DNA from: Smithella sp.
Lineage (GTDB): Bacteria; Desulfobacterota; Syntrophia; Syntrophales; Smithellaceae
Assembly: GCA_017993615.1 (NCBI GenBank)
Contig: JAGOMJ010000001.1
Location: forward strand, 25,425-89,424
DNA length: 64,000 nucleotides
Reading direction: 5' to 3'
Shown here: positions 1 to 64,000 of the stretch, piece by piece
Numbering within the stretch: position 1 is the stretch's first letter
Layout of the letters: each line of letters begins with the position of its first letter
The notes under the pieces: generated by a model
The model's database searches: none
What the model saw: only the letters and a program-made list of their open reading frames with translations
What the model was told of the DNA's origin: nothing
Position numbers and translations under genes: made by a program

Positions 1-112
1 TCTTTGTTTCGCTGTGGGACTTTGAAACGCCCTGGTACAGGCAAAACTTTACTTATTAACACGGATCAGTTTTGTCATGATATGAATGATTTCAAAACCG
101 TTACTGTGATCT

Positions 113-2332
113 ATGGAAAATAAACCTGGCAGAAGCATTATTGACGAAAAAGAATTAAGTAAACGACGCCGCGAACGAATTATTATGGTGGTCGTCGGCG
201 TTCTGGCCATTATTGTTACCCTGATGGCCAGTCAGCTGTTCAACAAGGAAAACCTGCCTCTTTCGACGAACATTTTTGTTTACGGCCTGACCAGTATCAA
301 TTTCATTCTCATTGTTCTGTTGATGTTTCTCATTATCAGAAACATTGTCAAACTGTTTTACGAACACCGCCGCGGGGTCATCGGGTCCCGCTTAAGAACA
401 AAACTGGTAGCCGCATTCGTCGGCCTGTCGCTTGTTCCAACCATCCTGCTTTTTTTGTTTGCGATCAATTTTCTTTCTTACAGTATTGATTTCTGGTTCA
501 ACATTAAAATCGGCGATGCATTAAACCGTTCGCTGGAAGTTGCTCAGGTTTATTACCAGCAGATGGAAGAGCATGCCAAGTTCAACGCCCGTCAAATCAG
601 TGCGGATATAACAAAAAACCGCCTTTACGAACAAGATCGTGTTGAATATCTCAAAAGCTTCGTCACGCAACGTCAAAAAAACTACAAAGCGGGGATGGTG
701 GAAACATTTTTCGATTTCCAGCAGGAAAAACTGACGTTTGCCGATGCGGAGGATCCGGATATACTGCCGGTGGATCCCACGCCGAAAATGATGGAAAACA
801 TTTATCTGGGCAAGGAAGAATCGATCATCCATCCGGCGGAAAAGGGCGATGTGATTGTCGGCATCGTGCCGGTATTTTCCTATGCAGTGCCGACGGAAGT
901 CATCGGCCGGGTGTCGGTGAGCTACATGATCCCCAAGGGGTTTGTCGATAAATTAAGAAGCATTGCCGATGCGTCGGAGCAATATCGCAAAATCGAACTG
1001 CTGAAAAAACCCATTAAACTCAATTATATGGTCACGCTGTCGATCGTGACGCTGGTGATCATATTTTTGGCCATCTGGTTCGGTTTGACATTGTCAAAAG
1101 GCATTACCGGCCCTGTGCAGGATCTGGTGCAGGCAACCAACAGAATCACGCAAGGAGACCTGGACACCCGCATTGATATTGACGCGGATGATGAAATAGG
1201 GACGCTGGTGAAATCATTCAATCAAATGACGAAAGATTTGAAAAAGAGTAAAACCAGCCTTGAAGAAGCCAATCTGAATCTGGAACAACGGCGCAAATAC
1301 ATGGAAACCGTGTTGCGCAATGTTTCCGCCGGGGTGATTTCCGTGGATAAAACGGGTATCATTACGACGATCAACCGTGCGGCGGAACACATGTTTGACA
1401 TCCGGTCGGAGAAAATTCTGTTTCGCAATTACCGGGAACTGATGATTCCCGAACACATATCGCTGGTGGATGAATTTCTTCAGGAAATGAAGGAAAAAAA
1501 TGAAAGCGTGCTGGAAAAACAGCTGGAAATCATGCTGCAAGAGAAAGCGCTGACCGTTTTGCTCACGATCACAACCATTCAGGATGAGGAAGGGAATGAT
1601 TCCGGTATCGTCGTTGTTTTCGAGGATTTGACATTGCTGCAAAAAGCGGAGCGCGCTGCGGCATGGCGTGAAGTGGCCCGGCGCATGGCGCATGAAATTA
1701 AAAATCCTCTGACGCCGGTTCAACTCTCCGCACAGCGGCTTCAGCGGAAATATGAAGATAAACTCGGGGAAGACGGTTCCGTGTTCAAAGAATGCACGCA
1801 GACCATTATCGATCAGGTGGAGGTATTGAAAAATCTGGTGAATGAATTCTCGCGTTACGCGAGGATGCCGGTTACCTCGCCGTCTCCCAATGATTTGAAT
1901 GCTGTGGTCTCCGAAGCCGTCTCGCTGTTTCAGGATGCGCATAAAGACATCGTCTTTGATTTGAAAACAGCCGATGGTTTGCCGAAATTCGATCTGGATG
2001 CAGAGCAGATCAACCGAGTCATGATCAATCTTCTGGATAACGCTGTCGCGGCGATGAATAAGAAAAACGGACACATTGAAATCGCCGTCAGTTATGATGA
2101 ACAACATCGCCGTGCTTCTGTTTCCGTCGCCGATGACGGTCCGGGAGTACCTTCCAGCTATAAACGGAAGGTCTTTGAGCCTTATTTTTCCACCAAGAAA
2201 TCGGGAACCGGACTGGGGTTGGCTATTGTCAGTTCGATCATTTCCGATCATCATGGTCAGGTGAATGTCAGCGATAACAGCCCCACGGGAACGATTGTCT
2301 CTTTCCAACTGCCGGTTTCAAAAGCGTCGTGA
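113..2332 (+). CDS. ntrY: NtrY-like sensor histidine kinase (N-terminal TM segments, HAMP, PAS, HisKA, HATPase_c)
   Basis: 739-aa ORF. H-box RRMAHEIKNPLTP and G-boxes DDGPGV / GTGLGLAIV. Followed directly by a sigma54-type response regulator. Confidence 0.8.
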   Translation: MENKPGRSIIDEKELSKRRRERIIMVVVGVLAIIVTLMASQLFNKENLPLSTNIFVYGLTSINFILIVLLMFLIIRNIVKLFYEHRRGVIGSRLRTKLVAAFVGLSLVPTILLFLFAINFLSYSIDFWFNIKIGDALNRSLEVAQVYYQQMEEHAKFNARQISADITKNRLYEQDRVEYLKSFVTQRQKNYKAGMVETFFDFQQEKLTFADAEDPDILPVDPTPKMMENIYLGKEESIIHPAEKGDVIVGIVPVFSYAVPTEVIGRVSVSYMIPKGFVDKLRSIADASEQYRKIELLKKPIKLNYMVTLSIVTLVIIFLAIWFGLTLSKGITGPVQDLVQATNRITQGDLDTRIDIDADDEIGTLVKSFNQMTKDLKKSKTSLEEANLNLEQRRKYMETVLRNVSAGVISVDKTGIITTINRAAEHMFDIRSEKILFRNYRELMIPEHISLVDEFLQEMKEKNESVLEKQLEIMLQEKALTVLLTITTIQDEEGNDSGIVVVFEDLTLLQKAERAAAWREVARRMAHEIKNPLTPVQLSAQRLQRKYEDKLGEDGSVFKECTQTIIDQVEVLKNLVNEFSRYARMPVTSPSPNDLNAVVSEAVSLFQDAHKDIVFDLKTADGLPKFDLDAEQINRVMINLLDNAVAAMNKKNGHIEIAVSYDEQHRRASVSVADDGPGVPSSYKRKVFEPYFSTKKSGTGLGLAIVSSIISDHHGQVNVSDNSPTGTIVSFQLPVSKAS

Positions 2333-2472
2333 GACTCACGTCTGATAAGGCCCGGGCAGCGGAAACAGTCACCGGAAGATTGCGGAACGTCGCAGCGCAT
2401 GTACCCGAAGGCTTGCGTTACGGTTCATTCCCGTGATATATAAAAAAAAGTTTACGCGTAGAAAGAGTGAGC

Positions 2473-3843
2473 ATGAAGGAAACCATTCTTGTTGTTGACG
2501 ATGAAGAAAGCATCTGTCAGTCCCTGAAAGCAATTCTCAGCGATGAGGGGTATCAGGTTCTGGTTGCCGGCAGCGGTGAAGAAGCCGTAAAAGTGGTCGA
2601 AGAGGAGATGCCGAGGCTCGTTCTTCTCGATATCTGGCTTCCGGGGATGGACGGTCTGGACACGCTGAAAGCCATCAAGAAAATCGATGCCCAGACCATG
2701 GTCATTATCATGTCCGGTCACGGGACAATTGAGACAGCCGTGAAAGCGACAAAACTCGGCGCTTTCGATTTTATTGAAAAGCCTCTTTCGCTCGATAAAA
2801 TCATCATCCTGGTCAATAATGCCTTAAGTCTGATCCGTCTTAAAGAAGAAAACATTTTATTAAAACAAAAAGTAACCCATCAGTATGAACTTACCGGAAA
2901 CAGCCCTGTGATCGTGGATCTCAAGGAAATGATAAGCATTGTTGCGCCGACGAATGCCTGGATCCTGATCATGGGTGAAAACGGAACAGGTAAAGAACTG
3001 GTGGCGCGTTCGATTCATCGTTTGAGCCTGAGAGCGGACAAGGATATTGTTGAGGTGAACTGCGCGGCGATTCCGGAAGAACTCATCGAAAGCGAATTAT
3101 TCGGGCACGAAAAAGGCGCCTTCACCGGGGCGACGGAAAAGAAACGCGGGAAATTTGATCTGGCGCACGAAGGCACGATCTTTCTGGATGAAGTTGCCGA
3201 CATGAGTTTGAAGGCGCAGGCCAAAATTTTACGCATTCTGCAGGAGAAAAAATTCGAGCGGGTCGGCGGCAACAGATTGATCGACATGGATGTGCGCGTT
3301 CTGGCCGCAACCAATAAGGATCTGGAAGAGGAAATGAAAGCAGGCCGTTTCCGTCAGGATCTTTATTACCGCCTGCACGTCATTCCGCTGGTTGTTCCGC
3401 CGTTACGCGACAGAAAAGAAGATATTCCGGCGCTGGCTGAAAGGTTTATCCTGGATTTTACCCGGAAGGAAGGTATGGAACCGAAAATACTCAGTGATGA
3501 CGCCATCGAACTGCTGATGAAACATGACTGGCCGGGAAATGTCCGCGAATTGAAAAATATTATTGAACGAATGATTATTCTGACCCCCTCCAACGACATA
3601 ACCGCCAAGGATATTCCGCCGCTCAATACGAAAGAGGCAAAGAGCGTATTTCCCGGTACACCGGTTGCCGCCGCTGATTCTTTCAGGGACGCCAAAATGG
3701 ATTTTGAACGACAGTTTATTCTGAAAAAACTGGAAGAAAACGATGGAAACATTTCCAGAACCGCGGAAGCCATCGGTATGGAACGCAGCAACCTCCATAA
3801 AAAGCTCAGGAGCCTCAATGTGGTCATCAAGGGGGACGCTTAA
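2473..3843 (+). CDS. ntrX: Sigma-54-dependent response regulator (receiver + AAA+ + Fis-type HTH), NtrX/NtrC family
   Basis: Receiver LVVDDEE...LLDIWLPGMDG, Walker A GENGTGKE, GAFTGA motif, C-terminal HTH. ATG at 2473 is preferred over the GTG at 2467 (spacing to AAAGAG). Confidence 0.85.
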   Translation: MKETILVVDDEESICQSLKAILSDEGYQVLVAGSGEEAVKVVEEEMPRLVLLDIWLPGMDGLDTLKAIKKIDAQTMVIIMSGHGTIETAVKATKLGAFDFIEKPLSLDKIIILVNNALSLIRLKEENILLKQKVTHQYELTGNSPVIVDLKEMISIVAPTNAWILIMGENGTGKELVARSIHRLSLRADKDIVEVNCAAIPEELIESELFGHEKGAFTGATEKKRGKFDLAHEGTIFLDEVADMSLKAQAKILRILQEKKFERVGGNRLIDMDVRVLAATNKDLEEEMKAGRFRQDLYYRLHVIPLVVPPLRDRKEDIPALAERFILDFTRKEGMEPKILSDDAIELLMKHDWPGNVRELKNIIERMIILTPSNDITAKDIPPLNTKEAKSVFPGTPVAAADSFRDAKMDFERQFILKKLEENDGNISRTAEAIGMERSNLHKKLRSLNVVIKGDA

Positions 3844-4826
3844 ACCTGTTTTTCGTTGTTGATCTGGTTTTTCATTTCGGAAATTGAAAACTTGTTGAAG
3901 GGTATAAAGATAACGCCCAGCACCACCACAACGATCATGGAAAGAAAATGATAAACGACAGCAAACGAAAGCGCTTCCACTTTTGCCACGTTGAAGAGGC
4001 TTAACCCCAAGACACAGGCAAAGTGCCAGTTGCCGATGAAACCGGGCGCCGTCGGAATGGCTATCCCCACAATCAGAATAATCATTAAAACAAACGAAGC
4101 GATTACCGGAAGATGAAATCCGAAAGCCAGAAAAAGTACATAAATGGCCAGCACGTCCAGCAGCCAGACCGTGACCGAAAGAAAGATCAGATATAAAAGC
4201 AGGTTGATATTCGTGACAATTTGCAACCCGTTGGTGAAGTTGTACAGCAACTCGTCGATTTTATCGGCCAGCCGGCCCGGAAGCATCGCCAGTACTTTGT
4301 TGACCAGTTGAAGGGTTTCTTTCCTGCGCAGGATCATAAAAAGAATAAAACAGAATATCGCCAGCGCCAGCAAAAAGAAAATAATGCTGGAATGGATCAT
4401 CCATGAAGGCAAATCGATGAAAAAGAGAAGAAGGATGGCAATGCCCAGGACGGTAAAGCTGTCCAGAACTCTTTCAATGATAATGGTACCCAGCGCGGAC
4501 GACATTTTTACAGAACTTTTTTGGGAAATTAAATATGGTCTTGCCAGTTCCCCCATCCGTGCCGGGATGGCCGCAATCGCCAGAAAGCCGACCGATGTGA
4601 CCGAGAAAAGGGAGACCTGGTCGATTTTCTCCAGGGGTTGCAGAATAACGCCCCAGCGATAGGACCGCAGATACTGCATTAAAATGATCAGAAAAAGAAA
4701 GAGGATAACGTAGGTGAGTTCAATTTTATTCAGATCATTCAAAACATCCTGCAGACTGATTCCTCTGACGGACAAGTAGACCAGAAGCGCACTGATCAGA
4801 ATGCCAAAGCCGACTTTTTTGTTCAT
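3840..4826 (-). CDS. Lysylphosphatidylglycerol-synthase-TM-like (UPF0104 flippase-like) integral membrane protein
   Basis: 328-aa polytopic hydrophobic ORF whose layout resembles the UPF0104 family. Its stop overlaps the end of the upstream gene. Confidence 0.6.
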   Translation of the reverse strand: MNKKVGFGILISALLVYLSVRGISLQDVLNDLNKIELTYVILFLFLIILMQYLRSYRWGVILQPLEKIDQVSLFSVTSVGFLAIAAIPARMGELARPYLISQKSSVKMSSALGTIIIERVLDSFTVLGIAILLLFFIDLPSWMIHSSIIFFLLALAIFCFILFMILRRKETLQLVNKVLAMLPGRLADKIDELLYNFTNGLQIVTNINLLLYLIFLSVTVWLLDVLAIYVLFLAFGFHLPVIASFVLMIILIVGIAIPTAPGFIGNWHFACVLGLSLFNVAKVEALSFAVVYHFLSMIVVVVLGVIFIPFNKFSISEMKNQINNEKQV

Positions 4827-4857
4827 GAATTTACCCGGCCATTATGCTCACAAGCCA

Positions 4858-5262
4858 TCATTCTTTGACCAGGTTGTCCGCAATTCTGTCGTGTATCAGT
4901 TGAGAAGAAAGCTTGTTTCCAATAACGCCGACGCGAATCGCCACCGTGGTTAGGTTCTTTGCCTTGTACGCAATATCGAATTTGACTTTTTCATCGTTGA
5001 TGATCGTCTGAATGGTTCCCCGGGCGATTTCTTTTTCCGGTGCCACGTCAATGCCGTGCATTCCGGCGATTGTTTTTTCACAGGCCTTCCATACCTGATC
5101 GAACGATTTATTGTAATCCGTTTTGAGTTCTCCGTTGATGTATAAATAGGTGCCGGCTCCCGCACCGGCGGCCGCTCCTCCGACCATCAGCGGTACGCAT
5201 CCGGAAAAAAGGAAAGGGATCAATATGCATGAGATAAAGGATAGAAAAACATTTCTTTTCAT
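4858..5262 (-). CDS. DUF3568-like lipoprotein
   Basis: Signal peptide with lipobox LFSGC, followed by a Gly/Ala-rich stretch. Internal Met (MKRNVF...) chosen as start. Confidence 0.6.
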   Translation of the reverse strand: MKRNVFLSFISCILIPFLFSGCVPLMVGGAAAGAGAGTYLYINGELKTDYNKSFDQVWKACEKTIAGMHGIDVAPEKEIARGTIQTIINDEKVKFDIAYKAKNLTTVAIRVGVIGNKLSSQLIHDRIADNLVKE

Positions 5263-5358
5263 GTGTCTTCCTCCCGTGATTCGTTGGCGGTATTTAAAGC
5301 ACATGTCGTCGGTGATTGCAACGGCAATTATGGGGAAACAGGGGGTGCCGCAGAAAAG

Positions 5359-6423
5359 TCAGCGAGTGGGTTGATTCAGTTTTTCAAACTCGATTAAAAG
5401 TTCTTCCTGCTTTTTACTCAGCGTTGTGGGAATCTCCACACACACTTCGACGATCTGATCGCCGCGTCCGAACCCGCGGATGTGCGGGATGCCTTTGCCC
5501 CTGAGCCTGAAGGTTTTGCCGTTTTGTGTTCCTCTGGGAATTTTCATTTTTTCCTTGCCCTGCAGCGTGGGCACTTCGATGGTGCCCCCGAGCGCCGCCT
5601 GCACAAAGGAGATCGGCGCCCGGCAAATGACGTCATCTCCCGACCTGTTGAAAAACTCGTGCTCTTCCACGTTGATGAAAACATAAAGATCGCCGTCGGG
5701 ACCGCCTTGACTGCCTGTTTCCCCTTCTCCGCGCAGACGCAGACGCGAACCGGTTTCAACACCGGCGGGAATTTTCAATTGAACGGTTTTGATGATCCGA
5801 TCTTTTCCCGTACCCCGGCAGTTTTCGCAGGGGGTCGATATAACCTTGCCATGCCCGTTGCAGTGCGGACAGGTGGAGCTGATGGTAAAAAAGCCGCTGG
5901 ACTGTATCACCTGGCCTCGTCCCCTGCAGGTGCGGCAGATTTCCGGGGAGGACCCGGGCGCCGCTCCTGTGCCCTGACAATGATGGCATGTGGTCAGTTT
6001 TTCCAGATCAATTGCTGTGGTGGTTCCGAAAGCGGCATCCAAAAAAGAGATGGTCAGATCGTAACGCAAATCGGCGCCGGCAGTGGCGTACGAATGAGAC
6101 CGCCCCCGAGCATTGCCGTAACCGAAAACGTCATCAAAGATATTGCTGAAATGAGAAAAAATATCGTCGAACCCGCTGAAGCCCCTGAATCCGGTGCTGT
6201 TTAATCCTTCGTGACCGTAGTGATCGTAAATTTCTCTTTTTTCTCTGTCGCTTAATACTTCGTAGGCTTCGGCGGCTTCTTTAAATCTTTCCTCCGCCTT
6301 TTTATTGCCGGGGTTTCTGTCCGGATGGCACTGCATCGCTATTGCACGGTAGCTTTTTTTTATTTCGTCCTCGGAAGCCGTTCTCGGGACATTCAGTATG
6401 TCGTAATAATCCTTCTTCGTCAT
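5359..6423 (-). CDS. dnaJ: Molecular chaperone DnaJ (J domain, G/F region, four CxxCxGxG zinc-finger repeats)
   Basis: J domain DYYDILNV...HPD. Zinc repeats [32 protein letters not shown]. Confidence 0.93.
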
Positions 6424-6698
6424 GCGCTTTTTAAGTCAACCTCGTTTTGTATTATTTTTTTAAGAGCCTCAATTTCTGTCCTGTTGTCTGTTTTCTGCAT
6501 GGCCTGAAGAGCACGGGAGAAATTTTATTGTTCGATTGGTTTTTCGCCGATTCTTTCCCGGTCTGAGGGTTTTACGTCCATGTGAGGGCTTGGCCATCTG
6601 CTGAAAGAGCAGGACATCTCCGTTGCCAAACGCGACATCTCTGATTTTATGCTTGCGTGTAATTTAACAATCAATTGGCGTTCGTCAATATTCGAATA

Positions 6699-7580
6699 TC
6701 ACCCGACCAATCGTTTCAGGGCCTCCTCGTATTTTTTTCTTGTGTTTTCTATGATTTCCGAAGGGAGTTGCGGCGCGGGCGGCTTCTGGTTCCAGTTAAT
6801 GGAAAGCAGGTAATCCCTTAAGAATTGTTTATCGTAACTTTTTTGCGCATGACCTTCTTTGTATTCGTCGGCCGGCCAGAAACGCGAAGAATCGGGAGTC
6901 AGCAGCTCGTCAATCAACATTAAGTTCCCGTCCAGGAGGCCGAATTCCATTTTCGTGTCGGCAATAATGATTCCTGCCTTCAGCGCCATGGAGGCTGCTC
7001 TCTGATAGATCGCCAGGGAAATATTTATTACGCTGGCGGTCAGTTCGGCTCCGATAATATCTGCCATTTCTTTTCTGCTGATCGGCGAATCATGTTCTCC
7101 CTCCGGCGCTTTGGTTGTCGGCGTAAAAATCGCTTCCGGTAATCGGGAAGATTCTTTCAACCCGGCCGGTAATGTGATGCCGGAGATAGTCCTGTCTCTC
7201 TGATAATCCTTCCAGCCCGAGCCGCTGATATAGCCGCGGACAATACATTCCACCGGAAGGGGTGTGGCTTTTTTTACCAGCATGCTTCTTCCTTCCAGAC
7301 TGTCGCGGTAGGGAGCCGTCTCTGCCGGAAACTCGGCGGGGTTGGTGGAGACAATGTGATGGGGGATGATATCTTTCATTTTTTCAAACCAGAAAGCGGA
7401 CATCTGATTCAGAATCACGCCCTTGCCGGGGACGGGATCCGGCATAATAACGTCAAAAGCGGAAATGCGATCGGTGGTTACAATCAGCATATAATTACCG
7501 ACGGAATAAATATCGCGCACCTTGCCGCGACTGATCAGATTCAGTTCGTGGAAGTCTGTTTTCTGTATGCTTTTTATCAT
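6699..7580 (-). CDS. purC: Phosphoribosylaminoimidazole-succinocarboxamide (SAICAR) synthase
   Basis: 293-aa ORF with GKVRDIY, TDRISAFD and IADTKMEFG motifs. Confidence 0.92.
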   Translation of the reverse strand: MIKSIQKTDFHELNLISRGKVRDIYSVGNYMLIVTTDRISAFDVIMPDPVPGKGVILNQMSAFWFEKMKDIIPHHIVSTNPAEFPAETAPYRDSLEGRSMLVKKATPLPVECIVRGYISGSGWKDYQRDRTISGITLPAGLKESSRLPEAIFTPTTKAPEGEHDSPISRKEMADIIGAELTASVINISLAIYQRAASMALKAGIIIADTKMEFGLLDGNLMLIDELLTPDSSRFWPADEYKEGHAQKSYDKQFLRDYLLSINWNQKPPAPQLPSEIIENTRKKYEEALKRLVG

Positions 7581-7595
7581 AAAAATAAATTCCTT

Positions 7596-8225
7596 TTAGC
7601 GGAAAAATGGATTGTATCTTTTTTCATGTCCGACGGTGGAGGTCGGTGTGCTGCCGTAATTATGTCCGGGCATGACTTTGGTATCATCGGGTAAGGTAAA
7701 TATTTTTTCCCTGACGGCTCTGGATAATTCCTGCCACGAGCCGCCCGGTAAATCCGTTCTGCCGACGGCTTCCACAAAAAGCGTATCTCCGGTAAAGACA
7801 AAGCCGGGCGTGTAAAGACAGATTCCTCCGGGAGAATGCCCCGGTGTATGAATCACCCTGAGTTCGACGTTGCCCGCGGAAAGGATGTCTCCTTCCTTAA
7901 CCAGCCTATCGGCCGGGGGAGATGCTTTTGCGCCGAACATTCTCAAGATCATGGCCGGTGTATGCGTCAGCATTATGGCGTCGTCCTGATGGATGATAAT
8001 TTTCGCGCCCGTTGCTTTCTGCATTTCCGTATTGCCGCTGATGTGATCCACATGGCCGTGCGTATTGACGATATAATTAATCCGCAAATTATTTTTTTGA
8101 GCTTCCGCCACGATGCCTTTAATATTATCCGCCGGATCGATGACCAGTGCGTCTCCCGTTATCGGGTCGCCTACAATATAGGCAAATACCGCCATGGAAC
8201 TGACCTGCATTTGTTTAACGAACAT
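7596..8225 (-). CDS. MBL-fold metallo-hydrolase (glyoxalase II-like)
   Basis: THGHVDH metal motif. Start moved to MFVKQ..., which has GGGAGA 6 nt upstream. Confidence 0.8.
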   Translation of the reverse strand: MFVKQMQVSSMAVFAYIVGDPITGDALVIDPADNIKGIVAEAQKNNLRINYIVNTHGHVDHISGNTEMQKATGAKIIIHQDDAIMLTHTPAMILRMFGAKASPPADRLVKEGDILSAGNVELRVIHTPGHSPGGICLYTPGFVFTGDTLFVEAVGRTDLPGGSWQELSRAVREKIFTLPDDTKVMPGHNYGSTPTSTVGHEKRYNPFFR

Positions 8226-8312
8226 GGCTTGTCTCCCTGGAAAAAAGTGACTGGCTAATAACATTATTTGACGTAAAACGTCAATCGAATTTTATTCTAT
8301 AAATTGTTGAAT

Positions 8313-9656
8313 TTATTGGCGTATGAGTAAGGCTCCGAAGAATCCATCCATGTTGTGTCTGTGCGGAAATGTCCGGAAAAATCCGCTGCTGTCCGTCAAC
8401 GGACGGATGATGGTCGAAGAAGGCTTACCTAAAGAAAATTGATTATTTACCCTTAAAAAATGCTCCACGATATTTTCATTTTCTTCCGGAAGGACCGAGC
8501 AGGTGCAATATATCAGCCGGCCTCCTCGTTTAACGGCAGCGGAGGCCTGTTGCAGAATCTTTTTTTGTTGTGCCGCGAAGGAGAGGATATCGTTTTGCAT
8601 TATGCGCCATTTGATTTCCGGATTGCGGCGCAGCGTTCCCAGTCCGGAGCAGGGTGCATCCACCAGAACACAATCGAATCGTTCCCTGAAGGCATCCGGC
8701 AGACCGGCGCTTACATTGCCGGCCTGCGTTTCGATGATGGTGATTCCCAATCGGATGATTTCCTTTTTCAGCTCAGTGATTTTTTCCTGGTTGCGATCAA
8801 ACGCAAGAATGAAACCTTTGTTTTCAAGAAGGGCCGCCAGATGAGAGGATTTGCCTCCCGCGCCTGCGCATGCATCGAGAATGGATTCATTTCTTTCGGG
8901 ATTGACCAGGCAGGCAATCAACTGCGCCCCTTCATCCTGGATGCGCAGTAATCCTTTGTCGAAAAATTCTGTTTTCTGGATCGGCTTCACGGCGGTGCTT
9001 AAAATGATTCCATTCGGGGAATAGGGGGTGGTTTGGGATTCGAAGCCGGCCGCCGCAAGTTTTTCCTTTAAATCGTTGCGCGATATTTTCAACGTGTTGA
9101 CGCGCAGCGTCAGCGGCGGCAGTGTGTTGTCGGCAGAGCACAGCGCCTTTGTCTCTTGCAGACCGAATGTTTTGATCCATGTCTGAATCATCCACTCCGG
9201 ATGCGAATGAAAGGCGGCCAGGTATTCGACCGGATTTTTCTTCTCGGAAGGAAAGGATAGATTCTGACCGCGGCGCAGAAAGTTTCTTAAAATAGCGTTC
9301 ACCAGCGAACTTTTGTCGGGATTGATTATTTTGGCAATTTCAACCCCTTCATTGACCACGGCAAAATCCGGCAACCGCTCGCTGAATCTGAGCTGATACA
9401 GACTTACGCGCAAAACATTTTTGATGTCTTCTTGCATTTTTGCAAAGTCGCCGCGATACAGTTTTTTCAATAACCAGTCCAGATGACCGCGGAAACGCAG
9501 AACGCCGTAAACAAGATGGGTGAGAAGACGCCCGTCGGGGGTTCCGGATAAATTGTATTTGTCAAGACAATCGTTGATCAATGGACCGGCAAAATCATGG
9601 GCGGCATGGACCTGATTTAAAATCTCGACGGCCTGATGGCGAATAGTTTTCTTCAT
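8313..9656 (-). CDS. rsmB: 16S rRNA (cytosine967-C5)-methyltransferase
   Basis: NusB-like N-terminus, DACAGAGGKS SAM site and DAPCSGLGTLRRNPE catalytic motif. Confidence 0.9.
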   Translation of the reverse strand: MKKTIRHQAVEILNQVHAAHDFAGPLINDCLDKYNLSGTPDGRLLTHLVYGVLRFRGHLDWLLKKLYRGDFAKMQEDIKNVLRVSLYQLRFSERLPDFAVVNEGVEIAKIINPDKSSLVNAILRNFLRRGQNLSFPSEKKNPVEYLAAFHSHPEWMIQTWIKTFGLQETKALCSADNTLPPLTLRVNTLKISRNDLKEKLAAAGFESQTTPYSPNGIILSTAVKPIQKTEFFDKGLLRIQDEGAQLIACLVNPERNESILDACAGAGGKSSHLAALLENKGFILAFDRNQEKITELKKEIIRLGITIIETQAGNVSAGLPDAFRERFDCVLVDAPCSGLGTLRRNPEIKWRIMQNDILSFAAQQKKILQQASAAVKRGGRLIYCTCSVLPEENENIVEHFLRVNNQFSLGKPSSTIIRPLTDSSGFFRTFPHRHNMDGFFGALLIRQ

Positions 9657-10255
9657 GATTCGGGATGGATACCCACCGTGCTTGTATTTTCGGGATGTTT
9701 CCCCCGGACGCTCTGATAAAAATCGCGGATCATGCTCATATCGTGCTCCGGATGCCCGGTCGGGTATATCAGCGGTCCCGTCCCGCCGGTTTTGCGCGCA
9801 TAATCAATAAATGCCAGCTGGATGGGAACCTGCGCTTTGAGCGCGATATAATAAAACCCTGATTTCCAGGCATCCGTTTTGTGGCGGGTGCCTTCCGGCG
9901 CTAAAGCAAGGATGCATTTTTCTTTTTCTTTCAGCAGGGCGGCCATTTGATCGACGATATGGTGACGCGCTGCTCTCTCAACCGGAATGGCTCCCGTCCA
10001 GCTCATCAAAAAGGAAAAAGGACCGCGGAATAATTCTTTCTTCGCAATATACCGGGCGTCGATTTTCAGGGCAAATGCCAGAAGAATTCCATAAAACAAA
10101 TCCCAATTGGAGGTATGCGGCGCGACGATCAGGACGAACTTTGGCTCCCGGGGGATTTTCCCGGATGTTTTCCAGCCCAGCATTTTCAGCAGCAGCAGGG
10201 AGATTCCCCGCAGCAAAGATTTTACGAAAGGCGTGTTAAACATGGTATGGTTCAT
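9653..10255 (-). CDS. 1-acyl-sn-glycerol-3-phosphate acyltransferase family protein
   Basis: HxxxxD motif (HTSNWD) and APEGTR motif. Overlaps the rsmB start by 4 nt. Confidence 0.75.
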   Translation of the reverse strand: MNHTMFNTPFVKSLLRGISLLLLKMLGWKTSGKIPREPKFVLIVAPHTSNWDLFYGILLAFALKIDARYIAKKELFRGPFSFLMSWTGAIPVERAARHHIVDQMAALLKEKEKCILALAPEGTRHKTDAWKSGFYYIALKAQVPIQLAFIDYARKTGGTGPLIYPTGHPEHDMSMIRDFYQSVRGKHPENTSTVGIHPES

Positions 10256-10290
10256 AAAAGCCCCAGGCCTTCTTCATAAAAAATTTTATT

Positions 10291-11229
10291 TCAGCTCAGC
10301 GAGTTTCCAATCTTCAGGTGATAGCCGCGCAGGAAATCAGCAATGGGCATTCTTTTCTTTCCCGCCAGTTGAACGTCTTTTACGATCACATAGCCGTCGG
10401 CGGTTGCGACAGACAAACTGTCGGCTTCGATCGCGCAGATGGTTCCGGGGGGCTGCTGTACGTTTTCATGACGGGCAACCGCACTGAAAATTTTCAGGGG
10501 GAGTCCGTCCATGAATGTGTAGGCGGCAGGCAAAGGGCTCAGCCCCCGAATGAGATTGACAATGTCCGATGCGTTGCTGGTCCAGAGAATTTTTCCCGTT
10601 TCTCTTGTCAACCGCGGTGCGAACGTTACGCCGGAGGTTTCCTGTTTTTGCCGGCTGGCGGTTCCGCTGATCACCTGGTCAATTGTTTGAATCAGCAGCG
10701 CAGCGCCCAGTTTCGCGAGACGATCGTGAAGCTCGCCGAAATTTTCTTCGCAGTCCAGTTGTGATTCTTCCTGCAGAAGAATATCGCCGGAATCCATTCC
10801 TTCGTCCATCAGCATAATCGTGACCCCGGTTTTTTTTTCGCCGTTGATGATCTGCCAGTTGATCGGCGCCGCGCCGCGATACCGGGGCAGCAGGGAAGGG
10901 TGGATATTGAGGCAACCCAGCCGCGGATATTCTATAACCGATTTGGGCAGAATCTGTCCGAACGCCGCAACCGTGATCATGTCCGGATGGAGTTGCTGCA
11001 GCAACTCCATAAAAGACGGATCTTTTACTTTCTCCGGTTGATAAACGTTCAGACCGAATTCCTGAGCCAGAATCTTGACCGGCGAGGCAATTTCTTTCAG
11101 CCCTCTTCCTTTCGGGCGGTCGGGCTGGGTGACAACACCGGCAATCGGATAGCGCTGTCCATGCAGGAGGCGCAAAGCCGGAAGAGCGAATGCGGGCGTG
11201 CCCATAAAAAGAATGCGAGGGTTGGTCAT
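10291..11229 (-). CDS. fmt: Methionyl-tRNA formyltransferase
   Basis: ILFMGTP...VVTQPDRPKGRG and NIHPSLLPRYRGAAPI motifs. Confidence 0.93.
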   Translation of the reverse strand: MTNPRILFMGTPAFALPALRLLHGQRYPIAGVVTQPDRPKGRGLKEIASPVKILAQEFGLNVYQPEKVKDPSFMELLQQLHPDMITVAAFGQILPKSVIEYPRLGCLNIHPSLLPRYRGAAPINWQIINGEKKTGVTIMLMDEGMDSGDILLQEESQLDCEENFGELHDRLAKLGAALLIQTIDQVISGTASRQKQETSGVTFAPRLTRETGKILWTSNASDIVNLIRGLSPLPAAYTFMDGLPLKIFSAVARHENVQQPPGTICAIEADSLSVATADGYVIVKDVQLAGKKRMPIADFLRGYHLKIGNSLS

Positions 11230-11459
11230 CGGGAAAATATCCTTTATTTTTTTAATGTAAACACATATACAAAATCATCGGGATTGCTCTTCCTGTCCGC
11301 ACATGGCGGGATGGCTCAATTGCAAATTTCGATATACGTTGTTTTCGAAATTTTAGTCTCATAATCCCTGCAAGGTGTCAAGGATTACGAATTATTAGGG
11401 GTAAGATTATCATTACTCGCACTAAACATACCCTCGCGAAATTACCGCGGGATTTCCGT

Positions 11460-12608
11460 TTGTTTCTGGCGGCGACCTTTCTGTTTGGCTTTTCGCAGAG
11501 TATTGTTGATTCCACATTCAATAATTTTTTGAATGAAACGTATCTGATCGATAATCTGCAGCGGGGCATTTTGGAAATTCCCCGCGAATTGCCGGGACTT
11601 CTGGTCGTTGCGGTTTCCGCGATTGTATTTTTTCTGTGTTCACGGAGACAGGCAGCGCTGGCCAATCTCCTGTGTGCCTTCGGCATTCTACTCATCGGAT
11701 TTTATTCGCCGAACTTTTCCGTTATGCTGATCTGGCTTTTCATCTTCAGTATCGGACAGCATTTGTTTCTGCCGTTGAACCAGAGCATAGGCATGGAACT
11801 GGCAGTCAAGGGACAAACCGGCAGGAGGCTGGGACAGTTCAGTGCCGTTGCCAATGTGGCAATGATTATCGGCAGCTTCTCCATCTTTGTCGGGTTTCAA
11901 TATTTTGATCTGGACTTCAAGACATCATACTTTGCGGCTTTTCTCGGATTCAGTTCCGTTGCGGTTTTGATCTTCATGATGAAGAAAGACGAACCGGTTC
12001 CCGTGAGGATGAAATTCAACCTGCGCAAGGAATATACGCTTTACTACTGGCTGACCATTTTGTACGGAACACGCAAACAATTGTTTCTGACCTTTGCGCC
12101 CTGGGTGCTGGTAACCGTCTTTCATCAGAAAACGCAGGTGGTGGCAACGCTGCTGACCGTCGGCTGTGTGATCGGCATATTTTTCAAGCCCATGCTCGGT
12201 AAGGCGATCGACAAACTGGGCGAGCGACTGATTCTCGCGTCAGAGGCGGTTATACTCGTTTTTGTCTGCATCGGTTACGGTTTTTCGAAAAGTATTTTTA
12301 CGGAGACCACGGCGCTCTACGCAGTGTTTGTCTGTTACATTGTCGATCAGATGCTGGCGGCGGTATCGATGGCGCGGGCGACGTATCTGCAGAAAATAGC
12401 CGTCAGACCGGAAGATGTTTCGCAAACGCTGACCATGGGCGTCAGTATTGATCATATCTTTTCCATTGGCATAGCGGTGCTCGGCGGTTTTATATGGCTG
12501 AAGTTTGGCTATCAGTATTTATTTTTGACCGGTGCGGTGATTGCCGTGCTGAATTTTTTTTCCGCCTTGCAGATCAAAACAAAAACGGAAAAACTGACGA
12601 CCCCTTAA
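11460..12608 (+). CDS. MFS transporter (start uncertain)
   Basis: About 12 TM segments. The frame stays open upstream (..AKLPRDFRLFLAAT..) without a canonical start codon, so the TTG at 11460 is used. Confidence 0.7.
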   Translation: MFLAATFLFGFSQSIVDSTFNNFLNETYLIDNLQRGILEIPRELPGLLVVAVSAIVFFLCSRRQAALANLLCAFGILLIGFYSPNFSVMLIWLFIFSIGQHLFLPLNQSIGMELAVKGQTGRRLGQFSAVANVAMIIGSFSIFVGFQYFDLDFKTSYFAAFLGFSSVAVLIFMMKKDEPVPVRMKFNLRKEYTLYYWLTILYGTRKQLFLTFAPWVLVTVFHQKTQVVATLLTVGCVIGIFFKPMLGKAIDKLGERLILASEAVILVFVCIGYGFSKSIFTETTALYAVFVCYIVDQMLAAVSMARATYLQKIAVRPEDVSQTLTMGVSIDHIFSIGIAVLGGFIWLKFGYQYLFLTGAVIAVLNFFSALQIKTKTEKLTTP

Positions 12609-12646
12609 TATCAAAGTGGTCAAGAACATTCTGAGGAGATCAACAC

Positions 12647-13153
12647 ATGAAGAAAATAAAAGTAACTGTCAATGATTTAATGCAGCAGAATTATGTTTAT
12701 TATCTTCAGGAGCCGGTCGGGAAAAACTTTCATCCGCAATTTACCCCTGATTTAACGCCAGGAAAAATGCTGGAAATGGGCGTATTCGGCGGAAAATATA
12801 TGACCGATTGCAAGGATGAGTTTCCGAAACGCTGGTTTACTCGCGCGAAGCTTTGTCATGAACGACATGACCCCGATCTGAATTATTTCGGTGTAACCGC
12901 TTCACAGCCTTTATCCGTCTGGCGTGAAAAGGGCTGGATCTATCATGAAGATCCCCGTGGCTGGTTTCAATGGTATTGCCGGTATTATATGGGCCGGCGA
13001 TGTTCCGATGATGAACGGCAGATTAAAAGATGGAAAGCGATGAAGAGACACATTTCTCAAATCAGGAAACATTGTCAAAAAGGCGATATCAACTGCCGTC
13101 CCAGACAAAGGCAGGCGCTGCTGAACTGGGCTTACGATAGCAGAAACATTTAG
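12647..13153 (+). CDS. Hypothetical cytosolic protein, Trp/Cys-rich, family not recognised
   Basis: 168-aa ORF with GAGGAG 7 nt upstream of the ATG. Confidence 0.5.
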   Translation: MKKIKVTVNDLMQQNYVYYLQEPVGKNFHPQFTPDLTPGKMLEMGVFGGKYMTDCKDEFPKRWFTRAKLCHERHDPDLNYFGVTASQPLSVWREKGWIYHEDPRGWFQWYCRYYMGRRCSDDERQIKRWKAMKRHISQIRKHCQKGDINCRPRQRQALLNWAYDSRNI

Positions 13154-13219
13154 GGATCGAGTTGTAATCATTATTTTCACAGACTAAAACGCACAGACCA
13201 TTTCTTTTATGAGGGATAT

Positions 13220-13678
13220 ATGACGGAAACATGGTTACGAATAACCAATCCGGACAATCCGCCGAATGATGCTATGCTGAGTGCATGGATAGGCAATAAA
13301 GCGTACAAGTACTTGCAGCAGGTTACAAAACTCATTGTGGCGCTATATCCCGATGTCTTTGTGCCGGAATGGATCTATGGCGGGAAAAAGCACGGCTGGT
13401 CGCTCCGCTATAAGAAAAGCAAATCGTTTTGCACCTTGATTCCGGAGAAGAGTCGTTTTGCGCTGCTCATTGTTTTCGGTGCACAAGAACGGGCAAACCT
13501 TGAGACCGTCAAAGACAGACTTTCGCAACACACCCGAAGGGACTACGATCGGGCGGCAACGTATCACGACGGGAAATGGCTGCTTCTCCCCGTCGATAAT
13601 GATCAGGTCGTAGAAGATCTGAAAATTCTTCTGGCTGTAAAACGCAAGCCTCTGACGGCGGAATGCATAATCAAATAA
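13220..13678 (+). CDS. DUF3788-like protein
   Basis: 152-aa ORF. The WSLRYKKSKSFCTL region resembles the DUF3788 family (from memory). Confidence 0.5.
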   Translation: MTETWLRITNPDNPPNDAMLSAWIGNKAYKYLQQVTKLIVALYPDVFVPEWIYGGKKHGWSLRYKKSKSFCTLIPEKSRFALLIVFGAQERANLETVKDRLSQHTRRDYDRAATYHDGKWLLLPVDNDQVVEDLKILLAVKRKPLTAECIIK

Positions 13679-13749
13679 CCTGATAAATTATCTTGAGACA
13701 CGTGGTATACCCATGCATGGCTCCTTTGCAATCGCCCGAATTTCTTCCG

Positions 13750-13778
13750 TTGACACAAGTAGTCCCTTTCCCTATACT
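13750..13778 (+). promoter_or_regulatory. Sigma70-type promoter: TTGACA, 17-nt spacer, TATACT
   Basis: Consensus -35 (13750-13755) and near-consensus -10 (13773-13778), about 32 nt upstream of the crotonase ATG. Confidence 0.6.
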
Positions 13779-13810
13779 CCTAACATTACTATCTTAAAGG
13801 AGTACCTTCC

Positions 13811-14593
13811 ATGACGATCAATATTAAAACAGAAGAGCATATTATGCTCATTGAAATCGACCGGCCTCAAAAATACAATGCCATGACGCGCGAAATGTAC
13901 ACGCAGCTCGCTCGGGCCTATTACAGACTGGATCGCGATGATGATTTATGGGTCGGGGTGGTTTATGCCAACGGACCGCATTTTACCTCCGGTCTGGAAC
14001 TGACCGACTGGTCGGATGTCTTTGGCAGCGGAGCGGGTTTCCCGTTGAGCGGAGAAAATGAAATTGATCCTTTTTATATGATGAATGAAGAACGTTGCCG
14101 AAAACCGCTTATTTATGCGGTGCAGGGGTATTGCTTCACATGGGGGCCGGAAGTGATGCTCAACGCGGATATTCGCGTGGCGGCATCCGATACCAAGTTT
14201 GCCATGCTGGAAGTGCGCCGCGGATTTTTCCCGTGCGGTGGCGCAACAATCCGGTTAGCCAGAGATATCGGCTGGTCCAACGCCATGCGCTATCTTTTAA
14301 CCGGCGACCAGTGGAGTGCCGAAGAAGCCTATCGGATGGGGCTGGTTCAGTATGTCACCGAAACCGGCAAGCAACTGGAAAAGGCGATGGAGCTTGCGCG
14401 AAAAGTAGCCAGTGCCGCACCCTTGGGTGTGCGTAACATTTTGCAAAACGCGCGCCTGGCGGAAAGAGAAGGAGAACAGGCGGCGAAAAAGGTTATTTAT
14501 CAGGAAGTATCCAAAGTGATGAAGAGCGAAGATATGAAGGAAGGCCTGCAATCCTTCATCGAACGCCGCGCAGCGGTTTTCAAAGGGAAATGA
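13811..14593 (+). CDS. Enoyl-CoA hydratase/isomerase (crotonase) family protein
   Basis: 260-aa ORF with crotonase-fold length and motifs (YANGPHFTSGLEL, GGATIRL). Confidence 0.85.
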   Translation: MTINIKTEEHIMLIEIDRPQKYNAMTREMYTQLARAYYRLDRDDDLWVGVVYANGPHFTSGLELTDWSDVFGSGAGFPLSGENEIDPFYMMNEERCRKPLIYAVQGYCFTWGPEVMLNADIRVAASDTKFAMLEVRRGFFPCGGATIRLARDIGWSNAMRYLLTGDQWSAEEAYRMGLVQYVTETGKQLEKAMELARKVASAAPLGVRNILQNARLAEREGEQAAKKVIYQEVSKVMKSEDMKEGLQSFIERRAAVFKGK

Positions 14594-14649
14594 TCCATCC
14601 GTTCAATGATGTGATGCGATAACTTCTGAAGAAAATGCGAGGAAGATAA

Positions 14650-15222
14650 ATGGATCCGACTTTTTTTAATGCCGGAGTATTCAAATTTGTTATTCTGCCC
14701 CTGCTGATTTTTTCCACGCGTATCTGCGATGTGACGCTCGATACGTTACGCATTATTTATGTGTCGCGTGGACTAAAATTATTGGCAGCGTCCATCGGAT
14801 TTATTGAAGTTCTGATCTGGTTGTTTGCTATTACTCAAATTTTCAAGAATCTGACAAATCCTATTTACTATGTCGCGTATGCGGGCGGTTTTGCGATGGG
14901 CAATTATGTCGGGATTTTAATTGAAGAAAAAATGGCAGTTGGCACTGTCGTGATCCGAACCATTACACAGAAGGATGCTGGGGTATTAATTAAATGGCTA
15001 AAGGCGGAGGGATATGGCGTTACATACATAGACGCCCAGGGCGCTTTTGGTCCTGTAAAAGTTCTTTTTACAATTGTAAAAAGAAAAGATATTGATCATG
15101 TTCTGGGGATGATCCGCACGTGTAATCCGTTGGCATTTTATACTATTGAAGACATTCGTTCCTCCAGCAAGGGAGTATTCCCGATTGTTAAATCCAGGAA
15201 GAACAGATACAAAGAACCGTAA
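14650..15222 (+). CDS. UPF0316 / DUF2179 membrane protein
   Basis: Three N-terminal TM helices plus a C-terminal DUF2179-like domain. Confidence 0.65.
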   Translation: MDPTFFNAGVFKFVILPLLIFSTRICDVTLDTLRIIYVSRGLKLLAASIGFIEVLIWLFAITQIFKNLTNPIYYVAYAGGFAMGNYVGILIEEKMAVGTVVIRTITQKDAGVLIKWLKAEGYGVTYIDAQGAFGPVKVLFTIVKRKDIDHVLGMIRTCNPLAFYTIEDIRSSSKGVFPIVKSRKNRYKEP

Positions 15223-15297
15223 CAGAAGCGCTGAGAATAAAAGTGTTTAATGTGAAGAAATATTTTCAGAAAAAGTTAGTCGTGAAGGATAGAGTCA

Positions 15298-15501
15298 ATG
15301 GAATGTAAAAAAGAAAAAAATCTCGATAATTGCAATTGCACCTATGAGCCCTGCAGCAGAAAGGGGGCCTGTTGTGACTGCCTGTCTTATCACTTGAAGC
15401 AGAGGCAACTGCCCGCCTGCTGCTTTCCGAAGGACGCGGAAAAAACCTACAACAGGTCTTTTGAATATTTTACCGAACTGGTATCGCAGCGCCGGATATA
15501 A
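15298..15501 (+). CDS. Cys-rich small protein, DUF6485-like
   Basis: 67-aa ORF containing CNCTYEPCSRKGACCDCLSYH. Its 3' end is repeated at 16881-16960. Confidence 0.6.
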   Translation: MECKKEKNLDNCNCTYEPCSRKGACCDCLSYHLKQRQLPACCFPKDAEKTYNRSFEYFTELVSQRRI

Positions 15502-15628
15502 AAAGCATGATGTTCCTGCAAGGGAAGCACGTGAAGTCTTATCGGGAGGCAGGTATTTATGATGCCGCTGACGATGTTTGTTGAAATCGCCGCAATTTTG
15601 AGTTTCACAATCGTGATCTTCACTGGAA

Positions 15629-16624
15629 TTATGACGATAAAATAAACGCAGCCAGGGAAAAGTAAACAATCACTGTGCAGATATCGGCCAGCGCCAGCGT
15701 CAGGGGTCCGGAAGCGACGTGAACGTCAAGTTTTAGTTTGTGCAAGGAATAAGGGAGGCTCACACCCAAAAAACATGCAAAGAGCAACGACGTTAAAATT
15801 CCTGATGAAATTATCAGGCCGGCCGTAAAATCGTTTTTCCATACAACAACGATAAATCCGACAATAAACGCGCAGGCCAAAGCCATTAAAAACGTGCGCG
15901 TCAGTTCCCTTTGCATTGTTTGGAAATACCAGCCGGATTCTGCTTTACTATGATGCATGGAATGAACCGTTATGGCCATGGTCTGCATGGAGACGCTTTC
16001 GCCCAGGCCTAAAACCAGCGTCAGAAAGAAAGCCAAAACCAGGCTTTGCGCCAGCGTGGCCTCGAAAAAACCCACCAGCAGCGCGCAAACAGTGCCGCTG
16101 GTAATGGTAGCCAAAAGCCAGGGGAAGCGATAACGGAAAACGCTCCAGGGCGACTTGTGTCGCACTTCGGAAATTTTAATACCAAGAGTATCAAACACGC
16201 TGTGCACCTGTCCCTGCTCCTCGATATCAATCATTTCCTCGGTAAACACGTTGATATCGATAACCCCCAGCATTTTTTCATGGTCATCAGTGATTGGAAA
16301 CGCCAGATAACGGTGAAAAATAAAAAATTCCAGCGCTTCCACTAAGGTTGCGCTGGCGGGGATTACAACAAGATTTTTTGACATGATTTCTTCAATTTTT
16401 ACATCCAACGGAGACGTCAGGAGTCTTCTTGTCTGGATTGTTCCGACCAAACGGGCTTTGCCATCAAGAACATAAAAATAAAGAATGGTGGATTGTGTCT
16501 GGCAGTTGCGGATACAATCCAATGCCTCACCCACGGTATTGTCGCTATAGATAGACACAAAATCTGTGCTGGCGTGTTTCATCACGGGGTCATTGAGATC
16601 TTCTATTTTTATGGAATGATCCAT
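15629..16624 (-). CDS. MgtE-family divalent-cation transporter (CBS pair + MgtE TM domain, no MgtE_N domain)
   Basis: Tandem CBS region followed by 5 TM segments, with the ESVSMQT and ASGPL..ALADI motifs typical of MgtE. Confidence 0.75.
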   Translation of the reverse strand: MDHSIKIEDLNDPVMKHASTDFVSIYSDNTVGEALDCIRNCQTQSTILYFYVLDGKARLVGTIQTRRLLTSPLDVKIEEIMSKNLVVIPASATLVEALEFFIFHRYLAFPITDDHEKMLGVIDINVFTEEMIDIEEQGQVHSVFDTLGIKISEVRHKSPWSVFRYRFPWLLATITSGTVCALLVGFFEATLAQSLVLAFFLTLVLGLGESVSMQTMAITVHSMHHSKAESGWYFQTMQRELTRTFLMALACAFIVGFIVVVWKNDFTAGLIISSGILTSLLFACFLGVSLPYSLHKLKLDVHVASGPLTLALADICTVIVYFSLAAFILSS

Positions 16625-16880
16625 GCGATGCCTTTCCTGTATAGAATCAGAATAACCTCAATGTTGAATATATACGGCTTTTTTAACTAACACAAACCAT
16701 TTCATTTATCAGATATTAATCATGATTAATACGGCTCATCAGAACGCTGAAGAATGATATAGCTTTTAAGTATAAAATTAAGAAGCGGAAAAGTCCCTGT
16801 GACAATCTTCTGCGCCTTATGGAATTGCATGACAACAGTGACGCTATCGTCTGAGATGGCGAAACGGGGTTGACGATGCT

Positions 16881-16960
16881 CTTTCCCGATGGATGCGGAA
16901 AAAACTTACAACAGGTCTTTTGAATATTTTAGCCAACCGGTATCGCAGCACCGGATGTAG
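16881..16960 (+). pseudogene. Decayed 3' fragment of a second DUF6485-like gene
   Basis: Translates as AEKTYNRSFEYFSQPVSQHRM*, against AEKTYNRSFEYFTELVSQRRI* at 15438-15501. High nucleotide identity by eye over about 70 nt. The upstream part is deleted or frameshifted. Confidence 0.6.
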
Positions 16961-16980
16961 AAAAAAGCCGTTTTCAAATG

Positions 16981-18708
16981 TTATTTCTTTCTTGTTTTTT
17001 TCGAAACCGTTTCGTTCTGTTGAAATGCTTTGTCATATAGAATACGTCGGACGGTTTCTCTGTGTTCAGCAGCCATAACGCAGGCCATCTGATCGGCTGC
17101 CGTGACCACTTCTGACAGGGCAACGCCGACTTCGGCTTCACCGGCCGCAACCACGGTAGCGCCTGCTTGACGCAGAGCGGCTGCGTCACGGAGATGAGCG
17201 CAACGCACCATGATTTGCAAATCAGGATTGAGAAGACGCGCGTTCTTGATGATCTCGGAAGCGTCTTCAATGTCGGTGCTGATAATCAGGCTGCCGGCTG
17301 TTGCGATGCCCGCATCTTCGAGCGTTCCCGGACGCAGAACATCACCGTATATGGCCTTGTATCCCTGGGCGTTCAGTTGGCGAACCGATTTCAGGTTGAG
17401 GTCGATAACCGTGATCTCGTTGCCGCGTTCCGTCAGAAGATTGTGAACGATTTGTCCGATGGGACCGTAGCCGATGAGGATGCAGTGACTGGGATTAACT
17501 GTTTGCGGTTGACTTTTGACCACCGGAAGGGCTTTATTTGTCTTTGAAGACAACCGGCGTGCCCAGCGGTAGACATAAGGATTCAACGCGATCGAGATGA
17601 TGGAGGCGGCGACCAGCGCATTCCATCCGGCATCGTTGATGATTTTGAGTTGAAGAGCGACTGTGCCGAGAATAAAACTGAATTCTCCAACCTGCGAAAA
17701 GGCGGCTCCGATGGGGATAGCCGCAGCCAGAGGCTGGCCAAGCATCCGAACCGTCAAAGCGGCGGCAAGCGGCTTGATAATAACGACCACAAGGAGCACA
17801 GTTGCGATAACGAAAGGCACCTGTATAAGACTCAGCGGATCGAACAGCATCCCGACGGAAACGAAGAAGAGCACTGCAAAAGCGTCGCGCATCGGCAGGG
17901 CGTCGATGCCCGCCCGCGCGGCAAATTCGGAACGCCCCACGGCCAGACCGGCAAGAAAAGCGCCAAGGGCCATCGAAACGCCAAACAGTTTTGCGGAACC
18001 GACGGCAATCCCAACGGCCAGAACCAGCACGGCAAGCGTAAAGAGTTCCCGGGACCGTGTTTTGGCGATGCGTTCCAACGCCCATGGAATAATCCATTTC
18101 CCGAGAACCACGACAATAGCCAACAGTCCGACAATCTTTATTCCGGCCAATCCGAGAACGGCTCCAATGTTCTGATCCATGCTTCTGTCCGGGGAGAAAA
18201 TAATGGGCAGAAGAAGCAGGAGTGCAACGGTGAGAATGTCTTCTACAACGGTCCAGCCGATGGCGATGTGCCCGATCTTGGCGTGCAGATCATGCCATTC
18301 CGTCAGTACCATGGCCATGACTACCGTGCTGGCCACCGAAATAGCCATGCCCAGGATGAATCCGGATGCCCAGTCCCAGCCCATGAAATGCAGCAAGACA
18401 GCCAGGGCGGATGTGGACAAGGTGCTTTGAATCAACGCGCCCGGGACGGCTAAACGCCATACCGCGATCAGTTCACGCAGATGAAAACGTAATCCGATTC
18501 CGAAGAGCAGCAGGATCACGCCGATTTCCGCAAACTGCTCCGCAATGGTCCGGTTGACGACAACACCGGGAGTGAAAGGACCGACGATAATGCCTGCCAG
18601 CAGATAACCGATGATGGGAGATAATTTCAGACGGACGGCGATATATCCGAAGAAAAGAGCGGCAGCAAGTCCAACAGCAAAGGTTATCAGAACGCTCAAT
18701 TCATCCAT
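16981..18708 (-). CDS. CPA2 monovalent cation:proton antiporter with C-terminal RCK/TrkA-N domain (Kef/YbaL-like)
   Basis: 575 aa. About 12 TM segments followed by the Rossmann motif ILIGYGPIGQ. Confidence 0.85.
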   Translation of the reverse strand: MDELSVLITFAVGLAAALFFGYIAVRLKLSPIIGYLLAGIIVGPFTPGVVVNRTIAEQFAEIGVILLLFGIGLRFHLRELIAVWRLAVPGALIQSTLSTSALAVLLHFMGWDWASGFILGMAISVASTVVMAMVLTEWHDLHAKIGHIAIGWTVVEDILTVALLLLLPIIFSPDRSMDQNIGAVLGLAGIKIVGLLAIVVVLGKWIIPWALERIAKTRSRELFTLAVLVLAVGIAVGSAKLFGVSMALGAFLAGLAVGRSEFAARAGIDALPMRDAFAVLFFVSVGMLFDPLSLIQVPFVIATVLLVVVIIKPLAAALTVRMLGQPLAAAIPIGAAFSQVGEFSFILGTVALQLKIINDAGWNALVAASIISIALNPYVYRWARRLSSKTNKALPVVKSQPQTVNPSHCILIGYGPIGQIVHNLLTERGNEITVIDLNLKSVRQLNAQGYKAIYGDVLRPGTLEDAGIATAGSLIISTDIEDASEIIKNARLLNPDLQIMVRCAHLRDAAALRQAGATVVAAGEAEVGVALSEVVTAADQMACVMAAEHRETVRRILYDKAFQQNETVSKKTRKK

Positions 18709-18907
18709 CGCTTATCCCTTTAAGAAAAAATGTTTGAAAAAGACATGATGTTGTTATTTCCCGCATTAGAGGCGTCAATGCTGTGACTGAGAAAAGATAA
18801 AAAAACACTACAATCTAACTATAATAATTTATAAGAAAAATCAATTTTTTTAAGTCGTTATCAAACGGTTTTCTTGTACATACGGCGCGCATCTCCGGAA
18901 ATGTTCA

Positions 18908-18936
18908 TTGACATGCATGGTTATGTTAACTATATT
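18908..18936 (+). promoter_or_regulatory. Sigma70-type promoter: TTGACA, 17-nt spacer, TATATT
   Basis: Lies in the 437-nt AT-rich intergenic region upstream of the usp gene. It would give a leader of about 200 nt. Confidence 0.45.
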
Positions 18937-19145
18937 TGTACAAAAGATGGAATTTGTTCTTCTCATGCACACGCTGCTGCGACGCAATACACATTGATCA
19001 TGATTCATTAGATGGTATAGATCATTTCTCGATTACGATAAAACTTTCGGACCGCGCAGATATCCAGCGATCCCGGTCATTCTTTTAATAAAGCTCTGTT
19101 GACCGCTGAAAAATCTGGAAAGGGCAATAATGAAAGGAGTGATAT

Positions 19146-20078
19146 ATGAAACAATTCAAAAGCATTCTCTATGTCACGGGAGAAAACGGCGATCAGCAAT
19201 CCGCGATTGCGCGCGCCGTGTCACTGGCCGAAAACAATCAGGCTGATTTAACCGTCATCGATGTCATTCCCACGGTGATGGGTGAATATTCCGAAGAAAT
19301 CATGAGTAGCCGGATGCAGTTTTTGGAATCCTTCACCGAACCTTATAATAAACGGTTGGATATTCGAATCAGTGTGGAAACGGGTACGGTTTTTATCGAG
19401 ATCATCCGGGAAGTGCTGCGCAACAAACATAATCTGGTTATTAAGCCGGCGGAGAATCCCGATTTCCTGAAAAGGTTATTCGGAAGCACGGATATTCATT
19501 TGCTGCGCAAATGTCCATGCCCGGTCTGGATTATGAAGTTGCCGGAAAAATCGAATTACAGCTGTATTATGGCGGCTGTTGGTTTTAAGCCGCTGGAAAC
19601 TCCGGAGACGGAAGAAAATCTTAACCGGGAAATTCTCGATTTAGCCAGTTCTCTGGCTCTGTCCGATTTTGCGTCTCTGCATGTGGTTCACGCCTGGGAA
19701 GCATTTGCCGCCCACTACATAAGAAGCCGCGGCGACAAGGAGCACGAAGCCATGGCGGTGTATGTTGAAAAAGAGCGCTCTCTCCATCAGAACGCACTGA
19801 ATGTTCTTATGGAGAAACTGAGCAAACGTGTGGGTGATGATGTTTACCAGGAGCTTTCGCCGAGTCTGCACCTTCTCCAGGGAGATGCACAGAAAATGAT
19901 CGCGGCGTTGGCAGCCAAGCTCCAGGCGGATCTCGTCGTGATGGGCACAATTGCCCGCACCGGTATTTCCGGACTCATCATCGGCAACACTGCGGAAGCT
20001 ATTCTTGACCAACTGGAATGTTCTGTGCTTGCGGTTAAACCGCCCGGATTTGTGACGCCGGTCAAACTTGAAGAATAA
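19146..20078 (+). CDS. Tandem universal stress protein (UspE-like, two Usp domains)
   Basis: 310 aa. GAAAGGAG RBS. C-terminal VVMGTIARTGISGLIIGNTAE motif. Confidence 0.85.
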   Translation: MKQFKSILYVTGENGDQQSAIARAVSLAENNQADLTVIDVIPTVMGEYSEEIMSSRMQFLESFTEPYNKRLDIRISVETGTVFIEIIREVLRNKHNLVIKPAENPDFLKRLFGSTDIHLLRKCPCPVWIMKLPEKSNYSCIMAAVGFKPLETPETEENLNREILDLASSLALSDFASLHVVHAWEAFAAHYIRSRGDKEHEAMAVYVEKERSLHQNALNVLMEKLSKRVGDDVYQELSPSLHLLQGDAQKMIAALAAKLQADLVVMGTIARTGISGLIIGNTAEAILDQLECSVLAVKPPGFVTPVKLEE

Positions 20079-20114
20079 TGCCGGTCCCGTCAGCGGATCC
20101 AGAGGGAGCGCAGA

Positions 20115-20639
20115 TTGAAAAGACTTTCATCGAAAAGCTCATTTTTTATTAAAAGAATATTCCCCCCGCTGTGGTTCGGATGCATCATCTTTTTTGCGCT
20201 GATGGCATTGTCTGCCGAGTCGAAAGGCATTCATGTAGACGATATTCTCATAGTATTGCTTGCCGCTATTTTTATGGTACTGATCGGCTACTTCATCATG
20301 AGGCATCTGGTGTTTGATCTGATAGACGAGGCATACGATGAAGGGGCGTCGCTTCTTTTTAAAAATAACGGGCAATCGGTTCGTGTGGATTTAACCGCCA
20401 TTAAGAACGTCAGCTATACGGTGCTCATCAATCCTCCAAGGGTGACGTTGAGCCTGCGCCATGAGACGCAGTTCGGTGATGAATTGACTTTCTCTCCGTC
20501 CGGCAGTTTCATTCCGTTCAAGAAAAATGAAGAGATTCTGGGACTGATTGACCGCATTGACAGGGCCAGAGGCGGATCAGACAACACTTTACCGATTCAG
20601 GAGGGGCAAATATGCAAAGAAAATTCAACGAACTGTTGA
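20115..20639 (+). CDS. Hypothetical membrane protein (2 TM + soluble domain)
   Basis: TTG start with AGAGGGAG upstream. Family not recognised. Confidence 0.45.
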   Translation: MKRLSSKSSFFIKRIFPPLWFGCIIFFALMALSAESKGIHVDDILIVLLAAIFMVLIGYFIMRHLVFDLIDEAYDEGASLLFKNNGQSVRVDLTAIKNVSYTVLINPPRVTLSLRHETQFGDELTFSPSGSFIPFKKNEEILGLIDRIDRARGGSDNTLPIQEGQICKENSTNC

Positions 20640-21025
20640 TTATCGGTTTGGGCGGAACAATATTTTTCGGTTCATTTTTTGCCGGAGAATATCTGGGCGC
20701 CTCCGAAAGCAACAAAGATAGCTGGTGGACGCCGATGACCATGGCTCTTTCGCTGGATCAAACACGGCCGGAATTCGAACTTTATCTTAAAAAAGAACTG
20801 CTGCAAAAGCACATCGAAAAAGGCACTCTCCTGGTTGCCAATGACGGGGAAAACCTGTCAAAATTGGTTTTGGGTGATATAAAAATCCGGCTCAATAACT
20901 GGAACAAGGTGAAGGCGGAAAAATTAAAATATGCTGTTATAACCGCCTTTTTTTTAGGAGCGAGCATTGCGTTGCTGATCATCGGTTTGATGCGATTTCT
21001 TGCTGATAAAGAAGATGCACAGTAG
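20612..21025 (+). CDS. Hypothetical membrane protein (N- and C-terminal TM)
   Basis: 137-aa ORF overlapping the previous gene by 28 nt. Confidence 0.45.
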   Translation: MQRKFNELLIIGLGGTIFFGSFFAGEYLGASESNKDSWWTPMTMALSLDQTRPEFELYLKKELLQKHIEKGTLLVANDGENLSKLVLGDIKIRLNNWNKVKAEKLKYAVITAFFLGASIALLIIGLMRFLADKEDAQ

Positions 21026-21096
21026 CGGTTGAATCCTTATATGGAGAAACCCAAATTTACGATAATCATTTTTCACAACAAGGCACCTCTCAACCA

Positions 21097-21492
21097 ATGA
21101 AGCTTTTGCGCTATCTGTGGGCATCGCCGTATACTCTCCTGGGATTTTTTTTTGTTCCGCTTGCGTTATTAACGAAGGGCAGGATGAAAACGGTTGACGG
21201 CGTACTCGAAATCCATGGAGGATTTGTTACATGGTTTCTCAAACACGGCTTGCCTGTCCGAGGATATATCGGAGCGTTGACACTGGGACATGTTGTGCTG
21301 GGATACAACGAAAATCTTCTATCTGCGTATCGCCGTCACGAACACGCGCATGTCAAACAATACGAAATGCTTGGGCCGTTATTCCTGCCGGTTTATCTGG
21401 CGGCATCGATCTGGGCGTGGCTCAGAGGCAGAGGGGCATATAAAGGAAATTATCTGGAAAAAAAGGCGAAAGAGCACAGCCGTGAATTTTAA
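21097..21492 (+). CDS. Hypothetical membrane protein with HEHAH motif
   Basis: 131 aa with TM helices flanking RRHEHAHVKQYE. Confidence 0.45.
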   Translation: MKLLRYLWASPYTLLGFFFVPLALLTKGRMKTVDGVLEIHGGFVTWFLKHGLPVRGYIGALTLGHVVLGYNENLLSAYRRHEHAHVKQYEMLGPLFLPVYLAASIWAWLRGRGAYKGNYLEKKAKEHSREF

Positions 21493-21565
21493 AAAACTCT
21501 TTTAAGATGATGTCGGAAAGTGTATTTCCTTTCAGGAATATCTGTGCGGAGAAAATAATTAAACA

Positions 21566-21937
21566 ATGAAAAAAACGGTTAACAAGCAAAATCTGAAAAC
21601 CGAGTTTTATATGTCGGAAAAATGTTACATCACGGAATTATCCAATTCTGCCGACGATCCTGATGTATCCATTGCCCGGGCAAGGGTGGAGCCGGGCGTG
21701 ACAACGCGCAGTCATCGGCTGAAAGGAATTACGGAACGTTATTTTATCATCAGCGGCAGGGGAGCTGTGGAAATCGGAGAACTGCCGCCCCAGGAAGTCA
21801 ACCCCGGCGATATAGTCTTGATTCCGCCCTTATGTCCGCAGCGCATTACCAACATCGGCAAAAACGATTTGATTTTTCTGGCCATCTGCTCGCCGCGTTA
21901 TATGCAGGATGCGTATGAAGATGTCGAAGACTTTTAA
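21566..21937 (+). CDS. Cupin domain protein
   Basis: 123 aa with a short beta-barrel pattern (GDIVLIPP...ITNIG). Confidence 0.7.
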   Translation: MKKTVNKQNLKTEFYMSEKCYITELSNSADDPDVSIARARVEPGVTTRSHRLKGITERYFIISGRGAVEIGELPPQEVNPGDIVLIPPLCPQRITNIGKNDLIFLAICSPRYMQDAYEDVEDF

Positions 21938-21946
21938 CCCTGATGA

Positions 21947-24355
21947 TTACATGAAGCTTTCCGGGTCCACATCCGCCATCATTTTTATTTGCGTGTTTTT
22001 ATTTTTATGCATAACGTCTTTTGCGATCTGATGCAGGGCGTTGATGTCTTTCCCTTTGATCAGCATCTGCCAGCGGAAGCGCCCCCGGAGCTTGGAAAGG
22101 GGAGATTCCGCCGGACCGATAATTTCTACCGTGTTTCCATACCCCGCGCACAGCTTCTTCGCCAGTTTGCCCAGACGTTTGGCTTCCTCAATCAATACGT
22201 CTTTTTTGATCGAAGACAGGCGCAAATTGATGATCCGGCCGAACGGCGGGTATTGCAGATCCAGACGAAATTTTATTTCTTCCCTGTAAAAGGATTTATA
22301 ATCATGGTTTTGAGCGTGCCTCAGCGCATAGTGGTCGGGATTGAACGTTTGAATAATGACTCGGCCGGGTGCGCTTCCCCGTCCTCCTCGTCCGGCGACT
22401 TGCGTGATTAACTGAAACGTTCTTTCGGCGGCGCGGAAATCCGGCATGTTCAGGGAAGTGTCCGCGGAAACAACGCCCACCAGGGTAATGAACGGAAAGT
22501 CGTGTCCTTTGGTGATCATTTGCGTGCCGATGAGAATGTCAATTTCCCTTTTGTCCAGTGCCTGAAGAATTTTTTCCTGAGATCCTTTACGGGTGGTCGT
22601 GTCGGAGTCCATTCTGTCAATCCGGGCGTCAGGAAAGAATTTCTGCACTTCTTTTTCCAGTTTCTGCGTGCCCGTTCCGTAACTTAAAATGCGGCTGCTT
22701 TTGCAGGAAGGGCAAAGCGGCATCGATTGAATCGTATAGTCGCAGTAATGGCATTTGACGATGCCTTCCGCAAGATGATTTTTGAGGGAGACGGCGCAAT
22801 TGGGACAGCGGAAACTATATCCGCAGTCGGCGCAAACTAAAAATGTATCAAACCCGCGCTTGTTGAGAAAAAGCAGAACCTGTTCTTTGTTCCGGACGGT
22901 ATTGTCGATTTGCTCAATCAAACTGTCCGAAAGCACCGGCACTTTTCCCGCTTTCGCCTGCTGTAATTTCATATCAACAATCTCGACGACAGGCATCGGT
23001 TTGTCATCGATTCTTCCGGGAAGTTCCAGATAATGATATTTTTGGGTCTGCGCGTTGAAATACGTATGAATGCTCGGCGTAGCGGAACCGGCGATGACAA
23101 CGGCGGAAGACATTTTTGCCTTCACGACGGCCAGGTCCCGGGCATTATAGCAGAGCCGGTCATCCTGCTTGTAAGAAGTATCGTGTTCTTCATCCACGAT
23201 GATCAATCTCAAATTGGTCAGCGGAGCGAAAAGAGCGGAACGGGTGCCGATTACCAGATGAATGCGACCGCGTCTGATCTGCCGCCACTGGTCATAGCGT
23301 ACGGATTCGGCGATGCCGCTGTGCAGTATTGCAATGCGTTCCCGGTCAAACCGTCCGGCAACCCGCGAAATCAGCTGAGGCGTGAGGGCTATTTCCGGTA
23401 CGAGATACATGGCAGAGCCGCCGGTTTGTAAAACATTTTCAATGGCTTTTAAATAGATTTCCGTTTTCCCGCTGCCGGTTACACCGTGAAGCAGTATGGG
23501 CGTGAAAATATTTTTTTCCAGATAGCGTGAAATCTCTTCCATTGCCGCATTCTGCCGGTCGTTGAGAACGGTTGCGTTTTTATGGCGTCCGATGTGCGAA
23601 TCGAATGAAGCGGTTCGGATTTTCTCCTGTTTCGTCAGATGGATCAGACCTTTATCCAGTAAGGCTTTGAGCACGGCGCCGGTAACGCCGGAACCTTCAA
23701 TCAATTCTCCCCATGATACCGAGCCTTTTGCCTGCATCCATTCGACAAGCATTCGCTGTTTGCCGGTTAATTTGACGTCGGGCAGTTTTTGTTCGTCGAG
23801 CGCAACCATTTTTTCGCTTTGCGGGGACAACGGTTTGCCGTGTTTTTTCTCCAGAGAGACCAATCCCGCCTGCTGAAGTTTTTTTGCCGCCGAAAGAGCG
23901 TTTTTCAGGCCGCTGATTTTCGCGATGCCGGTGAGCGTCGTGCCCCGCGGATGTTGTTTCAGGAACGCCATCAGTGTATTTTGTGCAGGCGTTAAATGCA
24001 GATCGGTTTCCGATATCAGCGGGGTTATCCAGAGAAAATCTTTTTTTTCCGGTCCTGCCGGAATGAGCTCGGCCAGGGTCTTACCCAGCGGATAAATAAA
24101 ATAGCCGGCAATCCATTTGTAAAAGTTCAGGTCGCTTGTATGAAACAGCGGCTCATCGTCAAGCACTTCCGCAACGGATTTGATATTGTTCAGGCCGCAG
24201 GAATGACGGATATCGGTTATGAATCCGGTGCGTTTTTTATTGCCGAAAGGAACAAAGACGCGTTTGCCGACGACAATGCCCTGCTCCAGTTCAGTGGGAA
24301 CTTCATACGTGAAAAGTTTATCCGATGGAATGTTTAAGGCGATTTCTACAAACAT
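21947..24355 (-). CDS. priA: Primosomal protein N' (replication restart helicase PriA)
   Basis: Walker A GVTGSGKTE, DEEH box and a Cys-rich zinc insertion (CADCGYSFRCPNC...CHYC...CPSC). Confidence 0.93.
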   Translation of the reverse strand: MFVEIALNIPSDKLFTYEVPTELEQGIVVGKRVFVPFGNKKRTGFITDIRHSCGLNNIKSVAEVLDDEPLFHTSDLNFYKWIAGYFIYPLGKTLAELIPAGPEKKDFLWITPLISETDLHLTPAQNTLMAFLKQHPRGTTLTGIAKISGLKNALSAAKKLQQAGLVSLEKKHGKPLSPQSEKMVALDEQKLPDVKLTGKQRMLVEWMQAKGSVSWGELIEGSGVTGAVLKALLDKGLIHLTKQEKIRTASFDSHIGRHKNATVLNDRQNAAMEEISRYLEKNIFTPILLHGVTGSGKTEIYLKAIENVLQTGGSAMYLVPEIALTPQLISRVAGRFDRERIAILHSGIAESVRYDQWRQIRRGRIHLVIGTRSALFAPLTNLRLIIVDEEHDTSYKQDDRLCYNARDLAVVKAKMSSAVVIAGSATPSIHTYFNAQTQKYHYLELPGRIDDKPMPVVEIVDMKLQQAKAGKVPVLSDSLIEQIDNTVRNKEQVLLFLNKRGFDTFLVCADCGYSFRCPNCAVSLKNHLAEGIVKCHYCDYTIQSMPLCPSCKSSRILSYGTGTQKLEKEVQKFFPDARIDRMDSDTTTRKGSQEKILQALDKREIDILIGTQMITKGHDFPFITLVGVVSADTSLNMPDFRAAERTFQLITQVAGRGGRGSAPGRVIIQTFNPDHYALRHAQNHDYKSFYREEIKFRLDLQYPPFGRIINLRLSSIKKDVLIEEAKRLGKLAKKLCAGYGNTVEIIGPAESPLSKLRGRFRWQMLIKGKDINALHQIAKDVMHKNKNTQIKMMADVDPESFM

Positions 24356-24480
24356 AACTATTCCATGATGTTCAAAAATATACCGTTAGTAACCAATCCT
24401 GTCCGGAAAATCCATTTTTCTGATACCATCTTTAGTCCAAAAAGGAAATTATTTATCGGTAGCTATAGTTTTAAAAATAA

Positions 24481-24510
24481 AAAAACGCTCCGGTTGGGGA
24501 GCGTTTTTTA
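24481..24510 (-). terminator. Rho-independent terminator after the dksA-like gene
   Basis: AAAAAACGCTCC-GGTT-GGGAGCGTTTTTT. GC-rich stem flanked by A/T runs, 20 nt past the stop codon. Confidence 0.8.
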
Positions 24511-24530
24511 TCAAGCGGAATATTTTAAAT

Positions 24531-24941
24531 TTATTCGCCTTTGAGCTTTTCCATCTTTTCCTGTTTTGTTTTACAATCGATACAGAGGGTCGTGACCGGT
24601 CTTGCCATCAATCTTTTCTCTGATATGGGACCGCCGCAGACTTCGCAGATACCGAAAGTGCCGTCATCGATCCTTTTAATGGCTTCCTGCATTTTCATGA
24701 TCAGTTTGCGTTCTCTGTCCCGGATACGCAATTCAAAATTTCTGTCGGATTCAAGAGACGCCCTGTCGGTGGGATCGGGATAGTTTTCTTTCCCGTTGGT
24801 CATTTCCGAAACAGTTTTGCCGGCTTCGCTAAGCAACTCGTTGATTTTTTGAGTCAGCATGGCTTTGTAAGCCTTCATTTTTTCCTGTTTCTGTTTTACA
24901 TTTGTTTGTTTTTCCAAAATCATCACTCCTTGCAAGAACAA
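24531..24941 (-). CDS. DksA/TraR-family C4 zinc-finger protein (start uncertain)
   Basis: CEVCGGPI...CIDC zinc finger preceded by a coiled-coil region. Several candidate starts lie within the first 25 codons. Confidence 0.8.
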   Translation of the reverse strand: MFLQGVMILEKQTNVKQKQEKMKAYKAMLTQKINELLSEAGKTVSEMTNGKENYPDPTDRASLESDRNFELRIRDRERKLIMKMQEAIKRIDDGTFGICEVCGGPISEKRLMARPVTTLCIDCKTKQEKMEKLKGE

Positions 24942-25046
24942 CTTGGCCGTAAAATCTACATGATGAAAATTTATTTGTAAAGAGAAATTTTTATCCGCAG
25001 TTTTTTTCAGGCAATATGCCTCAATTCAATGATAGTATGAATAAAA

Positions 25047-25541
25047 TCAATCCTTTTGGTTTTGCGGACCATAAACCTGCAGGATTTTTTCCACAATGTT
25101 GGTTGTGGATTTGCCCTGCACTTCGGGAATAATGACAACTTTGCCTTTCCATTTCTTAACTTCTTCGCGGCCGACAACTTTTTCTTCCGGCCAATCTCCT
25201 CCCTTGATCAGGATGTCCGGCTTCAGGAATTTGATGACGTTCAGAGGCGTTAACTCATCAAATATTGTAATAAAATCGATGAAATCAAGTGCGGCAAGGA
25301 TTTCCGCTCTTTCTGTTGCCGGAACGAGAGGTCTTTTTTCTCCTTTGATGGCTCTGACTGATGAATCGCTGTTTAAAGCCAGAACCAGCACATCGCCGGT
25401 TTTGCTTGCTTCGCGCAGGTAGCGGACATGACCGACATGCAGAATATCAAAACATCCGTTAGTGAAAGCGATTTTCCTTCCTTTTTGCCGCAGTGTATCC
25501 AGCTTTCTTTGCAGGGTTGTCCTGTCTAAAATTTTATTCAT
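25047..25541 (-). CDS. D-glycero-beta-D-manno-heptose-1-phosphate adenylyltransferase-like cytidylyltransferase (RfaE domain II type)
   Basis: FTNGCFDILHVGHVRYL motif. Internal Met chosen so that the gene does not overlap comF. Confidence 0.8.
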   Translation of the reverse strand: MNKILDRTTLQRKLDTLRQKGRKIAFTNGCFDILHVGHVRYLREASKTGDVLVLALNSDSSVRAIKGEKRPLVPATERAEILAALDFIDFITIFDELTPLNVIKFLKPDILIKGGDWPEEKVVGREEVKKWKGKVVIIPEVQGKSTTNIVEKILQVYGPQNQKD

Positions 25542-25558
25542 TACCGCTCCTTTACGTT

Positions 25559-26302
25559 TTAAAATGAGACATGTTGTAACACTCTGGCCAGGGTCAATAC
25601 GGAAACTTTTTTTGCTCCGGCCTTCATCAGGGTTTTGGAACATTCATTAACGGTGGCGCCGGTAGTAAAGACGTCGTCGATGAGCAGGATATTGCGTCCG
25701 GCAATTGTTTTTATCCCTCTGACTTCAAAAGCTCCTCTGATATTTATCTTTCTTTCTTGTTTATTCGACTGAGTCTGGGTTGACGTAAATCTGTGCCGTT
25801 TCAACACCAAGAAGTCAACAGGAATTTGTTTTCTCTTCGCCAGACGGCGGGCCAGAATAAGCGATTGATTGAACCCTCTTTCGCGCAGTCTTTTAACATG
25901 CAGAGGAACGGGAACAATCAGCGAATAATCGTCAAAAGCAATGTCCGGAAAAGGATAATCGGCCATGAAATCCGCCAGAATTTCCCCTGTAGCGATATCC
26001 CGTTTGTATTTAAATTGATGAATCGCGTCGAGGATCACCGCTTCGTAACAAAAGACGGCCCTCGCTTGAGAAAAATAAGGCTGTTTCTTCAGACAATCTT
26101 CGCACAGATGGTTCTCCGCCGGACTGCCGGGAAAGGTTGTGCCGCAAACGGGACAGATGCTGCCGGCAATAAAATGGACGTGTTTAGCGCAATCCCGACA
26201 AAAAATCTGATTCTTCACGGACGGGATGATTTCAGCGCATCCCAGACATTGAGGCGGAAAAATTACTTGGCTTAAATCATTGAACGCTTCAGCCAGATTC
26301 AT
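25559..26302 (-). CDS. ComF-family phosphoribosyltransferase protein
   Basis: N-terminal double CxxC zinc ribbon plus the PRTase motif ILLIDDVFTTGAT. Confidence 0.85.
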   Translation of the reverse strand: MNLAEAFNDLSQVIFPPQCLGCAEIIPSVKNQIFCRDCAKHVHFIAGSICPVCGTTFPGSPAENHLCEDCLKKQPYFSQARAVFCYEAVILDAIHQFKYKRDIATGEILADFMADYPFPDIAFDDYSLIVPVPLHVKRLRERGFNQSLILARRLAKRKQIPVDFLVLKRHRFTSTQTQSNKQERKINIRGAFEVRGIKTIAGRNILLIDDVFTTGATVNECSKTLMKAGAKKVSVLTLARVLQHVSF

Positions 26303-26775
26303 GCCATTTCTCTGCTTAACCTTTTTATTTCCTTTTTGTTCTCGTCAACCTGCATCCGGGGAGCATCCCAGAGATTTTCAAGATCGTAAAACGTTCTGAA
26401 CGGTTCATAAAAAACGGAAATGACAACGTCGTCGTAATCCAGCAGAACCCATTGGCCGTTGGCTTCGCCTTCGACGCCCAGAGGTCTGATGTCCGCTTTT
26501 TTCAGGAATAATTGAATGGCCTGGGCGATAGCCTGGACTTCCCTCTCCGACGTTCCGCTGCAGATGATCATGTAATCTGTGAAAGCTGAAAGTTTGCTTA
26601 AATTTAAAACAATGATGTCTTTTGCTTTTTTTTGTAATACAGCGTTAATACACAAAATCAGGCGTTCTCTGGTCACGTTTTTCTTTGCTGGCAAATAAAC
26701 CTCCTGTCCGGCACTGAATTTTCCGAATATATGCCACAAATGACGGAAAATGACAACTTTGCTGTTTTTTTGCAT
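26299..26775 (-). CDS. rsfS: Ribosome silencing factor RsfS (the N-terminal extension is probably not translated)
   Basis: KKAKDIIVLNL, DYMIICSG and WVLLDYDDVV motifs. Confidence 0.8.
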   Translation of the reverse strand: MQKNSKVVIFRHLWHIFGKFSAGQEVYLPAKKNVTRERLILCINAVLQKKAKDIIVLNLSKLSAFTDYMIICSGTSEREVQAIAQAIQLFLKKADIRPLGVEGEANGQWVLLDYDDVVISVFYEPFRTFYDLENLWDAPRMQVDENKKEIKRLSREMA

Positions 26776-26935
26776 GAAGATTATAAAAAATCGTCATGGG
26801 GTATTCAGGACAGTTTCTGTTTTCTTTGCACATGTTTTTACACAGGATGAACCCCTTGCGTCCGATTCGAGAAACAGGCCCTGACGTTGTTTATGAAACA
26901 ATATTTACCCGTTTAAAGCAGTTTCTGCTTTCGTG

Positions 26936-27085
26936 TTAAGAATCGGTTGATGTTTTTTCTTTCTTTCTGTCCTCGACCGGACAGCCGGGTTTCATTCAGG
27001 TGGATACACCCAATTTAGGCAAGAGCCATCCCTGCAACAAAAACCATACCGCAACAATGACGGCCAATATCAAAAAATCATTCAT
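26936..27085 (-). CDS. Candidate 49-aa membrane-anchored selenopeptide (absent from the ORF track)
   Basis: MNDFLILAVIVAVWFLLQGWLLPKLGVST-U-MKPGCPVEDRKKEKTSTDS. In-frame TGA at 26996-26998. Starts 21 nt after the trxA stop. A SECIS-like hairpin follows the TGA, and a hairpin follows the stop codon. Confidence 0.45.
26969..26982 (-). promoter_or_regulatory. SECIS-like hairpin
   Basis: RNA GUCC-GGUCGA-GGAC. GGUC lies at +21..+24 counted from the U of UGA. Confidence 0.4.
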
Positions 27086-27106
27086 TTCCTTTGCCCCCTG
27101 GTGTTA

Positions 27107-27439
27107 TCAGTGGATATGCCGTTTAATCATATCGGCTAGTTTATCCTTCGAGGACAAACCGATCGACGTGTCCTTTACCGTTCCCCCTTTCATGACCAGC
27201 AGTGTCGGGATGCTTTTGATACCGAATTGACTCGCGGTTTGAGGATTGTCATCCACGTTAACCTTCACAATGTCTATCCGGTCGCCGTATTCTCCGGCCA
27301 GTTCCTCCAGAATCGGGCCGATCGCACGGCAAGGTCCGCACCACGGCGCCCAGAAATCCACTAAAACCAGCTTGTCATTTTTTAAAACGGTTTTTTCGAA
27401 ATCACCGTCACCGGCATGCTTGATGTCCTGCTTATTCAT
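27107..27439 (-). CDS. trxA: Thioredoxin
   Basis: 110 aa with WAPWCGPC active site. Confidence 0.93.
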   Translation of the reverse strand: MNKQDIKHAGDGDFEKTVLKNDKLVLVDFWAPWCGPCRAIGPILEELAGEYGDRIDIVKVNVDDNPQTASQFGIKSIPTLLVMKGGTVKDTSIGLSSKDKLADMIKRHIH

Positions 27440-27544
27440 TTGCTCCCCTCCCTTGATATAAAAGTATTTGATTTATCAATCCGCAATTGTTAAATATTCG
27501 TATATTCATAATCGCAAGCATATGTCCCGGTTTGTGGAATGTCA

Positions 27545-27558
27545 TTGATCTGAATCAA
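27545..27558. promoter_or_regulatory. FNR/CRP-family box TTGAT-CTGA-ATCAA
   Basis: Perfect match to TTGAT-N4-ATCAA (extended palindrome CATTGA-N6-TCAATG), 20 nt upstream of the Crp/Fnr regulator ATG. Confidence 0.55.
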
Positions 27559-27578
27559 TGTGGAGAAAAATATTTGCC

Positions 27579-28259
27579 ATGGAACTTCTTAAACAAATAC
27601 AGAACTTTGGGCTGTTTCAAGGCCTGTCGGCGGAGAACTTGAAACTCATGGCATCGCAGGCGTTGCATAAAAAATTCAAACAGGGTGATTTGCTGATCGG
27701 GGAGGAAGATCCCATCCGGGCGTTTTACGTGGTGACCGCCGGGCAGTTAAAGCTTTACAAAAGTTCATCCGAGGGCAGGGAACAGACGTTATCGCTTTTA
27801 AAACCGGGAGATCCTTTCGGTCTTTGTACAGCCTTTGCCACGGAAAGCTTTCCCGCCAATGCCATGGCTATTGAAAAAAGCGCAGTATTGATTATTCCGG
27901 GAGAATTGATGGAGAATGTCGCTAAAAAAGAACCGGTGCTGCTTCTCAACATCATTCAAATACTTTCCCAGCGCCTCAAGGAATCCATGACGCTGATCGA
28001 ATCGCTTTCGCTGAAGGAAATACCGGCAAGGCTGTCAACCTACATTCTTGACGCACTTTCAAGGACGTCAGAAGACAAGAGAAACAAACTGGAATTAACC
28101 ATATCCCACCGGGAATTATCCAAGATGCTTGGCGCAACGCCCGAGGCGCTTTCCCGTGCGTTCAAGAAAATGAGCAACGATAAAATTCTGAAGGTCGAGG
28201 GACGCGTCATTACCGTTTTGAACAGGGAAGAGATGAAAACGCTGGCCGAGGGCGATTAA
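27579..28259 (+). CDS. Crp/Fnr-family transcriptional regulator
   Basis: cNMP-binding-like beta-barrel plus C-terminal HTH (ISHRELSKMLGATPEALSRAFKKM). No N-terminal Cys cluster. Confidence 0.85.
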   Translation: MELLKQIQNFGLFQGLSAENLKLMASQALHKKFKQGDLLIGEEDPIRAFYVVTAGQLKLYKSSSEGREQTLSLLKPGDPFGLCTAFATESFPANAMAIEKSAVLIIPGELMENVAKKEPVLLLNIIQILSQRLKESMTLIESLSLKEIPARLSTYILDALSRTSEDKRNKLELTISHRELSKMLGATPEALSRAFKKMSNDKILKVEGRVITVLNREEMKTLAEGD

Positions 28260-28292
28260 GTTATTCCAGTGCTAAACATTGATGATCCGGGG

Positions 28293-29042
28293 TTATCTCA
28301 AATCCTCCAGAGCGATCGTACTGCCTGCGCCGAGACGAATGAAATGCTCTCCGTATTTGCGGGCGAAGAGCTCGCGGGCATTAGGACCGCTGCAGTGAGA
28401 GGCGGCCGCGTAACGGACGCCGAGTTCCCGGAACCGGGCGATGATTTTCAAAATGTCTTCGTCAGCATTGTCGAGCAAATGAAAACCTCCCATGACCAGG
28501 GCCAGTGCATCATCCGGTAAAATACGCTTCGCGGTTTCGGCAATATGCACGATGCCCGGATGCGCACATCCGGTAATCACGACGGTTCCCGCCTGCGTTT
28601 TCAGAAGGGCGCTCTGTTCCCGGATCAGGGCCTCCATGTCGCCGGTACTGTGCAGACCGGTGATCACTTCTCGTGCTTCATTTATGTCAATCACTTCTGC
28701 GCCGTAGCGCTTCATATCTTCTTTGAAGCGGGCGGAAAACGAATGAGGCAGACAAATCCGGAGATTTCGTTTTTCTTTCAGAATATAATAGATGCCTCCG
28801 GTATGATCCCAATGCTGGTGAGAGATCATCAGAAGATCAAGCGATGCCGGATCAATGCCCAGCTTTGCCATATTTGCCGCCAGGACAAGACCATCGCCGC
28901 CGGTATCAAAAAGGATGTTTTGCCCTTCATGCTGGATCAGACAGGAAAATCCCCACGAGCTCTCCAGATCATCCCGGCTTGAATAATTGTCACAGATCAC
29001 GGTGATGAAAGGATCTTTTACCGATGAGCGGACGTTTTTCAT
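28293..29042 (-). CDS. MBL-fold metallo-hydrolase (same subfamily as 47250-48200)
   Basis: SHQHWDHTGG, GCAHPGI, GGFHL and HCSG motifs. Start MKNVRS.. forms an ATGA overlap with the upstream gene. Confidence 0.75.
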   Translation of the reverse strand: MKNVRSSVKDPFITVICDNYSSRDDLESSWGFSCLIQHEGQNILFDTGGDGLVLAANMAKLGIDPASLDLLMISHQHWDHTGGIYYILKEKRNLRICLPHSFSARFKEDMKRYGAEVIDINEAREVITGLHSTGDMEALIREQSALLKTQAGTVVITGCAHPGIVHIAETAKRILPDDALALVMGGFHLLDNADEDILKIIARFRELGVRYAAASHCSGPNARELFARKYGEHFIRLGAGSTIALEDLR

Positions 29043-29890
29043 GACACGTTCTCCTTTCTTATAGAGTTTCCACCTGTAGAACTGCCAATATTTTTGATGT
29101 CGTCTAACATATTGCGCATGCCTTCTGTATCCGGAAGTGCCTCCTTGATGCGTTGGAGCAGGAGGCGATCCTCTGCCAGCTTTCGCGTGGGTGCGTAATT
29201 CATATCGTAAAACCACGATGCGAGCATCACTACACAATCTGTTACCGTACGCAAACGACTGACGGAAACCGTTCTGGTGTTCAATATCTCTTCCATGATG
29301 CCGGGGCTTATGTTCCGGTCCAGACGAATGTGGGGCAGCATATCCGGAAGCTCTCGAAAGCCGTTGCCCGCGATGGCTTTCAGGACCAGATCCATGATAT
29401 CGAGTTTATCAGCATCCCGGATCAATTGCAGCAGACAGTCAGCCTTAGCGGGAAAATGATCGGAGATATCTGAAACTTTCTTATTGTGACATTCTACGGC
29501 ACAAAGGAGGCAATTCCAATCGTCTGCGTCAAAATGCGTCCGCATTCCTTCGGTTTCGAGAATCCGGTATCCTTCCGTGCCGTGATCGATTGTTTCGGCG
29601 TCATGGAAAGATCCGTAACGGACGAACTGGGAAAAACGTCCGATATCGTGGATCAGTCCGCATCCTTCGGCCAAAAGAATTTCCTTCAGTGTCCTCTTCA
29701 GTTCCTGCGCTATCAGGCGAGCGTTTTCGGAGACTCGTAAACTATGCAGGTATTTCAGTTCCAGCGCGGCAGGCAAAGTACCCTGTTTGTCGCGATGGCG
29801 GTTTACATACCGCTCAAACCCTTCCGCAACAAACGCGCCGGGGTCGTTTTCGTCCGCCTTCAGGAGACTCAATGGGCCGGCCTCACTCAT
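29039..29890 (-). CDS. HD-domain phosphohydrolase
   Basis: HSLRV ... LIHDIGR (H..HD) motifs. Confidence 0.75.
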   Translation of the reverse strand: MSEAGPLSLLKADENDPGAFVAEGFERYVNRHRDKQGTLPAALELKYLHSLRVSENARLIAQELKRTLKEILLAEGCGLIHDIGRFSQFVRYGSFHDAETIDHGTEGYRILETEGMRTHFDADDWNCLLCAVECHNKKVSDISDHFPAKADCLLQLIRDADKLDIMDLVLKAIAGNGFRELPDMLPHIRLDRNISPGIMEEILNTRTVSVSRLRTVTDCVVMLASWFYDMNYAPTRKLAEDRLLLQRIKEALPDTEGMRNMLDDIKNIGSSTGGNSIRKENVS

Positions 29891-30315
29891 TTCTTCTTAC
29901 CTATGGCATAGTTGCGCAGGGCTTTATGAAACGTGTTGGCAGCAAGCAGCGCACAATGTTCCGACTCTTTGGGCATGCCGCCCAAATGTTCTAGAATGGA
30001 ACTCTGATTGATTCGAATGCATTCCCTCACAGAATTGCCCTTCGCCATGACGGTCGCTGCCGATCCGGCTGCATGGGACGTCATACATCCGTCGGTGGTA
30101 TAGGCAATATCCTCGATTTTGTCATTTCTTATCCTGAGAAACATCTCCATCGTATCCCCGCACGGTCCCGTTATTTTGGCGTAGCCGTCAGGTTTTGTCA
30201 GCGTTCCGCAGTGTCTCGGATTGTTTCCGTAATCGACAACTTTATCGGAAAGACCGCCTGTTATTTTCTTCATAAGATAATCAATCATTTCCTGTTTAAT
30301 TTGCTCTTCGTCCAC
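29887..30315 (-). CDS. NifU-N/IscU-like Fe-S scaffold protein
   Basis: GPCGDTM, DGCMTS and EHCALLA Cys motifs. Confidence 0.8.
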   Translation of the reverse strand: MDEEQIKQEMIDYLMKKITGGLSDKVVDYGNNPRHCGTLTKPDGYAKITGPCGDTMEMFLRIRNDKIEDIAYTTDGCMTSHAAGSAATVMAKGNSVRECIRINQSSILEHLGGMPKESEHCALLAANTFHKALRNYAIGKKK

Positions 30316-30380
30316 CCTGTTGCTCCTTGTTGCTCATTCAGACAGAATAAATAAAAAACTCGCGGCTTATATCTCGCGAT

Positions 30381-30779
30381 CTAAAGAATTTGTTTGCCGG
30401 CATCGGGGCCGCTCCTGACCGCATACACGGCAGTAATTTTGCACACAATGGCCGATTTTGGTTTCAGTGTGTCCTTGATGCCGTGAACCCATTCGACGTT
30501 TTGTCTAAAGATGTCATCGTCGGTGTGGATAGTAATATCGGCCTTAATTTGAAAACCGCCTTTTTCCGCCCACCACGACAGTGCAATTTTAGGATTGCTC
30601 TTCAGATTATTCAGTGTTTTGCTAAAATATTGATCGGAAATCAGCAGTGTTTCGCCATCCATAAATTTGAATGCGCCAATCGGAACGACGTTGGGTGTGC
30701 CGTCCTTTGCCGCCGTTGCTAGATAAGCAATTTTTGCAGCTTTCAGACTTTCCTTAATCTCTTCCGTAACGTTTACCAT
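30381..30779 (-). CDS. Pyridoxamine-5'-phosphate-oxidase-family FMN-binding protein
   Basis: Split-barrel-type sequence (IAYLATAAKDGTPNVVPIG). Start MVNVTEE with GGAGGT upstream. Confidence 0.7.
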   Translation of the reverse strand: MVNVTEEIKESLKAAKIAYLATAAKDGTPNVVPIGAFKFMDGETLLISDQYFSKTLNNLKSNPKIALSWWAEKGGFQIKADITIHTDDDIFRQNVEWVHGIKDTLKPKSAIVCKITAVYAVRSGPDAGKQIL

Positions 30780-31101
30780 CAATTTTACCTCCAAATGAAG
30801 TGAAGTGGGTGACGAAATCAAACTGTTGTGCTGTCTTGTTCTCCCGTGTAAAAAACCCTTCCACGGTCGTTGATTATCATAAAATAACCCGGTAGAGAAA
30901 CAAAACTTCATCGGGTGTCCGCCGGTGCCAAAGAGGACTTTGTTTTTGCCCGTCTGGCTTGACGGAGAGTTGATTCCATCAATAAACGATTTGCCATGAA
31001 AAGGAAATTGTGTAATAATATTAAATTATGATGCAGTTCATTCATCACGATGGTTCCGCAATAAAAATGCAGTTACAATTATGACTGTCGGGAGGTTATG
31101 C

Positions 31102-31665
31102 ATGTCCAATGTAGAAAAAGTCAAAGGGACAATGCTCATTGATCAGGTTCGCATGATCAGGGGGAATAAGGATAAAGATTGGCGCAATTATCTGACGTCT
31201 GAAGACTGGGCAATCGTCAAGGGGATGGTTATGCCGGCCTCATGGTATCCTGTCGAAACATATAAGCGATGCGGACGGGCTGTTTTTCAGGTTCTTGCGG
31301 GCGGCAATACGGATATTGTGCGTTTGAGGGGCAAAATGCGCGGGAAAGAGTTGTTTGAGACAACCTACAAGCACCTCCTGATGGAACGCTATCCGATGAA
31401 CGCTCTTAGTTCCTTTGTGAACCTTTACGGACAGCTTTTTATGCCCAATCCGCTGGGATTCAAAAAAATGACGGATAAGCATGCGCACGTATCATACGAG
31501 TACGAAGACAAAAATGACCCCGGTAATTTACCGTTTTGTTATCAATTAATGGGACATTTTGATTCACTGATTGAAATGACGGGAGGCGCTGACGTTAAAA
31601 TAGAGTTTGCAAAAAAAATGTGGGAAGGCGCCAGCGAAACGGTTTTTGATATTCAATGGCAGTAG
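31102..31665 (+). CDS. Hypothetical protein, DUF2378/HNOB-like fold suspected (paralogue 1)
   Basis: 187 aa with GGGAGG RBS. Architecture is similar to the next gene. Confidence 0.45.
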   Translation: MSNVEKVKGTMLIDQVRMIRGNKDKDWRNYLTSEDWAIVKGMVMPASWYPVETYKRCGRAVFQVLAGGNTDIVRLRGKMRGKELFETTYKHLLMERYPMNALSSFVNLYGQLFMPNPLGFKKMTDKHAHVSYEYEDKNDPGNLPFCYQLMGHFDSLIEMTGGADVKIEFAKKMWEGASETVFDIQWQ

Positions 31666-31716
31666 CGTTTTTTAGAAGACTTTAAATCAGAAAACATATC
31701 TTCCGGAGGTTTTGAA

Positions 31717-32277
31717 ATGAATGTAAAAGGCATCATTTTTAATACAGGAAAATCAACAATCATTAAAGTATTCGGTCAGGGGCCCTGGGATGCGTTTATG
31801 ACCAAACTGGTGGCTAAAGACAAATTTTTCGGGAATGTAATCATGTCCGTCACGCCCATTCCGCTGGATAAATTCATTTTTTTCCTGGATGAACTGGTCA
31901 AGGAATTTTTCAACAACGATATGATGCAGTACGTGACCTTCGGCAAAGTGGCCGCCCAGTTCGCGCTGTCGCCGGACGGTCTGTACAAATCATATCTGCT
32001 GACCAAAGATACCAAACAATTCGTCGAATCGGTTATGCCCAAGTTCTGGTCGACCTATTTTGACGAAGGCACGGTGACCACGAAATATGAGAACAATATC
32101 ACCCACCTCAAAATCACAGGTCTCAATTTCAGACATAATTATTTCGAATACCTGATCATGGGATTTTTTCAGAAATCGCTCAAAATGTTCGGGAAGAAAA
32201 ACGTTCCCAAACGGATCAGAAGCCGCGCATCGGGCGATGACGATGTTTATTTCCAGTTTGAATTAAAAGATTCTTAA
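31717..32277 (+). CDS. Hypothetical protein, DUF2378/HNOB-like fold suspected (paralogue 2)
   Basis: 186 aa. The N-terminal MNVKGIIFN is reminiscent of HNOB-type domains, but no YxSxR haem motif is present. Confidence 0.45.
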   Translation: MNVKGIIFNTGKSTIIKVFGQGPWDAFMTKLVAKDKFFGNVIMSVTPIPLDKFIFFLDELVKEFFNNDMMQYVTFGKVAAQFALSPDGLYKSYLLTKDTKQFVESVMPKFWSTYFDEGTVTTKYENNITHLKITGLNFRHNYFEYLIMGFFQKSLKMFGKKNVPKRIRSRASGDDDVYFQFELKDS

Positions 32278-32454
32278 CGGGTTGTTTTGAAACTTCGATC
32301 AACGCAAAAAGCGGTGCATCCCGCATTGTAGAGTATCCATCATTTGCCGTTCTGATCGGACCGCGTGAAATTACAAGCGGTCTGACCGGAAACCCGAGGG
32401 ACGTTTTTTGATGCTGTTGATGTGTCGTATAAAGCAAACACAACAAATTGCTCT

Positions 32455-33300
32455 TTAGATATAGTTGTGCAGGCTGGTTAGAAAATTCACACCCAGATAA
32501 GTAAATAAAACAGACACGAACCCGACAATCGTCATCATGGCCATGCGCCGGCCGCGCCAGCCGCGGACAAAGCGGGCATGCAGCATAATGGCGTAGATAA
32601 GCCACGTGATCAGGGACCATATCTCTTTGGGATCCCAGCTCCAGTATGAGCCCCAGGCATAGTGCGCCCAGACGGAACCGGTGATAATCCCCATGGCCAG
32701 AAAAATAAATCCGAGTGATGTGCTCTGATAGATCAGAACATCCAGTGTGTTCAGCACGGAAGAATTTTCCTTCGGATGAGACGCAGGGTTGGTTTCTCTT
32801 GTTTCTTTTTTTTCCGTCCAGAGATAAAGGAGTCCGCAGCCGAAAGCAACCGTGAAGGCGGCATAACCCATAAAGCAGGTTAAAACATGAGTCGTCAGCC
32901 AGTTGCTTTGCAGCGCGGGAATCAGCGGTTCGATGCTGTGATCGACCCCCGGTGCGATGGAAGCGTAAGCCATGACAAAAAAAGCCACCGGGACGACAAA
33001 CGTGCCGAGAATTCTGCTTTTGATCCGCCACTCAATGGCCAGATAGAGCATTATGATGGACCAGGCGAAGAAAACCAGAGACTCATACAAATTGGTAATC
33101 GGCACGTGTCCGAATCCCAGGTCGTAGGAAGCTCTCCATCGCAACATCATGGCCAGCGTGTGCGCGAAAAGTCCCAGCCACGCCAGCAAGGATGCCGCGT
33201 ATCCCCAGAATTCTTTTTTCAAAATCATTCTGAACAGATAAAAAACAAAGGAAGCAAAATAAATAAACGTCACGTAACTTAAAATCAGCGTGTGGTTCAT
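32455..33300 (-). CDS. ccsA: Cytochrome c biogenesis protein CcsA/ResC (System II)
   Basis: Trp-rich WAHYAWGSYWSWDPKE (WWD-type) motif. ATGA overlap with ccsB. Confidence 0.9.
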   Translation of the reverse strand: MNHTLILSYVTFIYFASFVFYLFRMILKKEFWGYAASLLAWLGLFAHTLAMMLRWRASYDLGFGHVPITNLYESLVFFAWSIIMLYLAIEWRIKSRILGTFVVPVAFFVMAYASIAPGVDHSIEPLIPALQSNWLTTHVLTCFMGYAAFTVAFGCGLLYLWTEKKETRETNPASHPKENSSVLNTLDVLIYQSTSLGFIFLAMGIITGSVWAHYAWGSYWSWDPKEIWSLITWLIYAIMLHARFVRGWRGRRMAMMTIVGFVSVLFTYLGVNFLTSLHNYI

Positions 33301-34634
33301 GCCGCCAGCTCCTTTTCCATCCATGCGCACAAATCATCAAGTCGCCTCTGCAACGCTTCGTTATAACGATGACTGCGCCCGGCCACGCGGATTCTGACGC
33401 CTGCCGGATCCTGTTCCAGCAGAAACCAGATACGCCGATACGCAATGAAAAAGATGACCATCATGCCGGCGATCAGAATCAATCCGCCGGCCAGAACAAA
33501 CGGGACACCCGGATCGCGGACAACCTGTAACCCGGTGTAATATTTTCCTTCAATCCCCCGGAGAGAAAAAACCAGGGGTTTGAAAAGGCCCGGATTAAAA
33601 AGAGGGACGGCGGAAAATAAGCCGGGGTTTACATCCGCGATATCCTGAATATGCTGAAACACCCAGAACTGGATATTTCTCTTGTCCGTTTCAATATTTA
33701 GTTTTACGGCCGGACCGAACTGCATCATATTTTCTTCCACGCGCAAAACGGTGGCCTTTGCCTTCTGAACGGGAAGATCAAACGTGTCTCCCTGTCCTGC
33801 TGAGATTTCCGGGCTCTCCGCTCCGGCGTTGCTGTATGTCAGACGGGCTCTGCTTTTTTCAGAGACACCGTAGCTTGCCTGATAAAAACGCAGGCCGTCA
33901 AACGATAGCGGATGATTGACCAGCACAGAACCCTGACGCACGACCTGTCCATTTTTGATGAAACTTAACTCCGATCGATAGGTTTTTGGGACTCCTGTGT
34001 CATAAAATTCCACAACAAATTTGTCGCATCGAACGGAAAAATCAAGCGGGTGTTCACCCTCGCCATTCCGCAGCTGGATAATGTTTGTTTCTTCGCCTTC
34101 GGAAAGTCTGAGATCCGCCTCAAGACCGAACACTGAGCCGATCACCATGCCCGCAATAATCATCAAAACGCCAAGATGGACAACGTAAACGCCGAACAGG
34201 GATAGGCGCCCCGATTCGCGATAAAGCATTTTCCCCTTTTCCAGCTTTGTTTCTTTAACCGAAAATAGTTTCGATTTGAGAAGAGATTCGACCGCGCGGC
34301 TGACGGTTTCCATCTTTTTATCCGTCACGATTATCCGGTTTGGAGCAAGATTTTCAAACAGCCCGGAAGGTGGCGGGAAAGAGGGCGTCTTGTATTGTTT
34401 TATGGCGAAAGGAATTCGTTGGATGGAGCAAACCATCAGATTCAGTGAGAAAAGCCCCATCAACACATAAAACATTTTGGAATGATAAAGGTCATTGAGC
34501 CAGAGCCATTCGGAATCCATTCTCTGCGGCGGCACCAGCGTGGCCACAATAAAGATCACCACCATGAAAAAAAGCAAAACGATGGCAAGTTTGACGGAAG
34601 CAAGAAAAGACCAGATGAAATTCGCTTTTTTCAA
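33297..34634 (-). CDS. ccsB: Cytochrome c biogenesis protein CcsB/ResB (System II)
   Basis: 445 aa with ResB-like topology: N-terminal TM segments, a large periplasmic loop and a C-terminal TM. Coupled to ccsA. Confidence 0.85.
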   Translation of the reverse strand: MKKANFIWSFLASVKLAIVLLFFMVVIFIVATLVPPQRMDSEWLWLNDLYHSKMFYVLMGLFSLNLMVCSIQRIPFAIKQYKTPSFPPPSGLFENLAPNRIIVTDKKMETVSRAVESLLKSKLFSVKETKLEKGKMLYRESGRLSLFGVYVVHLGVLMIIAGMVIGSVFGLEADLRLSEGEETNIIQLRNGEGEHPLDFSVRCDKFVVEFYDTGVPKTYRSELSFIKNGQVVRQGSVLVNHPLSFDGLRFYQASYGVSEKSRARLTYSNAGAESPEISAGQGDTFDLPVQKAKATVLRVEENMMQFGPAVKLNIETDKRNIQFWVFQHIQDIADVNPGLFSAVPLFNPGLFKPLVFSLRGIEGKYYTGLQVVRDPGVPFVLAGGLILIAGMMVIFFIAYRRIWFLLEQDPAGVRIRVAGRSHRYNEALQRRLDDLCAWMEKELAA

Positions 34635-34825
34635 TGGTTTCTGCCCTTAAAGAAAAGAAAATTTTTCCAGAAAACTTAACATCTAATGTGCTTTCTGTCA
34701 AAGAGTACCTTGCTCAGACAGCCCGGACGAACTTCTTGACAAAACAACCGGTTTACCTTATCGTTTAATTGTCTTTCAGTGTTTTATTGATGTGATTGTC
34801 GCAGCAATTCAACAAGGAAAATGAT

Positions 34826-36091
34826 ATGGCCGATTCCGGCAAAAAGCGGTTCCTCCCACATATCAAATCTGCCTTTGAACGCGTCTTATCCGGTGGATGG
34901 ATTTATCTCTTGTTTGTCGGCCTGTTCGGTATTTTTCTTCTCATAGGAATTGGTGCCGGGATTCATGCGTTGTTTATCGCCGGCAGCCGTCATGCCTACG
35001 CGACATCACGGGAAATTCCCGTTGCCATTCTGATTGCCACGTATGTTTTTTTTGTTGTCGCTTCAACGGGGCTTTGTCTGGTGTCGTCACTGGGACATGT
35101 CTTCGGCGTGGAAAACTTCCTGCCCCTGGCGAAACGTTGTGTTTACCTGGCGATCATTACCATTCTTTCCGGATTCCTGGTGATCGGCCTGGAAATTGAA
35201 AATCCTTTCCGCATGGCGATATACAACGTTATTTCGCCCAACTTCTCTTCCAATATCTGGTGGATGGGAACCCTGTACGGGTTTGCCGTCGTTTTTCTGA
35301 CGATTGAATTCATTCTTCTGTTTAATGAAGCGCACCACCATAAAGCTGTCATTGCCGGTTTCCTCGGCGTCATTACGGAAGTCGCCGCCAACAGCAACCT
35401 GGGCGGTGTTTTCGCGATGATGCATGGGCGCCCTTACTGGTACGGCCCTTATTTCCCCGTTTATTTTATTTTATCCGCCCTTATTACGGGCTGCGCTTTT
35501 ATTCTGTTTTTCTTTTTTCTCGCCCACAAAGCGGTCAACAAAAAACCATTCATGGAATCGACGCAAACCGCTCTGAAAGCCGTATCGAAACTGACGCTGC
35601 TTTTGCTGGCCGTCATGATGATCTTCACCGCGTGGAAGGTTTTGACGACCTCCGTTGGCAGTCCTGCCGCCGCCGCCGCGTTGAGCGTGTTAACTGAAGG
35701 ACCCTATTCATTCAACTTCTGGACCATTGAAATCCTTGTCGGAATGGTCATTCCTTTTGTTTTAATTCTGGCATCAAGAGGCAGGAATCTGACGGTCATG
35801 TTCATCGCCGCCGTCATGATGATTTTCAGCCTTTTCTTCACCCGTCTGGATATGGTGGTTGTCGGACAGATTGTCCCGCAATATTTTGAAGTGGGTGTTG
35901 TGGAATATTCCAAATTGCATACCTATTCTCCGAGCATTCACGAAATCCTTGTGGTGCTGGGAGGGATAAGTTTCTGCCTGCTGGCATTTTTGCTGGGTGA
36001 AAAAGTATTTTCCGGTTTCGCAGATTCACCGCAGACCGACATCATGAAAGAAAAAACAACGGACGTTGCCGGAGTGGAAGAACTGACATGA
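34826..36091 (+). CDS. NrfD/PsrC-family polytopic quinol-interacting membrane subunit
   Basis: About 10 TM segments. 4-nt overlap with the downstream NrfC-like gene. ATG at 34826 is preferred to the TTG at 34796. Confidence 0.8.
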   Translation: MADSGKKRFLPHIKSAFERVLSGGWIYLLFVGLFGIFLLIGIGAGIHALFIAGSRHAYATSREIPVAILIATYVFFVVASTGLCLVSSLGHVFGVENFLPLAKRCVYLAIITILSGFLVIGLEIENPFRMAIYNVISPNFSSNIWWMGTLYGFAVVFLTIEFILLFNEAHHHKAVIAGFLGVITEVAANSNLGGVFAMMHGRPYWYGPYFPVYFILSALITGCAFILFFFFLAHKAVNKKPFMESTQTALKAVSKLTLLLLAVMMIFTAWKVLTTSVGSPAAAAALSVLTEGPYSFNFWTIEILVGMVIPFVLILASRGRNLTVMFIAAVMMIFSLFFTRLDMVVVGQIVPQYFEVGVVEYSKLHTYSPSIHEILVVLGGISFCLLAFLLGEKVFSGFADSPQTDIMKEKTTDVAGVEELT

Positions 36092-36825
36092 CGGATAAGG
36101 CGAGCCATAAAAATATTCCGGAATCTCCGCTTGATGCTGAACGGCGGGCATTTCTGAAAATCGGTCTGAAAATTACCGGCGTGCTCGCCGGCGGCTCAAT
36201 ATTGTCTTTAGTCTCCAACATCAACAAGGCTTATTCTCTTGATCTTTTTCGGGAGAAATACCCTTATAAACCTCATTACGCGATGGTGTTAAGACAGGAC
36301 CGCTGCATTGATTGCGAAAAATGCATGAAAGCCTGTATTGAAACCAATCATGTTCCGGATTACGGCTGGCGGACAAAGATTTTAAAACGCGACCTTTCGT
36401 CGGCGCTTGATCAGAAATGGGAATTTATTCCCATCCTCTGCAATCAATGCAACAATCCTCCGTGCGTGCGCACCTGCCCGACGACGGCGACGTATAAGGA
36501 TAAGACCAACGGCATCGTGCAGATGAACAACAAAAAATGCATCGGGTGCAAATCCTGTATTATGGCCTGCCCCTACGATGCCCGCTATTATAATGAAGAA
36601 AAAGGTGCCATTGATAAATGCGATTTCTGTTTTGAGTCCAGGCTGTCCAAAGGCATTAATACCCCGGCCTGCGTTGAAGCCTGTCCCTCGGATGTCCGTA
36701 TTTTCGGAGATTTGTCGGATCCGTCCAGCAGAGTGTTTCAACTTGTTCACCAGTTGCAAAGACCTGTGTGGGTGCTGCGGCAGGAGATCGGTGCGAAACC
36801 GAATATTTTTTATATGAAGGGTTGA
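36088..36825 (+). CDS. NrfC/HybA-type 4x[4Fe-4S] ferredoxin subunit with Tat signal
   Basis: Twin-arginine ERRAFLKIG. Four Cys clusters: CIDCEKCMKAC, CNQCNNPPCVRTC, CIGCKSCIMAC, CDFC...CVEAC. Confidence 0.88.
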   Translation: MTDKASHKNIPESPLDAERRAFLKIGLKITGVLAGGSILSLVSNINKAYSLDLFREKYPYKPHYAMVLRQDRCIDCEKCMKACIETNHVPDYGWRTKILKRDLSSALDQKWEFIPILCNQCNNPPCVRTCPTTATYKDKTNGIVQMNNKKCIGCKSCIMACPYDARYYNEEKGAIDKCDFCFESRLSKGINTPACVEACPSDVRIFGDLSDPSSRVFQLVHQLQRPVWVLRQEIGAKPNIFYMKG

Positions 36826-36835
36826 TGATTCAGCA

Positions 36836-38647
36836 ATGAAAAGAAATCTTGTTCTTATAATTCTTCTCGCTCTTTTCTGCATCGCCAATGTCGGTTCTAC
36901 CGGAAAAAGCAGTTTTTCCGACGGCGGTGGCATTCTGTATACGCAGCCGGTGAAATCCGTTATTTTCCGCCATCAGCATCATGTGGATGTAAAAAAAATA
37001 AGTTGTGAGAAATGCCACAGCGGCTTGTTTGAAATGCAGGCTTTGCTTGCCCAGGAGAAAAAGGATTTTATTATGGATTCTCTCTACAAGGGCAGGTACT
37101 GCGGCGCGTGTCATAACGGCAAAGACGCTTTTGCATCCGATAAACAGTGCGCCAGATGCCATGTCCGCATCAGCGAAAAAGATGTGGGGCACGTGAAAGG
37201 TAAAGCCAAGCCATACAAAGCGCCTGTTTACAGTACGGTGGCCACTTTGGGAAAAGACCAGCGGAAGGTCCCGTTCAACCACGAAAAGCATGCGTCGCTG
37301 AATTGCATGGATTGTCATTCGAAACTTTTTCAAATCAGAAAAGGATCAACCAAGATTGCCCTGGAAACGCATCAGTCGCAAAAATATTGCTTTAACTGTC
37401 ACAACGGGAAAAAAGAGTTTTCCTGGAACAATTGTACAAAATGCCATCAGAACTGGAAGGATATTAAACCGTACGGTATTCTGACGGCAAGAGCCGACAG
37501 AGGAAGCTGTGTTGCCTGCCACACCAATCCGGATGAAATGAAATCGCTCGTCAAGCCGCCCGAAATAGGCGGCGAGGCCGAGGGGTGAGCTGGCGCTCCT
37601 CCCCCGGTCCGGGCGGAAGAATACTACAAAGGTTATCTGGTCGATAAAGGAATGATCGGCAAGGAGTTCCATCTTTCGATGGATTGCATTGCCTGTCATC
37701 AAGGCAACAAGCTCGCAAAAACAAAGGAGAAAGCTCATCAAGGACGTATCGCCAGACCGTCCGACAATCTTAAAACCTGCGGCATCTGTCATATAACAGC
37801 CGGACAAAATTACGCCAAGGCCCTTCATTATACGAGCCTGGGCCAGCGCGAAGGCGTCAAACACCGGTTTTCTGCGGCAGAATTGAAAACGTTTGATCAG
37901 AAAGTTTTTGAAAAATCATGCCGATCCTGTCACGCTTCCTGCGGAAGCTGCCACGTCAAATCGCCGCCTGTCGGCGGCATCACCACCGGCCTTCTCCAGG
38001 GCCATAAATTTGTGAAGAAAAACGAAGGCAAAACCTGTGCTTCATGTCACGGTGGAAGAGTATATCCCGAATTTACCGGTGAATACGGCGGCACCCCTGA
38101 TGTCCACTACCAGAAGGGCATGATGTGCAATGACTGCCACAACAAACAGGAAATGCACGGCGACGGCAAATTATATAAATCAAAAAATGATGTCAAAGAC
38201 CGCCCGAAATGCCTGTCCTGCCATCAGGATAAAGGCAATCAGGTCGCGCACACCATTCATAAGGATAAAGTCAGCTGTCAGGGCTGCCATTCTTCCGGCC
38301 AATATCGCCAGTGTTATAGCTGTCATGCCGTGCATGGGTCAAAGGCCGAGCCCGGCTTTATCCTGGGGCTGAATCCGCGTGACCGCAAGACCTTGACAAC
38401 CCTCAGGGTCATACCTACTATAAGAAGTACATTTGAGCCTAACGGAATAAAAATGGAGAATTTTGATGCTCTGCCCAATTACTGGAATTCGCCGGTGCAC
38501 AACATTAAAAAGCGAACAAACAGGACACGCTCCTGCGATGCATGCCATGTGAATAAAGAAGGTTTCCTGAAACCTGAAGGGCTGATTAAAGACGGATCTA
38601 AAGAAAATGAGAAACTAATTTATGACATTAAACCAATAAGCAAATAA
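36836..38647 (+). CDS. Candidate selenocysteine-containing 17-haem c-type cytochrome (7-haem N-part including two c7-like trihaem repeats, U251, 10-haem C-part)
   Basis: Track ORFs 36836-37588 and 37652-38647 share one frame and are separated only by the TGA at 37586-37588. There is one Sec signal peptide, at the N-terminus only. 17 CxxCH motifs. A SECIS-like hairpin lies downstream of the TGA. Confidence 0.6.
37599..37616 (+). promoter_or_regulatory. SECIS-like GC-rich hairpin
   Basis: CCC-CGGUCC-GGG with extra flanking pairs. GGUC lies at +21..+24 from the U of UGA, the same spacing as in the Prx gene. Confidence 0.4.
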
Positions 38648-38663
38648 AAACAGGAGGATCTTT

Positions 38664-39590
38664 ATGAAAAGAATGAGGTTTTTGAAAGTGTTGTTGGTAT
38701 CCCTGTTGATTTTACTGCCGGCAGCCGTGCTGGCGCAGGGACTCAGCCCTATTGTTTCGACAGATGATTTAGCCAAAATTGTAAAGGATCCCAACGTCAT
38801 TGTCATTGATATCCGCAAGGTTGAAGATTATAAAGCGGGGCATATTCCCGGCGCGATAGGGGTGTTTTATAATAATTGGGCACCGGGCATGGGCGGCTTA
38901 AAAAATGAAATGCCGGCAGATGATGATTTAATGGACCTTCTTACCGATAACGGCATTCAACCCGACTCAACGGTCGTCGTTTACGGCACTACAGGAACTC
39001 CGCCTGATCGTGTGGATGTGACCCGCGTGGCCTGGGCTTTGAAATACGCAGGCGTCCAGAAGGTATCTGTACTGAGCGGCGGATTTGAGAAATGGGCGGT
39101 GCGCGAGAAAAAAGAAGTTTCTACAGAGATTACCAAGCCCAAGACCAAAGATTACAAAGGTAAAATCAATAAAGCCATTCTGGTTAACAAGGATTACGTG
39201 AAAAATCACGTCGGAAAAGCGATGATCGTTGACGCACGGGAACCGGCATTCTTTAAAGGCGAACAGAAACTTCCTTTCGTGGCCAAAGCCGGTCGAGTCA
39301 AGAATTCGGTCAATCTGCCCACCATTCAGGTTTTCGACAAATATCCCCCCGGCGAGCATATGGAGCCCTGCTGCTGGACATATAAAGATGTCGCCACGCT
39401 CAAAAACATTGCTTCAGGTGTCGTTGGCAGTGACATCGACAAGGAAATCATTGTCTATTGCGACACCGGGAAAGTTGCCAGTGCCTGGTGGTTCATTTTA
39501 AGTGATGTGATGGGTTTCAAAAATGTGAAAATTTATGACGGTTCCATGGAAGAATGGATGAATGATGCAAGCGCTCCGACGGAACCGTAA
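38664..39590 (+). CDS. Exported tandem-rhodanese sulfurtransferase
   Basis: Signal peptide LLPAAVLAQG. Two rhodanese domains. Active-site loop VYCDTGKVAS. Confidence 0.85.
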   Translation: MKRMRFLKVLLVSLLILLPAAVLAQGLSPIVSTDDLAKIVKDPNVIVIDIRKVEDYKAGHIPGAIGVFYNNWAPGMGGLKNEMPADDDLMDLLTDNGIQPDSTVVVYGTTGTPPDRVDVTRVAWALKYAGVQKVSVLSGGFEKWAVREKKEVSTEITKPKTKDYKGKINKAILVNKDYVKNHVGKAMIVDAREPAFFKGEQKLPFVAKAGRVKNSVNLPTIQVFDKYPPGEHMEPCCWTYKDVATLKNIASGVVGSDIDKEIIVYCDTGKVASAWWFILSDVMGFKNVKIYDGSMEEWMNDASAPTEP

Positions 39591-39610
39591 AGCATAAAGA
39601 ACATCATGAA

Positions 39611-39647
39611 AAAAAGCAGCCCCATCGTTTTATGGGGCTGCTTTTCT
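39611..39647. terminator. Bidirectional rho-independent terminator
   Basis: AAAAA-AGCAGCCCCAT-cgtttt-ATGGGGCTGCT-TTTC, between the convergent rhodanese genes. Confidence 0.85.
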
Positions 39648-39668
39648 ATTGAACGTTAAACAGACTTT

Positions 39669-40592
39669 CTATTTAGGCGTGACGTTGGCGTCGGCGTTTT
39701 TTGTAATCGGTGCCTGAGGATCCTGCATCCATTCCTGCATGGCGCCATCGTATAGACGGACGTTTTTATAGCCGAGGACTTCCACCAGAATATAAGACCA
39801 GATCGGGCAGCACTGACCGATGTCGCAATAGGTTATAATTTCTTTTTCCTTATCCCTGCCGATAGCGGCTTCGGAAATCGCCGCGAGTTCTTCCGTGGTT
39901 TTAAATGTTTTGTCAGGATTAAAGGCGCAGGAAGTCGGCATGTTAAAAGCTCCCGGGATTCGTCCCATCATGGGAATACAATCCATCTTTTTCTCGCCGG
40001 TAAAGAACTCTCGTTCTCTCACATCCAGCATAATAGCCTTGCCCAGCCGTTCTTTAACGTAATCTTTGTCGGCAAATCTCGCTCTTGAGTAGAGGCCTTT
40101 GAATGGTTTTGCTTTTGCGTGCATGATCTCCTGCGAAAGCGGTTTCTTTTCAGTAATCCATTTATTCATCCCGCCGTTAAGAACGGCTACATTTTTTATT
40201 CCTGCGTATTGCAGGGTGCAGGCGACACGGGCGCTTTGATAACTCAGCCGCGGCGTATCCATGCAACCGGTGACGACAATCCGCGAGTCAAACCCGATTC
40301 CGAAGTAGCCTATGGTATCATCCAGGTCATCCGTTTCGGGGATCTCCGTAAAAAGACCGTCTTTCTGGTATGCCCATGATCTGTAAAACGCGTTTAGCGC
40401 GCCGGGAATGTGTCCCTCTCGGTAATCCTCAACTCGGCGAACATCCAGGATAATCAATTTCGGATTCTTCAAATTTGCCAAAAGCCAGTCGGTGGATACA
40501 ATCGGCTCGATGTCACGGGTTTGACCGGCTATCGGCAATAAAAGGATAAAAAGAAGGATCGTAAGGAGCTTGGACAAAGCATGATTTTTCAT
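39669..40592 (-). CDS. Exported tandem-rhodanese sulfurtransferase (paralogue)
   Basis: Start MKNHALSK with AAGGAG 8 nt upstream. Signal peptide present. Active-site loop TYCDIGQCCP. Confidence 0.85.
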   Translation of the reverse strand: MKNHALSKLLTILLFILLLPIAGQTRDIEPIVSTDWLLANLKNPKLIILDVRRVEDYREGHIPGALNAFYRSWAYQKDGLFTEIPETDDLDDTIGYFGIGFDSRIVVTGCMDTPRLSYQSARVACTLQYAGIKNVAVLNGGMNKWITEKKPLSQEIMHAKAKPFKGLYSRARFADKDYVKERLGKAIMLDVREREFFTGEKKMDCIPMMGRIPGAFNMPTSCAFNPDKTFKTTEELAAISEAAIGRDKEKEIITYCDIGQCCPIWSYILVEVLGYKNVRLYDGAMQEWMQDPQAPITKNADANVTPK

Positions 40593-40725
40593 ATGGCAAT
40601 CTCCTTTGAATGTTGTATTACACATCTTAAAACGGATGTATACATAGTATACCACTAATTCTTTATTGAGACAGCCGAATATTTCAGACCGCAGAATACA
40701 AGCCCTATTTCATACTATTTTTATC

Positions 40726-41271
40726 TTACCGAATATGACGGTCTATTTCCCCCATCAGCGTCTGCGTCTGATCGGGCAACAGCGCGAATCCCATGTCATT
40801 CCTGTAAATGATGTTCATTTTTTTATCGACAATCACATACACGCGTTTGGAAAGGGGCAAAAGCCAGTGGTCGGCGTCGTAGAGCTTGGCGATTTTGCCT
40901 TTTTCATCCACCAGCAGAGTCATGTTTTTCAGGCTGTGCTTGGCTATAAACTTGCGGTGCGATTCGGCCGAATCCCGCGACAGGCCGAGAATTTTGATTT
41001 TTTTGGCTTTGTATTTTTTAATATTTTGTTGAAACTCAACAAACTGGCGGATTCAAAGCTTGGTGTCGTCTTTGGGATAGAAAGCCAGTACCACGGCGCG
41101 ATGATTTTTGACAGCATTGCTGAGTTTCCATATGTTGCCCTTTTGATCGGACAATGTAAAATCAGGGGCTACCTGGCCGGAAACCGGGGAGGCGTTTTTT
41201 GCCCCTGTTGAAGCACAGGCTGACAATATAAAGAACACCAGCACAAAAAAAACGAATTTTGTTATTCGCAT
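40726..41271 (-). CDS. Candidate Sec-containing BCP-like peroxiredoxin lipoprotein (U73 at the peroxidatic position)
   Basis: Track ORFs 41053-41328 and 40726-40923 are in one frame, joined by the TGA at 41053-41055: AFYPKDDTKL-U-IRQFVEF...ILGLSRDS. Lipobox ILSAC. GGAGGG RBS before MRITKF. Confidence 0.65.
41025..41043 (-). promoter_or_regulatory. SECIS-like hairpin
   Basis: RNA UUUGUUGA-GUU-UCAACAAA: perfect 8-bp stem starting at +13 from the U of UGA, with GU in the loop. Confidence 0.45.
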
Positions 41272-41339
41272 ATAGCCCTCCGATAAAGGTATGGACGGCG
41301 GGCGGTTCAAAAATAACCGCCCGCCCATCTTAGTAAAGA

Positions 41340-41951
41340 TTAATCGTCAAACGCCATTTTGGTTTTCCAAACTTCCCAGACCTTGCCTACCAGATCGGGG
41401 CCGGGTTTGAGCGTCGGCTTGCCGGGTTTCCAACCGGAGGGCGTGGCTTCGGCGCCTTTGGTTTTGCGCACGTGTTGGAAGGCCTGAATTTGACGGATGC
41501 TTTCCATGACGTTGCGTCCGACCGGCGGCGTCAACACTTCAAAGCCCTGAATGATGCCATCGGGGTCGATGATGAACCGGCCGCGGGCTTCCACGCCGGC
41601 ATCCTGAAGGTAAACGCCAAAGATGTCTCCGACCTTGCCGCCGCCGTCGGAGAGCATGGGGAAGGGGATGCCGCCTTTGACCATTTTGGAAAGTTCATGA
41701 TCATCCCACATTTTGTGGACAAAGACGCTGTCCACACTCATGGATAAAACTTCAACGCCGAGTTTTTTGAATTCGGGATATTTCTCGCCGACCGACGAGA
41801 TTTCGGTTGCTCAGACGAAGGTGAAGTCGCCCGGATAAAAACACAGGACAACCCATCTCCCCAGATAATCGGAGAGCTTCAGATTGATGAATTTCCCCTT
41901 GTGATACGCGGGCGCCGTGAAGTCCGGCGCTTTTTTCCCTACAGTGACCAT
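41340..41951 (-). CDS. Sec-containing AhpC/Prx1-type peroxiredoxin (U47 replaces the peroxidatic Cys)
   Basis: Track ORFs 41811-42065 and 41340-41741 are in one frame, joined by the TGA at 41811-41813: [23 protein letters not shown] lies before [11 protein letters not shown]. Confidence 0.8.
41783..41800 (-). promoter_or_regulatory. SECIS-like hairpin
   Basis: RNA UCUCGUC-GGUC-GGCGAGA: 7-bp stem and GGUC tetraloop at +21..+24, resembling the fdhF apical loop. Confidence 0.6.
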
Positions 41952-42085
41952 GCTTTTGACCTCCTTGACAGGTGTTGGTTGAGACGTTTCTTTCTTCGCA
42001 TCCGGTTTTTCGCCGACCGGTCCGCCGGTGGGTCTGGCACAGCCGGCCTTGATTTCTTCAGCCATAGATGATTCCCTCCTTTGTT

Positions 42086-42400
42086 TTATTTTTTTGATTT
42101 CTTCATTTTCGCGATTTCTTCCTCCACTTCCTCAGCGCCTTCCGCATAGAATTTTCCTTCATCGGGGGCCAGTTCATGAAGCAATCTTAAAAACTCTCCG
42201 GCGTGAACGCGTTCCTCGTCGGCAATGTCCCCGAGGACCTCGATGGCCAGCTTGTTGTCGGTTGATTCCGCGAGCTGCATATAAAGTTGGATGGCTTCAT
42301 ATTCTGCCGCCACCATAAAGCGAATGGCTCTGATCAGTTCTTCTTTGGTCAGTTTCCTGTCCTTCTTCAACCCTGAAAAAGGTGTTCCAAACTCCGGCAT
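42086..42400 (-). CDS. Small ferritin-like/rubrerythrin-family protein (EncFtn-like sequence, no encapsulin nearby)
   Basis: [10 protein letters not shown] ... [11 protein letters not shown] di-iron-type ExxH pattern. 20 nt upstream of the Prx gene. Confidence 0.65.
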
Positions 42401-42463
42401 GGTATCATCCCCCTTTCCTGTTATTATTATAGGTTAATTTCCTGATGCAGTAACGATAATTTA

Positions 42464-42484
42464 TGACATCATTTTGTGATGTCA
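42464..42484. promoter_or_regulatory. Inverted repeat TGACATCA-N5-TGATGTCA (candidate operator)
   Basis: Perfect 8-bp arms, 64-84 nt upstream of the ferritin-like ATG. No U-tract, so it is unlikely to be a terminator. Confidence 0.4.
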
Positions 42485-42509
42485 ATTTCTGCCCTTATTT
42501 TTTTGATAT

Positions 42510-44210
42510 TTACTTCTCCCTCGGGAACGGCCAAGCCATAATGCCGCCTTCCATCACTTTGACGTTTTTCCAGCCGTTGCCTTCCAGTGCCAGCGCCGCC
42601 TCATAACCGCGCAGTGAAATCTTGCAGTATAAGATGATTTCGCGATTTTTATCCTCCGGCAGCTCCTTGAGGCGCTTACGGATCGCGCCGAGCGGTATCA
42701 ACGTCTCACCGATGCCTAAACGCATCTCTTCGAATTCCTCCGGTCCGCGTGTATCAATCAGGAATGGTTTCTCTCCGGCCCGTATTTTATCATAAACCTC
42801 TTTACAACTGATACCTTTCATTCTGCCTTTCATTTTATTCTGCATGATGTGCGCCGTGGCGATAAAATGATCAATGGCCAGAGAGAAGGGCGGCGCGTAG
42901 GGAAGATCGGCGTTAATCAGGTCTTCCACGGTCATTTTCCCCTGAATGGCCATGGCCCACTGGGCAATTTGCTTGGCGACGTTTCCCGGACCGATGCATT
43001 GTGCGCCGAGGATACGGCCGGTTTTTTGCTCCGCCACCAGTTTAGTGACCAGAAGCTTGCCTTCCATAAAGCCCGGTTTGTCGGGACTGGCGTTGATGAC
43101 CGTTATGATGTCGGAATAGCCCAGGCGTTTGGCCATTGTTTCCGAAAGGCCGGTGGAGCCCGCCCCGTAATCGAACACTTTGCAGATGCCGGTTTGAATC
43201 GTTCCCGGGAAAGTGACGCTGTTGCCGGAAGCGGCGTTTTCTCCCGCTATTCTTCCCTGGAGATTGGCCAGATCGCCGTAAGGCGCGTGGACTTTTTTGC
43301 CGGTGATGCGGTTGAGGGTTTCCACGCAGTCGCCCACGGCGTAAATGTCCGGGTCGGAGGTCTGCATGTATTCATTGACTTCAACGCCGCCAAGCTCGCC
43401 GATTTTCAACCCGGCTTCTTTGGCCAGTGTGACGTTGGGACGGACACCGATGGCTATAACGGCCAGCTCGCAGGGAAGCTCCGTTCCGTTTTGCAGTTTC
43501 ACCGCTGTGAGTTTTCCGTTTTCACCCAGGAAAGCGGCTATGCCGTTTTCGGTGATGATGTTGGCGCCTTTGCTCCGCACATGGTTTTCCACCAGCTTGG
43601 CCAGTTCCCAGTCCAAAAACGTCAGCAGTTGAGGAAGCAGTTCAATGACGGTGATTTCAATACCCGCCAGTTGCAGCGCTTCGCAGGTTTCGATACCGAT
43701 GAGTCCGCCGCCGATGACCACGGCCTTTTTGATTTTGCCTTCATCGCGGACGTTACGCAGAAAATCGGCGTCCTTCATGGATTGTAATGTGGTAATGCCC
43801 TGGAGATCTGTGCCCGGAACCGGCGGCATTCGGGGAACGGCGCCGGTGGCGATAACGAGTTTGTCATACGTCAGGGTGCCGGTTTCTCCGGAAACCGTAT
43901 TTTTGAAGGAAACGGAACGGTTTTTCGTGTCGATGTTAGTGACTTCGGTGTTGACCTTCGCTTCGATATCTTTGGCGTTGAGGTAAAACATCGGATTGCG
44001 CACGACGCCCGCGGGCGTGCAAAGTAGCGCGTTGCGGTCGTTAAAAAAACCTCCGACGTAATACGGGTAGCCGCAGGACGCCATGGAAAGGTCGGCTTCC
44101 TTCTGGATAATGATCACTTCCGCGTCGTTGTCAATGCGCCGGGCTTTCGCCGCTGCTTTGGGACCGGCAGCCGAACCTCCGATAACAATGATTCGTTTTC
44201 TCTGAGCCAT
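42510..44210 (-). CDS. CoA-disulfide reductase / NADH-dependent persulfide reductase-like flavoprotein with C-terminal rhodanese domain
   Basis: GGSAAG FAD site, redox Cys in SMASCGYPYY, second Rossmann motif VVIGGGLIG, C-terminal rhodanese loop LYCKISLRG. Confidence 0.85.
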   Translation of the reverse strand: MAQRKRIIVIGGSAAGPKAAAKARRIDNDAEVIIIQKEADLSMASCGYPYYVGGFFNDRNALLCTPAGVVRNPMFYLNAKDIEAKVNTEVTNIDTKNRSVSFKNTVSGETGTLTYDKLVIATGAVPRMPPVPGTDLQGITTLQSMKDADFLRNVRDEGKIKKAVVIGGGLIGIETCEALQLAGIEITVIELLPQLLTFLDWELAKLVENHVRSKGANIITENGIAAFLGENGKLTAVKLQNGTELPCELAVIAIGVRPNVTLAKEAGLKIGELGGVEVNEYMQTSDPDIYAVGDCVETLNRITGKKVHAPYGDLANLQGRIAGENAASGNSVTFPGTIQTGICKVFDYGAGSTGLSETMAKRLGYSDIITVINASPDKPGFMEGKLLVTKLVAEQKTGRILGAQCIGPGNVAKQIAQWAMAIQGKMTVEDLINADLPYAPPFSLAIDHFIATAHIMQNKMKGRMKGISCKEVYDKIRAGEKPFLIDTRGPEEFEEMRLGIGETLIPLGAIRKRLKELPEDKNREIILYCKISLRGYEAALALEGNGWKNVKVMEGGIMAWPFPREK

Positions 44211-44312
44211 AGTTTTATCCTCCGATTTTTAAAAGTGACCTGAACATAAAAGGTCGCTTCCATAAATTTGATTCTCTCAGTGAAAAAATAGCAATTATCG
44301 GCAGCCGTTGCA

Positions 44313-44326
44313 TTGACTTAAATCAA
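44313..44326. promoter_or_regulatory. FNR/CRP-family box TTGAC-TTAA-ATCAA
   Basis: Extended palindrome GCATTGA-N6-TCAATGC, about 100 nt upstream of the 42510-44210 gene. Half-sites match the box at 27545. Confidence 0.5.
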
Positions 44327-44459
44327 TGCGGATAATTATTTTCAGAGTCCGTATATTTTGAGCCGGCCGGCATCAGACCTTATGGAACATACATGGCAAC
44401 GACCTCATCCGCAGCATAAATTACCCCGCCGGCGATTAGCTGTGATTTAATAATAACTT

Positions 44460-45653
44460 TTACGATGATGCGGGCGATATTTCAGCATCAACGTGCCTCA
44501 ACGGAAGCGTGGGATGTTTTATGAAAGCCCTGATGAAAAGGGGAATCCTTCGGGATAACGGTTTGGTGATCGTATCCCCGTAGGCTTTCAGCAACTCATC
44601 CGGCATGTAGTGAAGCTTTATTCCCGCAATTCTGTTGGTGAAGGAGAGCGTGATAAAACATCCGGGGCAGTTGACGGCCATATCTTTCATTCCGGTTTCC
44701 TTCACTTCTTTGTATTTTTTCCACTGTTCCTTGAAGAGACTTTTCGGAAGATTAAGGGTCCGGAGAACGCTCACGGCCCCGCAGGAAAGGTTGCACTCTC
44801 CATGATGGGGGAGTTCCACTATATCGGCGCCCGCTGATTTGTAAACGGCGCGAAGGTCGCGGGCAAAGCCGTCACCCAGTTCGCTGACATAACATGATTC
44901 ATGGAGGGTCGTCTTTAGTTTCAACGGTTGTTTTACTGTGATCTTGCCGGATTCTCTTTTTTCATTCAGCCATTCATACAGGGAAATCAATTTGAATGGC
45001 AATTCCCTGCCGTATACATTTTTCAGTATATTGGATAGATAGTTGTAGCAGGATCCGCAGTAGCAAACCATTCTCTCGATATTCAATTTCTCAAAAGCTT
45101 TCAGGGTTTTTTCAATCGTTTCGGTGTAGGCTTTCCATGAACCGAGACGGTATGCAAGCTCACCACAACAGAGATCCGGCGGCCCGAATTTCGGCAGTTC
45201 CTGTAAAACAGCGGAGTTTTCAATATCGAAACAACTTATTCTGCCGATGCATCCGACCCACAGAATTTCTTTTGAAGGCGGTGGAATTTCCGACCATTTT
45301 TTCAATATGGATTGTTCCTCCCTGGAAAGCATGGCATAAATATCCTTCCACATTGACATTTTCATGCCGTTGAAGAGATAGGGGTAGACAGCGGATATCT
45401 TTCCTTTCTTCTTCCTGTTCTCCATGAACTTCTCCAGAATAAATTCATGAAGTCTTAACCCCTCGGGGCAATAATTATTGCAACTGAAGCAGAACGTGCA
45501 TTCCCTGAAAATTTTTTCCGAGTAACCGGTTTTCAATAATCCGGTCATTTCAGCAACGGCCTCGGGCTTGTCCATGTGCATCACGGGACATTGGACAAGA
45601 CATTCACCGCACGTCGTACATTTATTCCAATCCGATAATTTGGCATATGACAT
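44460..45653 (-). CDS. HdrD/GlcF-like Fe-S protein (2x[4Fe-4S] + CCG domains)
   Basis: CTTCGECLVQCP and CTFCFSCNNYCP clusters, followed by Cys-rich CCG-type repeats (DLCCGE, CPGC). Confidence 0.75.
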   Translation of the reverse strand: MSYAKLSDWNKCTTCGECLVQCPVMHMDKPEAVAEMTGLLKTGYSEKIFRECTFCFSCNNYCPEGLRLHEFILEKFMENRKKKGKISAVYPYLFNGMKMSMWKDIYAMLSREEQSILKKWSEIPPPSKEILWVGCIGRISCFDIENSAVLQELPKFGPPDLCCGELAYRLGSWKAYTETIEKTLKAFEKLNIERMVCYCGSCYNYLSNILKNVYGRELPFKLISLYEWLNEKRESGKITVKQPLKLKTTLHESCYVSELGDGFARDLRAVYKSAGADIVELPHHGECNLSCGAVSVLRTLNLPKSLFKEQWKKYKEVKETGMKDMAVNCPGCFITLSFTNRIAGIKLHYMPDELLKAYGDTITKPLSRRIPLFIRAFIKHPTLPLRHVDAEISPASS

Positions 45654-45672
45654 AATACATGTTCCCCCTTTT

Positions 45673-46407
45673 CTATCTGAATTGACGAATAACCCATTCA
45701 AGTTTCTGGATACGCGCCGCAGACCATGCAAAAAATTTTTGCCAGAGCCCGGCGCTTTTTATCTCATGCGTCGAATGCGTGTTTCGATCTTCTTTGTGTG
45801 AGTGTAATTCTTTTAATAACGGCAGTAAATGCAGATTATTGCTCCGTTCATGGATAATGTGCCATACGCAATTTATTTGCGGATCGAGCGCGCATTTCAA
45901 GTTTGATTCTGAATAGGATTTGCAGGGGCCGTATTTGCTTTTTGCGGGACATTCGCTCAACGGACAGATTCCAGCGGTGCAGGTTAGCACGCAATGTCCG
46001 CAGCTTCTGCAGAGGCTATGTGCAATAACCGGATCGCTGCTGGAAACTGCGGCGCTTCCCACGGAATCCAGCACATTGATTACAGGCAAATCCGGCCGAC
46101 AGCTATTCGCTGATTTTATTCCCGCCGCGCAACTCAAAACGATCAATGCATCACACTTTTCGAGGGCCTTTTTGTTGGCCCTCAACGCCTGACGCATTAT
46201 TTCTTCGGGACAAGCGGCAAGAATGACTTTGTCCAGTTTGATCTGTTTGTGATTTTTCAGCAGATGCGCTTTCAGAACTTCCACGCCGGTCTTGCCGCCC
46301 GTGTAGGAAAGATTGGCGCATGTTCCACAACTCAGAATGCCGAATGTTTTATAATCTTTTAGTATGAGATTAATTTCCGGCTCCGGTTTCCAAATGGTTT
46401 TATTCAT
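45673..46407 (-). CDS. MTHFR_C-like (MetV-type) Cys-rich protein
   Basis: CRSCGHCVLTCTAGICPLSECPAKSKYGPC resembles the methylene-THF reductase C-terminal domain. Confidence 0.55.
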   Translation of the reverse strand: MNKTIWKPEPEINLILKDYKTFGILSCGTCANLSYTGGKTGVEVLKAHLLKNHKQIKLDKVILAACPEEIMRQALRANKKALEKCDALIVLSCAAGIKSANSCRPDLPVINVLDSVGSAAVSSSDPVIAHSLCRSCGHCVLTCTAGICPLSECPAKSKYGPCKSYSESNLKCALDPQINCVWHIIHERSNNLHLLPLLKELHSHKEDRNTHSTHEIKSAGLWQKFFAWSAARIQKLEWVIRQFR

Positions 46408-46462
46408 TGTTTACCGTATCCTGACTGTGAAAAGCGTATTGTATATCGGGGCTTGGGATCTG

Positions 46463-46945
46463 CTATTCTTTTAAATGGTCCGGCATCAGGGCTTCCGGCA
46501 CCTGAATGGCAACGACTTCGCCGGTGGCGCATATCTGGCCGCCGGCAATCAGCCTCGATTCGATAACGACTTTGCGCCTTTTGATCTCCTTGACTTTCCC
46601 CCGTATTTCTATCGGTCCGCCAAGCGGTGTGGGCAAAAGATAGTTTACGTGCAAAGAGGCGGTCAGAAAACGAATCGGCGGCAGGGTATCCATCTCGCGG
46701 TTTTCAGAGCAGTATTTGGCCGCCGCCGCTGTGCCAGTGGAATGGCAATCGATCAGCGACGCAATCAGACCGCCGTAAGCCATTCCGGGAATAGCCATGT
46801 AGCGGGGATCCGGTTGATAAACACAGACGGATTCTTCTCCGTCCCAGTAGCTTTTGATTTGCAGACCGTGTTCGTTGAGGCGACCGCAGCCGTAACAGTG
46901 GCTTAAATCGTCGGGATAGTAGTCCTGAAACGCTTTTTGCTTCAT
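46463..46945 (-). CDS. PaaI/hotdog-fold thioesterase
   Basis: CYGCG zinc-type N-terminus plus hotdog core (YGGLIASLIDCH). Confidence 0.7.
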   Translation of the reverse strand: MKQKAFQDYYPDDLSHCYGCGRLNEHGLQIKSYWDGEESVCVYQPDPRYMAIPGMAYGGLIASLIDCHSTGTAAAAKYCSENREMDTLPPIRFLTASLHVNYLLPTPLGGPIEIRGKVKEIKRRKVVIESRLIAGGQICATGEVVAIQVPEALMPDHLKE

Positions 46946-46978
46946 AAAAACCCCTTTTTTATACAAGAAATTTTATAT

Positions 46979-47233
46979 TTACAATCGAGAGGACAGAAAA
47001 GCATGCATTTTTTGCGCGTCTGTTGCAATATCAACATGCACGTGTTCATTGTCAAAGATGACATTGGTTGAACTTCTGAAATTATACGGCAATGCCTCGA
47101 CGGCATCGATTGTGTAAATTTTTACATCCAGAATGGTCTCAAATTTTGTTTTCATCTCTTCAGCTACACCTATAGCCTTCTTGCAGCTTATTCAGCCCGG
47201 ATTTCCGCTATGAAAAACCAGTAATGTCTTCAT
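46979..47233 (-). CDS. Candidate 84-aa thioredoxin-fold selenoprotein with UxxC motif (absent from the ORF track)
   Basis: MKTLLVFHSGNPG-U-ISCKKAIGVAEEMKTKF...; TGA at 47192-47194. Fills an otherwise empty 304-nt gap in a tightly packed operon. Layout resembles small Thioredoxin_3 proteins (GxGCxxC near the N-terminus). Confidence 0.55.
47163..47176 (-). promoter_or_regulatory. SECIS-like hairpin
   Basis: RNA GCUA-UAGGUG-UAGC with GGU in the loop (+25..+27). An outer AGCU/AGCU helix is also possible. Confidence 0.35.
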
Positions 47234-47249
47234 GATAGTCCCCTTTATG

Positions 47250-48200
47250 TTAATTAAATGTCAATTTTGTTCCGGCCATATTCAAAATAAATTGTTCGGG
47301 CATTTGCTTTTCCATCTCCATAATGGCTTTGCGTCCCGTGCAGTGTGTCGGAATGATATAAGCCGGGTTGATTTTCTTGAATTCCTGCGTGGTGCGATCA
47401 ATAATCGGTTCAAAAAACGGCCCGGATAGATGGAATCCGCCCATCACTGCGTGAATTTTATTAATACCGGTAACTTTCATCGCGTGATGAACCGTATTAA
47501 TGATTCCGGAATGCGCACAACCGGAAAGGATAATCAACCCTTTGTTTTTCAGATTCATGACAATAGAGGTGTCGTCTTCGATGGCATCCCAAACTTCCTT
47601 TCCGTCTTGCTGGCAATGAGGAAGCGGCCATCCCGTTTCGAAATCCGTGCTACGGGGAATTTCGCCCAGAAAAAGAATCGTATCTTCCAGTAAAAGATAT
47701 GGTTTTTCAGTTTCCACCACGGTGAGACCCGCGGCTTTAACCATTTCCCGCGTCAATTCCGGAAAATTGATTTTTAATTCCTCTCCGAATTTGAGATAAC
47801 GCGGCGATTTAAACGCGGACGGATGCACGGCGAAAGGGATATTCTTTTTACCGGTCATGGTGACGAGTTTTGCCATGCCACCCGTATGGTCACTATGTCC
47901 GTGGGAAAGAGCGGCTGCCTCGACCTGTGTCATATCAACGTTAAGCGTTTCCGCATTTTGCGCCGCACCGTTTTCCGAAAAACCGAAGTCAAGCAGCAGC
48001 GTATGCGTTTTGTTTCCGAGAGTTGTTTGGACGAGTGCGGAAAAACCGTGCTCAGCCAACACGGAAGCCCGGATTTCTCCTTCTTTTAAAGGATTGGCTC
48101 GCGTGACAACAGCGTTGCTGTCCATCGCGGTAATTTCAATGTAGTTATCCTGTAATGTCAGGATTTCAACCCTATCAACTGCTTTTAAAGCTGTTGTCAT
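47250..48200 (-). CDS. MBL-fold metallo-hydrolase (paralogue of 28293-29042)
   Basis: SHGHSDHTGG, GCAHSGI, GGFHL and HCTG motifs. Confidence 0.75.
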   Translation of the reverse strand: MTTALKAVDRVEILTLQDNYIEITAMDSNAVVTRANPLKEGEIRASVLAEHGFSALVQTTLGNKTHTLLLDFGFSENGAAQNAETLNVDMTQVEAAALSHGHSDHTGGMAKLVTMTGKKNIPFAVHPSAFKSPRYLKFGEELKINFPELTREMVKAAGLTVVETEKPYLLLEDTILFLGEIPRSTDFETGWPLPHCQQDGKEVWDAIEDDTSIVMNLKNKGLIILSGCAHSGIINTVHHAMKVTGINKIHAVMGGFHLSGPFFEPIIDRTTQEFKKINPAYIIPTHCTGRKAIMEMEKQMPEQFILNMAGTKLTFN

Positions 48201-48220
48201 GATACCAATCCTCCTTTGAT

Positions 48221-48559
48221 TTAGTGATCGCAGAGATTGTCTCCGACTTGCAATGAACCGGCAAAAAAATCCGTAATCAGTTTTTCCGGTGTTTCGACCG
48301 GAGCACCGACTACGACCTGAATGCCCTGCTCGGCAAACAACTGTTGGGCTCGTTGACCCATGCCGCCGGCAATAATCATATTAGCACCTTGTTTGGCCAG
48401 CCATGGCGGCAAAAGTCCCGGTTCATGAGGCGGCGCGGCAATGTCTTCACGTTTGATGATTTTTTTAGTTTGGTCTTCGATTTCGATGATAGCAAAACTC
48501 GCGCAGTGACCGAAATGCGCTGTAAGTTTTCCTTCGGCTAACGGTATGGCTATTTTCAT
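48221..48559 (-). CDS. NifX/NifB-C-like (dinitrogenase FeMo-cofactor-binding domain) protein
   Basis: MKIAIP...HFGHC...GGMG pattern typical of this family. Confidence 0.75.
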   Translation of the reverse strand: MKIAIPLAEGKLTAHFGHCASFAIIEIEDQTKKIIKREDIAAPPHEPGLLPPWLAKQGANMIIAGGMGQRAQQLFAEQGIQVVVGAPVETPEKLITDFFAGSLQVGDNLCDH

Positions 48560-48571
48560 GATTCATTCTCC

Positions 48572-49483
48572 TTATGAGTTTAATATTTTTGTCTTATCCA
48601 AGTCTTTTGTAATTTCATCAATGATTTTTTGCATGATTTCCCCTGTGGGCGTTTTCGATGAATGATAAATAAAAACCTTACCCGAGTCGCCGGACTGTGC
48701 GATTGCCGGATCCATGGGAATAGCGCCAAGAAAAGGCACATTCATGTCCGTTGAGATTTTCTTGCCGCCGCCGGTGGGCAGAATCTGTGTAATTTCACCG
48801 CATTTCGGACACGCAAAACCGCTCATGTTTTCGATGACGCCGACCACCGGTACGTCAAGACGCTTGCAAAAGCTGATAGATTTGCGCACGTCCACTGCGG
48901 CGACTTTCTGCGGTGTGGTGACAATAATTGCGCCGTCCAGCGGCTGAATCAACTGGCACAACGACAGGGGTTCATCACCTGTGCCCGGAGGAGCGTCAAC
49001 AATTAAGTAATCCAGATCGCCCCAATGCACATCCGTCAGGAATTGTTTGATAACACCCATTTTCATCGGACCGCGCCAGATGACAGCGTCATCGGGATTC
49101 TGCAACAAAAACCCCAGAGACATTATTTTCAGGCCACCGAATTCAACCGGAAACAATCCGTCGGGGCCGCCTTTGAGAGTTTCATTTTCCAGTCCCAGCA
49201 TGGTGGGTACGCTGGGACCGTGAATATCCACGTCCAGCAAACCGACTCGCAGACCGTTTAATGCCAGCGCGGTGGCCAGATTGACCGCAACGGTGCTTTT
49301 ACCGACGCCGCCCTTGCCGGAAAGCACGACGATTTTTTTCTGAATGCGGCAGAGCGTCGCCTGCAATTTGCGGCGATCAGCGTATTCTTCAGGACTTTCA
49401 TCCTTTTTCTGTTTTTTAGCCGCGCAGTCGGAATCGCCGCACGTATCACATGTTTTTTTTTCTTCCACTATTATATCCTCCAT
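48572..49483 (-). CDS. Mrp/NBP35/ApbC-family Fe-S cluster carrier ATPase
   Basis: Deviant Walker A SGKGGVGKST, CPKC motif and an N-terminal Cys-rich tail. Confidence 0.88.
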   Translation of the reverse strand: MEDIIVEEKKTCDTCGDSDCAAKKQKKDESPEEYADRRKLQATLCRIQKKIVVLSGKGGVGKSTVAVNLATALALNGLRVGLLDVDIHGPSVPTMLGLENETLKGGPDGLFPVEFGGLKIMSLGFLLQNPDDAVIWRGPMKMGVIKQFLTDVHWGDLDYLIVDAPPGTGDEPLSLCQLIQPLDGAIIVTTPQKVAAVDVRKSISFCKRLDVPVVGVIENMSGFACPKCGEITQILPTGGGKKISTDMNVPFLGAIPMDPAIAQSGDSGKVFIYHSSKTPTGEIMQKIIDEITKDLDKTKILNS

Positions 49484-49488
49484 TTATT

Positions 49489-49872
49489 TTATTGATTAAG
49501 ATAATCTTCACAAGCCGCTTTTAACGTATTGGTCGCCAGAAGCGCGCAGTGTTCGTGATCTTCGGGAAGTCCGTCAAGAACATTGAGAACATCCTTTTGA
49601 CTTATTGCTTGGGCTTCCTCAATCGATTTTCCCTCGGCCATACAGGTTGTCATGCTGCCGCAGGCACGCGAAGGATCACAGCCATCGGTGATAAAAGAGA
49701 CTTTCCTGATTTTGCCTTCTTCAACCAGAATCCAGAACTCCATGGTGTCGCCGCAGGGTCCGGTAATTCTCGCGTGTCCGCTAAAAGAATCCATCGGTCC
49801 CATATTATGAGGCGAATCGGCATGTTTTTTTGCCGTGGCATAAGTTTCGTCCAGATTTACTAACTCACTCAT
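49489..49872 (-). CDS. NifU-N/IscU-like Fe-S scaffold protein
   Basis: GPCGDTM, DGCDPS and EHCALLA motifs. Confidence 0.8.
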   Translation of the reverse strand: MSELVNLDETYATAKKHADSPHNMGPMDSFSGHARITGPCGDTMEFWILVEEGKIRKVSFITDGCDPSRACGSMTTCMAEGKSIEEAQAISQKDVLNVLDGLPEDHEHCALLATNTLKAACEDYLNQ

Positions 49873-49883
49873 TATTTACCTTC

Positions 49884-50774
49884 TTATACCTCCCGAAGAT
49901 TAAGATTTTTCCAGAGTTGTTGAATATCATCGCCGCTTGGGGCATCGATTTCAACAACCGATTTTTTCTGTATTTGCGCCTGTGTGACGGCATTGTCGTA
50001 GCGAATCCGTCCGGCAATTCGCGCGCCTAATCCCGCAGCATTTTCTTCAATACGCTCAGTCATGTCGGGATTGATATCCCATTTGTTGACGCACACAGCT
50101 GCTGGAATTTGAAAATGACGGGTAAGGCCCAGCACCCTTTCCAGATCGTGTTCGCCCGAAACTGTTGGTTCCGTGACCACCAGAACCTGCGAAGCACCGG
50201 TCACCGAGGCAATAACCGGACAGCCGATGCCGGGAGGACCATCCACAATAATCAATTCACAATTTTCTTTTTCCGCGATGGCGCGGGCTTCCCGCCGCAC
50301 GGTGGAAACCAATTTGCCGGAGTTTTCAGCGGCCACCCCCAGACGCGCGTGAACCATCGGCCCCAGACGCGTATCGGAGACAAACCACTTGCCGCAGTTG
50401 CAATCCGGGAAATCAATCGCTTTTTCCGGGCACATTTCCACGCAAACTTTGCAGCCCTCACAGGCAACGGGATCCACGGCAAATAAAAGCTCTCCCTGAA
50501 AATTCTGCTTACTGTGAATGGCATTAAAGCGGCAAACGTCTTTACAAATACCGCAGCTGATACAGTCGGTTTGACGGATAACAGCTTCATGACCGCTGAT
50601 AAATTCGTGTTCTTCCTTGATTTGCGGTGTCAGGACTAAATGCAAGTCGGCCGCATCCACATCGCAATCACAGATCACCGAACGCTTTGCCAGCGCTACC
50701 AGTGATGCCGTAACGCTTGTTTTCCCCGTACCTCCTTTTCCGCTGATTATTACCAATTCCTTCATGGCCATCAT
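49884..50774 (-). CDS. MinD/ParA-superfamily P-loop ATPase with inserted 2x[4Fe-4S] ferredoxin domain
   Basis: SGKGGTGKTS P-loop plus CISCGICKDVC and CEGCKVCVEMCP. Confidence 0.85.
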   Translation of the reverse strand: MMAMKELVIISGKGGTGKTSVTASLVALAKRSVICDCDVDAADLHLVLTPQIKEEHEFISGHEAVIRQTDCISCGICKDVCRFNAIHSKQNFQGELLFAVDPVACEGCKVCVEMCPEKAIDFPDCNCGKWFVSDTRLGPMVHARLGVAAENSGKLVSTVRREARAIAEKENCELIIVDGPPGIGCPVIASVTGASQVLVVTEPTVSGEHDLERVLGLTRHFQIPAAVCVNKWDINPDMTERIEENAAGLGARIAGRIRYDNAVTQAQIQKKSVVEIDAPSGDDIQQLWKNLNLREV

Positions 50775-51406
50775 TCCTCAATATCCGGCGATAGGTTTGT
50801 TCTGCCGGCCACAAGCATGTCCTGCAAGTCGCTTTGATGTTCTCTTACAGTGAATCCGCGTTCGACCAGGATGGTCTTCATCTCCGCCAGGGTGCCGCCG
50901 CTGACGTCGTGGTATCTTCCTTCGCGCTCGTGAATCCTGTCCAATATCGCGAGTCCCTTTTCGTTAAAATCGCTCAACACGATTTTACCATCCGGCGATA
51001 GAAGTCGTGTGAATTCATCACAGACCTTGCGGATAGAGGAAAGGTGATGAATCATGTTCACGGCGAAAATCACATCAAAAAAACCGTCGTTACAGGGGAT
51101 GGATTCAACATCGGCGATGAGGAAAGTCACCTGCGACTGAAATCCATAATACATCAGGTTGAGCAGGGCGAATCTCTGTTCCGCTACGGAAATATCCAAA
51201 GAGAAAAATTTATATCCTGCCTGCGCCAGAGCAAGCGTGAAATAGCCCTTGCCCGTACCGGCTTCCAGAATGTTGCCCGCTACAGGCAACGATTTTTCAA
51301 TGATAAAAGAACGCTCCAGATCGATATTGTATCCGAATGTCCGGTAAAGCGCGACACGTTTCTGATATTTTATGTGATTTTCGATAATGTCCTTTTGCAT
51401 CGTCAA
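50771..51406 (-). CDS. Class I SAM-dependent methyltransferase
   Basis: ILEAGTGKGYF (motif I) and DVIFAVNMIHH. Confidence 0.8.
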   Translation of the reverse strand: MTMQKDIIENHIKYQKRVALYRTFGYNIDLERSFIIEKSLPVAGNILEAGTGKGYFTLALAQAGYKFFSLDISVAEQRFALLNLMYYGFQSQVTFLIADVESIPCNDGFFDVIFAVNMIHHLSSIRKVCDEFTRLLSPDGKIVLSDFNEKGLAILDRIHEREGRYHDVSGGTLAEMKTILVERGFTVREHQSDLQDMLVAGRTNLSPDIEE

Positions 51407-51415
51407 TCCTTCATC

Positions 51416-52366
51416 TTATTTTCTTTCCGCTATCTTGTAAAACAAGCCTTGTTCGGCGCGCATTGCAATGATGAGCCGCTTATCTAAAAGACTTTTCAGC
51501 TTTTTGGCCACGTCGTGCGGATGCAATCCCATCCCGGTACTGATTCCCTCGAGTGTGCATGGTCTTCTGGCCAGAAGATCCAGAATGTCTTTGTCTGAGG
51601 ATTCCACCCCATTTATTCCGGAAAGATCAGAGGATGTTGCGTTTTGGAGAATGTCGACCGGACATAAAAACAAACGGGCAAGTTTCTGCAATTGTCTGAC
51701 GTCAACGGGATGGGCAAAATCTTCATAGGCTGGACGGCTCACGGTATTAATTTGAACTTTTTCGATATGAATTTTATTGACCCATGCCGCCATTTCTTTT
51801 ACTTCTTCCGCCATACCGTTAATTCCCGAAAGCAGGAGAATTTCCAGCCAGATGTGTCCTGTAAATTGTTTTGAAAAATCAATCAGCCCCTGAATCACTC
51901 GTTCGAAAGAAATATCTTTGTGCGGACGATTGACGTATTGGAAAAGTTGCTCATTGCCGGCATCCAGCGAAGGAATGACGATATCCGCCTTCATCAATGA
52001 TTGGCGGACCTCCGGCAGATAAAGCAGAGACCCGTTGGTCAGAACGGCTACCGGAATGTTCGTCCTTTCTTTTATCTTACCGATGATTTCACCGATGGAT
52101 GCGTGCAGGGTTGGTTCTCCCGAACCGGCAACGGTGATGTAATTGCATTCAAACTTCGTTAATAACTTTTCTTCGATTTCCGACAACACATCAGCCAAAG
52201 GAACATAATCGAGCCTTACGGTCGTTTTATTTGTCGTTTTTCCCAGTTGACAGTAGATACAATCATACGTGCAGGTTTTATACGGCACGATGTCCACTCC
52301 CAGCGACTTTCCTAACCTGCGGGACGGGACAGGACCATAGACATATTGATAGACTCTTTCTGACAT
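51416..52366 (-). CDS. Radical SAM protein (COG0731-like)
   Basis: YGPVPSRRLGKSLGVD...CTYDCIYCQ (CxxxCxxC). Starts 2 nt after the upstream stop codon. Confidence 0.85.
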   Translation of the reverse strand: MSERVYQYVYGPVPSRRLGKSLGVDIVPYKTCTYDCIYCQLGKTTNKTTVRLDYVPLADVLSEIEEKLLTKFECNYITVAGSGEPTLHASIGEIIGKIKERTNIPVAVLTNGSLLYLPEVRQSLMKADIVIPSLDAGNEQLFQYVNRPHKDISFERVIQGLIDFSKQFTGHIWLEILLLSGINGMAEEVKEMAAWVNKIHIEKVQINTVSRPAYEDFAHPVDVRQLQKLARLFLCPVDILQNATSSDLSGINGVESSDKDILDLLARRPCTLEGISTGMGLHPHDVAKKLKSLLDKRLIIAMRAEQGLFYKIAERK

Positions 52367-52367
52367 T

Positions 52368-52625
52368 TTAATCTCCACAAGGGGCTTGACCGCATCGTTG
52401 CTTTGCACCGCAACAGGTTGTTCCCGTTTCTTCAAAGGAACAGCTTTTTGCAGTGTCGCGCATACTGACACCGGCTGACTTCATAATAAAACCACTGCCG
52501 CCGCTAACGATTCTTTGTACGTCAGCTCTACATTCGGGACATATCCTGATAGGCGCATCTTTCATGCTTTGTTGCCTTTCAAAACGTAGACCGCACTTGC
52601 TGCATTCATATTCATAAGTCGGCAT
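52368..52625 (-). CDS. FmdB-family zinc-ribbon protein with Cys-rich C-terminal tail
   Basis: MPTYEYECSKCG...CPEC, then the tail SCSFEETGTTCCGAKQRCGQAPCGD. Confidence 0.8.
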   Translation of the reverse strand: MPTYEYECSKCGLRFERQQSMKDAPIRICPECRADVQRIVSGGSGFIMKSAGVSMRDTAKSCSFEETGTTCCGAKQRCGQAPCGD

Positions 52626-52631
52626 TTGTTC

Positions 52632-53474
52632 TTATCCTTTCTTTTTCGAATTGGCAATTTTCTCTAAAAGATTTTCAAAACGTTCCCGGTATTGAGGCAG
52701 GGCATCCACCATCAGAATTCCCCGTGAATAATTTTCCGCAATTTGCCGGTCATCGGGAATTTCCATCAGAATGGGAACGTTTTCCTTTCGACAGAATTCA
52801 TGAACGCGGTTATCACCGCTCCCCATTCGATTGACAAGAACGCCAAAGGGCAGATTCAACTCTCTGACCATATCCACCGCCAGCGATAAATCGTGCAAAC
52901 CGAAAGGCGTCGGTTCCGTTACCAGTAGAACAAAATCCGAATCCCTGATCGCGGCAATAACCGGACAGGATGTGCCGGGCGGGGCATCTAAAATAGCCGG
53001 AGCATCAACCGGCAACGTATTTTTTACGGCGCGGATAAGCGGTGGAGCCAACGCCACGCCAACATTTAGTTTTCCCGTAACCAGCGTGATATTCTCCGTG
53101 CGCGACGTTTCAACAACACCGATACGCCTGTTTTTTTCACTGATGGCCTTAGTGGGACAGACCAGCGTGCACCCGCCGCAGCCGTGGCACATTTCCGGAA
53201 ACACAAGCGGCGTTGTTCCAAAAGTGACAATGGCGGAGAACTGGCAGATTTTCGCACACTCACCGCAGCCGTTGCAGAGTTCTTCATTGACATCCGGCAC
53301 GGGGAGGCCGATGGTTTTTTCAGAATGCCCCGATGTTTTTAAAAATAAGTGGGCATTGGGTTCTTCCACGTCGCAGTCCGCAAGACACACATCTCTCTTA
53401 AAGACACGCGCCAGATTGACGCTGACCGTGGTTTTTCCGGTCCCTCCTTTTCCTGATGCAACGGCCAGCTTCAT
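52632..53474 (-). CDS. MinD/ParA-superfamily P-loop ATPase with inserted ferredoxin domain (second copy)
   Basis: SGKGGTGKTT P-loop plus CNGCGECAKIC and CHGCGGCTLVCP. Confidence 0.85.
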   Translation of the reverse strand: MKLAVASGKGGTGKTTVSVNLARVFKRDVCLADCDVEEPNAHLFLKTSGHSEKTIGLPVPDVNEELCNGCGECAKICQFSAIVTFGTTPLVFPEMCHGCGGCTLVCPTKAISEKNRRIGVVETSRTENITLVTGKLNVGVALAPPLIRAVKNTLPVDAPAILDAPPGTSCPVIAAIRDSDFVLLVTEPTPFGLHDLSLAVDMVRELNLPFGVLVNRMGSGDNRVHEFCRKENVPILMEIPDDRQIAENYSRGILMVDALPQYRERFENLLEKIANSKKKG

Positions 53475-54085
53475 AGGATTTTACTCTCCTTTGGGTTGAT
53501 CCAGAGCAGAGGGAAAACGATATCGCTGGTGCAGCAGGGAACCCATACCGCCAGAAATAAAAAAAACGCGATCAGTATGGTGGTAACTACATCAACGGAC
53601 GTACCCAACGCCATTAAAACGTGAAATAAGGAAGCCCATGTACTCAGAAGCACATGTCCCGCATGGGGAATTCTGGTATGCGATATGACAAACCCTAAAG
53701 CGATGCCGGCCAGCGCCAGAGGGTTCACCAGCCACCATTTTTCAATGAAGCCCAGATGAACGCCCCGATGCGGGAGTTCCAGCAGCCATTCCCCGATGTA
53801 GGGAATAAACGAATCGCTGAATGTGGCAATGCCGATTGAGCCGATATAACCGATTATGATGATTTGCAAGATATTGCCGCGCGAATGCATTCTATACATG
53901 GCAGTGGTAACCAGGGCGCTCAGCAAAACGTGTAACGGATGCATTGTCCAGAAAAGCCCGGAGGAAAACTCCCGCGGCACCTGAAACTGGATGAATGCAG
54001 CCATAATGACGATCCCGGTTACTGTACCGAACATTGTGAACGGTGCATGCAATTTAAGCTCTTGCGCAATCATGCCCGCTTTCAT
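53471..54085 (-). CDS. Hypothetical 6-TM membrane protein with repeated H..HVLLS motif
   Basis: AGGAG lies 9 nt before MKAGMIAQ. Contains HPLHVLLSALVTT and HAGHVLLSTWASL. The long N-terminal extension in the ORF track overlaps the TrmO-like gene and is rejected. Confidence 0.55.
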   Translation of the reverse strand: MKAGMIAQELKLHAPFTMFGTVTGIVIMAAFIQFQVPREFSSGLFWTMHPLHVLLSALVTTAMYRMHSRGNILQIIIIGYIGSIGIATFSDSFIPYIGEWLLELPHRGVHLGFIEKWWLVNPLALAGIALGFVISHTRIPHAGHVLLSTWASLFHVLMALGTSVDVVTTILIAFFLFLAVWVPCCTSDIVFPLLWINPKESKIL

Positions 54086-54224
54086 AGGGCAACTCCTGAA
54101 GAGAAACCAGATATGACAAAACAGTTTGTGGCCGCGTTCAATCCAATAAAAAATCCTGCATGACGGCTTTTGGCAAAATATTCGGTCTGACGAACAAAAC
54201 AGGTTATGCCTTCCGACGGCATTT

Positions 54225-54716
54225 TCATGAACGGTACCCTCGTTTTCCCCTTTTTGCTGCTGTGGATTCATCCACCTCATCCTGCCAGCCGTTTTTCCGG
54301 ATATCATGCAGATCGAATTTTGCCGTATAGGGCTTGATGTCCAAAAGCGGAGTTCCGTCGAGAATGTCAATTCCATCCACATAAAGGATATTGTCCTCTA
54401 TACGGATGAGTTCTACAACGCTAAGCCCAAGAGGATTGGGACGACCCGGCGCGCGTGTGGAAAATATTCCCCGCTCCACGTCCTGCAGAAACGGTTTGAC
54501 TTTCAGTTGAACAAGCGGCGCCTGATGAAAATGATAGATCAGGTAAACGTGGGAGAAGCCGTCCAGATCGCTTAATCCAGATATATATTTTTCAAACACT
54601 TCAATGCGTCCCTTGCAACCGCAAGCGTAAACCGGCTGAATCGGTGTTTTTTCGGCAACCGTGTGTTCACTGTGAATGATTCCAATCGGATGATATATGA
54701 TTTGTCGGTTTATCAT
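54225..54716 (-). CDS. TsaA/TrmO-like (YaeB family) SAM-dependent methyltransferase
   Basis: PIGIIHSE...TPIQP...FSHVYLIYHFH...RPNPLG motifs. Confidence 0.8.
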   Translation of the reverse strand: MINRQIIYHPIGIIHSEHTVAEKTPIQPVYACGCKGRIEVFEKYISGLSDLDGFSHVYLIYHFHQAPLVQLKVKPFLQDVERGIFSTRAPGRPNPLGLSVVELIRIEDNILYVDGIDILDGTPLLDIKPYTAKFDLHDIRKNGWQDEVDESTAAKRGKRGYRS

Positions 54717-55075
54717 ACCCAGTGTCCATCCACATCGGCCGATTTGGCCTCGGTTAACGTGCCTTCACGATATTGTTCCAGAGCCTCGCTGACCGTAGCG
54801 GCGGATGTATTGTATATCCTGATGCCTGCCGCCTGAAGCGTCCGGAAGGCTTTGGGCCCGCAGTGTCCTGTAATCAGCGCTTTTACGCCAAGGCGGGCGA
54901 TGTTTTGTGCCGATTGAATGCCGGCTCCCTGCGCCGCGTTAAGATTCTGTTCATTATCAACAATTTCGAAGGTATTCGCAGCCTGATCATAGATTAGAAA
55001 TTTCGGCGCCCGTCCGAATCTGCTGTCCAGAGGAGCATTCAAGTCTACGCCCGATGTTGTCAATGCAATTTTCAT
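54713..55075 (-). CDS. NifX/NifB-C-like protein
   Basis: MKIALT...RFGRAP...GHCGPKA pattern. Confidence 0.75.
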   Translation of the reverse strand: MKIALTTSGVDLNAPLDSRFGRAPKFLIYDQAANTFEIVDNEQNLNAAQGAGIQSAQNIARLGVKALITGHCGPKAFRTLQAAGIRIYNTSAATVSEALEQYREGTLTEAKSADVDGHWV

Positions 55076-55111
55076 TAAAAAAATTCTCCTTTGATAACTT
55101 TTTCATAGAGA

Positions 55112-55174
55112 GCAGTGACGGCGCTAAGCGGTGACTTGCGCGCCATCACTGCAATGCATAGATAAGCTCTATGC
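55112..55174 (-). other. Two tandem stem-loops in the intergenic spacer
   Basis: First: 13-bp stem with one mismatch (GCAGTGACGGCGC / GCGCCATCACTGC). Second: 7-bp stem (GCATAGA / TCTATGC). No U-tract follows either. Confidence 0.5.
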
Positions 55175-55191
55175 GGGCTTCGCAAAAGAGG

Positions 55192-55566
55192 CTAATTATT
55201 TTGCGTATCTGTCTTTAGCTCGTCCAACCGTTTTTTAATGGCGTCTAATTCCCTCTGCAGAAATTCAGCCTGCGTTCTGAGAGCCTGTTGTTCCTCATGG
55301 GGATCAGGAGGGACAACCGCGGCGGAGTATTCATCGGTTCGTCGCCATCCCGGTATTGCAGCGGCATAAAAACGGTTGCCAAAGCCGAATCCACCGCCAC
55401 GGCCACCTCGGCCGCCAAAACCGGCGCCACGTCCGAAACCTGCTCCAAAACGTCTTGCCGGAATATGATTCATATAACCGGGCGCTCCGAAACCTGCGCA
55501 ATATCCGGCTCCTCTACCTGTCATCGGTCCCATTCCAATGGGGCCTGTTGCATCTCCTCTTGGCAT
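55192..55566 (-). CDS. DUF5320-like Gly/Arg-rich protein with C-terminal coiled coil
   Basis: MPRGDATGPIGMGPMTGRGAGYC followed by GFGRGAGFGGRGGRGGGFGFG. Confidence 0.7.
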   Translation of the reverse strand: MPRGDATGPIGMGPMTGRGAGYCAGFGAPGYMNHIPARRFGAGFGRGAGFGGRGGRGGGFGFGNRFYAAAIPGWRRTDEYSAAVVPPDPHEEQQALRTQAEFLQRELDAIKKRLDELKTDTQNN

Positions 55567-55588
55567 AATGAAGACCTCCTTTTTTTAG

Positions 55589-55828
55589 TTATTCCCGAAT
55601 CATGGTTGAACCGCACTGCGGGCACTTGACTTGCGTGCAGGGAATTCCCCTATCATGCGGTTGACGGTTACCGCATTTCGGGCATAGACAGTTGCCCAAA
55701 GCTCCGCCCGCCTTCATCCCTCCCATGCGTCCTCGGCCACCGCCGCCGCGTCCTCGGCCCATACCGGAACCGGAACCTTGGCTCATACCGCCGCCCGTTC
55801 CTCTTGGATTTCTATTATTTGTATTCAT
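55589..55828 (-). CDS. Gly/Arg-rich small protein with C-terminal zinc ribbon
   Basis: GRGRGGGGRGRMGG followed by CPKCG...CPQCG. Confidence 0.6.
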   Translation of the reverse strand: MNTNNRNPRGTGGGMSQGSGSGMGRGRGGGGRGRMGGMKAGGALGNCLCPKCGNRQPHDRGIPCTQVKCPQCGSTMIRE

Positions 55829-55857
55829 GATGTTTTCTCCCTTTTGGCGTCTCTTTT

Positions 55858-56406
55858 TTAGAAAACGAAAACTGCCGCCGCCAGTACCGTGGTATAGTCT
55901 TTTGTTTTCAAAACCGTCGATTGCGTTGTATTTCTCGTTCCGACGATTTTACCGCTGATTTTAAACAGTTCCTTTTTCTCGTCCCAGCTTTCATCAATGT
56001 TGAAATCAATCCCCAGCGTGGATGCCAGCATCGCTGCGGCCAAATCTTCCGCATAGTCTCCGGTCTGTTTTTCGTTATAACCGAACGAATGATGCTCGCT
56101 GATATAACCGTACGTTTTCTTATCCATGGGAATCGCACAGCCGACGGACGCCGAAATCAAACGGCGCGGCTCGTTGCTGCAGCAGCGGCTCATAACGCAG
56201 AAGGTGATGGCGCCGGGTCTGAGCTTTTTCAGTCCTTCGGTGCGTGAAATAATGCGGCAGCCCGGCGGAAGAATGCTCGAAACCTGAACAAGGTTGCATT
56301 TTTCAATGCCCGCGTCACGCAGCGCCAGCTCAAAAGAATGAAGCTGTTCGCGATGCGTGCCCACGCCTTTGGTAAAGAATATTTCTTTGGGGATGTACTG
56401 GTTCAC
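55858..56406 (-). CDS. pdaD: Pyruvoyl-dependent arginine decarboxylase
   Basis: 182 aa with the LVQVSSILPPGC self-cleavage region. Confidence 0.8.
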   Translation of the reverse strand: MNQYIPKEIFFTKGVGTHREQLHSFELALRDAGIEKCNLVQVSSILPPGCRIISRTEGLKKLRPGAITFCVMSRCCSNEPRRLISASVGCAIPMDKKTYGYISEHHSFGYNEKQTGDYAEDLAAAMLASTLGIDFNIDESWDEKKELFKISGKIVGTRNTTQSTVLKTKDYTTVLAAAVFVF

Positions 56407-56445
56407 TGTCTTGTCTCCTTTTCTGCAATGATTATTTTCGGGTCT

Positions 56446-56838
56446 TTATCTGCTGCGGTAACGCATACCGCGCTGTTTGCAAAATCCTGCGCCCATCGCT
56501 CTTCTCCGGCAGCCGGGCAAAGAGAACACAGGCAATCCCAGCGTGTTGTTCCGGTAGGCGGTTATAATGGCATGGACCTCTCCCCTGACAAAGGGATGAA
56601 CGATGATTCCCTGGGCCATAATCAACGCCTGCATAGGACGGGAAATGGCGCCGCAAATTAGAACATCGACGCCCCGATTTTTTAGTTCAGCCGCACGCCC
56701 GGCAGGATCCGTCGCGACGAATTTCTGCAATGTTCTTTTATCAGGATTCGCCGTGTCTGCTTCAACAATTAAAAGTTGCTCCGCGGAATCGAAAACCGTG
56801 GAAATGCAATCCTTAAATACCGACAGTGCCAGCTTCAT
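56446..56838 (-). CDS. NifX/NifB-C-like protein with basic Cys-containing tail
   Basis: MKLALS...VLICGAISRP pattern. Confidence 0.65.
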   Translation of the reverse strand: MKLALSVFKDCISTVFDSAEQLLIVEADTANPDKRTLQKFVATDPAGRAAELKNRGVDVLICGAISRPMQALIMAQGIIVHPFVRGEVHAIITAYRNNTLGLPVFSLPGCRRRAMGAGFCKQRGMRYRSR

Positions 56839-56876
56839 TAATGCTCCTTAGGATGAAATACCTATAGAACATTCAT

Positions 56877-56893
56877 AGCAAAATCAATGCCAG
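56877..56893 (-). promoter_or_regulatory. Sigma-54 (-24/-12) promoter CTGGCAT-TGATT-TTGCT
   Basis: On the minus strand the GG and GC elements have the correct 12-nt register. About 40 nt upstream of the 56838 start and directly downstream of the sigma54 activator gene. Confidence 0.6.
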
Positions 56894-57011
56894 AAGGTGT
56901 TTTTAAAATTTAGTGTTTGATTACAGGTTATTGGAAATGACGGTTATTCGCTTCCATGAAAAATAAGTAGCGTTAATGCAACGATAGTTGCAAAAAGTCG
57001 CAGGAATGCGA

Positions 57012-58382
57012 CTACAGAGGGAATTGCCCCGGAAGGGTAATGCCGAGTGCTTTGATTTTTCTGTAAAGGGTGCTTTTATGAATGCCCAGTTGCCTTGCCG
57101 TTTCCCGGCAATTCCAGTTGTTTTTTTGAAGAGCGTTGATGAGCCAGGCCGCTTCCACGTCACGAAGAGAGGACGCATCGGTTCTGATTTTCTGGGGCGG
57201 AGACGCAAAAAGAGATTCCGGTAGATGCTTTTTTTCAATCCGGCCTTCTTTGCAGAAGATGAAGGCGCGTTCGATAATGTTGGCCAGTTCCCGGATATTG
57301 CCCGGGTAAGTGTAAGCCATCAGAACGGACAGTGCTTCCTGACTGACGCCTTCAATCTCTTTTTTTTGCAGAAGATCAAAGCGGCTGATAAAGTGATCAA
57401 TCAACAGTGGAATATCTTCCATGCGTTCCCTCAGCGGGGGAAGGGTGATTTTGAAGACATTGATGCGGTAAAACAAATCTTCCCGGAAACGGCCCTGTCT
57501 GACCAGATCCTCGAGATTTTTATTGGTTGCCGCGATCACACGGACATTGTGCTCAACGCTTTGTGTTGCGCCCAGCGGTTCATAGGTTTTTTCCTGCAGG
57601 ACGCGCAGGAGCTTAACTTGCATGGCGGGGGTGATTTCTCCGATTTCGTCGAGCAATAACGTTCCGTTTTCTGCCAGTTTAAAACGGCCGGGCTTGTCTT
57701 TTTTCGCGTCGGTAAACGCCCCCGCTTTATAGCCGAACAGTTCCGACTCCAGAAGTGTATCCGGCAGGGCGCTGCAATTTACCGCGACAAAGGACGTTTT
57801 GCGGCGCGGACTCAGGTTGTGGATGGCCCGGGCGATCAGCTCTTTGCCGGTTCCGCTTTCGCCTTCGATCAGCACCGTACTGCCGCCTGCCGCAATATCG
57901 GGCAGGATATCGAACAACTGCAGCATTTTATGATTCTTGGAAAGAATATCGGCAAAGTTGTATTTCTGTAAAACCGCCTTGCGTAAATCTTCTTCGACGC
58001 TGATGTCCCGGAATGTTTCCACCGCTCCCAGCAATTTTCCCTTTTGATCGCGCAGGAGCGCCGTGGAAATACTGACGGGAAGTTTGTGCCCTTCCGCGTT
58101 GATGATGGCTACTTTTTTATTGATGATCTGCTCGCCCGTTTTCATTGTCTTGCGCAGGCAGCAGTCTTTTTCGCAAATATCCGCTTTTAAAACATCCTTG
58201 CAGCGTTGGCCGATGGCTTCCTCCCGGGGAACCCCGGTTATTTTTTCAGCGGCACGGTTGAAAGACGTGATCAGCCAGTCCTGGTCTACCGTGAAAACGC
58301 CGTCGGCGATCGAATCCAGAATAATATCCTGTTTGGTTCCGATATCCGGCGATCCCTGTTTTAAAGGCATCTTTTTTTTCAT
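57012..58382 (-). CDS. PAS-domain sigma-54-dependent transcriptional activator
   Basis: PAS N-terminus, GESGTGKE Walker A, GAFTDA (GAFTGA variant), ESELFGY, C-terminal Fis-type HTH. Confidence 0.9.
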
Positions 58383-58410
58383 GTCTGTTTTCCGATGACG
58401 GGTGTCGGAT

Positions 58411-58767
58411 TTAGTGACAGCCGTGTTCGTGCTGGGTGCAGGAAATTCCCGAATCTTTCAGTGTGCCGGCAAGCCAGCTTTCCGTAACTGTCTTCACGTT
58501 TCCGGAACAGCCGCGCAGAACATCAATGCCATGGCTGTTCAACACATTGACGGCGCCCTGTCCCATATTGCCGGCCAGCATCAGCTTGACGCCCTTTGCA
58601 GCCAGCACTTCGGCGATGTTGGATTTACACCCGCAGCCGGCGGGTGAAGAAACCTTTTCCTCCTCGACAATTTTCTTTTCCTGGTCAATGGTGAAAACCG
58701 TAAAATACTCACAGTGTCCAAAGTGTTCATCAATCTGATTCTGATAAGAGGGTAAAGCAATTTTCAT
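58411..58767 (-). CDS. NifX/NifB-C-like protein
   Basis: MKIALPS...HFGHC...AGNMGQGA pattern. Confidence 0.75.
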   Translation of the reverse strand: MKIALPSYQNQIDEHFGHCEYFTVFTIDQEKKIVEEEKVSSPAGCGCKSNIAEVLAAKGVKLMLAGNMGQGAVNVLNSHGIDVLRGCSGNVKTVTESWLAGTLKDSGISCTQHEHGCH

Positions 58768-58827
58768 ACATATCTCCTTGCAAAGCATTTTTCATTTATT
58801 CCTGCGTTTTGAATGTTCGCGGGTTTT

Positions 58828-59121
58828 CTATTCATCAAAATCGAAGTCGCCGCCGATTCTTAATGCTTTTCCGTTGATCAGCACATCGGCGATCTTTTTG
58901 TGTGCGACGTCTATGATTCTGCCGAAGGTTTGACGTGAAATGTTCATCTTTTCGGCGGCTTGTTTCTGATACAAATGTTCGTAGTCGGCAAGACGAACCG
59001 CCTCGAATTCGTCCATATTCAGAACAATTTCTTCGAGCTCCATGGAGGGTATTCCCCTGGGCTTGAAGTATTTCTTGTCGGGCGCACCCATGATGTGACG
59101 GTGGCATTTCGGCCGGGGCAT
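58828..59121 (-). CDS. DUF134 (UPF0251) putative DNA-binding protein
   Basis: MPRPKCHR...FKPRGIP...EAVRLADYE...QAAEKMNISRQTFGRI. Confidence 0.8.
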   Translation of the reverse strand: MPRPKCHRHIMGAPDKKYFKPRGIPSMELEEIVLNMDEFEAVRLADYEHLYQKQAAEKMNISRQTFGRIIDVAHKKIADVLINGKALRIGGDFDFDE

Positions 59122-59377
59122 TGTTTGTATGAACTCCTTTTGTTAGAATATAAGCATATGCTCAAAACTTGTCAAGGGTTAAAATTTCCTCGTAACCGTA
59201 TTTAAAGTCGTTAACGCGAGTTTTAGAAAAGATAATCGTTGGAGGAATTCCTACTGCCCGATACCATTTCGCTTCTTCCGGTGACCGTAAGAGGACATTT
59301 GATTGTTGTGAAAAAAAAACGGCTGTGGTAACTTCTTGCGCAATTCGATTTTTCAAAGCGCACAAGGGTGTTTTTTC

Positions 59378-60166
59378 ATGCAGAAGCATATCAGCAACGT
59401 TCACGTGCACATGCCTTATTCTCTTTTACCGAAGTATTTGAAGATCATTCTTCAGAACAAACTGAATCTGGAAATATACTTTCATCACCAGATTCTGAAT
59501 CGTCTGGATAAATCTCGATGCATGGAAACGGCAAAGATTCTTGAAAGCGAGGGATTGAAAATAACGTTTCATGCGCCTTTTGTGGACTTACGGCCGGGGG
59601 CCCTGGATGAGACGATCCGCCGGGCCAGCATTGACCGCATCAGGCAGGTTTTTGATCTGGCACCCTATTTTCATCCCCTGAAAATTGTCTGTCATGCGTC
59701 TTTTGACGACCGTTACTATGTTTATGGCGACGATTTATGGCTAGAGAGCAGCCTCAAAACCTGGAAGGAGTTCATCGGGCTGGCGGACGATCACCGGACC
59801 ATCATTGCGCTGGAAAATGTTTACGAAAAAAATCCCGTGATATTGGGCAAGCTTTTCCGATCTCTGGCGTCCGACAGAATTTGTTTTTGTTTCGATACGG
59901 GCCATTTTAATGTGTTTTCCTGCGAACCGTTGAATGTCTGGTTCGATGAACTGGGAAGGTATACGGGGCATTTGCATCTGCATGACAATTTCGGATGGCA
60001 GGACGAGCATCTTTCTGTCGGGCACGGCACGTTTCCCTTTGCGGAGTTGATGCAGTACATCAGAAATATGAAGAAAAAACCGACGGTCACGCTGGAGGCG
60101 CATAATCAGAAAAATCTTTGGGCATCGCTCGATCATGTCAAACGAATGGATTTCCCCGGTGTTTGA
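59378..60166 (+). CDS. Xylose-isomerase-like TIM-barrel (sugar phosphate isomerase/epimerase) protein
   Basis: ALENV..., CFDTGHF and HLHDN motifs. Confidence 0.75.
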   Translation: MQKHISNVHVHMPYSLLPKYLKIILQNKLNLEIYFHHQILNRLDKSRCMETAKILESEGLKITFHAPFVDLRPGALDETIRRASIDRIRQVFDLAPYFHPLKIVCHASFDDRYYVYGDDLWLESSLKTWKEFIGLADDHRTIIALENVYEKNPVILGKLFRSLASDRICFCFDTGHFNVFSCEPLNVWFDELGRYTGHLHLHDNFGWQDEHLSVGHGTFPFAELMQYIRNMKKKPTVTLEAHNQKNLWASLDHVKRMDFPGV

Positions 60167-60196
60167 AGATAAGACGGACTGTGTTGGGGGAGTATT

Positions 60197-61171
60197 GTGC
60201 TGAGGTATGTCTTAAAAAGAACATTGTTCATGATTCCGCTGTTGATCGGGATTACCCTGATCTGTTTTTTCGTCATGCGTCTGGCGCCGGGTTCTCCCAC
60301 GGATTTGCAGACGGAGATGAATCCGAAGGCATCCCAGGAAAGCAAAGAGCGGTTGAATGCGCTGTATGAACTGGATAAGCCGATTTATGTGCAATACGGA
60401 TCATGGCTGAAGAAGATCAGCCGCGGCGACCTGGGCGTATCCTTCTCGTCCGATCACCGTCCGGTGGCCGACAAGATCATGGAGCGGCTGCCCATTACCA
60501 TCCTGATCAATTTTTTATCGCTGGTGATCATCCTTGCTGTCGCGGTGCCGATCGGCGTGTTGTCCGCCGTCCACCAGGACTCGCTTTTCGATAAGGTGAC
60601 CACCGTGCTGGTGTTTATCGGTTTTGCGGTGCCCACGTTCTGGCTGGCCCTGCTGCTGATGATTTTTTTCGGAATCCATCTGGGCTGGCTGCCGATTTCC
60701 GGTCTGCGCTCGCTCAATTACGAATATCTGAATGTCTGGAATCAGTTGATCGATCTGGCCAAACATCTGGTTTTGCCGGTTTTCGTGTCAGCGTTCGGCG
60801 GATTGGCCGGTCTGTCGCGTTATATGCGGGCGAATATGCTGGAGGTGATTCGGCAGGATTATATTATGACCGCGCGCGCCAAGGGATTGAGTGAAAGGGA
60901 TGTCATTTACCGGCACGCCCTGCACAACGCGCTACTGCCGGCCATCACTATTTTGGGGCTTTCCATTCCCGGTCTCATTGGCGGCAGCGTTATCTTTGAA
61001 ACAATTTTTGCCATTCCGGGCATGGGACAGCTTTTTTACATGTCGGTCATGGCAAGAGATTATCCGACCATTATGGGAATTTTGCTGATCGGCGCTATTC
61101 TGACGCTGGTGGGTAATCTGATTGCCGATGTGTCGTACGCGGTGGCGGACCCGCGTATCAGAATATCCTAA
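60197..61171 (+). CDS. ABC transporter permease, oligopeptide/dipeptide type (OppB/DppB-like)
   Basis: [17 protein letters not shown]-terminus and the EAA-loop region [22 protein letters not shown]. Confidence 0.88.
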
Positions 61172-61184
61172 AAGGGCTGAAAAG

Positions 61185-62012
61185 ATGACGGCATGGACAG
61201 CCATCTATAAAAACAAACTGATGTTGACCGGCGGCGGACTGGTTCTGGCGCTTTTGATCGTTTCCATTCTGGCGCCGTGGCTGTCTCCCTATGATCCGGG
61301 ACAAATCGATTTGAACAATGTGCTGGCAGCTCCTTCTATGGAGCATCTTTTCGGAACGGATCAACTGGGGCGGGATGTTCTTTCGCGGATGATCTGGGGT
61401 GCCAGAATTTCTTTAAAAGTCGGTTTTGTGGCGACGGGGTTGGCCATTCTCGTCGGCACGTTTCTGGGAGCATTGTCGGGATATTACGGCGGCTGGATCG
61501 ATTCGGTCATCATGCGGTTTGTGGATATCATGCTCTGTTTCCCCACGTTCTTTCTGATTCTGGCGGTCATTGCTTTGCTGGAGCCGTCCATCTGGAATAT
61601 TATGATCATTATCGGACTGACCGGCTGGATGGGCGTAACAAGGCTGGTCCGGGCGGATTTTATTTCGTTGCGGGAAAGGGATTTTGTCCAGGCCGCCAGA
61701 GCGATAGGCGCCGGGGATGCGCGGATTATTTTTCTTCATATCCTTCCCAACGCGATGGCGTCGATTCTGGTTGCGGCGACGTTGGGGATTGCGGGGGCGA
61801 TCCTCACCGAATCGGCCCTGAGTTTTCTGGGTATCGGTGTGCAGCCGCCCACCCCCAGCTGGGGCAATATTCTGACGGCCGGCAAGGATAATATCGACAT
61901 CGCCTGGTGGCTGTCGCTTTATCCGGGCCTGGCCATTCTGACGACCGTTGTCGGTTACAATCTTCTGGGGGAAGGCATCAGGGATCTGCTCGATCCCCGT
62001 TTAAAAAAATAA
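61185..62012 (+). CDS. ABC transporter permease, oligopeptide/dipeptide type (OppC/DppC-like)
   Basis: LGTDQLGRDVLSRMIWG and ARAIGAGDARIIFLHILPN motifs. Confidence 0.88.
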   Translation: MTAWTAIYKNKLMLTGGGLVLALLIVSILAPWLSPYDPGQIDLNNVLAAPSMEHLFGTDQLGRDVLSRMIWGARISLKVGFVATGLAILVGTFLGALSGYYGGWIDSVIMRFVDIMLCFPTFFLILAVIALLEPSIWNIMIIIGLTGWMGVTRLVRADFISLRERDFVQAARAIGAGDARIIFLHILPNAMASILVAATLGIAGAILTESALSFLGIGVQPPTPSWGNILTAGKDNIDIAWWLSLYPGLAILTTVVGYNLLGEGIRDLLDPRLKK

Positions 62013-62105
62013 AACCGGGGCCTTGTCAACCGGTTCATTCTTGATAAAAGGACGAAAATATAATAATAACCTCTCAACGACCTATACGTAAGGAGAAGAA
62101 ACCAT

Positions 62106-62273
62106 ATGCCCAACAGAGTCAATGCAGAATCCATCAGTGACGATAAACGCATCCTGAAGCGCAAGCTGATGCAGGGCGAAATATCCGAAAAGGATATACA
62201 GGCTCTAATAAAGAAGCTTCCCGATGTTTCCGAAAACGCCGAGGAAGTTCGCCTGGATGATGACAAAAAATAG
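62106..62273 (+). CDS. Hypothetical 55-aa acidic/basic small protein (not in the ORF track)
   Basis: AAGGAG lies 10 nt upstream. Sequence MPNRVNAESISDDKRILKRKLMQGEISEKDIQALIKKLPDVSENAEEVRLDDDKK. Confidence 0.35.
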   Translation: MPNRVNAESISDDKRILKRKLMQGEISEKDIQALIKKLPDVSENAEEVRLDDDKK

Positions 62274-62279
62274 TATTTT

Positions 62280-63059
62280 ATGCTGATTGATTCCCATGCT
62301 CATCTGGAAATGAAGGAGTTTGATGCGGACCGTGATGACGTCATTAGCCGCGCCCGAAGCGAGGGCGTAGATTTTATTGTCACGGTCGGAACCAATCTCC
62401 GGTTGAGCAGCAGAGCCGTCGCGCTTGCCGAACAATACGAAAACATCTTTGCCACCGTCGGCATTCATCCCCACGATGTCGCCAAAGCCGGTGAGGACAC
62501 CCTGGATGCTTTAAAGCAACTTGTTCTGACTCATAAAAAAATCGTCGCCTATGGTGAAATCGGACTTGATTATTTCCGGAATATTTCACGTCAGGAAATA
62601 CAAGTCGAGATGTTCGGGCAGCAGCTGGACTTGGTGAAGGAACTGAATCTGCCGGTTGTGATTCATGATCGTGAAGCGCATCGTCAATCGCTGGATATGA
62701 TTCAGGCCTCCGGTGTGCGTCGCGGCGTCTTTCACTGTTTTTCCGGGGATTATGACATGGCCAGAAAATGCATCGACCTCGGATTCTACATCTCCATCCC
62801 CGGTGTGGTCACCTTTGACAAATCCGGGAAAATTCGCGATGTCGTCGAACGGGTTCCGCTTTCCTCCCTGTTACTGGAAACGGACGCGCCGTATCTGACG
62901 CCGGTTCCGAACCGCGGCAAAAGAAACGAACCCGCCTTTATCGTCCATACGGCGAAAGCGGTGGCCGCCATAAAAAAAATATCATGGGAAGACGTGGCGG
63001 CGCAAACGTCTGTTAACACGATCAATCTCTTCGGTCTGAAGATGATCCGTAACGTTTAG
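62280..63059 (+). CDS. tatD: TatD-family metal-dependent hydrolase
   Basis: [26 protein letters not shown] and ETDAPYL motifs. Confidence 0.9.
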
Positions 63060-63079
63060 TTTTTTACGGAGCCCCGTTC

Positions 63080-63775
63080 ATGAAGAAACAATTTAAAGCC
63101 GTGGTTTTGTTAAGCGGCGGTCTTGATTCCGCCACAACCCTGGCGATCGCCCGCGACAGGGGATTTGAAATTTACGCGTTGAGTTTCCGCTACGGCCAGC
63201 GGCACGCGGTGGAAATGAAAGCTGCCCGGCGTATTGCACGAAAAAACAAGGTCGCCGGACACCTGATCCTGAATATGGATTTACGCAAAATCGGAGGATC
63301 GGCCCTGACGGCGGATATTCATGTGCCCAAGAATCAAACAGGCTCGGTGCTGAAAAGGAAAATTCCGGTGACCTATGTTCCGGCGCGCAACACGATATTT
63401 CTTGCCTACGCGCTGGCCTGGGCGGAAGTGATCGGCAGTCATGATATCTTTATCGGGGTCAATGCTCTGGATTACAGCGGTTATCCGGATTGTCGTCCCC
63501 GGTACATTGCCGCATTTCGAAAGCTGGCCAATCTGGCAACGAAGGCGGGGGTTGAAGGAAAACAAAAACTGGCCATTCACGCTCCGCTCATTAAAATGAG
63601 CAAGGCGGAGATTATTAAAAAGGGCATGGACCTTGGCGTGGATTACAGTCTGACGCACAGTTGTTATGATCCGTCGCCATCGGGAGAGCCGTGCGGTGAA
63701 TGCGATTCCTGTCTGCTGCGATTGAAAGGGTTTCGTGAAGCCGGATTGAAAGATCCGCTGAAATATTGCCGGTAA
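63080..63775 (+). CDS. queC: 7-cyano-7-deazaguanine synthase
   Basis: [14 protein letters not shown]-loop and C-terminal Cys cluster CYDPS..CGECDSC. Confidence 0.92.
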
Positions 63776-63785
63776 GGGGCTGGTC

Positions 63786-64000
63786 TTGGGTTATCGAATC
63801 AAAGAGATATTTTATTCCATTCAGGGCGAGGGATTTTATACGGGACGGCCTGCGGTTCTCTGCCGTTTTTCGGGGTGTAATCTATGGTCGGGGAAAGCAT
63901 CCGACCGCGAAAAAGCGGTTTGCCGGTTCTGCGATACGGACTTTGTCGGTTGCGACGGCCCGGAGGGCGGGATTTTTCAAACCCCTGAAGCATTAACCGA
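63786..64000 (+). CDS. queE: 7-carboxy-7-deazaguanine synthase (5' part, runs off the window)
   Basis: TTG start. [30 protein letters not shown]...CRFCDT, in a frame not reported in the ORF track. Confidence 0.8.

Follow-up and report, generated by a model that had tools for sequence, protein, structure and literature searches.

A 49-codon frame behind trxA in Smithella is very probably the gene of a tiny membrane-anchored selenocysteine protein

Our analysis of a 64,000-nucleotide stretch of Smithella DNA (henceforth 'the window', meaning the whole stretch) suggests that the 49-codon frame following trxA is, with high probability, a genuine gene whose product is a tiny membrane-anchored selenocysteine (Sec) protein, one member of a family that is large, widespread and without any database model. 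Based on the sequence comparisons described below, we assign a probability of about 0.65 to the complete reading, namely that the frame would encode a selenoprotein of 49 residues which spans the membrane once, is recycled by thioredoxin (Trx) and likely acts on sulfane sulfur or another thiol-reactive substrate. The components of this reading differ in strength: (i) we are highly confident that a Sec (or Sec-site) protein is translated, (ii) we somewhat favor a Trx-linked redox pair, and (iii) a role specifically in sulfane-sulfur handling is offered tentatively.

An earlier note, made from the window alone, had described a 49-residue frame located 21 nt after the trxA stop on the same strand and encoding one transmembrane (TM) helix, the segment ST-U-MKPG-C and a charged tail. 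All of these elements are present on the minus strand, and the translation agrees with the description. The features of the locus are as follows.

27517 to 27545, minus strand: sigma-70-like promoter match upstream of trxA (consensus scan, 9/12), a possible promoter for a trxA-peptide transcript
27107 to 27439, minus strand: trxA, directly upstream of the peptide gene, encoding a 110-residue thioredoxin with WCGPC (TIGR01068, 128.6 bits; PF00085, E = 3.7e-31); stop TGA at 27109-27107
27086 to 27106, minus strand: 21-nt spacer from the trxA stop to the peptide ATG, read directly from the sequence
27098-27094, minus strand: GGGGG, likely ribosome-binding site, 8 nt before the peptide ATG
27085-27083, minus strand: peptide start codon ATG, followed by MNDFLILAVIVAVWFLLQGWLLPKLGVST, TGA, MKPGCPVEDRKKEKTSTDS and TAA (49 codons in all)
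26999 to 27085, minus strand: codons 1-29, short N-terminus and single TM helix with the end LLPKLGVST (translation, alignments)
26996 to 26998, minus strand: in-frame TGA, predicted to be read as selenocysteine U30 (TGA in family members, Cys at the site in homologues)
26939 to 26995, minus strand: codons 31-49, MKPGC and then a charged tail, probably disordered (in 87% of the unconstrained sample, among the matches listed, a Cys lies at +5 from U)
26983-26981, minus strand: codon of the putative resolving Cys35, within MKPGC
26967 to 26984, minus strand: SECIS-like hairpin CUGUCC-GGUCGA-GGACAG with a 6-bp stem that begins 11 nt after the UGA (folding)
26936 to 26938, minus strand: stop TAA of the 49-codon frame
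26915 to 26931, minus strand: 7-bp hairpin AAAGCAG-AAA-CUGCUUU after the TAA (-7.9 kcal/mol, z = -1.2)

Sigma-70-like matches are no more numerous in the window than in shuffled sequence, so that the promoter match is weak evidence. Purine-rich stretches precede the start codon in other family members as well, with GGAG or GGAGG in most. The 7-bp hairpin had likewise been noticed and lies at 26931-26915; a canonical terminator is ruled out for it, since a U-tract is missing and the terminator scan made no call. Within the window, Rfam at gathering thresholds gave no matches and ARAGORN found no tRNA gene.

The family was delineated with DNA patterns and profile searches. The first two patterns, applied to GTDB genomes, required PGC after the UGA and accepted TGA, TGC or TGT; they yielded 47 loci having a TM helix and TGA, none having TGC or TGT, and 24 matches without a helix, which is the number expected by chance. 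Against the ascertainment bias of these two patterns, we used look-ups with N-terminal fragments and a third pattern, run on metagenomes (at least 120 matches), that is free after the UGA save for M or L at the next codon. Among the matches listed, 117 possess the helix, with TGA in 116 of them and TGC in one (L261), and across the pattern scans, all of which accepted TGA, TGC or TGT at the Sec site, TGA occupies it in 163 of the 164 members listed. If the reading is right, such near-exclusive use of Sec (counted in DNA, 116 to 1 among the metagenome matches listed and 47 to 0 in the GTDB genomes) would be unusual and would suggest that the chemistry needs selenium. The frame is conserved beyond the TGA, as the earlier note had proposed to check: the first Cys after U is found at +5, that is as U-x4-C, in 101 of the 116 unique sequences (87%) among the metagenome matches listed. 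About 12 of these 116 (again among the matches listed) have no Cys at +5 or +6, for example L242 with UMAPLPRPEDEE, and a two-residue redox cycle can thus not be universal.

At the protein level, a profile search retrieved about 110 clusters, nearly all of which end at ...G[VI]xT, together with a single full-length Cys form (P0002), while an exhaustive phmmer search yielded 19 Cys forms and 12 'W' forms. The Cys homologues are P0002 (codon TGT, L239), 18 further Cys forms and L261 (TGC). In total, the DNA pattern scans and profile searches recovered at least ~170 loci and more than 100 protein clusters, and the family is represented in Desulfobacterota, Acidobacteriota, Planctomycetota, Myxococcota and Eisenbacteria. 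Its members (~45-70 residues, with the frame open for 11-38 codons beyond the UGA) share the motif W-x3-[QN]-x3-L-P-[KR]-x-G-[VI]-x-T-[U, rarely C]-[ML]-x3-C, one TM helix and a charged low-complexity tail rich in G, E, P, D, R, A and S; three of the residues between U and Cys+5 vary. The first alignment, of 16 members, shows no variation at W14, Q18, L22, P23, G26, V27 and T29; across all members Q18 may be N and V27 may be I. A single-sequence protein search with the U-to-C window peptide returned only the window's own 29-residue ORF, relatives sought via trxA turned out to be unrelated thioredoxins apart from one match (L076), and the 80 related loci found by rsfS synteny are all devoid of the peptide, L093 having a trx beside metK. 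In the closest Smithella relative (L081), trx is decayed and the peptide gene is missing; hence the gene is dispensable.

Decoding of the UGA (26998-26996) as Sec would be directed by the hairpin starting 11 nt downstream. Counted from the U of UGA, the GGUC of its loop is located at +21 to +24, and the offset is indeed, as had been stated, identical in the window's genes for PrxU (UGA at 41813, minus strand) and for a multihaem cytochrome (UGA at 37586, plus strand); PrxU and two other window genes combine a catalytic-site or in-frame UGA with this same hairpin offset. Taken alone, the window hairpin does not stand out (-10.3 kcal/mol, z = -1.5). The case against chance derives from comparison with other loci, at least ~170 of which appear from their sequences to be independent and share this frame and its TGA, with a Cys at +5 and a hairpin at equal distance. 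When each sequence is scored against its shuffles, requiring at least 5 bp and a loop at +20 to +27, the hairpin is present in 52 of the 53 members of the first set (24% of shuffles) and, among the matches listed, in 95% of 114 members of the metagenome set (15% of shuffles). A SECIS-like hairpin is thus positionally conserved over many different stems (41 distinct hairpin sequences in the first set and 98 in the metagenome set, among the matches listed), the stems varying in sequence while the amino-acid motif stays, and vice versa; the first loop bases are mostly GG, AG or GU. Synonymous recoding of the post-UGA region weakens the fold (mean z = -0.89, p = 6e-9), although this p-value, like the one given further below, overstates independence since the family sequences are phylogenetically related. 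In the Cys form L239, this hairpin is missing. RNAalifold, applied to a MAFFT alignment of the post-UGA region, gave no consensus structure because loop lengths differ under a fixed coding register. In the published bSECIS consensus, the stem-loop has its small apical loop 16-37 nt downstream of the UGA, with G in the first two loop positions (PMC13188914); both the window hairpin (6-bp stem, loop GGUCGA from +21) and the geometry seen across the family fit this consensus.

Thioredoxin adjoins the peptide in at least five different gene arrangements, fusion included. Its gene immediately precedes that of the peptide in the window, in L236, in L249 and, with a gap of 22 nt before a Cys form, in L239, whereas it follows the peptide gene in L241; L250 has the order Trx-SQR-peptide, L218 an in-frame peptide-linker-Trx fusion, and ten Eisenbacteria loci the order ArsR-Trx-TlpA-peptide. 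Thioredoxin is found near the peptide in 17 of the 117 metagenome loci (among the matches listed) versus 2 of 104 background loci. The earlier note had proposed to check whether the trxA-adjacent position is conserved: thioredoxin recurs in several independent arrangements, but trxA adjacency is frequent rather than universal (roughly 15-30% of loci), most loci having no thioredoxin nearby and many being surrounded by unrelated housekeeping genes. In the Eisenbacteria loci, the nearest neighbor is a lipoprotein TlpA-type thioredoxin, which would fit a periplasmic and not a cytoplasmic location.

The 15 residues after the helix contain on average 1.98 K+R, versus 0.31 before it, and the C-terminal side is the more positive one in 73 of 80 sequences. 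This charge distribution, along with the Trx fusion, points to a topology with the N-terminus outside and the C-terminus inside, which would place the Sec-x4-Cys pair at the cytoplasmic surface of the membrane. There, the selenol would attack an oxidant or a sulfane-sulfur donor, Cys35 would resolve the adduct so that an intramolecular selenenylsulfide forms, and the latter would be reduced again by the thioredoxin encoded 21 nt upstream. The membrane-tethered selenol/thiol pair, co-transcribed with thioredoxin, that the earlier note proposed finds support in the frame beyond the TGA with its U-x4-C spacing, the Cys homologues, the positionally conserved hairpin, the window's PrxU gene and the recurring thioredoxin link.

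Recurrent neighbors of the family are rhodanese/YgaP, persulfide dioxygenase (PDO), SQR, ArsR/CsoR regulators, TauE and RND pumps. Locus L242, for example, contains CsoR, PDO-Rhd, peptide, Rhd, TauE, SQR-III-like and DUF302 genes, and L247 contains ArsR, Rhd-YgaP, Prx, PDO-Rhd and the peptide in its Cys form. ArsR, peptide and Rhd-YgaP occur together in four metagenome loci among the matches listed (L311, L351, L364, L371), and L330 has the peptide-Rhd-YgaP pair with no ArsR detected; the enrichment of rhodanese is modest (13 of 117 among the matches listed versus 4 of 104 in the background, p = 0.047). Given the rhodanese/YgaP, PDO-rhodanese, type III SQR-like, ArsR/CsoR-type and TauE neighbors, the most likely substrate class would be sulfane sulfur (persulfide, polysulfide, S0) or related thiol-reactive species, and the family probably functions, as we infer, as a putative membrane redox pair for such species. 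If so, the peptide, which is accessible to chemical synthesis, and its linkage to thioredoxin, rhodanese, PDO and SQR provide a direct handle on sulfane-sulfur handling at the membrane. It is then tempting to speculate, although we consider this rather doubtful, that a one-helix selenoprotein of ~50 residues could be a catalytic sulfane-sulfur reductase or relay at the membrane surface, in which the selenol opens lipophilic S0, polysulfide or protein persulfides produced by SQR or rhodanese, Cys+5 releases sulfide and thioredoxin recycles the selenenylsulfide. Such a protein would be the smallest catalytic selenoprotein known, and a missing link from SQR, rhodanese or PDO to the thioredoxin system in anaerobes as well as aerobes.

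The RND neighbors permit another interpretation, in which the Sec/Cys pair binds Cu, Hg, Cd or As, or senses redox state, and the peptide serves soft-metal or metalloid handling or assists an RND/MacB-type pump in the fashion of AcrZ and AcrB. Loci from three phyla have an RND permease and/or adaptor gene beside the peptide (L236, L187 and, in Acidobacteria, L185, L193, L195, L232 and L234), RND genes are likewise near the peptide in L288, L299 and L287, and the operon of the Cys form in L247 ends with CzcB-like MFP, MacB and ABC genes. AcrZ, the 49-residue accessory of the AcrB RND pump, is of equal size and architecture with a single helix; it exhibits, however, no sequence similarity to the peptide and no redox motif, and the RND link is confined to a minority of peptide loci. 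ArsR/SmtB, CsoR-family and NikR regulators adjoin family members, and metal binding is presumed for several of the known selenoproteins of bacteria (PMC13188914). Yet the RND permeases score best with multidrug-type models and not with CusA/CzcA, neither AcrZ nor any metal-binding family is matched in Pfam even at E up to 10, and RND adjacency is rarer than that of Trx or rhodanese (3 versus 17 and 13 of the 117 metagenome loci, among the matches listed). Moreover, the CsoR/ArsR neighbors share operons with PDO, rhodanese, SQR and TauE, as is characteristic of regulators that sense persulfides and not metals. We thus regard a metal or pump function as unlikely, though not negligible.

Clearly less probable is that the UGA is read through as cysteine here, via a selC*-type tRNA-Cys and a second SelB as in some Deltaproteobacteria. 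A composite Smithella genome carrying selC* tRNA-Cys genes, whose use by SelB-like factors has been proposed, is at the same time among the genomes reported to have a complete selA/B/C/D apparatus (PMC5389517). Against the cysteine reading, TGA is almost always used in place of TGC/TGT in the five phyla, which speaks for selection on selenium itself, and the window's own PrxU gene (NF040737, 393 bits; U at the catalytic Cys; GGUC at +21) is, judged by its sequence, that of a bona fide, classical Sec enzyme. Decoding as Sec remains the reading we prefer.

The earlier note could not place the peptide in a known family, and our searches agree. Pfam gave no matching family for either Sec or Cys forms, NCBIfam release 20 no family for the window peptide at E up to 10, and the PDB sequence search nothing similar; ten Cys homologues gave few, unrelated NCBIfam matches far below cutoff (E 0.05-0.16). 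None of the NCBIfam small selenoprotein models match (TsoA LULAxC, compared through the NCBIfam model only, UGSC, KCU-star, OS_HP3 and others), and the 119 prokaryotic selenoprotein families listed in 2026 include nothing like the peptide family (PMC13188914). The bacterial Sec/Cys redox selenoproteins of UxxC/CxxU type (Trx, Grx, PrxU) resemble the family in having (i) an in-frame UGA with a G-rich apical loop ~20-27 nt downstream, (ii) rare Cys homologues, (iii) a nearby resolving Cys and (iv) linkage to thiol-redox genes. In contrast to these, the peptide has only ~50 residues, a U-x4-C instead of a U-x2-C spacing, and neither a thioredoxin nor any other globular fold, consisting of one TM helix and a disordered tail. 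If our assignment is true, a bacterial membrane microprotein joins the selenoproteome, a class dominated by thioredoxin-fold enzymes.

Eukaryotic SELENOS and SELENOK, which are single-pass ER membrane proteins, are anchored by their N-terminal part and carry Sec in a disordered tail on the cytosolic side, and the Cys-Sec selenenylsulfide of SELENOS is reduced by the thioredoxin system. The peptide can be likened to them in architecture but is not related in sequence (no Pfam match): their Sec is located at the extreme C-terminus, whereas that of the peptide is the first residue after the helix, and the peptide family is bacterial with a SECIS in the coding region.

A vague resemblance to DUF2892-type proteins had also been remarked upon. 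DUF2892/YgaP-like proteins (PF11127) and the membrane rhodanese YgaP are likewise small, reside in the membrane and have a conserved Cys close to its surface, they occur in ArsR-regulated rhodanese/PDO operons, often adjoining peptide family genes, and DUF2892 or rhodanese-YgaP_TM genes are indeed recurrent neighbors (L193, L247, L287, L330, L334, L367). One could hence take the protein for a diverged half of this TM domain with a similar ...LGxxT(C) end, the more so as ...CPMMTFLRKLGV superficially resembles ...LLPKLGVSTU. However, homology is not detectable: PF11127 matches neither Sec nor Cys forms even when E values of up to 10 are admitted, the family profile compared by hhalign with a narrow DUF2892 alignment yields a probability of 1.4%, and a single hydrophobic stretch of ~20 residues precedes the motif, corresponding to one helix and not two. 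We therefore reject DUF2892 homology as highly improbable.

Least probable of all is that the UGA is a genuine stop following a 29-residue membrane peptide, with the conserved downstream region being an RNA element (attenuator or terminator): gene callers do end at the UGA, more than 100 database entries have 28-31 residues, and a hairpin after the UGA is what a regulatory stem-loop would provide, but the sole exception to TGA among the 164 members listed is TGC for Cys, a Cys follows exactly five codons on in 87% (among the matches listed) despite three variable intervening residues, the frame stays open for 11-38 more codons, TGT/TGC homologues read straight through, L218 runs on into a thioredoxin domain, and stems vary under a constant amino-acid motif, and vice versa.

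If the frame is indeed a selenoprotein gene, annotation pipelines systematically miss a widespread family, present in at least five phyla and at least 117 metagenome loci, owing to its tiny size and to the split at the UGA. In databases, the family takes the form of 29-residue stubs or of wrong-genetic-code products with Trp at the Sec site. More than 100 database ORFs stop right at the position of codon 29, and the one 'W' form checked at the DNA level (L251) proved to be a TGA called under genetic code 4.

The 49-codon frame that follows trxA on the minus strand of the window is a member of a family of small membrane proteins and not a coincidence: a conserved coding frame crosses a TGA, most probably read as Sec, and carries a conserved Cys five residues further on. 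The earlier note's description of the locus (trxA, the 21-nt gap, the frame, the UGA and the hairpins) was correct in every element:

27107-27439, minus strand: trxA (TIGR01068, 128.6 bits; Pfam Thioredoxin, E 3.7e-31)
27109-27107, minus strand: trxA stop codon TGA
Minus strand, from the trxA stop to the small-frame ATG: 21-nt spacer with GGGGG 8 nt ahead of the ATG
27085, minus strand: start codon ATG of the small frame
Minus strand, coding part before the UGA: MNDFLILAVIVAVWFLLQGWLLPKLGVST
26998-26996, minus strand: in-frame TGA
Minus strand, coding part after the UGA: MKPGCPVEDRKKEKTSTDS
26938-26936, minus strand: stop codon TAA
11 nt after the UGA: SECIS-like hairpin, 6-bp stem CUGUCC/GGACAG, loop GGUCGA
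Minus strand, 3' of the TAA: 7-bp hairpin without a U-tract

The 11-nt offset and the six base pairs closing the loop GGUCGA place GGUC at +21 to +24, counted from the U of the UGA. Taken alone this hairpin is not unusual (z = -1.5), and the argument must therefore rest on comparison with other sequences. The region just upstream of trxA encodes an MBL-fold hydrolase (28293-29237, minus strand) and, in divergent orientation, a Crp/Fnr-type regulator (27558-28259, plus strand).

A single-sequence search with the peptide gave no match, and the small selenoprotein gene was not found at the closest Smithella loci; the window's own genome is assigned to Smithella/Smithellaceae by its rsfS neighbour. 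In the closest Smithella relative (locus L081; JAFGLS010000128.1, 2690-2845) a frameshifted trx remnant without the small gene lies upstream of rsfS; the trxA-peptide pair is being lost there, and the gene is thus dispensable among close relatives. An unrelated high-GC locus, L076, has the same layout (...LPRMGVST-TGA-LRPGC...). Scan 1, of GTDB species genomes with the back-translated core, allowed TGA, TGC or TGT as the Sec codon and required PGC after the UGA; it gave 23 matches, with an upstream TM helix in 15/15 with TGA and 0/8 with TGC or TGT. Scan 2 relaxed the pattern in GTDB, with PGC still required, and its 24 matches devoid of the helix are in line with the computed chance expectation. 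Together, and with the window counted in, these scans yielded 47 true members, all 47 with TGA. Scan 3, of metagenome contigs with the pattern limited to W14...LP[KR]xG[VI]xT-TGH-[ML], returned at least 120 matches; among the 120 listed, the helix is found in 117, with TGA in 116 and TGC in 1. Among these listed matches the frame stays open for 11-38 more codons after the UGA, and the first Cys after U lies at +5 in 101 and at +6 in 3 of 116 unique sequences, while the residues between [ML] and Cys+5 vary (RPG, SDS, SGA, SNS, RDA and others). Look-ups of N-terminal database fragments all led to TGA, followed by UMSDSC, UMSPSGC, UMSGAC or UMSSTC, or, in L242, by UMAPLPRPEDEE; this variant (L242/L243; GCA_900174565.1, FWPU01000034.1, 3001-3180) lacks a resolving Cys close to U (U-MAPLPRPEDEENESEE...HRC). 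The frame is thus kept beyond the TGA in relatives, and the U/C pair that the earlier note had proposed is conserved in most members, the second Cys being missing in roughly one in ten.

In the first 16-member alignment (window numbering) W14, Q18, L22, P23, G26, V27, T29, U30, P33, G34 and C35 are invariant. Across all members conservation extends to W14, L22, P23, G26, T29, U30 and usually C35, with N as an alternative at position 18 and I at position 27; G, E, P, D, R, A and S are abundant in the tail, which is devoid of conserved sequence. The 15 residues that follow the helix contain on average 1.98 Lys and Arg, versus 0.31 ahead of the helix, and their count is greater on the C-side in 73/80 sequences. 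The positive-inside rule accordingly predicts an N-out, C-in topology, which would place the U-x4-C pair at the cytoplasmic face. A possible natural peptide-thioredoxin fusion is encoded at L218 (CAYTRL010000183.1, Thermodesulfobacteriota MAG, about 2365-2880), where no stop separates the small frame from a Lys-rich linker and an entire WCGPC thioredoxin domain; motif and thioredoxin domain would accordingly share one face of the membrane. The thioredoxin part of L218 contains, in addition, an internal ATG of its own (MSGQEAKG...).

The association of the family with thioredoxin is non-random. At least five different gene arrangements place the two side by side, among them (i) thioredoxin directly upstream in the window, L236, L249 and, with a 22-nt gap, L239, a form with Cys at the Sec position, (ii) the order thioredoxin, SQR-like flavoprotein, peptide in L250, (iii) thioredoxin directly downstream in L241, (iv) ArsR, thioredoxin, TlpA-like lipoprotein, peptide, YkuD in 10 Eisenbacteria loci, and (v) the possible fusion in L218. 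Among the listed metagenome loci, many of them on short contigs, a thioredoxin gene lies within 3 kb in 17/117, in most cases as the immediate neighbour, versus 2/104 control loci, both orthologues of the window locus. The trxA-adjacent position, whose conservation the earlier note wanted checked, recurs but is not general, and many loci have lineage-specific housekeeping neighbours only.

Sulfur-transfer genes make up a second theme of the neighbourhoods. L242 has the order CsoR-family regulator, persulfide dioxygenase (PDO)-rhodanese fusion, peptide, rhodanese, TauE, type III SQR-like flavoprotein and DUF302, with the peptide ATG overlapping the stop of the PDO-rhodanese gene, and L247 the order ArsR, rhodanese-YgaP_TM, Prx, PDO-rhodanese, peptide (Cys form), then CMD and efflux genes. 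Four metagenome loci (L311, L351, L364, L371) combine ArsR, peptide and rhodanese-YgaP, and L330 has the latter two with no ArsR detected; three loci have Trx...CsoR, peptide. Rhodanese enrichment is modest (13/117 among the matches listed from scan 3 versus 4/104 in the background, p = 0.047). We infer that the U-x4-C pair, facing the cytoplasm, would cycle through a U30-C35 selenenylsulfide reduced by TrxA, its substrate at the membrane being sulfane sulfur or some other thiol-reactive species. The principal alternative is that the protein binds metal or serves as a pump accessory like AcrZ. It is supported by a rarer third theme, RND/MFP efflux genes (Acidobacteria, a Gemmataceae MAG, a Syntrophaceae MAG), and by the neighbours from metalloregulator families; it is weaker because those regulators belong to operons of the persulfide type and the pumps to the multidrug class.

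In Acidobacteriota (L185, L195, L216, L232, L234) a conserved 96-residue Cys-containing protein, weakly matching the PG0541 transporter-associated family, is encoded between the RND permease and the small selenoprotein gene, at about -386 to -99 relative to the UGA; in L193 a DUF2892 protein takes its place. Homology to DUF2892-type proteins, whose ending the earlier note had found vaguely reminiscent, was tested and not found, yet DUF2892 and the peptide family are frequent neighbours.

At the RNA level, a hairpin with five or more unbroken base pairs and an apical loop that begins at +20 to +27 is present in 52/53 members with DNA versus 24% of dinucleotide shuffles, and one of at least 7 bp in 49% versus 3.8%; among the matches listed from scan 3 the values are 95% versus 15%, with 98 distinct hairpins in 114 sequences. 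The loops, mostly starting with GG, AG(G) or GU, fit the published consensus for bSECIS, the bacterial Sec-recoding hairpin (G in the first two loop positions, 16-37 nt from the UGA; PMC13188914). Stems are diverse (CUGUCC/GGACAG, CUGCC/GGCAG, GUUGCC/GGCGAC, GGUUGUC/GACAACC, GCCCGC/GCGGGC, GUCCGC/GCGGAC), and within the CUGUCC/GGACAG class covariation links the wobble positions of the Gly and Cys codons to bases in codons further downstream, where the encoded amino acids lack conservation. When codons are exchanged synonymously at matched GC3, folding becomes weaker on average (mean z = -0.89, p = 6e-9, an optimistic value since the sequences are related). No such hairpin is seen in L239, a Cys form (z = -0.15). 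The hairpin of bSECIS geometry is conserved in position and variable in sequence.

Besides the small frame, three genes of the window contain an in-frame UGA:

41343-42131, minus strand: peroxiredoxin PrxU, TGA (41813-41811) at the peroxidatic Cys, FTFV-U-ATE
40729-41346, minus strand: BCP-like AhpC/TSA gene directly downstream of PrxU, TGA (41055-41053) at the active-site position, FYPKDDTKL-U
36818-38644, plus strand: multihaem c-type cytochrome, TGA at 37586-37588, ...EAEG-U-AGAPPP

The peroxiredoxin scores 393 bits against the selenoprotein model PrxU NF040737 (cut-off 270), and its hairpin is UCUCGUC-GGUC-GGCGAGA; the BCP-like gene has a lipoprotein-like N-terminus and an 8-bp hairpin with loop GUU at +21. 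The cytochrome combines c7-type trihaem domains with a decahaem-like region, has the hairpin CCCC-GGUC-CGGG, and may be related to a multihaem selenoenzyme of sulfur respiration reported in PMC13510729. GGUC at +21 is common to PrxU, cytochrome and small frame, as had been noticed from the sequence. The organism probably reads UGA as Sec, with one hairpin geometry for these genes, and makes selenoproteins. Mukai et al. (PMC5389517) found complete selA/B/C/D in every genome that has tRNA-Cys genes of the selC* type, and one of these genomes is a Smithella composite. For Smithella specifically, insertion of Cys via a selC* tRNA-Cys is an unlikely alternative. That the UGA is a true stop is very unlikely, the frame beyond it being conserved.

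Nothing in the recoding mechanism is out of the ordinary, but the protein family is undescribed in the sources compared, in keeping with the earlier failure to place it: Pfam, NCBIfam (June 2026 release) and PDB gave no match for Sec or Cys forms, nothing similar is found among the 119 prokaryotic selenoprotein families of a May 2026 review (PMC13188914; the candidate lists of one cited groundwater-MAG study lie outside this comparison), and membrane selenoproteins are unmentioned in the BSepDB paper (PMC13326102). From known bacterial selenoproteins the family differs by its single helix, Sec at the membrane interface, almost exclusive use of Sec and a length of only ∼50 residues. Searching with a 16-member profile brought up about 110 clusters, all unnamed or 'hypothetical', nearly all of 28-31 residues or over-extended at the N-terminus, and all stopping exactly at ...G[VI]xT, along with one full-length Cys form, P0002. 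Exhaustive phmmer with P0002 gave 40 matches: P0002 itself, 18 other Cys forms, typically T-C-MSGAC, which establish that Cys homologues exist, 12 full-length proteins with Trp at the Sec position (P0113, P0114, P0117, P0120, P0124, P0125, P0127, P0129, P0130, P0134, P0139, P0147), 2 with Arg, 6 truncated sequences and 1 unrelated repeat protein. Trp at this position is a systematic annotation artefact of public protein collections: in the one Trp form checked in DNA (L251) the codon is TGA, hence the Trp call under genetic code 4. The proteins with Arg at the Sec position are P0122 and P0123, and P0122 closely matches, with near identity, what is encoded by L340/L345, both of which have TGA.

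Follow-up and report, generated by a model that had tools for sequence, protein, structure and literature searches.

Five open reading frames between positions 26936 and 47233 of a 64-kb stretch (the window) of an uncultured Smithella genome from anaerobic digesters contain one in-frame TGA apiece, and their sequences make it highly probable that all five are Smithella selenoprotein genes in which UGA is read as selenocysteine (Sec) by means of bacterial SECIS hairpins. Three of the five are covered by known selenoprotein families (PrxU, a lipoprotein peroxiredoxin of the BCP type, and TsoX), and the other two, a multiheme cytochrome and a 49-aa membrane peptide, apparently represent families absent from the selenoprotein lists consulted. 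With somewhat better than even confidence, we propose that these two, together with the roles suggested for them below, are founders of families outside the prokaryotic inventory: a rhodanese-linked cytochrome c with an undecaheme core and an obligate Sec, and a selenopeptide of about 50 aa with a U-x4-C motif. A preliminary description of this DNA had listed the five interrupted genes with their hairpins; all its coordinates and stem and loop positions were confirmed, and the very high local density of selenoprotein genes that it remarked on stands (five in 20.3 kb).

A SECIS-like hairpin follows each UGA

Hairpin positions are counted from the U of UGA. The candidate elements are as follows.

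26967..26984, minus strand: peptide hairpin (UGA 26996..26998); 6-bp stem 15-20/27-32, loop GGUCGA at 21-26
37600..37617, plus strand: cytochrome hairpin (UGA 37586..37588); stem +15..20/+27..32 with register variants, GGUC at 21-24
41025..41043, minus strand: BCP-type hairpin (UGA 41053..41055); 8-bp A/U-rich stem 13-20/24-31, loop GUU at +21..23
41783..41800, minus strand: prxU hairpin (UGA 41811..41813); 7-bp stem 14-20/25-31, loop GGUC at +21..24
47162..47177, minus strand: tsoX hairpin (UGA 47192..47194); 6-bp stem 18-23/28-33 with two G-U pairs, loop AGGU at +24..27 (GGU 25-27)

The common geometry pointed out earlier is present in all five genes; it is not a local peculiarity but the published bacterial SECIS (bSECIS) consensus, so the recoding mechanism is not new. 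In the consensus model of Zhang and Gladyshev, summarised in PMC13188914, an apical loop of 3-9 nt on an upper stem of 4-16 bp lies immediately downstream of the UGA, with G at one or both of the first two loop positions and as a rule G or U next, a UGA-to-loop distance of 16-37 nt and a minimum free energy of -7.5 kcal/mol or lower. In the window the loops measure 3-6 nt and the stems 6-8 bp, that of the cytochrome being bulged. Every loop has a G in its first two positions (GGUC in prxU, GGUC(C) in the cytochrome, GGUCGA in the peptide, GUU in the BCP-type gene, AGGU in tsoX), and 17 nt separate it from the UGA, except in tsoX, where the distance is 20 nt. Three of them are stronger than the energy limit of the model (prxU -9.5, cytochrome -9.5 and peptide -10.3 kcal/mol), but the BCP-type hairpin (-5.9) and that of tsoX (-5.0, the weakest of the five) fall short of it. 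Like SECIS elements of the Escherichia coli fdhF/fdnG type, the hairpins lie directly 3' of the Sec-UGA and within the coding sequence. The fdhF loop is likewise GGUC, with essential G23 and U24, one nucleotide farther from the UGA than here, but a bulged U matching fdhF U17 is not evident in the window hairpins. If the established bacterial pathway applies, the hairpin beginning about 12-18 nt past the UGA would act as a SECIS element whose apical loop (G, G/U at +21..26) would bind SelB carrying Sec-tRNA(Sec), and SelB would deliver this tRNA to the UGA at the A site of the ribosome, giving selenocysteine and not termination.

The tetranucleotide GGUC at +21..24 is shared by prxU, the cytochrome and the peptide gene, a coincidence that was thought hard to explain by chance. 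Indeed, TGA-N17-GGTC follows about 0.4% of the TGAs in the window (10 of 2478), and its presence at three of five independently supported sites has P ~7e-7. The bare pattern is not itself enriched in the window (10 matches, 6.8 being expected, and at least 10 in 22 of 100 shuffles). The mutual support that the coincidence was said to lend holds, but it is partly a coding effect, since +22..24 is a Val codon (GUC) after a codon ending in G in all three genes. A looser SECIS-like rule selects 92 of 2478 TGAs (3.7%) and four of the five candidates; among the 22 long ORFs of the window that end in TGA it selects one, the cytochrome TGA, itself a candidate.

Contigs from digester metatranscriptomes cross the UGAs of the cytochrome, BCP-type, PrxU and peptide genes with zero base changes, and these four genes are thus transcribed; for tsoX no covering contig was found among the RNA-derived contigs. 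As noted before, the 64-kb window holds no sel genes (no selA/B/D-type domains and no tRNA were found), and complete selA/B/C/D have been reported in a composite Smithella genome (PMC5389517). The NCBI annotation of the same metagenome-assembled genome (MAG) reads through two of the five TGAs.

Three members of known selenoprotein families

41340..42065, minus strand: PrxU, 241-aa selenocysteine peroxiredoxin (NCBIfam NF040737), Sec85 in PxxxTxxU
40726..41271, minus strand: BCP-type peroxiredoxin selenoprotein (Pfam AhpC-TSA), 181 aa from the M at 41271
46979..47233, minus strand: TsoX, 84-aa thioredoxin-fold selenoprotein (NCBIfam NF045809), Sec14 in a UxxC motif

PrxU, first described in Eubacterium acidaminophilum, is represented in the window by an ordinary family member: its full-length match to NF040737 scores 416 bits against a curated cut-off of 270, Sec occupies the peroxidatic position (P-GDF-T-FV-U), and the NCBI record calls all 241 aa. 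It has no signal peptide and so should be cytoplasmic. The BCP-type protein bears a lipoprotein signal (...ILSAC) and matches AhpC-TSA (PF00578) with 102 bits against a cut-off of 26; its UGA stands at the peroxidatic Cys position, in FYPKDDTKL-U-IRQ (PxxxTxxU motif P-KDD-T-KL-U), and in the NCBI record the 181-aa product continues through the TGA. In the orthologues of L006, L009 and L016 the flanks differ, but the hairpin is identical and the TGA is retained. TsoX is a selenoprotein with the motif HSGNPxU, listed in PMC13188914, and the window gene agrees with NF045809 in motif (Sec14 in HSGNPG-U-ISC), length and score (126 bits, cut-off 52), the NCBI record calling just the 58 aa downstream of the UGA. 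Adjoining tsoX are genes for an MBL-fold protein, a 4HBT thioesterase and an HdrD-like CCG protein; TsoA, TsoB, TsoC and TsoY were not found there.

A multiheme cytochrome c with a conserved in-frame TGA

34796..36091, plus strand: NrfD-like membrane quinol subunit (Pfam NrfD), upstream of the cytochrome
36088..36825, plus strand: NrfC/DsrO-like 4Fe-4S subunit (Pfam Fer4), directly upstream of the cytochrome
36836..38647, plus strand: candidate periplasmic multiheme cytochrome c selenoprotein, 603 aa, 17 CXXCH motifs, Sec251
38664..39590, plus strand: periplasmic tandem-rhodanese sulfurtransferase, signal peptide, active-site CDTGK, directly downstream of the cytochrome

The cytochrome consists of two triheme domains of the c7 type followed by an 11-heme core, with Sec251 in GEAEG-U-AGAPPPV (GEG-U-AGAPPPV[KR].E across genomes). 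Of 80 species-level Smithella/Syntrophaceae genomes, 79 have the TGA, and no Cys variant and no TGY codon was seen at the Sec site among the 80 genes. Four real non-Sec variants carry Y, A, S and R and run through the same motif as one polypeptide. Public annotations divide the protein into 250 and 322 aa. The part after the TGA holds 10 invariant CXXCH motifs, with no signal peptide and no conserved start codon, and would therefore reach the periplasm only as a fusion with the first part.

The cytochrome hairpin is GC-rich and bulged, spanning 12-35. Among 70 distinct sequences, 91.7% of cells pair, against 35-67% with the partner slid, and the covariation score lies above those of all 500 shuffles; compensatory changes occur in two pairs (18:29 and 19:28) and are few (3 of 420 cells). 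G22 and U23 are invariant in these sequences, and T15 and G30, both at third codon positions, nearly so. The hairpin sequence largely persists in the non-Sec variants because it encodes PPPV[KR]AEE, and its conservation is thus partly a coding effect.

The order NrfD/NrfC then cytochrome recurs in 16 genomes, and in about 70 of 80 loci a rhodanese gene comes after the cytochrome core; both rhodaneses of the window have signal peptides. The 4Fe-4S subunit matches the NCBIfam models for NrfC, TtrB and DsrO below their cut-offs. From this gene context, the NrfD-like and NrfC-like subunits would oxidise quinol and feed the cytochrome. By analogy with the unrelated MccSep of Geobacter, we infer that the cytochrome may be the catalytic subunit of a quinol-dependent sulfane-sulfur reductase, whose substrate would be polysulfide or persulfide, or possibly selenite, and whose nucleophile would be Sec251.

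MccSep/ExtKL (GSU2937-2936) of Geobacter sulfurreducens is a pentaheme cytochrome c selenoprotein with polysulfide reductase activity, in which five conserved CXXCH motifs are followed by a C-terminal Ig-like domain with the Sec/Cys site, and which has a conserved heme-ligating Cys (PMC13510729). Like MccSep, the Smithella protein is a multiheme cytochrome c of the periplasm whose only Sec follows a Gly and is itself followed by a Pro-rich stretch (DG-U-PTP in MccSep, EG-U-AGAPPP here); public annotation splits both into two ORFs, and a periplasmic rhodanese-like protein is encoded near each (ExtH in Geobacter). In MccSep, Cys cannot replace Sec, the U-to-C change abolishing activity (PMC13510729), and in the Smithella family no Cys variant is seen. 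The two differ in architecture, MccSep having 5 hemes and its Sec in the C-terminal domain, whereas in the Smithella protein the core alone holds 11 hemes (the c7 domains bring the total to 17) and Sec lies between core hemes 1 and 2; MccSep also has Cys-type relatives along with the heme-ligating Cys, whereas the Smithella core has no invariant Cys beyond CXXCH. Membership of the MccSep/ExtKL family (NF040886) was rejected, with no match at E <= 10, 17 CXXCH motifs and a Sec that precedes ten of them. The GSU2204 family (NF041027) and the octaheme tetrathionate reductase family (TIGR04315) were rejected as well, neither model matching at E <= 10, and no multiheme selenoprotein matched the cytochrome among PDB sequences at E <= 1. 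PsrABC and Sud of Wolinella succinogenes comprise an NrfD-type membrane quinol subunit, a 4Fe-4S subunit, a periplasmic catalytic subunit and a periplasmic rhodanese-like sulfur carrier. The Smithella locus has the same kinds of components, but the molybdopterin catalytic subunit of PsrABC would be replaced there by the Sec multiheme cytochrome, if the predicted activity is right.

A 49-aa membrane peptide encoded after trxA

26936..27085, minus strand: candidate 49-aa single-pass membrane selenoprotein, directly downstream of trxA; MNDF-TM-QGWLLPKLGVST-U-MKPGCPVEDRKKEK..., U-x4-C motif
27107..27439, minus strand: trxA, thioredoxin (Pfam Thioredoxin) with WCGPC, adjoining the peptide gene

Public annotations call no gene after trxA. 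Nevertheless, 13 DNA examples, all of them with TGA, conserve the reading frame together with its start, the transmembrane segment and the motif after the TGA; these include 11 metagenome loci found with a search pattern that also permitted TGC and TGT. In-frame K, P, C, P and D after the TGA (K-P-x-C-P-x-x-D) are conserved while third positions vary. At least 41 protein sequence clusters, known by the source name 'hypothetical protein' only, match residues 1-29 alone, the family being cut at residue 29 in public gene calls; the majority have a length of exactly 29 aa, seven exceed it, and 12 of 12 retrieved end at LG[IV][SP]T. Across 11 family members the hairpin keeps its stem 16-20/27-31 and has invariant G21 and G22, with no compensatory changes. 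The window peptide has no Pfam match at E <= 0.01, and two family members with U written as C gave no NCBIfam match at E <= 10.

A trxA gene precedes the peptide in six of the 13 examples, and seven do not adjoin one; the homologue in L082 sits after trxA. One RNA-derived contig spans the 3' end of trxA and the entire peptide ORF, and the co-transcribed neighbour is likely the peptide's redox partner. The peptide is predicted to be membrane-anchored in an Nout-Cin orientation, which would place the U-x4-C motif at the cytoplasmic face of the membrane, where, judging from gene context, the thioredoxin encoded upstream probably cycles it. SELENOK and SELENOS are small single-pass membrane selenoproteins with Sec in a short cytosolic tail. 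The likeness of the peptide to them is an analogy alone, as there is no sequence relationship, and in the peptide the putative Sec lies 7 residues past the transmembrane segment, in U-x4-C, with the SECIS element within the ORF.

In both families the TGA is conserved across species, and no Cys homologue was seen in either. Such conservation is stronger evidence for the candidate cytochrome and peptide genes than the shared tetranucleotide. The lack of Cys homologues would also explain why searches based on Sec/Cys pairs and annotation pipelines missed the two families.

Other readings of the TGA codons

It is unlikely, though the best placed of the alternatives, that a tRNA(Cys) resembling tRNA(Sec) and bearing a UCA anticodon (selC*) inserts cysteine at the UGAs, constitutively or under selenium scarcity, through the same hairpins. 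Genes for selC* have been reported in the composite Smithella genome and in other deltaproteobacteria, with a second selB downstream of selC* in Syntrophobacterales and Desulfobacterales, and in E. coli a tRNA of this type inserted Cys at a Sec-UGA (PMC5389517). All selC* genomes also have complete selA/B/C/D, however, so that Sec insertion is available (PMC5389517), and if Cys served equally well, TGY codons would be expected, yet none occurs in 80 cytochrome genes or 11 peptide genes. The inactivity of MccSep after the U-to-C change likewise argues against Cys at these codons.

Public annotations, with a cytochrome of 250 + 322 aa and nothing after trxA, would suit another view, which we hold to be quite improbable: that the cytochrome is two genes (250 and 331 aa) and the peptide a spurious ORF over the 3' terminator or attenuator hairpin of trxA. 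The absence of Cys homologues, the usual hallmark of selenoproteins, is consistent with this view, and hairpins after stop codons can act as terminators. Yet the 22 codons from the cytochrome TGA to the first ATG are conserved as protein, the start codons picked by gene callers for the second part vary among homologues, and ten heme-attachment motifs would be left without an export signal; the TGA of nearly all species and the single polypeptide of the non-Sec variants point the same way. After trxA, the hairpin is followed by an A-rich and not a U-rich run, and the conserved start, membrane segment and K-P-x-C-P-x-x-D motif include the seven examples away from trxA. That TGA stands for Trp or Gly under an altered genetic code, or that the TGAs arose by sequencing error or by mutation in pseudogenes, seems scarcely credible. 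Some public calls of cytochrome homologues do give W at the codon (P0010, P0093), but in P0010 the codon behind this W is TGA, and translation with table 11 does not yield the listed protein, suggesting a gene call made with table 4. Of the 71 long ORFs of the window, 22 terminate in TGA, among them an NtrY-like kinase (113..2332) and the conserved housekeeping genes dnaJ, purC, fmt, trxA and rsfS, so that recoding and not an alternative genetic code is indicated, as first thought; furthermore, the same TGAs recur in independent assemblies, 79 species genomes and RNA-derived contigs. Selenocysteine therefore remains our preferred reading of all five codons.

If the two new families are real and have the roles proposed, the cytochrome would join MccSep, to which it is unrelated, as a second multiheme selenoenzyme and would serve as a terminal sulfane-sulfur or selenite reductase in syntrophic Smithellaceae/Syntrophaceae. 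The peptide, in turn, would represent a family partnered with thioredoxin or with an HdrD-like/C_GCAxxG_C_C pair.

The five UGA codons and their hairpins

An all-frame scan for TGA codons joining two open frames recovered all five in-frame TGA sites that the preliminary description had read as recoded, and every stem and loop position it gave was confirmed when the 60 nt after each TGA were read and folded. The hairpins, with positions counted from the U of UGA, are as follows.

prxU, UGA at 41813 (-): 7-bp stem; GGUC at +21..24
Multiheme cytochrome, UGA at 37586 (+): GC-rich bulged stem; GGUC at +21..24
trxA-adjacent ORF encoding a 49-aa peptide, UGA at 26998 (-): 6-bp stem; loop GGUCGA, with GGUC at +21..24
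BCP-type peroxiredoxin gene: 8-bp A/U-rich stem; loop GUU at +21..23
tsoX (the "Trx-like" gene): 6-bp stem; loop AGGU at +24..27

The window contains no excess of the bare pattern TGA-N17-GGTC (10 observed, 6.8 expected), and the strict motif was therefore not used as evidence alone. At a frequency of about 0.4% per TGA, finding it at three of five sites that each have independent support from the protein has a probability of roughly 7e-7, so the coincidence is indeed hard to ascribe to chance. A looser SECIS-like rule (six or more pairs, a loop of 3-6 nt whose start lies at +20..25, and GU from loop position 1 or 2) was satisfied by 3.7% of 2478 TGAs, as against four of the five candidates. 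The pattern is also rare at gene-ending TGAs: among the 22 long ORFs (of 71 in the window) that end in TGA, the looser rule held for one, and that one is the cytochrome's own TGA. As had been proposed, TGA is otherwise an ordinary stop here, and an alternative genetic code was rejected, as was the reading of the interrupted ORFs as pseudogenes.

Searched over the whole window, Rfam gave nothing at its gathering thresholds; at E <= 10, the 26.8-47.4 kb region returned chance-level matches only, with no SECIS family on the five hairpins. No further convincing selenoprotein gene was found among all frame-joining TGAs and gene-ending TGAs with short extensions in the 64 kb. One ORF considered, 20115..20639 (+), encodes a 174-aa membrane protein ending in ENSTNC before a TGA at 20637 that is followed by an in-frame extension of 32 codons; this ORF lacks a SECIS-like hairpin, and its TGA was taken as an ordinary stop.

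In all three GGUC genes the loop contains a Val codon, GUC (UGA+22..24, Sec+7), and the preceding codon ends in G. Within the peptide family the residue at Sec+7 is V, G or A and changes along with the loop. The protein sequence appears to be shaped by the SECIS, the bacterial Sec insertion hairpin.

Three members of known families

The prxU, BCP-type and tsoX genes are ordinary members of known families. The first product was identified as PrxU (NF040737, 416 bits, cut-off 270) and the Trx-like protein, which has the motif HSGNPG-U-ISC, as TsoX (NF045809, 126 bits, cut-off 52). The BCP-like protein combines an AhpC-TSA domain with a lipoprotein signal peptide and places Sec at the peroxidatic position of PxxxTxxU; in three further Smithella genomes its orthologues have different flanking codons but retain the TGA and an identical hairpin. 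No RNA-derived contig for tsoX was found in four metatranscriptome runs, which does not mean that the gene is untranscribed.

Two neighbors of prxU may be mentioned.

42086..42400 (-): EncB-family encapsulin ferritin-like cargo protein, directly upstream of prxU (NF058679, 96.6 bits, cut-off 90)
42510..44210 (-): CoA-disulfide reductase-like flavoprotein with a fused C-terminal rhodanese domain, 566 aa (TIGR03385, 365 bits, under the cut-off of 579)

The latter is one more gene in this region with a thiol and sulfane-sulfur theme.

A multiheme cytochrome with a probable selenocysteine in its core

Read through, the cytochrome gene encodes a 603-aa protein that bears a signal peptide as well as 17 CXXCH motifs, arranged as two c7-type triheme domains followed by an 11-heme core, the TGA lying behind the first heme of the core. 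Downstream of the TGA the protein has 10 invariant heme-binding motifs but no export signal, so that this portion must form one polypeptide with the N-terminal part. Most of the best 120 database homologues start just after the TGA position, at start codons that gene callers place differently from one homologue to the next, and a few longer ones read through GGEGEG-x-AGAPPPV. Among 80 Smithella/Syntrophaceae loci, with one genome per species, 79 have TGA at the aligned codon and the remaining one has CGA; genuine non-Sec variants carry Y, A, S or R and never Cys. Metatranscriptome contigs from four digester assemblies run unchanged across the UGA. Homologue P0010 (L097:51-1313) is listed with W at the Sec position, its DNA codon being TGA; translation under table 11 differs from the listed protein, which points to a table-4 gene call. 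The database entry of a second homologue, P0093, likewise shows W there. Entries of this kind can conceal Sec codons or pass for Trp variants. An AlphaFold2 model of the core homologue P0017, built with 43 sequences, was too poor for a fold search (pLDDT 49.6, pTM 0.34).

In 70 distinct sequences, 91.7% of the cells of the cytochrome hairpin (+15..20/+27..32) are paired, compared with 35-67% in slid controls, with G22 and U23 invariant and compensatory changes at 18:29 (G-C to U-A) and 19:28 (C-G to G-C). Its covariation score exceeded all 500 shuffles of the 70-sequence set; a 33-sequence set gave no significant covariation in either register. The covariation signal is modest and found only with the full set, and the conservation is partly coding, since non-Sec variants retain much of the same sequence.

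Genes for NrfD-like and NrfC/DsrO-like proteins lie upstream of the cytochrome and a tandem rhodanese with a signal peptide lies downstream. A rhodanese follows the cytochrome core at about 70 of the 80 loci, and the complete order NrfD-NrfC-cytochrome-rhodanese is found at 16, the window included. In the lineage of the window (these 16 loci) the c7 module and the Sec core are one gene. At eight others (L022, L038, L042, L043, L058, L063, L066 and L077) NrfD/NrfC is followed by a separate gene for the c7-type two-domain cytochrome, and the 11-heme core with Sec is encoded on its own next to its rhodanese, so that either a fusion or a split has occurred. A second periplasmic tandem rhodanese (39669..40655, -), with the active site CDIGQCC, is convergent to the first, with the cytochrome operon on one side and the pair of peroxiredoxin genes on the other; in L006-L010 its orthologue is instead upstream of the cytochrome operon.

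A probable selenopeptide of 49 aa

27085..26936 (-): peptide ORF after trxA, MNDFLILAVIVAVWFLLQGWLLPKLGVST-U-MKPGCPVEDRKKEKTSTDS

In a diverged Smithella (L082) the peptide gene likewise comes directly behind trxA; the TGA is kept, and synonymous changes flank it on either side. A degenerate DNA pattern was then used that admitted TGA, TGC and TGT alike and left out the allele of the window. It found 11 metagenome loci, with TGA in all 11. Positions left unconstrained by the pattern were conserved (FLQ[GA] before a tryptophan, [VI]ST before U, Asp at +9), and in the hairpin loop G21 and G22 never vary; no covariation was seen in this hairpin. A reading of the trxA-proximal hairpin as an intrinsic terminator was rejected, as an A-run and not a U-run follows it. 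One RNA-derived contig spans the trxA 3' end and the entire peptide ORF.

A single-sequence protein search returned only the peptide's own 29-aa fragment, and a profile search yielded 41 clusters, all matching residues 1-29 only, with no named protein and no Cys form among them. Most are exactly 29 aa; of seven longer clusters, the five retrieved all have N-terminal extensions, and each of the 12 family sequences retrieved ends at LG[IV][SP]T. No Pfam model matched at E <= 0.01 and no NCBIfam model at E <= 10. By the positive-inside rule, the K/R-rich tail and the U-x4-C motif would face the cytoplasm.

The gene follows trxA in 6 of 13 examples. Of five other loci examined, three (L088:117-1699, L089:20-1140 and L096:56-1785) have it after genes for an HdrD-like CCG-domain Fe-S protein and a C_GCAxxG_C_C "putative redox-active" protein, a family listed as having selenoprotein forms in a 2026 review (PMC13188914).

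Source, annotation and other genes of the region

The window (GC 44-52%) matches contig DAOSYB010000001.1 (MAG GCA_035380885.1) and many digester metagenome contigs; the nearest species-level genomes are uncultured Smithella, with cytochrome amino-acid identity up to 89%. The cytochrome is also present in two closed Smithellaceae chromosomes, OY820932.1 and OY970063.1, the first of which encodes the peptide too. In the NCBI annotation of this MAG the TGAs of prxU and the BCP-type gene are already read through (241 and 181 aa), tsoX is cut to 58 aa, the cytochrome is split (250 and 322 aa) and no gene is called after trxA. With three of five selenoprotein genes truncated or absent, selenoproteins are still missed by public annotation in syntrophic Deltaproteobacteria.

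48221..58400 (-): long cluster resembling the Desulfovibrio "orange protein" (ORP) cluster

This cluster encodes several small Nitro_FeMo-Co (NifX/NifB-like) proteins, three CbiA/ParA-type ATPases with ferredoxin domains (MrpORP-like, NF041136 partial match), a NifU_N protein, a radical SAM protein, a methyltransferase, TrmO and a sigma-54 activator (57012..58382). Elsewhere, a metagenome strain (L001:4909-7336, ENA contig k119_342978) has feoB, feoA and fur between NifU-like and HD-domain genes; these are missing from the window (about 29890) and from two other assemblies, a strain-level insertion or deletion.

Discussion

The shared hairpin geometry is real and its interpretation as recoding is supported. 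In loop size, loop G and spacing all five hairpins fit the published bacterial SECIS consensus, and three fit its energy criterion. The mechanism is the known SECIS/SelB pathway, and since this is textbook, the shared hairpin is itself no discovery. A complete Sec apparatus has been reported in a composite Smithella genome (PMC5389517), which supports the selenocysteine interpretation; the same genome carries a tRNA(Sec)-like tRNA(Cys), and occasional insertion of Cys at the UGAs may occur. Selenocysteine remains our reading of the five codons. Their local density, five genes in 20.3 kb, is as high as had been supposed, and lies far above the average of the richest bacterial selenoproteomes, put at about 40 genes per genome (PMC12013277).

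The 2026 review counts 119 prokaryotic selenoprotein families, among them Prx (TxxU), TsoX, ExtKL, GSU2204 and octaheme TTR; in the passages searched, neither it nor the deep-Sep paper reports a match to the Smithella cytochrome or peptide. Both appear to be conserved families with obligate Sec that are apparently uncatalogued, and because they have no Cys homologues they are missed by finders relying on Sec/Cys pairs. Gene context is what suggests functions for the two. The peptide, with no Cys version found, would rank among the smallest bacterial selenoproteins.

MccSep/ExtKL of Geobacter, the sole characterised multiheme selenoenzyme, was described as recently as 2026, when it was identified as the polysulfide reductase that had long been sought in sulfur respiration (PMC13510729). 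It has five hemes and Sec in a C-terminal Ig-like domain, whereas the Smithella protein has 17 CXXCH motifs and an 11-heme core. The latter matched none of the NCBIfam ExtKL, GSU2204 and octaheme tetrathionate reductase models at E <= 10, and no multiheme selenoprotein among PDB sequences, which places it outside the MccSep family, though judging by its gene neighbors it may work like MccSep in outline. At least 79 species genomes of Smithella/Syntrophaceae have this second Sec cytochrome, architecturally unrelated to MccSep, usually with a gene for a periplasmic rhodanese behind it and, at the 16 loci, with genes for NrfD/NrfC-like quinol-oxidising subunits immediately before it. Sulfur chemistry by Sec plus heme may therefore have arisen more than once in evolution, and the finding also points to an unrecognised sulfur- or selenium-linked respiratory option in the alkane- and propionate-degrading syntrophs of digesters.

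Follow-up and report, generated by a model that had tools for sequence, protein, structure and literature searches.

The window, as we call the whole stretch of 64,000 nucleotides of Smithella sp. DNA analysed here, carries a gene for a multihaem cytochrome in which an in-frame TGA almost certainly specifies selenocysteine (Sec). The gene belongs to an arrangement that recurs in many related genomes and is hence no chance juxtaposition. As judged from sequence comparison, the conserved unit is the Sec- or Cys-containing cytochrome plus one tandem rhodanese, rather than the whole gene set. We tentatively propose, with a little less than even confidence, that the cluster encodes a menaquinol-linked periplasmic reductase of sulfane sulfur (polysulfide or protein persulfide) built from interchangeable modules.

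Gene organisation of the cluster

Every sequence feature described in the original prediction was present, at or a few bases from where it had been placed. Re-reading the sequence, we found nrfD, the gene for a Tat-exported NrfC overlapping it by 4 nt (ATGA), that for a 17-haem cytochrome 11 nt later and that for an exported tandem rhodanese, all on the + strand. The first gene (34826-36091; PF03916, E 1.3e-21) encodes an NrfD/PsrC-like integral membrane, quinol-interacting subunit of 421 aa with ~9-10 hydrophobic segments, the best NCBIfam match of which (HmcC, 43.8 bits) lies far under the cut-off of 550. The NrfC/PsrB/DsrO-like periplasmic subunit (36088-36825; Fer4_11, E 2.5e-25) bears the twin-arginine motif RRAFLK in its Tat signal and four [4Fe-4S] Cys motifs at residues 73, 118, 151 and 178, and scores 176-185 bits against the NrfC, TtrB and DsrO models, each time under the cut-off. 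Neither subunit reaches the cut-off of any named equivalog.

Rhodanese 1 (308 aa; 38664-39590, + strand; two PF00581 domains, E 4.5e-35) has the catalytic loop YCDTGK in its C-terminal domain, the N-terminal domain being inactive. The second exported tandem rhodanese (307 aa, loop YCDIGQ; 39669-40592, - strand; PF00581, E 4.6e-33) is 44% identical to the first. As predicted, the two genes converge on a common bidirectional intrinsic terminator, a hairpin read directly from the sequence (GCAGCCCCAT-cgtttt-ATGGGGCTGC, 39616-39641) that sits between an A-run and a T-run. Inspection for signal peptides found them in both rhodaneses and in the cytochrome, in addition to the Tat signal of NrfC. The best NCBIfam match of the partner rhodanese is the 3-mercaptopyruvate sulfurtransferase model, and its catalytic loop has six residues.

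The claimed lack of a molybdopterin catalytic subunit held for the ORFs of the whole 64-kb window, in which the only ORFs of at least 566 aa encode a histidine kinase, PriA, a Na/H exchanger and a CoA-disulfide-reductase (CoADR)/rhodanese fusion. This fusion is the flavoprotein-rhodanese neighbour that had been predicted. The Sec-peroxiredoxins are likewise present, two in number (in-frame TGA at 41053-41055 and 41811-41813), as is a rubrerythrin-like ORF; at least three Sec genes thus lie within 6 kb of each other.

Architecture of the cytochrome

The cytochrome gene (36836-38647, + strand) contains 17 haem motifs, all canonical CxxCH, and neither CxxCK nor a longer-spaced haem motif was found in it. 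Its N-terminal part (36836-37480, + strand) comprises the signal peptide and two c7-type trihaem domains (haems 1-6), which match TIGR04257 at 127-132 bits (cut-off 40) and PDB 3ov0 at E 1.8e-36 and resemble the 'nanowire' domains of GSU1996. The 11-haem selenoprotein core (haems 7-17; 37508-38647, + strand) begins at residue 225 with CVACH and extends to the stop codon, and has, besides its 11 CxxCH motifs, nine invariant non-motif His; no conserved non-motif Cys, a candidate haem ligand, was found in this core. The core family gave 666 matches in one search, 541 stretches across species-representative genomes, and 131 representatives at E<=1e-30 in a 50%-identity library.

In most relatives the Sec core is a stand-alone exported protein. 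Such loci carry nrfD-nrfC-(c7)n cytochrome, the c7 part forming a cytochrome gene of its own after nrfC, and encode the Sec cytochrome and rhodanese separately. The window protein is thus a fusion, specific to its lineage, of the 11-haem Sec core with a c7-type carrier of six haems, and the predicted '17-haem cytochrome' is correct for the window, whereas most relatives have the 11-haem core alone. The fusion of the c7 cytochrome to the Sec core in the window lineage implies direct electron transfer between the two. In the region of the Sec loop the AlphaFold2 model is poor (pLDDT <50), and no fold was matched by it, which counts against the reductase proposed above. In agreement with the prediction, no characterised enzyme family was detected for the cytochrome.

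The selenocysteine site

The TGA (37586-37588, + strand), the only one in frame in the window cytochrome, corresponds to residue 251 (U251) in the motif GEAEG-U-AGAPPPVRAEEYYKGY, on a Gly/Pro-rich loop ~20 residues after the first core haem. Among 98 related locus records, 95 retain TGA; the exceptions are CGA twice (in two assemblies with an identical flanking peptide) and GCA once. The peptide is conserved on either side of the codon (EGEG-U-AGAPPPV). Eleven nt past the UGA starts a SECIS-like hairpin (37600-37617, + strand) with a 6-7 bp stem and an apical loop containing an invariant GU. Over 23 diverse sequences, 92% of the cells are paired in this hairpin, with a compensatory change in one pair; overlap with the conserved PPPV(R/K)AE codons keeps the covariation of the hairpin weak. 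Six distant relatives have Cys in the aligned Sec column, and a replacement of this sort between Sec and Cys typically marks a redox-active residue. These features together bear out the original claim that the TGA acts as a Sec codon. The Sec therefore appears to be real and functionally important, and canonical Sec-peroxiredoxins are encoded close by in the same organism. A few family members have Ala, Arg, Ser or Tyr at the site, indicating that the scaffold can function, or at least persist, without a chalcogen nucleophile, which counts against the reductase proposed above.

If the TGA were a true stop, translation would end with a heptahaem cytochrome of 250 aa, and the sequence beyond it would be a remnant, either untranslated or with a start of its own; automatic annotation does give two ORFs, of 250 aa and of 322 or 331 aa. 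Nevertheless, peptide conservation continues straight through the TGA, and the codon is retained over clades at 55-90% identity. The part 3' of the TGA has neither a start codon nor a signal peptide of its own, the first ATG lying 21 codons downstream within conserved sequence, and the upstream ORF of the stand-alone forms would comprise merely a signal peptide and one haem site. We regard the true stop as close to refuted.

Conservation of the unit across genomes

An orthologue of rhodanese 1 adjoins the Sec cytochrome gene in 75 of the 88 Syntrophales loci, 13-113 nt downstream or ~260-510 nt upstream, and the loop YCD[TS]G[KR] is found in all 38 orthologues listed out of the 71 aligned. The association spans phyla: of the four distant loci on contigs long enough for a judgement, three also have the rhodanese next to the cytochrome, namely those of one Acidobacteriota MAG and two other MAGs, the Sec site being Cys in one of the three. 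NrfCD, on the other hand, was found in only 17 of the 47 loci with at least 8 kb of flank on both sides. Loci lacking it have instead a multihaem-c/cytochrome-b561 fusion (L042) or a separate cytochrome b (L106), the pattern expected if one terminal reductase can be coupled to quinol dehydrogenases of different kinds. Thus, the predicted co-conservation was borne out for the Sec cytochrome and rhodanese but not for the whole set. Cytochrome c3 and a Tat-exported flavoprotein are encoded upstream in related loci.

Rhodanese 2 and the genes for CoADR and the Sec-peroxiredoxins, though present in the window as predicted, were seen as conserved neighbours among close relatives only. Of the two rhodaneses the second is the less conserved; orthologues of it (68-87% identity) occur near the cluster, at varying positions, in Smithella loci closely related to the window and in some Syntrophales loci further away. 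Only records of the window's own species (L001-L006) showed the peroxiredoxin neighbourhood; for other lineages the query was the CoADR gene, which lies close to the cluster in L007, L102 and L051.

Comparison with known systems

The closest known system is that of ExtH and MccSep (ExtKL) in Geobacter sulfurreducens. MccSep is a periplasmic pentahaem Sec polysulfide reductase that also reduces selenite (PMC13510729); it is needed for S0 respiration, and its Sec is essential (PMC13510729; Mihara et al., Sci Adv 2026). Polysulfide is the preferred and physiological substrate, thiosulfate is not acted upon, and the active site uses a His/Cys-ligated haem (PMC13510729). ExtKL (GSU2937-2936) is encoded in the cluster extHIJKLMNOPQS beside the rhodanese ExtH, other multihaem proteins and a bc-type quinol module, and the cluster was first tied to selenite and tellurite reduction (PMC5877670; Jahan et al. 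2018). The likeness to the ext cluster noted in the original prediction is apt; the Sec cytochrome of that cluster has since proved to be a polysulfide reductase (PMC13510729). MccSep and the window cytochrome are alike in being periplasmic multihaem c-type proteins whose single Sec is specified by an in-frame UGA with a SECIS-like hairpin downstream of it. Both have Cys-type relatives and lack a Mo-pterin subunit, and at both loci a rhodanese is encoded together with additional multihaem cytochromes and a membrane module that oxidises quinol.

Nevertheless, the MccSep structure (PDB 9WT8), present in the library searched, was matched by neither the window protein nor the family profile at E<=10, and the ExtKL model NF040886 gave no match to the window cytochrome at E<=1. 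The analogy is thus functional only, which counts against the proposed function. The window protein has 11 haems in its core (17 with the fusion) as opposed to five in MccSep, and its Sec lies ~20 residues past the first core haem (EG-U-AG) rather than in a C-terminal Ig-like domain (DG-U-P). As the core has no conserved non-motif Cys for an MccSep-like His/Cys haem, the chemistry at the Sec may differ. For its quinol module the window family uses NrfCD or a cytochrome b fusion, whereas that of the ext cluster is of the Rieske/cytochrome b type; the ext cluster also encodes a porin, ExtI, that the window cluster lacks. The window rhodanese, which scores 64.6 bits on the ExtH model (cut-off 200), is a soluble tandem-domain protein, whereas ExtH is a lipoprotein. 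The window cytochrome probably represents a second, previously undescribed family of haem selenoenzymes beside Geobacter MccSep.

Complexes of NrfCD with multihaem cytochromes and without Mo are well established, as in NrfABCD, MccACD/SirACD, NhcABCD and Hmc (review PMC8076601). The composition singled out by the original prediction is thus present but of a known kind: like the window cluster, these complexes combine NrfD and a Tat-exported NrfC, which has four [4Fe-4S] clusters, with a multihaem cytochrome in the periplasm and have no molybdopterin subunit, and MccA likewise acts on a sulfur compound. The window cytochrome, however, lacks the CxxCK of NrfA and the CX15CH motif of MccA, it does not match NrfA, MccA or HmcA significantly, and none of these complexes is known to have Sec or an obligatory rhodanese pairing. 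The chain of Wolinella succinogenes PsrABC leads from quinol through PsrC and an Fe-S subunit to the Mo-bisPGD catalytic subunit PsrA, and Sud is a periplasmic single-domain rhodanese-family carrier delivering polysulfide sulfur. The window repeats this quinol/NrfD-type/Fe-S/periplasmic chain with a periplasmic rhodanese-family protein, but has a Sec multihaem cytochrome in place of PsrA and a tandem-domain rhodanese in place of Sud.

Geobacter Cbc-type quinol oxidoreductases include the NrfCD-like CbcSTU and the c/b fusion CbcL, which the L042 fusion resembles, and the six N-terminal haems of the window cytochrome form bona fide c7-type trihaem domains as in GSU1996-type polymers. GSU1996-type and Cbc proteins are, however, electron carriers or quinol oxidases without Sec or a rhodanese partner. 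TsdA, SoxAX and DsrJ, cited in PMC13510729 as sulfur enzymes with His/Cys-ligated haem, resemble the window protein as c-type cytochromes with a chalcogen side chain; theirs, beside the haem, does sulfur-sulfur bond chemistry. No homology of the window cytochrome to these three was detected.

Putative function and alternatives

The demonstrated activity of ExtKL (MccSep) on polysulfide, and on selenite as well, makes a periplasmic S/Se redox role the best reading. To the gene content, Sec codon, fusion and co-conservation of the parts, which are established, we add a substrate, a direction of electron flow and a Sec chemistry inferred from the co-conserved parts and from MccSep/ExtH and Wolinella Psr/Sud. 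Quinol would be oxidised in the membrane by NrfD, and the four [4Fe-4S] clusters of NrfC would hand the electrons to the six c7-type haems, from which they would pass to the 11-haem core. The catalytic Cys of the tandem rhodanese (YCD[TS]G[KR]) would take up sulfane sulfur and offer it to the cytochrome, where attack by the U251 selenolate may yield a Se-S adduct; this would then be split by electrons arriving through the haem chain, with release of sulfide. CcsBA would mature all 17 haem sites. Counted for sulfane sulfur were the tightest partner being a rhodanese with an intact catalytic Cys, the lack of a Mo-pterin subunit in the window, and one locus (L021) with a CsoR-family regulator and three rhodaneses within the cluster. 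The CsoR family includes the persulfide sensor CstR. Two points of background count against this function: Smithella and relatives are known as syntrophs rather than sulfur respirers, and electron transfer from menaquinol to polysulfide is thermodynamically tight.

The system could alternatively handle Se or Te, by reducing selenite or tellurite or processing rhodanese-bound selenium, for detoxification or for selenium supply to a selenoprotein-rich organism. The selenite activity of MccSep, the first link of the ext cluster to selenite and tellurite, the clustering of Sec genes in the window and the capacity of rhodanese to carry selenium (Ogasawara et al. 2001, as cited in PMC5877670) agree with this. 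Yet polysulfide is what MccSep prefers, the rhodaneses match the ExtH model only weakly (63-65 bits, far under 200), and the quinol dehydrogenase link of 17 haems together with wide conservation in Syntrophales suggests respiratory-scale flux and not a trace-element pathway, so that we consider Se or Te handling unlikely. Similarly doubtful is a Mo-free thiosulfate reductase with the net reaction of PhsABC, in which the rhodanese would take the sulfane sulfur and free sulfite, and the Sec cytochrome would reduce the persulfide to sulfide. The two-domain rhodanese, with its best match to 3-mercaptopyruvate sulfurtransferase and six-residue loop, would suit this reaction, and Dethiobacter alkaliphilus has a multihaem cytochrome, comparable by gene neighbourhood, that is encoded beside rhodanese-domain proteins and up-regulated on thiosulfate (PMC10376724). 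However, MccSep lacks thiosulfate activity, and nothing specific ties the Sec cytochrome family to thiosulfate. Menaquinol-driven thiosulfate reduction is, moreover, strongly endergonic and would need proton-motive force.

Electrons might also flow in reverse, from rhodanese-carried sulfide, persulfide or thiosulfate through NrfCD into the quinone pool (cf. Qrc, Nhc and TsdA), given that Qrc and Nhc, both of the NrfD type, use electrons from the periplasm to reduce quinone (PMC8076601). The flavoprotein and cytochrome c3 genes upstream in related loci would fit as well. The hosts are, however, strictly anaerobic and have no evident acceptor of high potential for quinol, and a syntroph gains more from an extra electron sink than from a source, which makes this direction improbable. 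We give slightly less credence still to a role that is not specific to sulfur, either as a carrier for extracellular or interspecies electron transfer or as a Sec quinol peroxidase in the adjacent oxidative-stress island. The 'nanowire' domains are typical of electron-transfer chains, and the two Sec-peroxiredoxins and the rubrerythrin-like gene are immediate neighbours; but that neighbourhood was seen only in the L001-L006 records, the rhodanese link crosses phyla, and no gene for a porin or outer-membrane cytochrome was found in the cluster.

Cytochrome maturation genes and the divergent intergenic region

Two genes for system II cytochrome c biogenesis lie on the - strand, divergent from nrfD as predicted: ccsA (32455-33330; PF01578, E 2.5e-54), for the ResC-type haem-handling subunit, which exceeds the TIGR03144 cut-off (275.6 against 187.6 bits), and ccsB/resB (Ccs1; 33297-34634; PF05140, E 2.1e-76). 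Of the 47 loci, 26 have both genes at no more than 10 kb from the Sec cytochrome. MccA requires a dedicated CcsA-type lyase; the window ccsBA, which had also been called dedicated, finds no such support, all 17 motifs being canonical. The 191 nt between ccsB and nrfD (34635-34825) contain a sigma-70-like match (TTGACA-17-TATCGT, 34736-34764), which is a candidate only because the number of promoter matches in this region is not above the shuffled expectation. The NCBI and ENA callers place the start of ccsA at 33300.

Gene content of the cluster

ORF listing, translation, and Pfam and NCBIfam scans of the window recovered all of the genes described in the original prediction, namely ccsBA, nrfD, a Tat-exported NrfC, a cytochrome with 17 CxxCH motifs and an in-frame TGA, and two exported tandem rhodaneses with their terminator. 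The System II cytochrome c biogenesis pair is complete, both ResB/Ccs1 and CcsA/ResC proteins being detected in the Pfam/NCBIfam scans: ccsA (32455-33330, reverse strand) matched TIGR03144 with 275.6 bits against a cut-off of 187.6, and ccsB/ResB (33297-34634, reverse strand) matched PF05140 with an E value of 2e-76. Divergent from ccsB lies nrfD (34826-36091, forward strand; PF03916, 78 bits versus a cut-off of 25.8), the product of which has ~9-10 hydrophobic segments and fits the NrfD/PsrC-like type, i.e., a polytopic membrane protein without cofactor motifs. It overlaps by 4 nt with nrfC (36088-36825, forward strand), encoding a protein with the Tat motif RRAFLK and four cubane Cys motifs (Fer4_11, 89 bits), and an identical NrfC is encoded on contigs from two NCBI MAGs and from many digester or sludge metagenomes. 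The cytochrome gene (36836-38647, forward strand) carries exactly 17 CxxCH motifs, no variant motifs and a single in-frame TGA at 37586-37588. Specialised second copies of ccs genes are known, such as CcsA1 and NrfI of W. succinogenes; since all 17 motifs of the cytochrome are canonical CxxCH, a special haem lyase is not obviously needed here.

Tandem rhodanese 1 (38664-39590, forward strand), which matched PF00581 twice, and the convergent tandem rhodanese 2 (39669-40592, reverse strand) both possess signal peptides, and a terminator hairpin common to the two genes was read by eye at 39616-39641. Rhodanese 1 is of the type with two rhodanese domains, in which the catalytic Cys sits in the six-residue loop of the C-terminal domain and the N-terminal domain is inactive, with no Cys at the equivalent loop position. 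The rhodanese stayed below the equivalog cut-offs for ExtH (NF040901; 64.6 bits versus 200) and SseA (NF008557; 83 versus 250). Promoter and terminator scans of the window gave counts not above those for shuffled sequence, and its Rfam and tRNA scans gave no matches.

In line with the original prediction, we found no candidate ORF for a molybdopterin subunit within the 64-kb window. Among the equivalogs considered for the NrfCD pair (NrfC/D, TtrB, DsrO/P, HmcB/C and QrcC/D), all matches fell under the curated cut-offs (NrfC, 185 bits versus 378; TtrB, 180 versus 416; DsrO, 176 versus 200; HmcC, 44 versus 550).

Selenocysteine in the cytochrome

The TGA codon of the cytochrome gene almost certainly encodes selenocysteine (Sec; U251). 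We collected 98 locus records (90 distinct) by one scan for close relatives and one profile scan of species-representative genomes, and the aligned codon was TGA in 95 of the 98, the others being CGA in two and GCA in one; the two CGA records come from different assemblies and have an identical flanking peptide. The peptide is kept on both sides of the codon as CxxCH-T-x3-(M/L)K-x-L-x-KPP-x4-6-EG-U-AGAPPPV(R/K)AE(E/D)(Y/M)YKGY. That the TGA is a true stop codon appears extremely improbable, and we rejected this reading on the grounds of the peptide conservation across the TGA and of the downstream part, which has neither a start codon nor a signal peptide of its own.

A SECIS-like hairpin of 6-7 bp was found at 37600-37617, 11 nt past the UGA, and the GU in its apical loop is invariant. 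Across 23 diverse sequences, 92% of cells were paired with one compensatory pair, the weak covariation being due to the overlap of the hairpin with the conserved PPPV(R/K)AE codons. We regard the hairpin as supporting, not decisive, evidence for Sec. Both adjoining peroxiredoxin genes also have a TGA at the canonical peroxidatic position, from which it is clear that the host decodes Sec. The NCBI annotation reads through the TGA in each peroxiredoxin gene but breaks the cytochrome up into two ORFs (250 and 322 aa); this split means that the cytochrome has gone unrecognised as a selenoprotein.

Six distant relatives (P0131, P0133, P0136, P0138, P0157 and P0174) have Cys in the Sec column, and others lack a chalcogen residue at this position. 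Inside the close Syntrophales clade we saw no Cys form; its non-Sec members have Ala, Arg, Ser or Tyr instead.

Cytochrome architecture and haem ligands

The first ~215 residues of the cytochrome comprise a signal peptide and two c7-type trihaem domains (TIGR04257, 127-132 bits; GSU1996, PDB 3ov0, E = 2e-36), and the remainder is an 11-haem Sec core. In most relatives the core stands alone as an exported protein of ~400 aa, in which the signal peptide is followed by one haem site, the Sec loop and ten haem sites. The c7-core fusion is limited to one Smithella-centred clade (18 of 90 distinct loci). The loci that combine a stand-alone core with a nearby NrfCD have a separate (c7)n cytochrome gene after nrfD-nrfC, and thus the window protein corresponds to an NrfCD-associated carrier fused to the Sec enzyme, an arrangement that argues for direct electron transfer between the two. 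The 17-haem cytochrome of the original prediction therefore stands in its count of CxxCH motifs, and is refined to a six-haem c7 carrier fused to an 11-haem core, in one clade only.

For its 11 haems the Sec core offers nine invariant His outside the motifs, and all of its Cys residues lie inside CxxCH, so that in at least two core haems the distal position must be filled by a ligand other than His or be empty. Met540, 95% conserved, is a candidate distal ligand, and Sec, located ~20-22 residues past the first core CxxCH in the EG-U-AG motif, could be another. It is attractive to speculate, albeit as an improbable case, that the U251 selenolate may serve as the distal axial ligand of a core haem, forming a natural His/Sec-ligated haem c, or may lie directly over a five-coordinate haem. 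Room for such a Sec-haem centre is left by the shortfall of invariant His, the lack of any spare Cys and the short distance of Sec from a haem site. If this is the case, either arrangement would be a catalytic centre of a type not previously seen in nature. In the AlphaFold2 model the Sec loop was poorly predicted, and a Foldseek search yielded no matches.

Gene neighbourhood across relatives

A tandem rhodanese adjoins the cytochrome in 75 of the 88 distinct loci with room for it, lying either 13-113 nt downstream or ~260-510 nt upstream. The partner rhodanese has a signal peptide, and the loop YCD[TS]G[KR] was found in all of the orthologues printed (38 of 71 aligned). Flanks of 8 kb or more on both sides are available for 47 loci, of which 17 have NrfCD and 26 have ccsBA within 10 kb of the cytochrome. 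The co-conservation proposed for the cluster thus holds for the rhodanese but extends to NrfCD and ccsBA in only part of the loci. Loci lacking NrfCD carry another quinol module in its stead. For instance, the order in L042 is a Tat-exported flavoprotein, cytochrome c3, the Sec cytochrome, a tandem rhodanese, a 645-aa multihaem cytochrome, a rhodanese, a multihaem-c/cytochrome b561 fusion, ccsB and ccsA. In L021, a CsoR-family regulator, which could be a CstR-like persulfide sensor judging from its family, and two further rhodaneses are followed by nrfD, nrfC, a c7x4 cytochrome and ccsBA. We also noticed that a Tat-exported FAD_binding_2 flavoprotein (fumarate-reductase-like) and a tetrahaem c3 lie upstream of the stand-alone Sec cytochrome in both L021 (7143-9695) and L042 (7592-9756).

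Two independent non-Sec members, one with Ala (L028) and one with Arg (L029/L075), both lack the adjacent tandem rhodanese, and retain a 650-aa multihaem cytochrome and a shorter rhodanese two genes downstream. These two cases are suggestive, in that Sec and its tandem rhodanese may have been lost together; the sample is small, however, and several TGA-bearing loci are also without a tandem rhodanese.

Comparison with known systems

Complexes of a Mo-less NrfCD with a multihaem cytochrome, such as NrfABCD, MccACD and NhcABCD, are an established architectural kind (PMC8076601), to which the NrfCD half of the window cluster belongs, although it is the equivalog of none of them. The parallel with NrfABCD drawn in the original prediction is borne out by this layout. 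Pentahaem NrfA carries a CxxCK active-site haem, whereas the window cytochrome has no CxxCK, and the NrfCD pair scored under the equivalog cut-offs. Matches to NrfA and octahaem nitrite reductase had E values of 0.003 or weaker over ~50 residues. MccACD/SirACD contains the octahaem MccA with a CX15CH motif, while every Cys of the window core sits in CxxCH; a scan of the cytochrome for CxxxCH and CxxxxCH found none, and MccA (4rkm) matched the family profile with an E value of 0.27. Systems of the Psr/Phs/Ttr type encode a Mo-bisPGD catalytic subunit together with their B and C subunits, unlike the window cluster.

Beyond the c7 match (3ov0), the PDB matches to NrfA, octahaem nitrite reductase, cytochrome c552 (5ze8), UndA and MccA were rejected as homology, being marginal and dominated by haem motifs. 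Membership of ExtM, ExtN, ExtO, DmsE or GSU2203 was likewise rejected (NCBIfam, 18-38 bits versus cut-offs of 192-800).

The closest functional counterpart is MccSep of Geobacter sulfurreducens, the read-through product of gsu2937-2936 (ExtKL), a selenoprotein with five haems that resides in the periplasm (Mihara et al., Sci Adv 2026, PMC13510729). It is a Sec-dependent reductase of polysulfide and, less well, of selenite, and is required for S0 respiration; its U325 is located in a C-terminal Ig-like domain beside a His/Cys-ligated haem (PMC13510729). The gene lies within extHIJKLMNOPQS, which encodes the rhodanese ExtH, the porin ExtI, 12-, 10- and 4-haem cytochromes and a Rieske/cytochrome b module (PMC5877670). 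The likeness to the ext cluster, pointed out in the original prediction, was confirmed for the functional parts list, though the window cytochrome falls outside the MccSep family. The PDB sequence library that we searched included the MccSep chains 9WT8/9WT9, and neither the window protein nor the family profile matched them at E ≤ 10; the ExtKL model NF040886 gave no match at E ≤ 1. MccSep has five CxxCH in an N-terminal cap and Sec in DGUP, whereas the window core has 11 CxxCH and Sec in EG-U-AG. Furthermore, a strictly conserved non-motif Cys ligates the active-site haem of MccSep, while the window core has no non-motif Cys at all. Syntrophales and Smithella are not mentioned in the main text of PMC13510729.

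A selenoproteome review of May 2026 includes two other families of cytochrome-type selenoproteins, the GSU2204 family (NF041027) and octahaem tetrathionate reductase (TIGR04315) (PMC13188914). Neither model was matched at E ≤ 1 by the full-length cytochrome or by the stand-alone homologue P0017, and with NF040886 also unmatched, the cytochrome belongs to none of these three families. MccSep was the sole multihaem selenoenzyme characterised until August 2026; the window cytochrome represents a second family of multihaem cytochromes with Sec, apparently not described before, which pairs with a rhodanese and occurs widely among syntrophic Desulfobacterota. The same rhodanese and quinol-module partnership in two dissimilar families suggests that the use of selenium together with haem for the chemistry of sulfur-sulfur (or Se) bonds arose convergently.

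Proposed function

With the gene content, the Sec residue, the c7-core fusion, and the co-conservation with the rhodanese and interchangeable quinol modules established, we infer the substrate, the direction of flow and the chemistry of the cluster. The best-supported reading, which we put forward tentatively, is that the cluster encodes a predicted quinol-linked periplasmic reductase of sulfane sulfur. Electrons would pass from quinol to NrfD, through the four [4Fe-4S] clusters of NrfC and the six c7 haems, and on to the 11-haem core, where the U251 selenolate would attack the rhodanese persulfide or free polysulfide, and the haems would reduce the resulting Se-S adduct to sulfide. The periplasmic S/Se redox system of the original prediction is sharpened by this proposal and, as a whole, partly supported.

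Other functions can be envisaged for the same set of genes. The cluster may reduce selenite or tellurite, or traffic selenium, which we consider unlikely; selenite is the poorer of the two substrates of MccSep. A Mo-free thiosulfate reductase dependent on the rhodanese is just as unlikely as the selenium readings. We see a still smaller chance that the cluster works in the oxidative direction, and hardly a better prospect, if anything a slightly poorer one, for a role as a non-sulfur carrier or peroxidase. The probability left over from these readings goes to something outside the list.

If the cluster is indeed a reductase of sulfane sulfur, key syntrophs of digesters and sediments would be able to respire polysulfide or elemental sulfur, the flow of electrons and the formation of sulfide would have to be modelled differently for methanogenic systems, and the selenium requirement of these communities would become mechanistically testable. 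If the Sec-haem reading is also true, a quinol-linked sulfur electron sink for syntrophs would amount to a cryptic form of sulfur respiration that has so far gone unrecognised in methanogenic ecosystems.

Distant relatives and current annotation

The family comprises 541 stretches in species-representative genomes and is centred on Syntrophales, e.g., Smithella and Syntrophus. A profile search of 1.84 billion representatives detected 1130 relatives at E ≤ 1e-3, of which 131 reached E ≤ 1e-30. The distant members, named sources of which include Acidobacteriota, Calditrichaceae and Geobacteraceae, are 27-36% identical among themselves and share the first haem site and ten-haem core, which are joined by a variable linker. 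None of the named distant relatives bears a functional name.

The rhodanese link persists among distant members in three loci, L106, L108 and L109. L106 contains genes for an ArsR-type regulator, a Cys-type cytochrome, cytochrome b and a rhodanese, and in L109 the homologue and the rhodanese overlap by 4 nt. L108 (Acidobacteriota MAG GCA_033578735.1, 3402-12978) encodes a multihaem cytochrome, an NrfA-like (Cytochrom_C552) cytochrome, the homologue, a tandem rhodanese, a 919-aa molybdopterin oxidoreductase, an Fe-S subunit and a NarJ-like chaperone, and the homologue-rhodanese pair may serve a Mo enzyme in this lineage. In L107 (Oryzomonas), no rhodanese adjoins the homologue.

Members of the family are currently annotated as two 'cytochrome c3 family' ORFs or, wrongly, as 'sulfurtransferase'. 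In L002 (GCA_035380885.1), positions 10749-12560 correspond to 36836-38647 of the window, and public annotations break this gene into two ORFs, one of 250 aa and the other of 322 or 331 aa. The JGI label 'thiosulfate/3-mercaptopyruvate sulfurtransferase' is attached to the cytochromes P0020, P0024, P0042, P0161 and P0276. The same mislabel is documented for DealDRAFT_1917 of Dethiobacter, a rhodanese-linked multihaem cytochrome induced on thiosulfate (PMC10376724); we did not find this protein among the named hits of distant relatives.

Other genes around the cluster

The neighbours named in the original prediction, Sec-peroxiredoxins and a flavoprotein-rhodanese fusion, are all present. Sec-peroxiredoxin 1 (40726-41271, reverse strand; 181 aa) is of the AhpC/TSA type with a lipoprotein-like signal (LSAC) and a TGA at 41053-41055 (TKL-U-IRQ), and Sec-peroxiredoxin 2 (41340-42065, reverse strand; 241 aa) is of the 2-Cys-Prx type with a TGA at 41811-41813 (FTFV-U-ATE). 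Metagenome gene callers fragment each of them. A cytoplasmic rubrerythrin-like ORF (42086-42400, reverse strand) is followed by a cytoplasmic, Npsr/persulfide-reductase-like flavoprotein of 566 aa (42510-44210, reverse strand), which is of the CoA-disulfide-reductase (CoADR) type with a C-terminal rhodanese domain. Together these genes form a redox/persulfide island that flanks the cluster. As a complete set it turned up only in records of the species to which the window belongs; elsewhere the CoADR gene alone served as the query, and it was found near the cluster in three other loci.

Two adjacent proteins of ~190 aa (31081-31665 and 31717-32277, forward strand) have neither Pfam matches nor signal peptides. 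They stay beside the cluster in close Smithella relatives but in another place; L007 and L010 have them downstream of rhodanese 1. The region of 44460-46407 (reverse strand) encodes a CCG/Fer4_8 (HdrD-like) protein and a DUF5981 protein. A run of P-loop NTPase genes of the CbiA/ParA/NUBPL type at 48572-54382 (reverse strand), two with 4Fe-4S ferredoxin domains, is accompanied by a radical SAM protein and an ORF without a family match, and looks like a putative metallocluster-maturation set.
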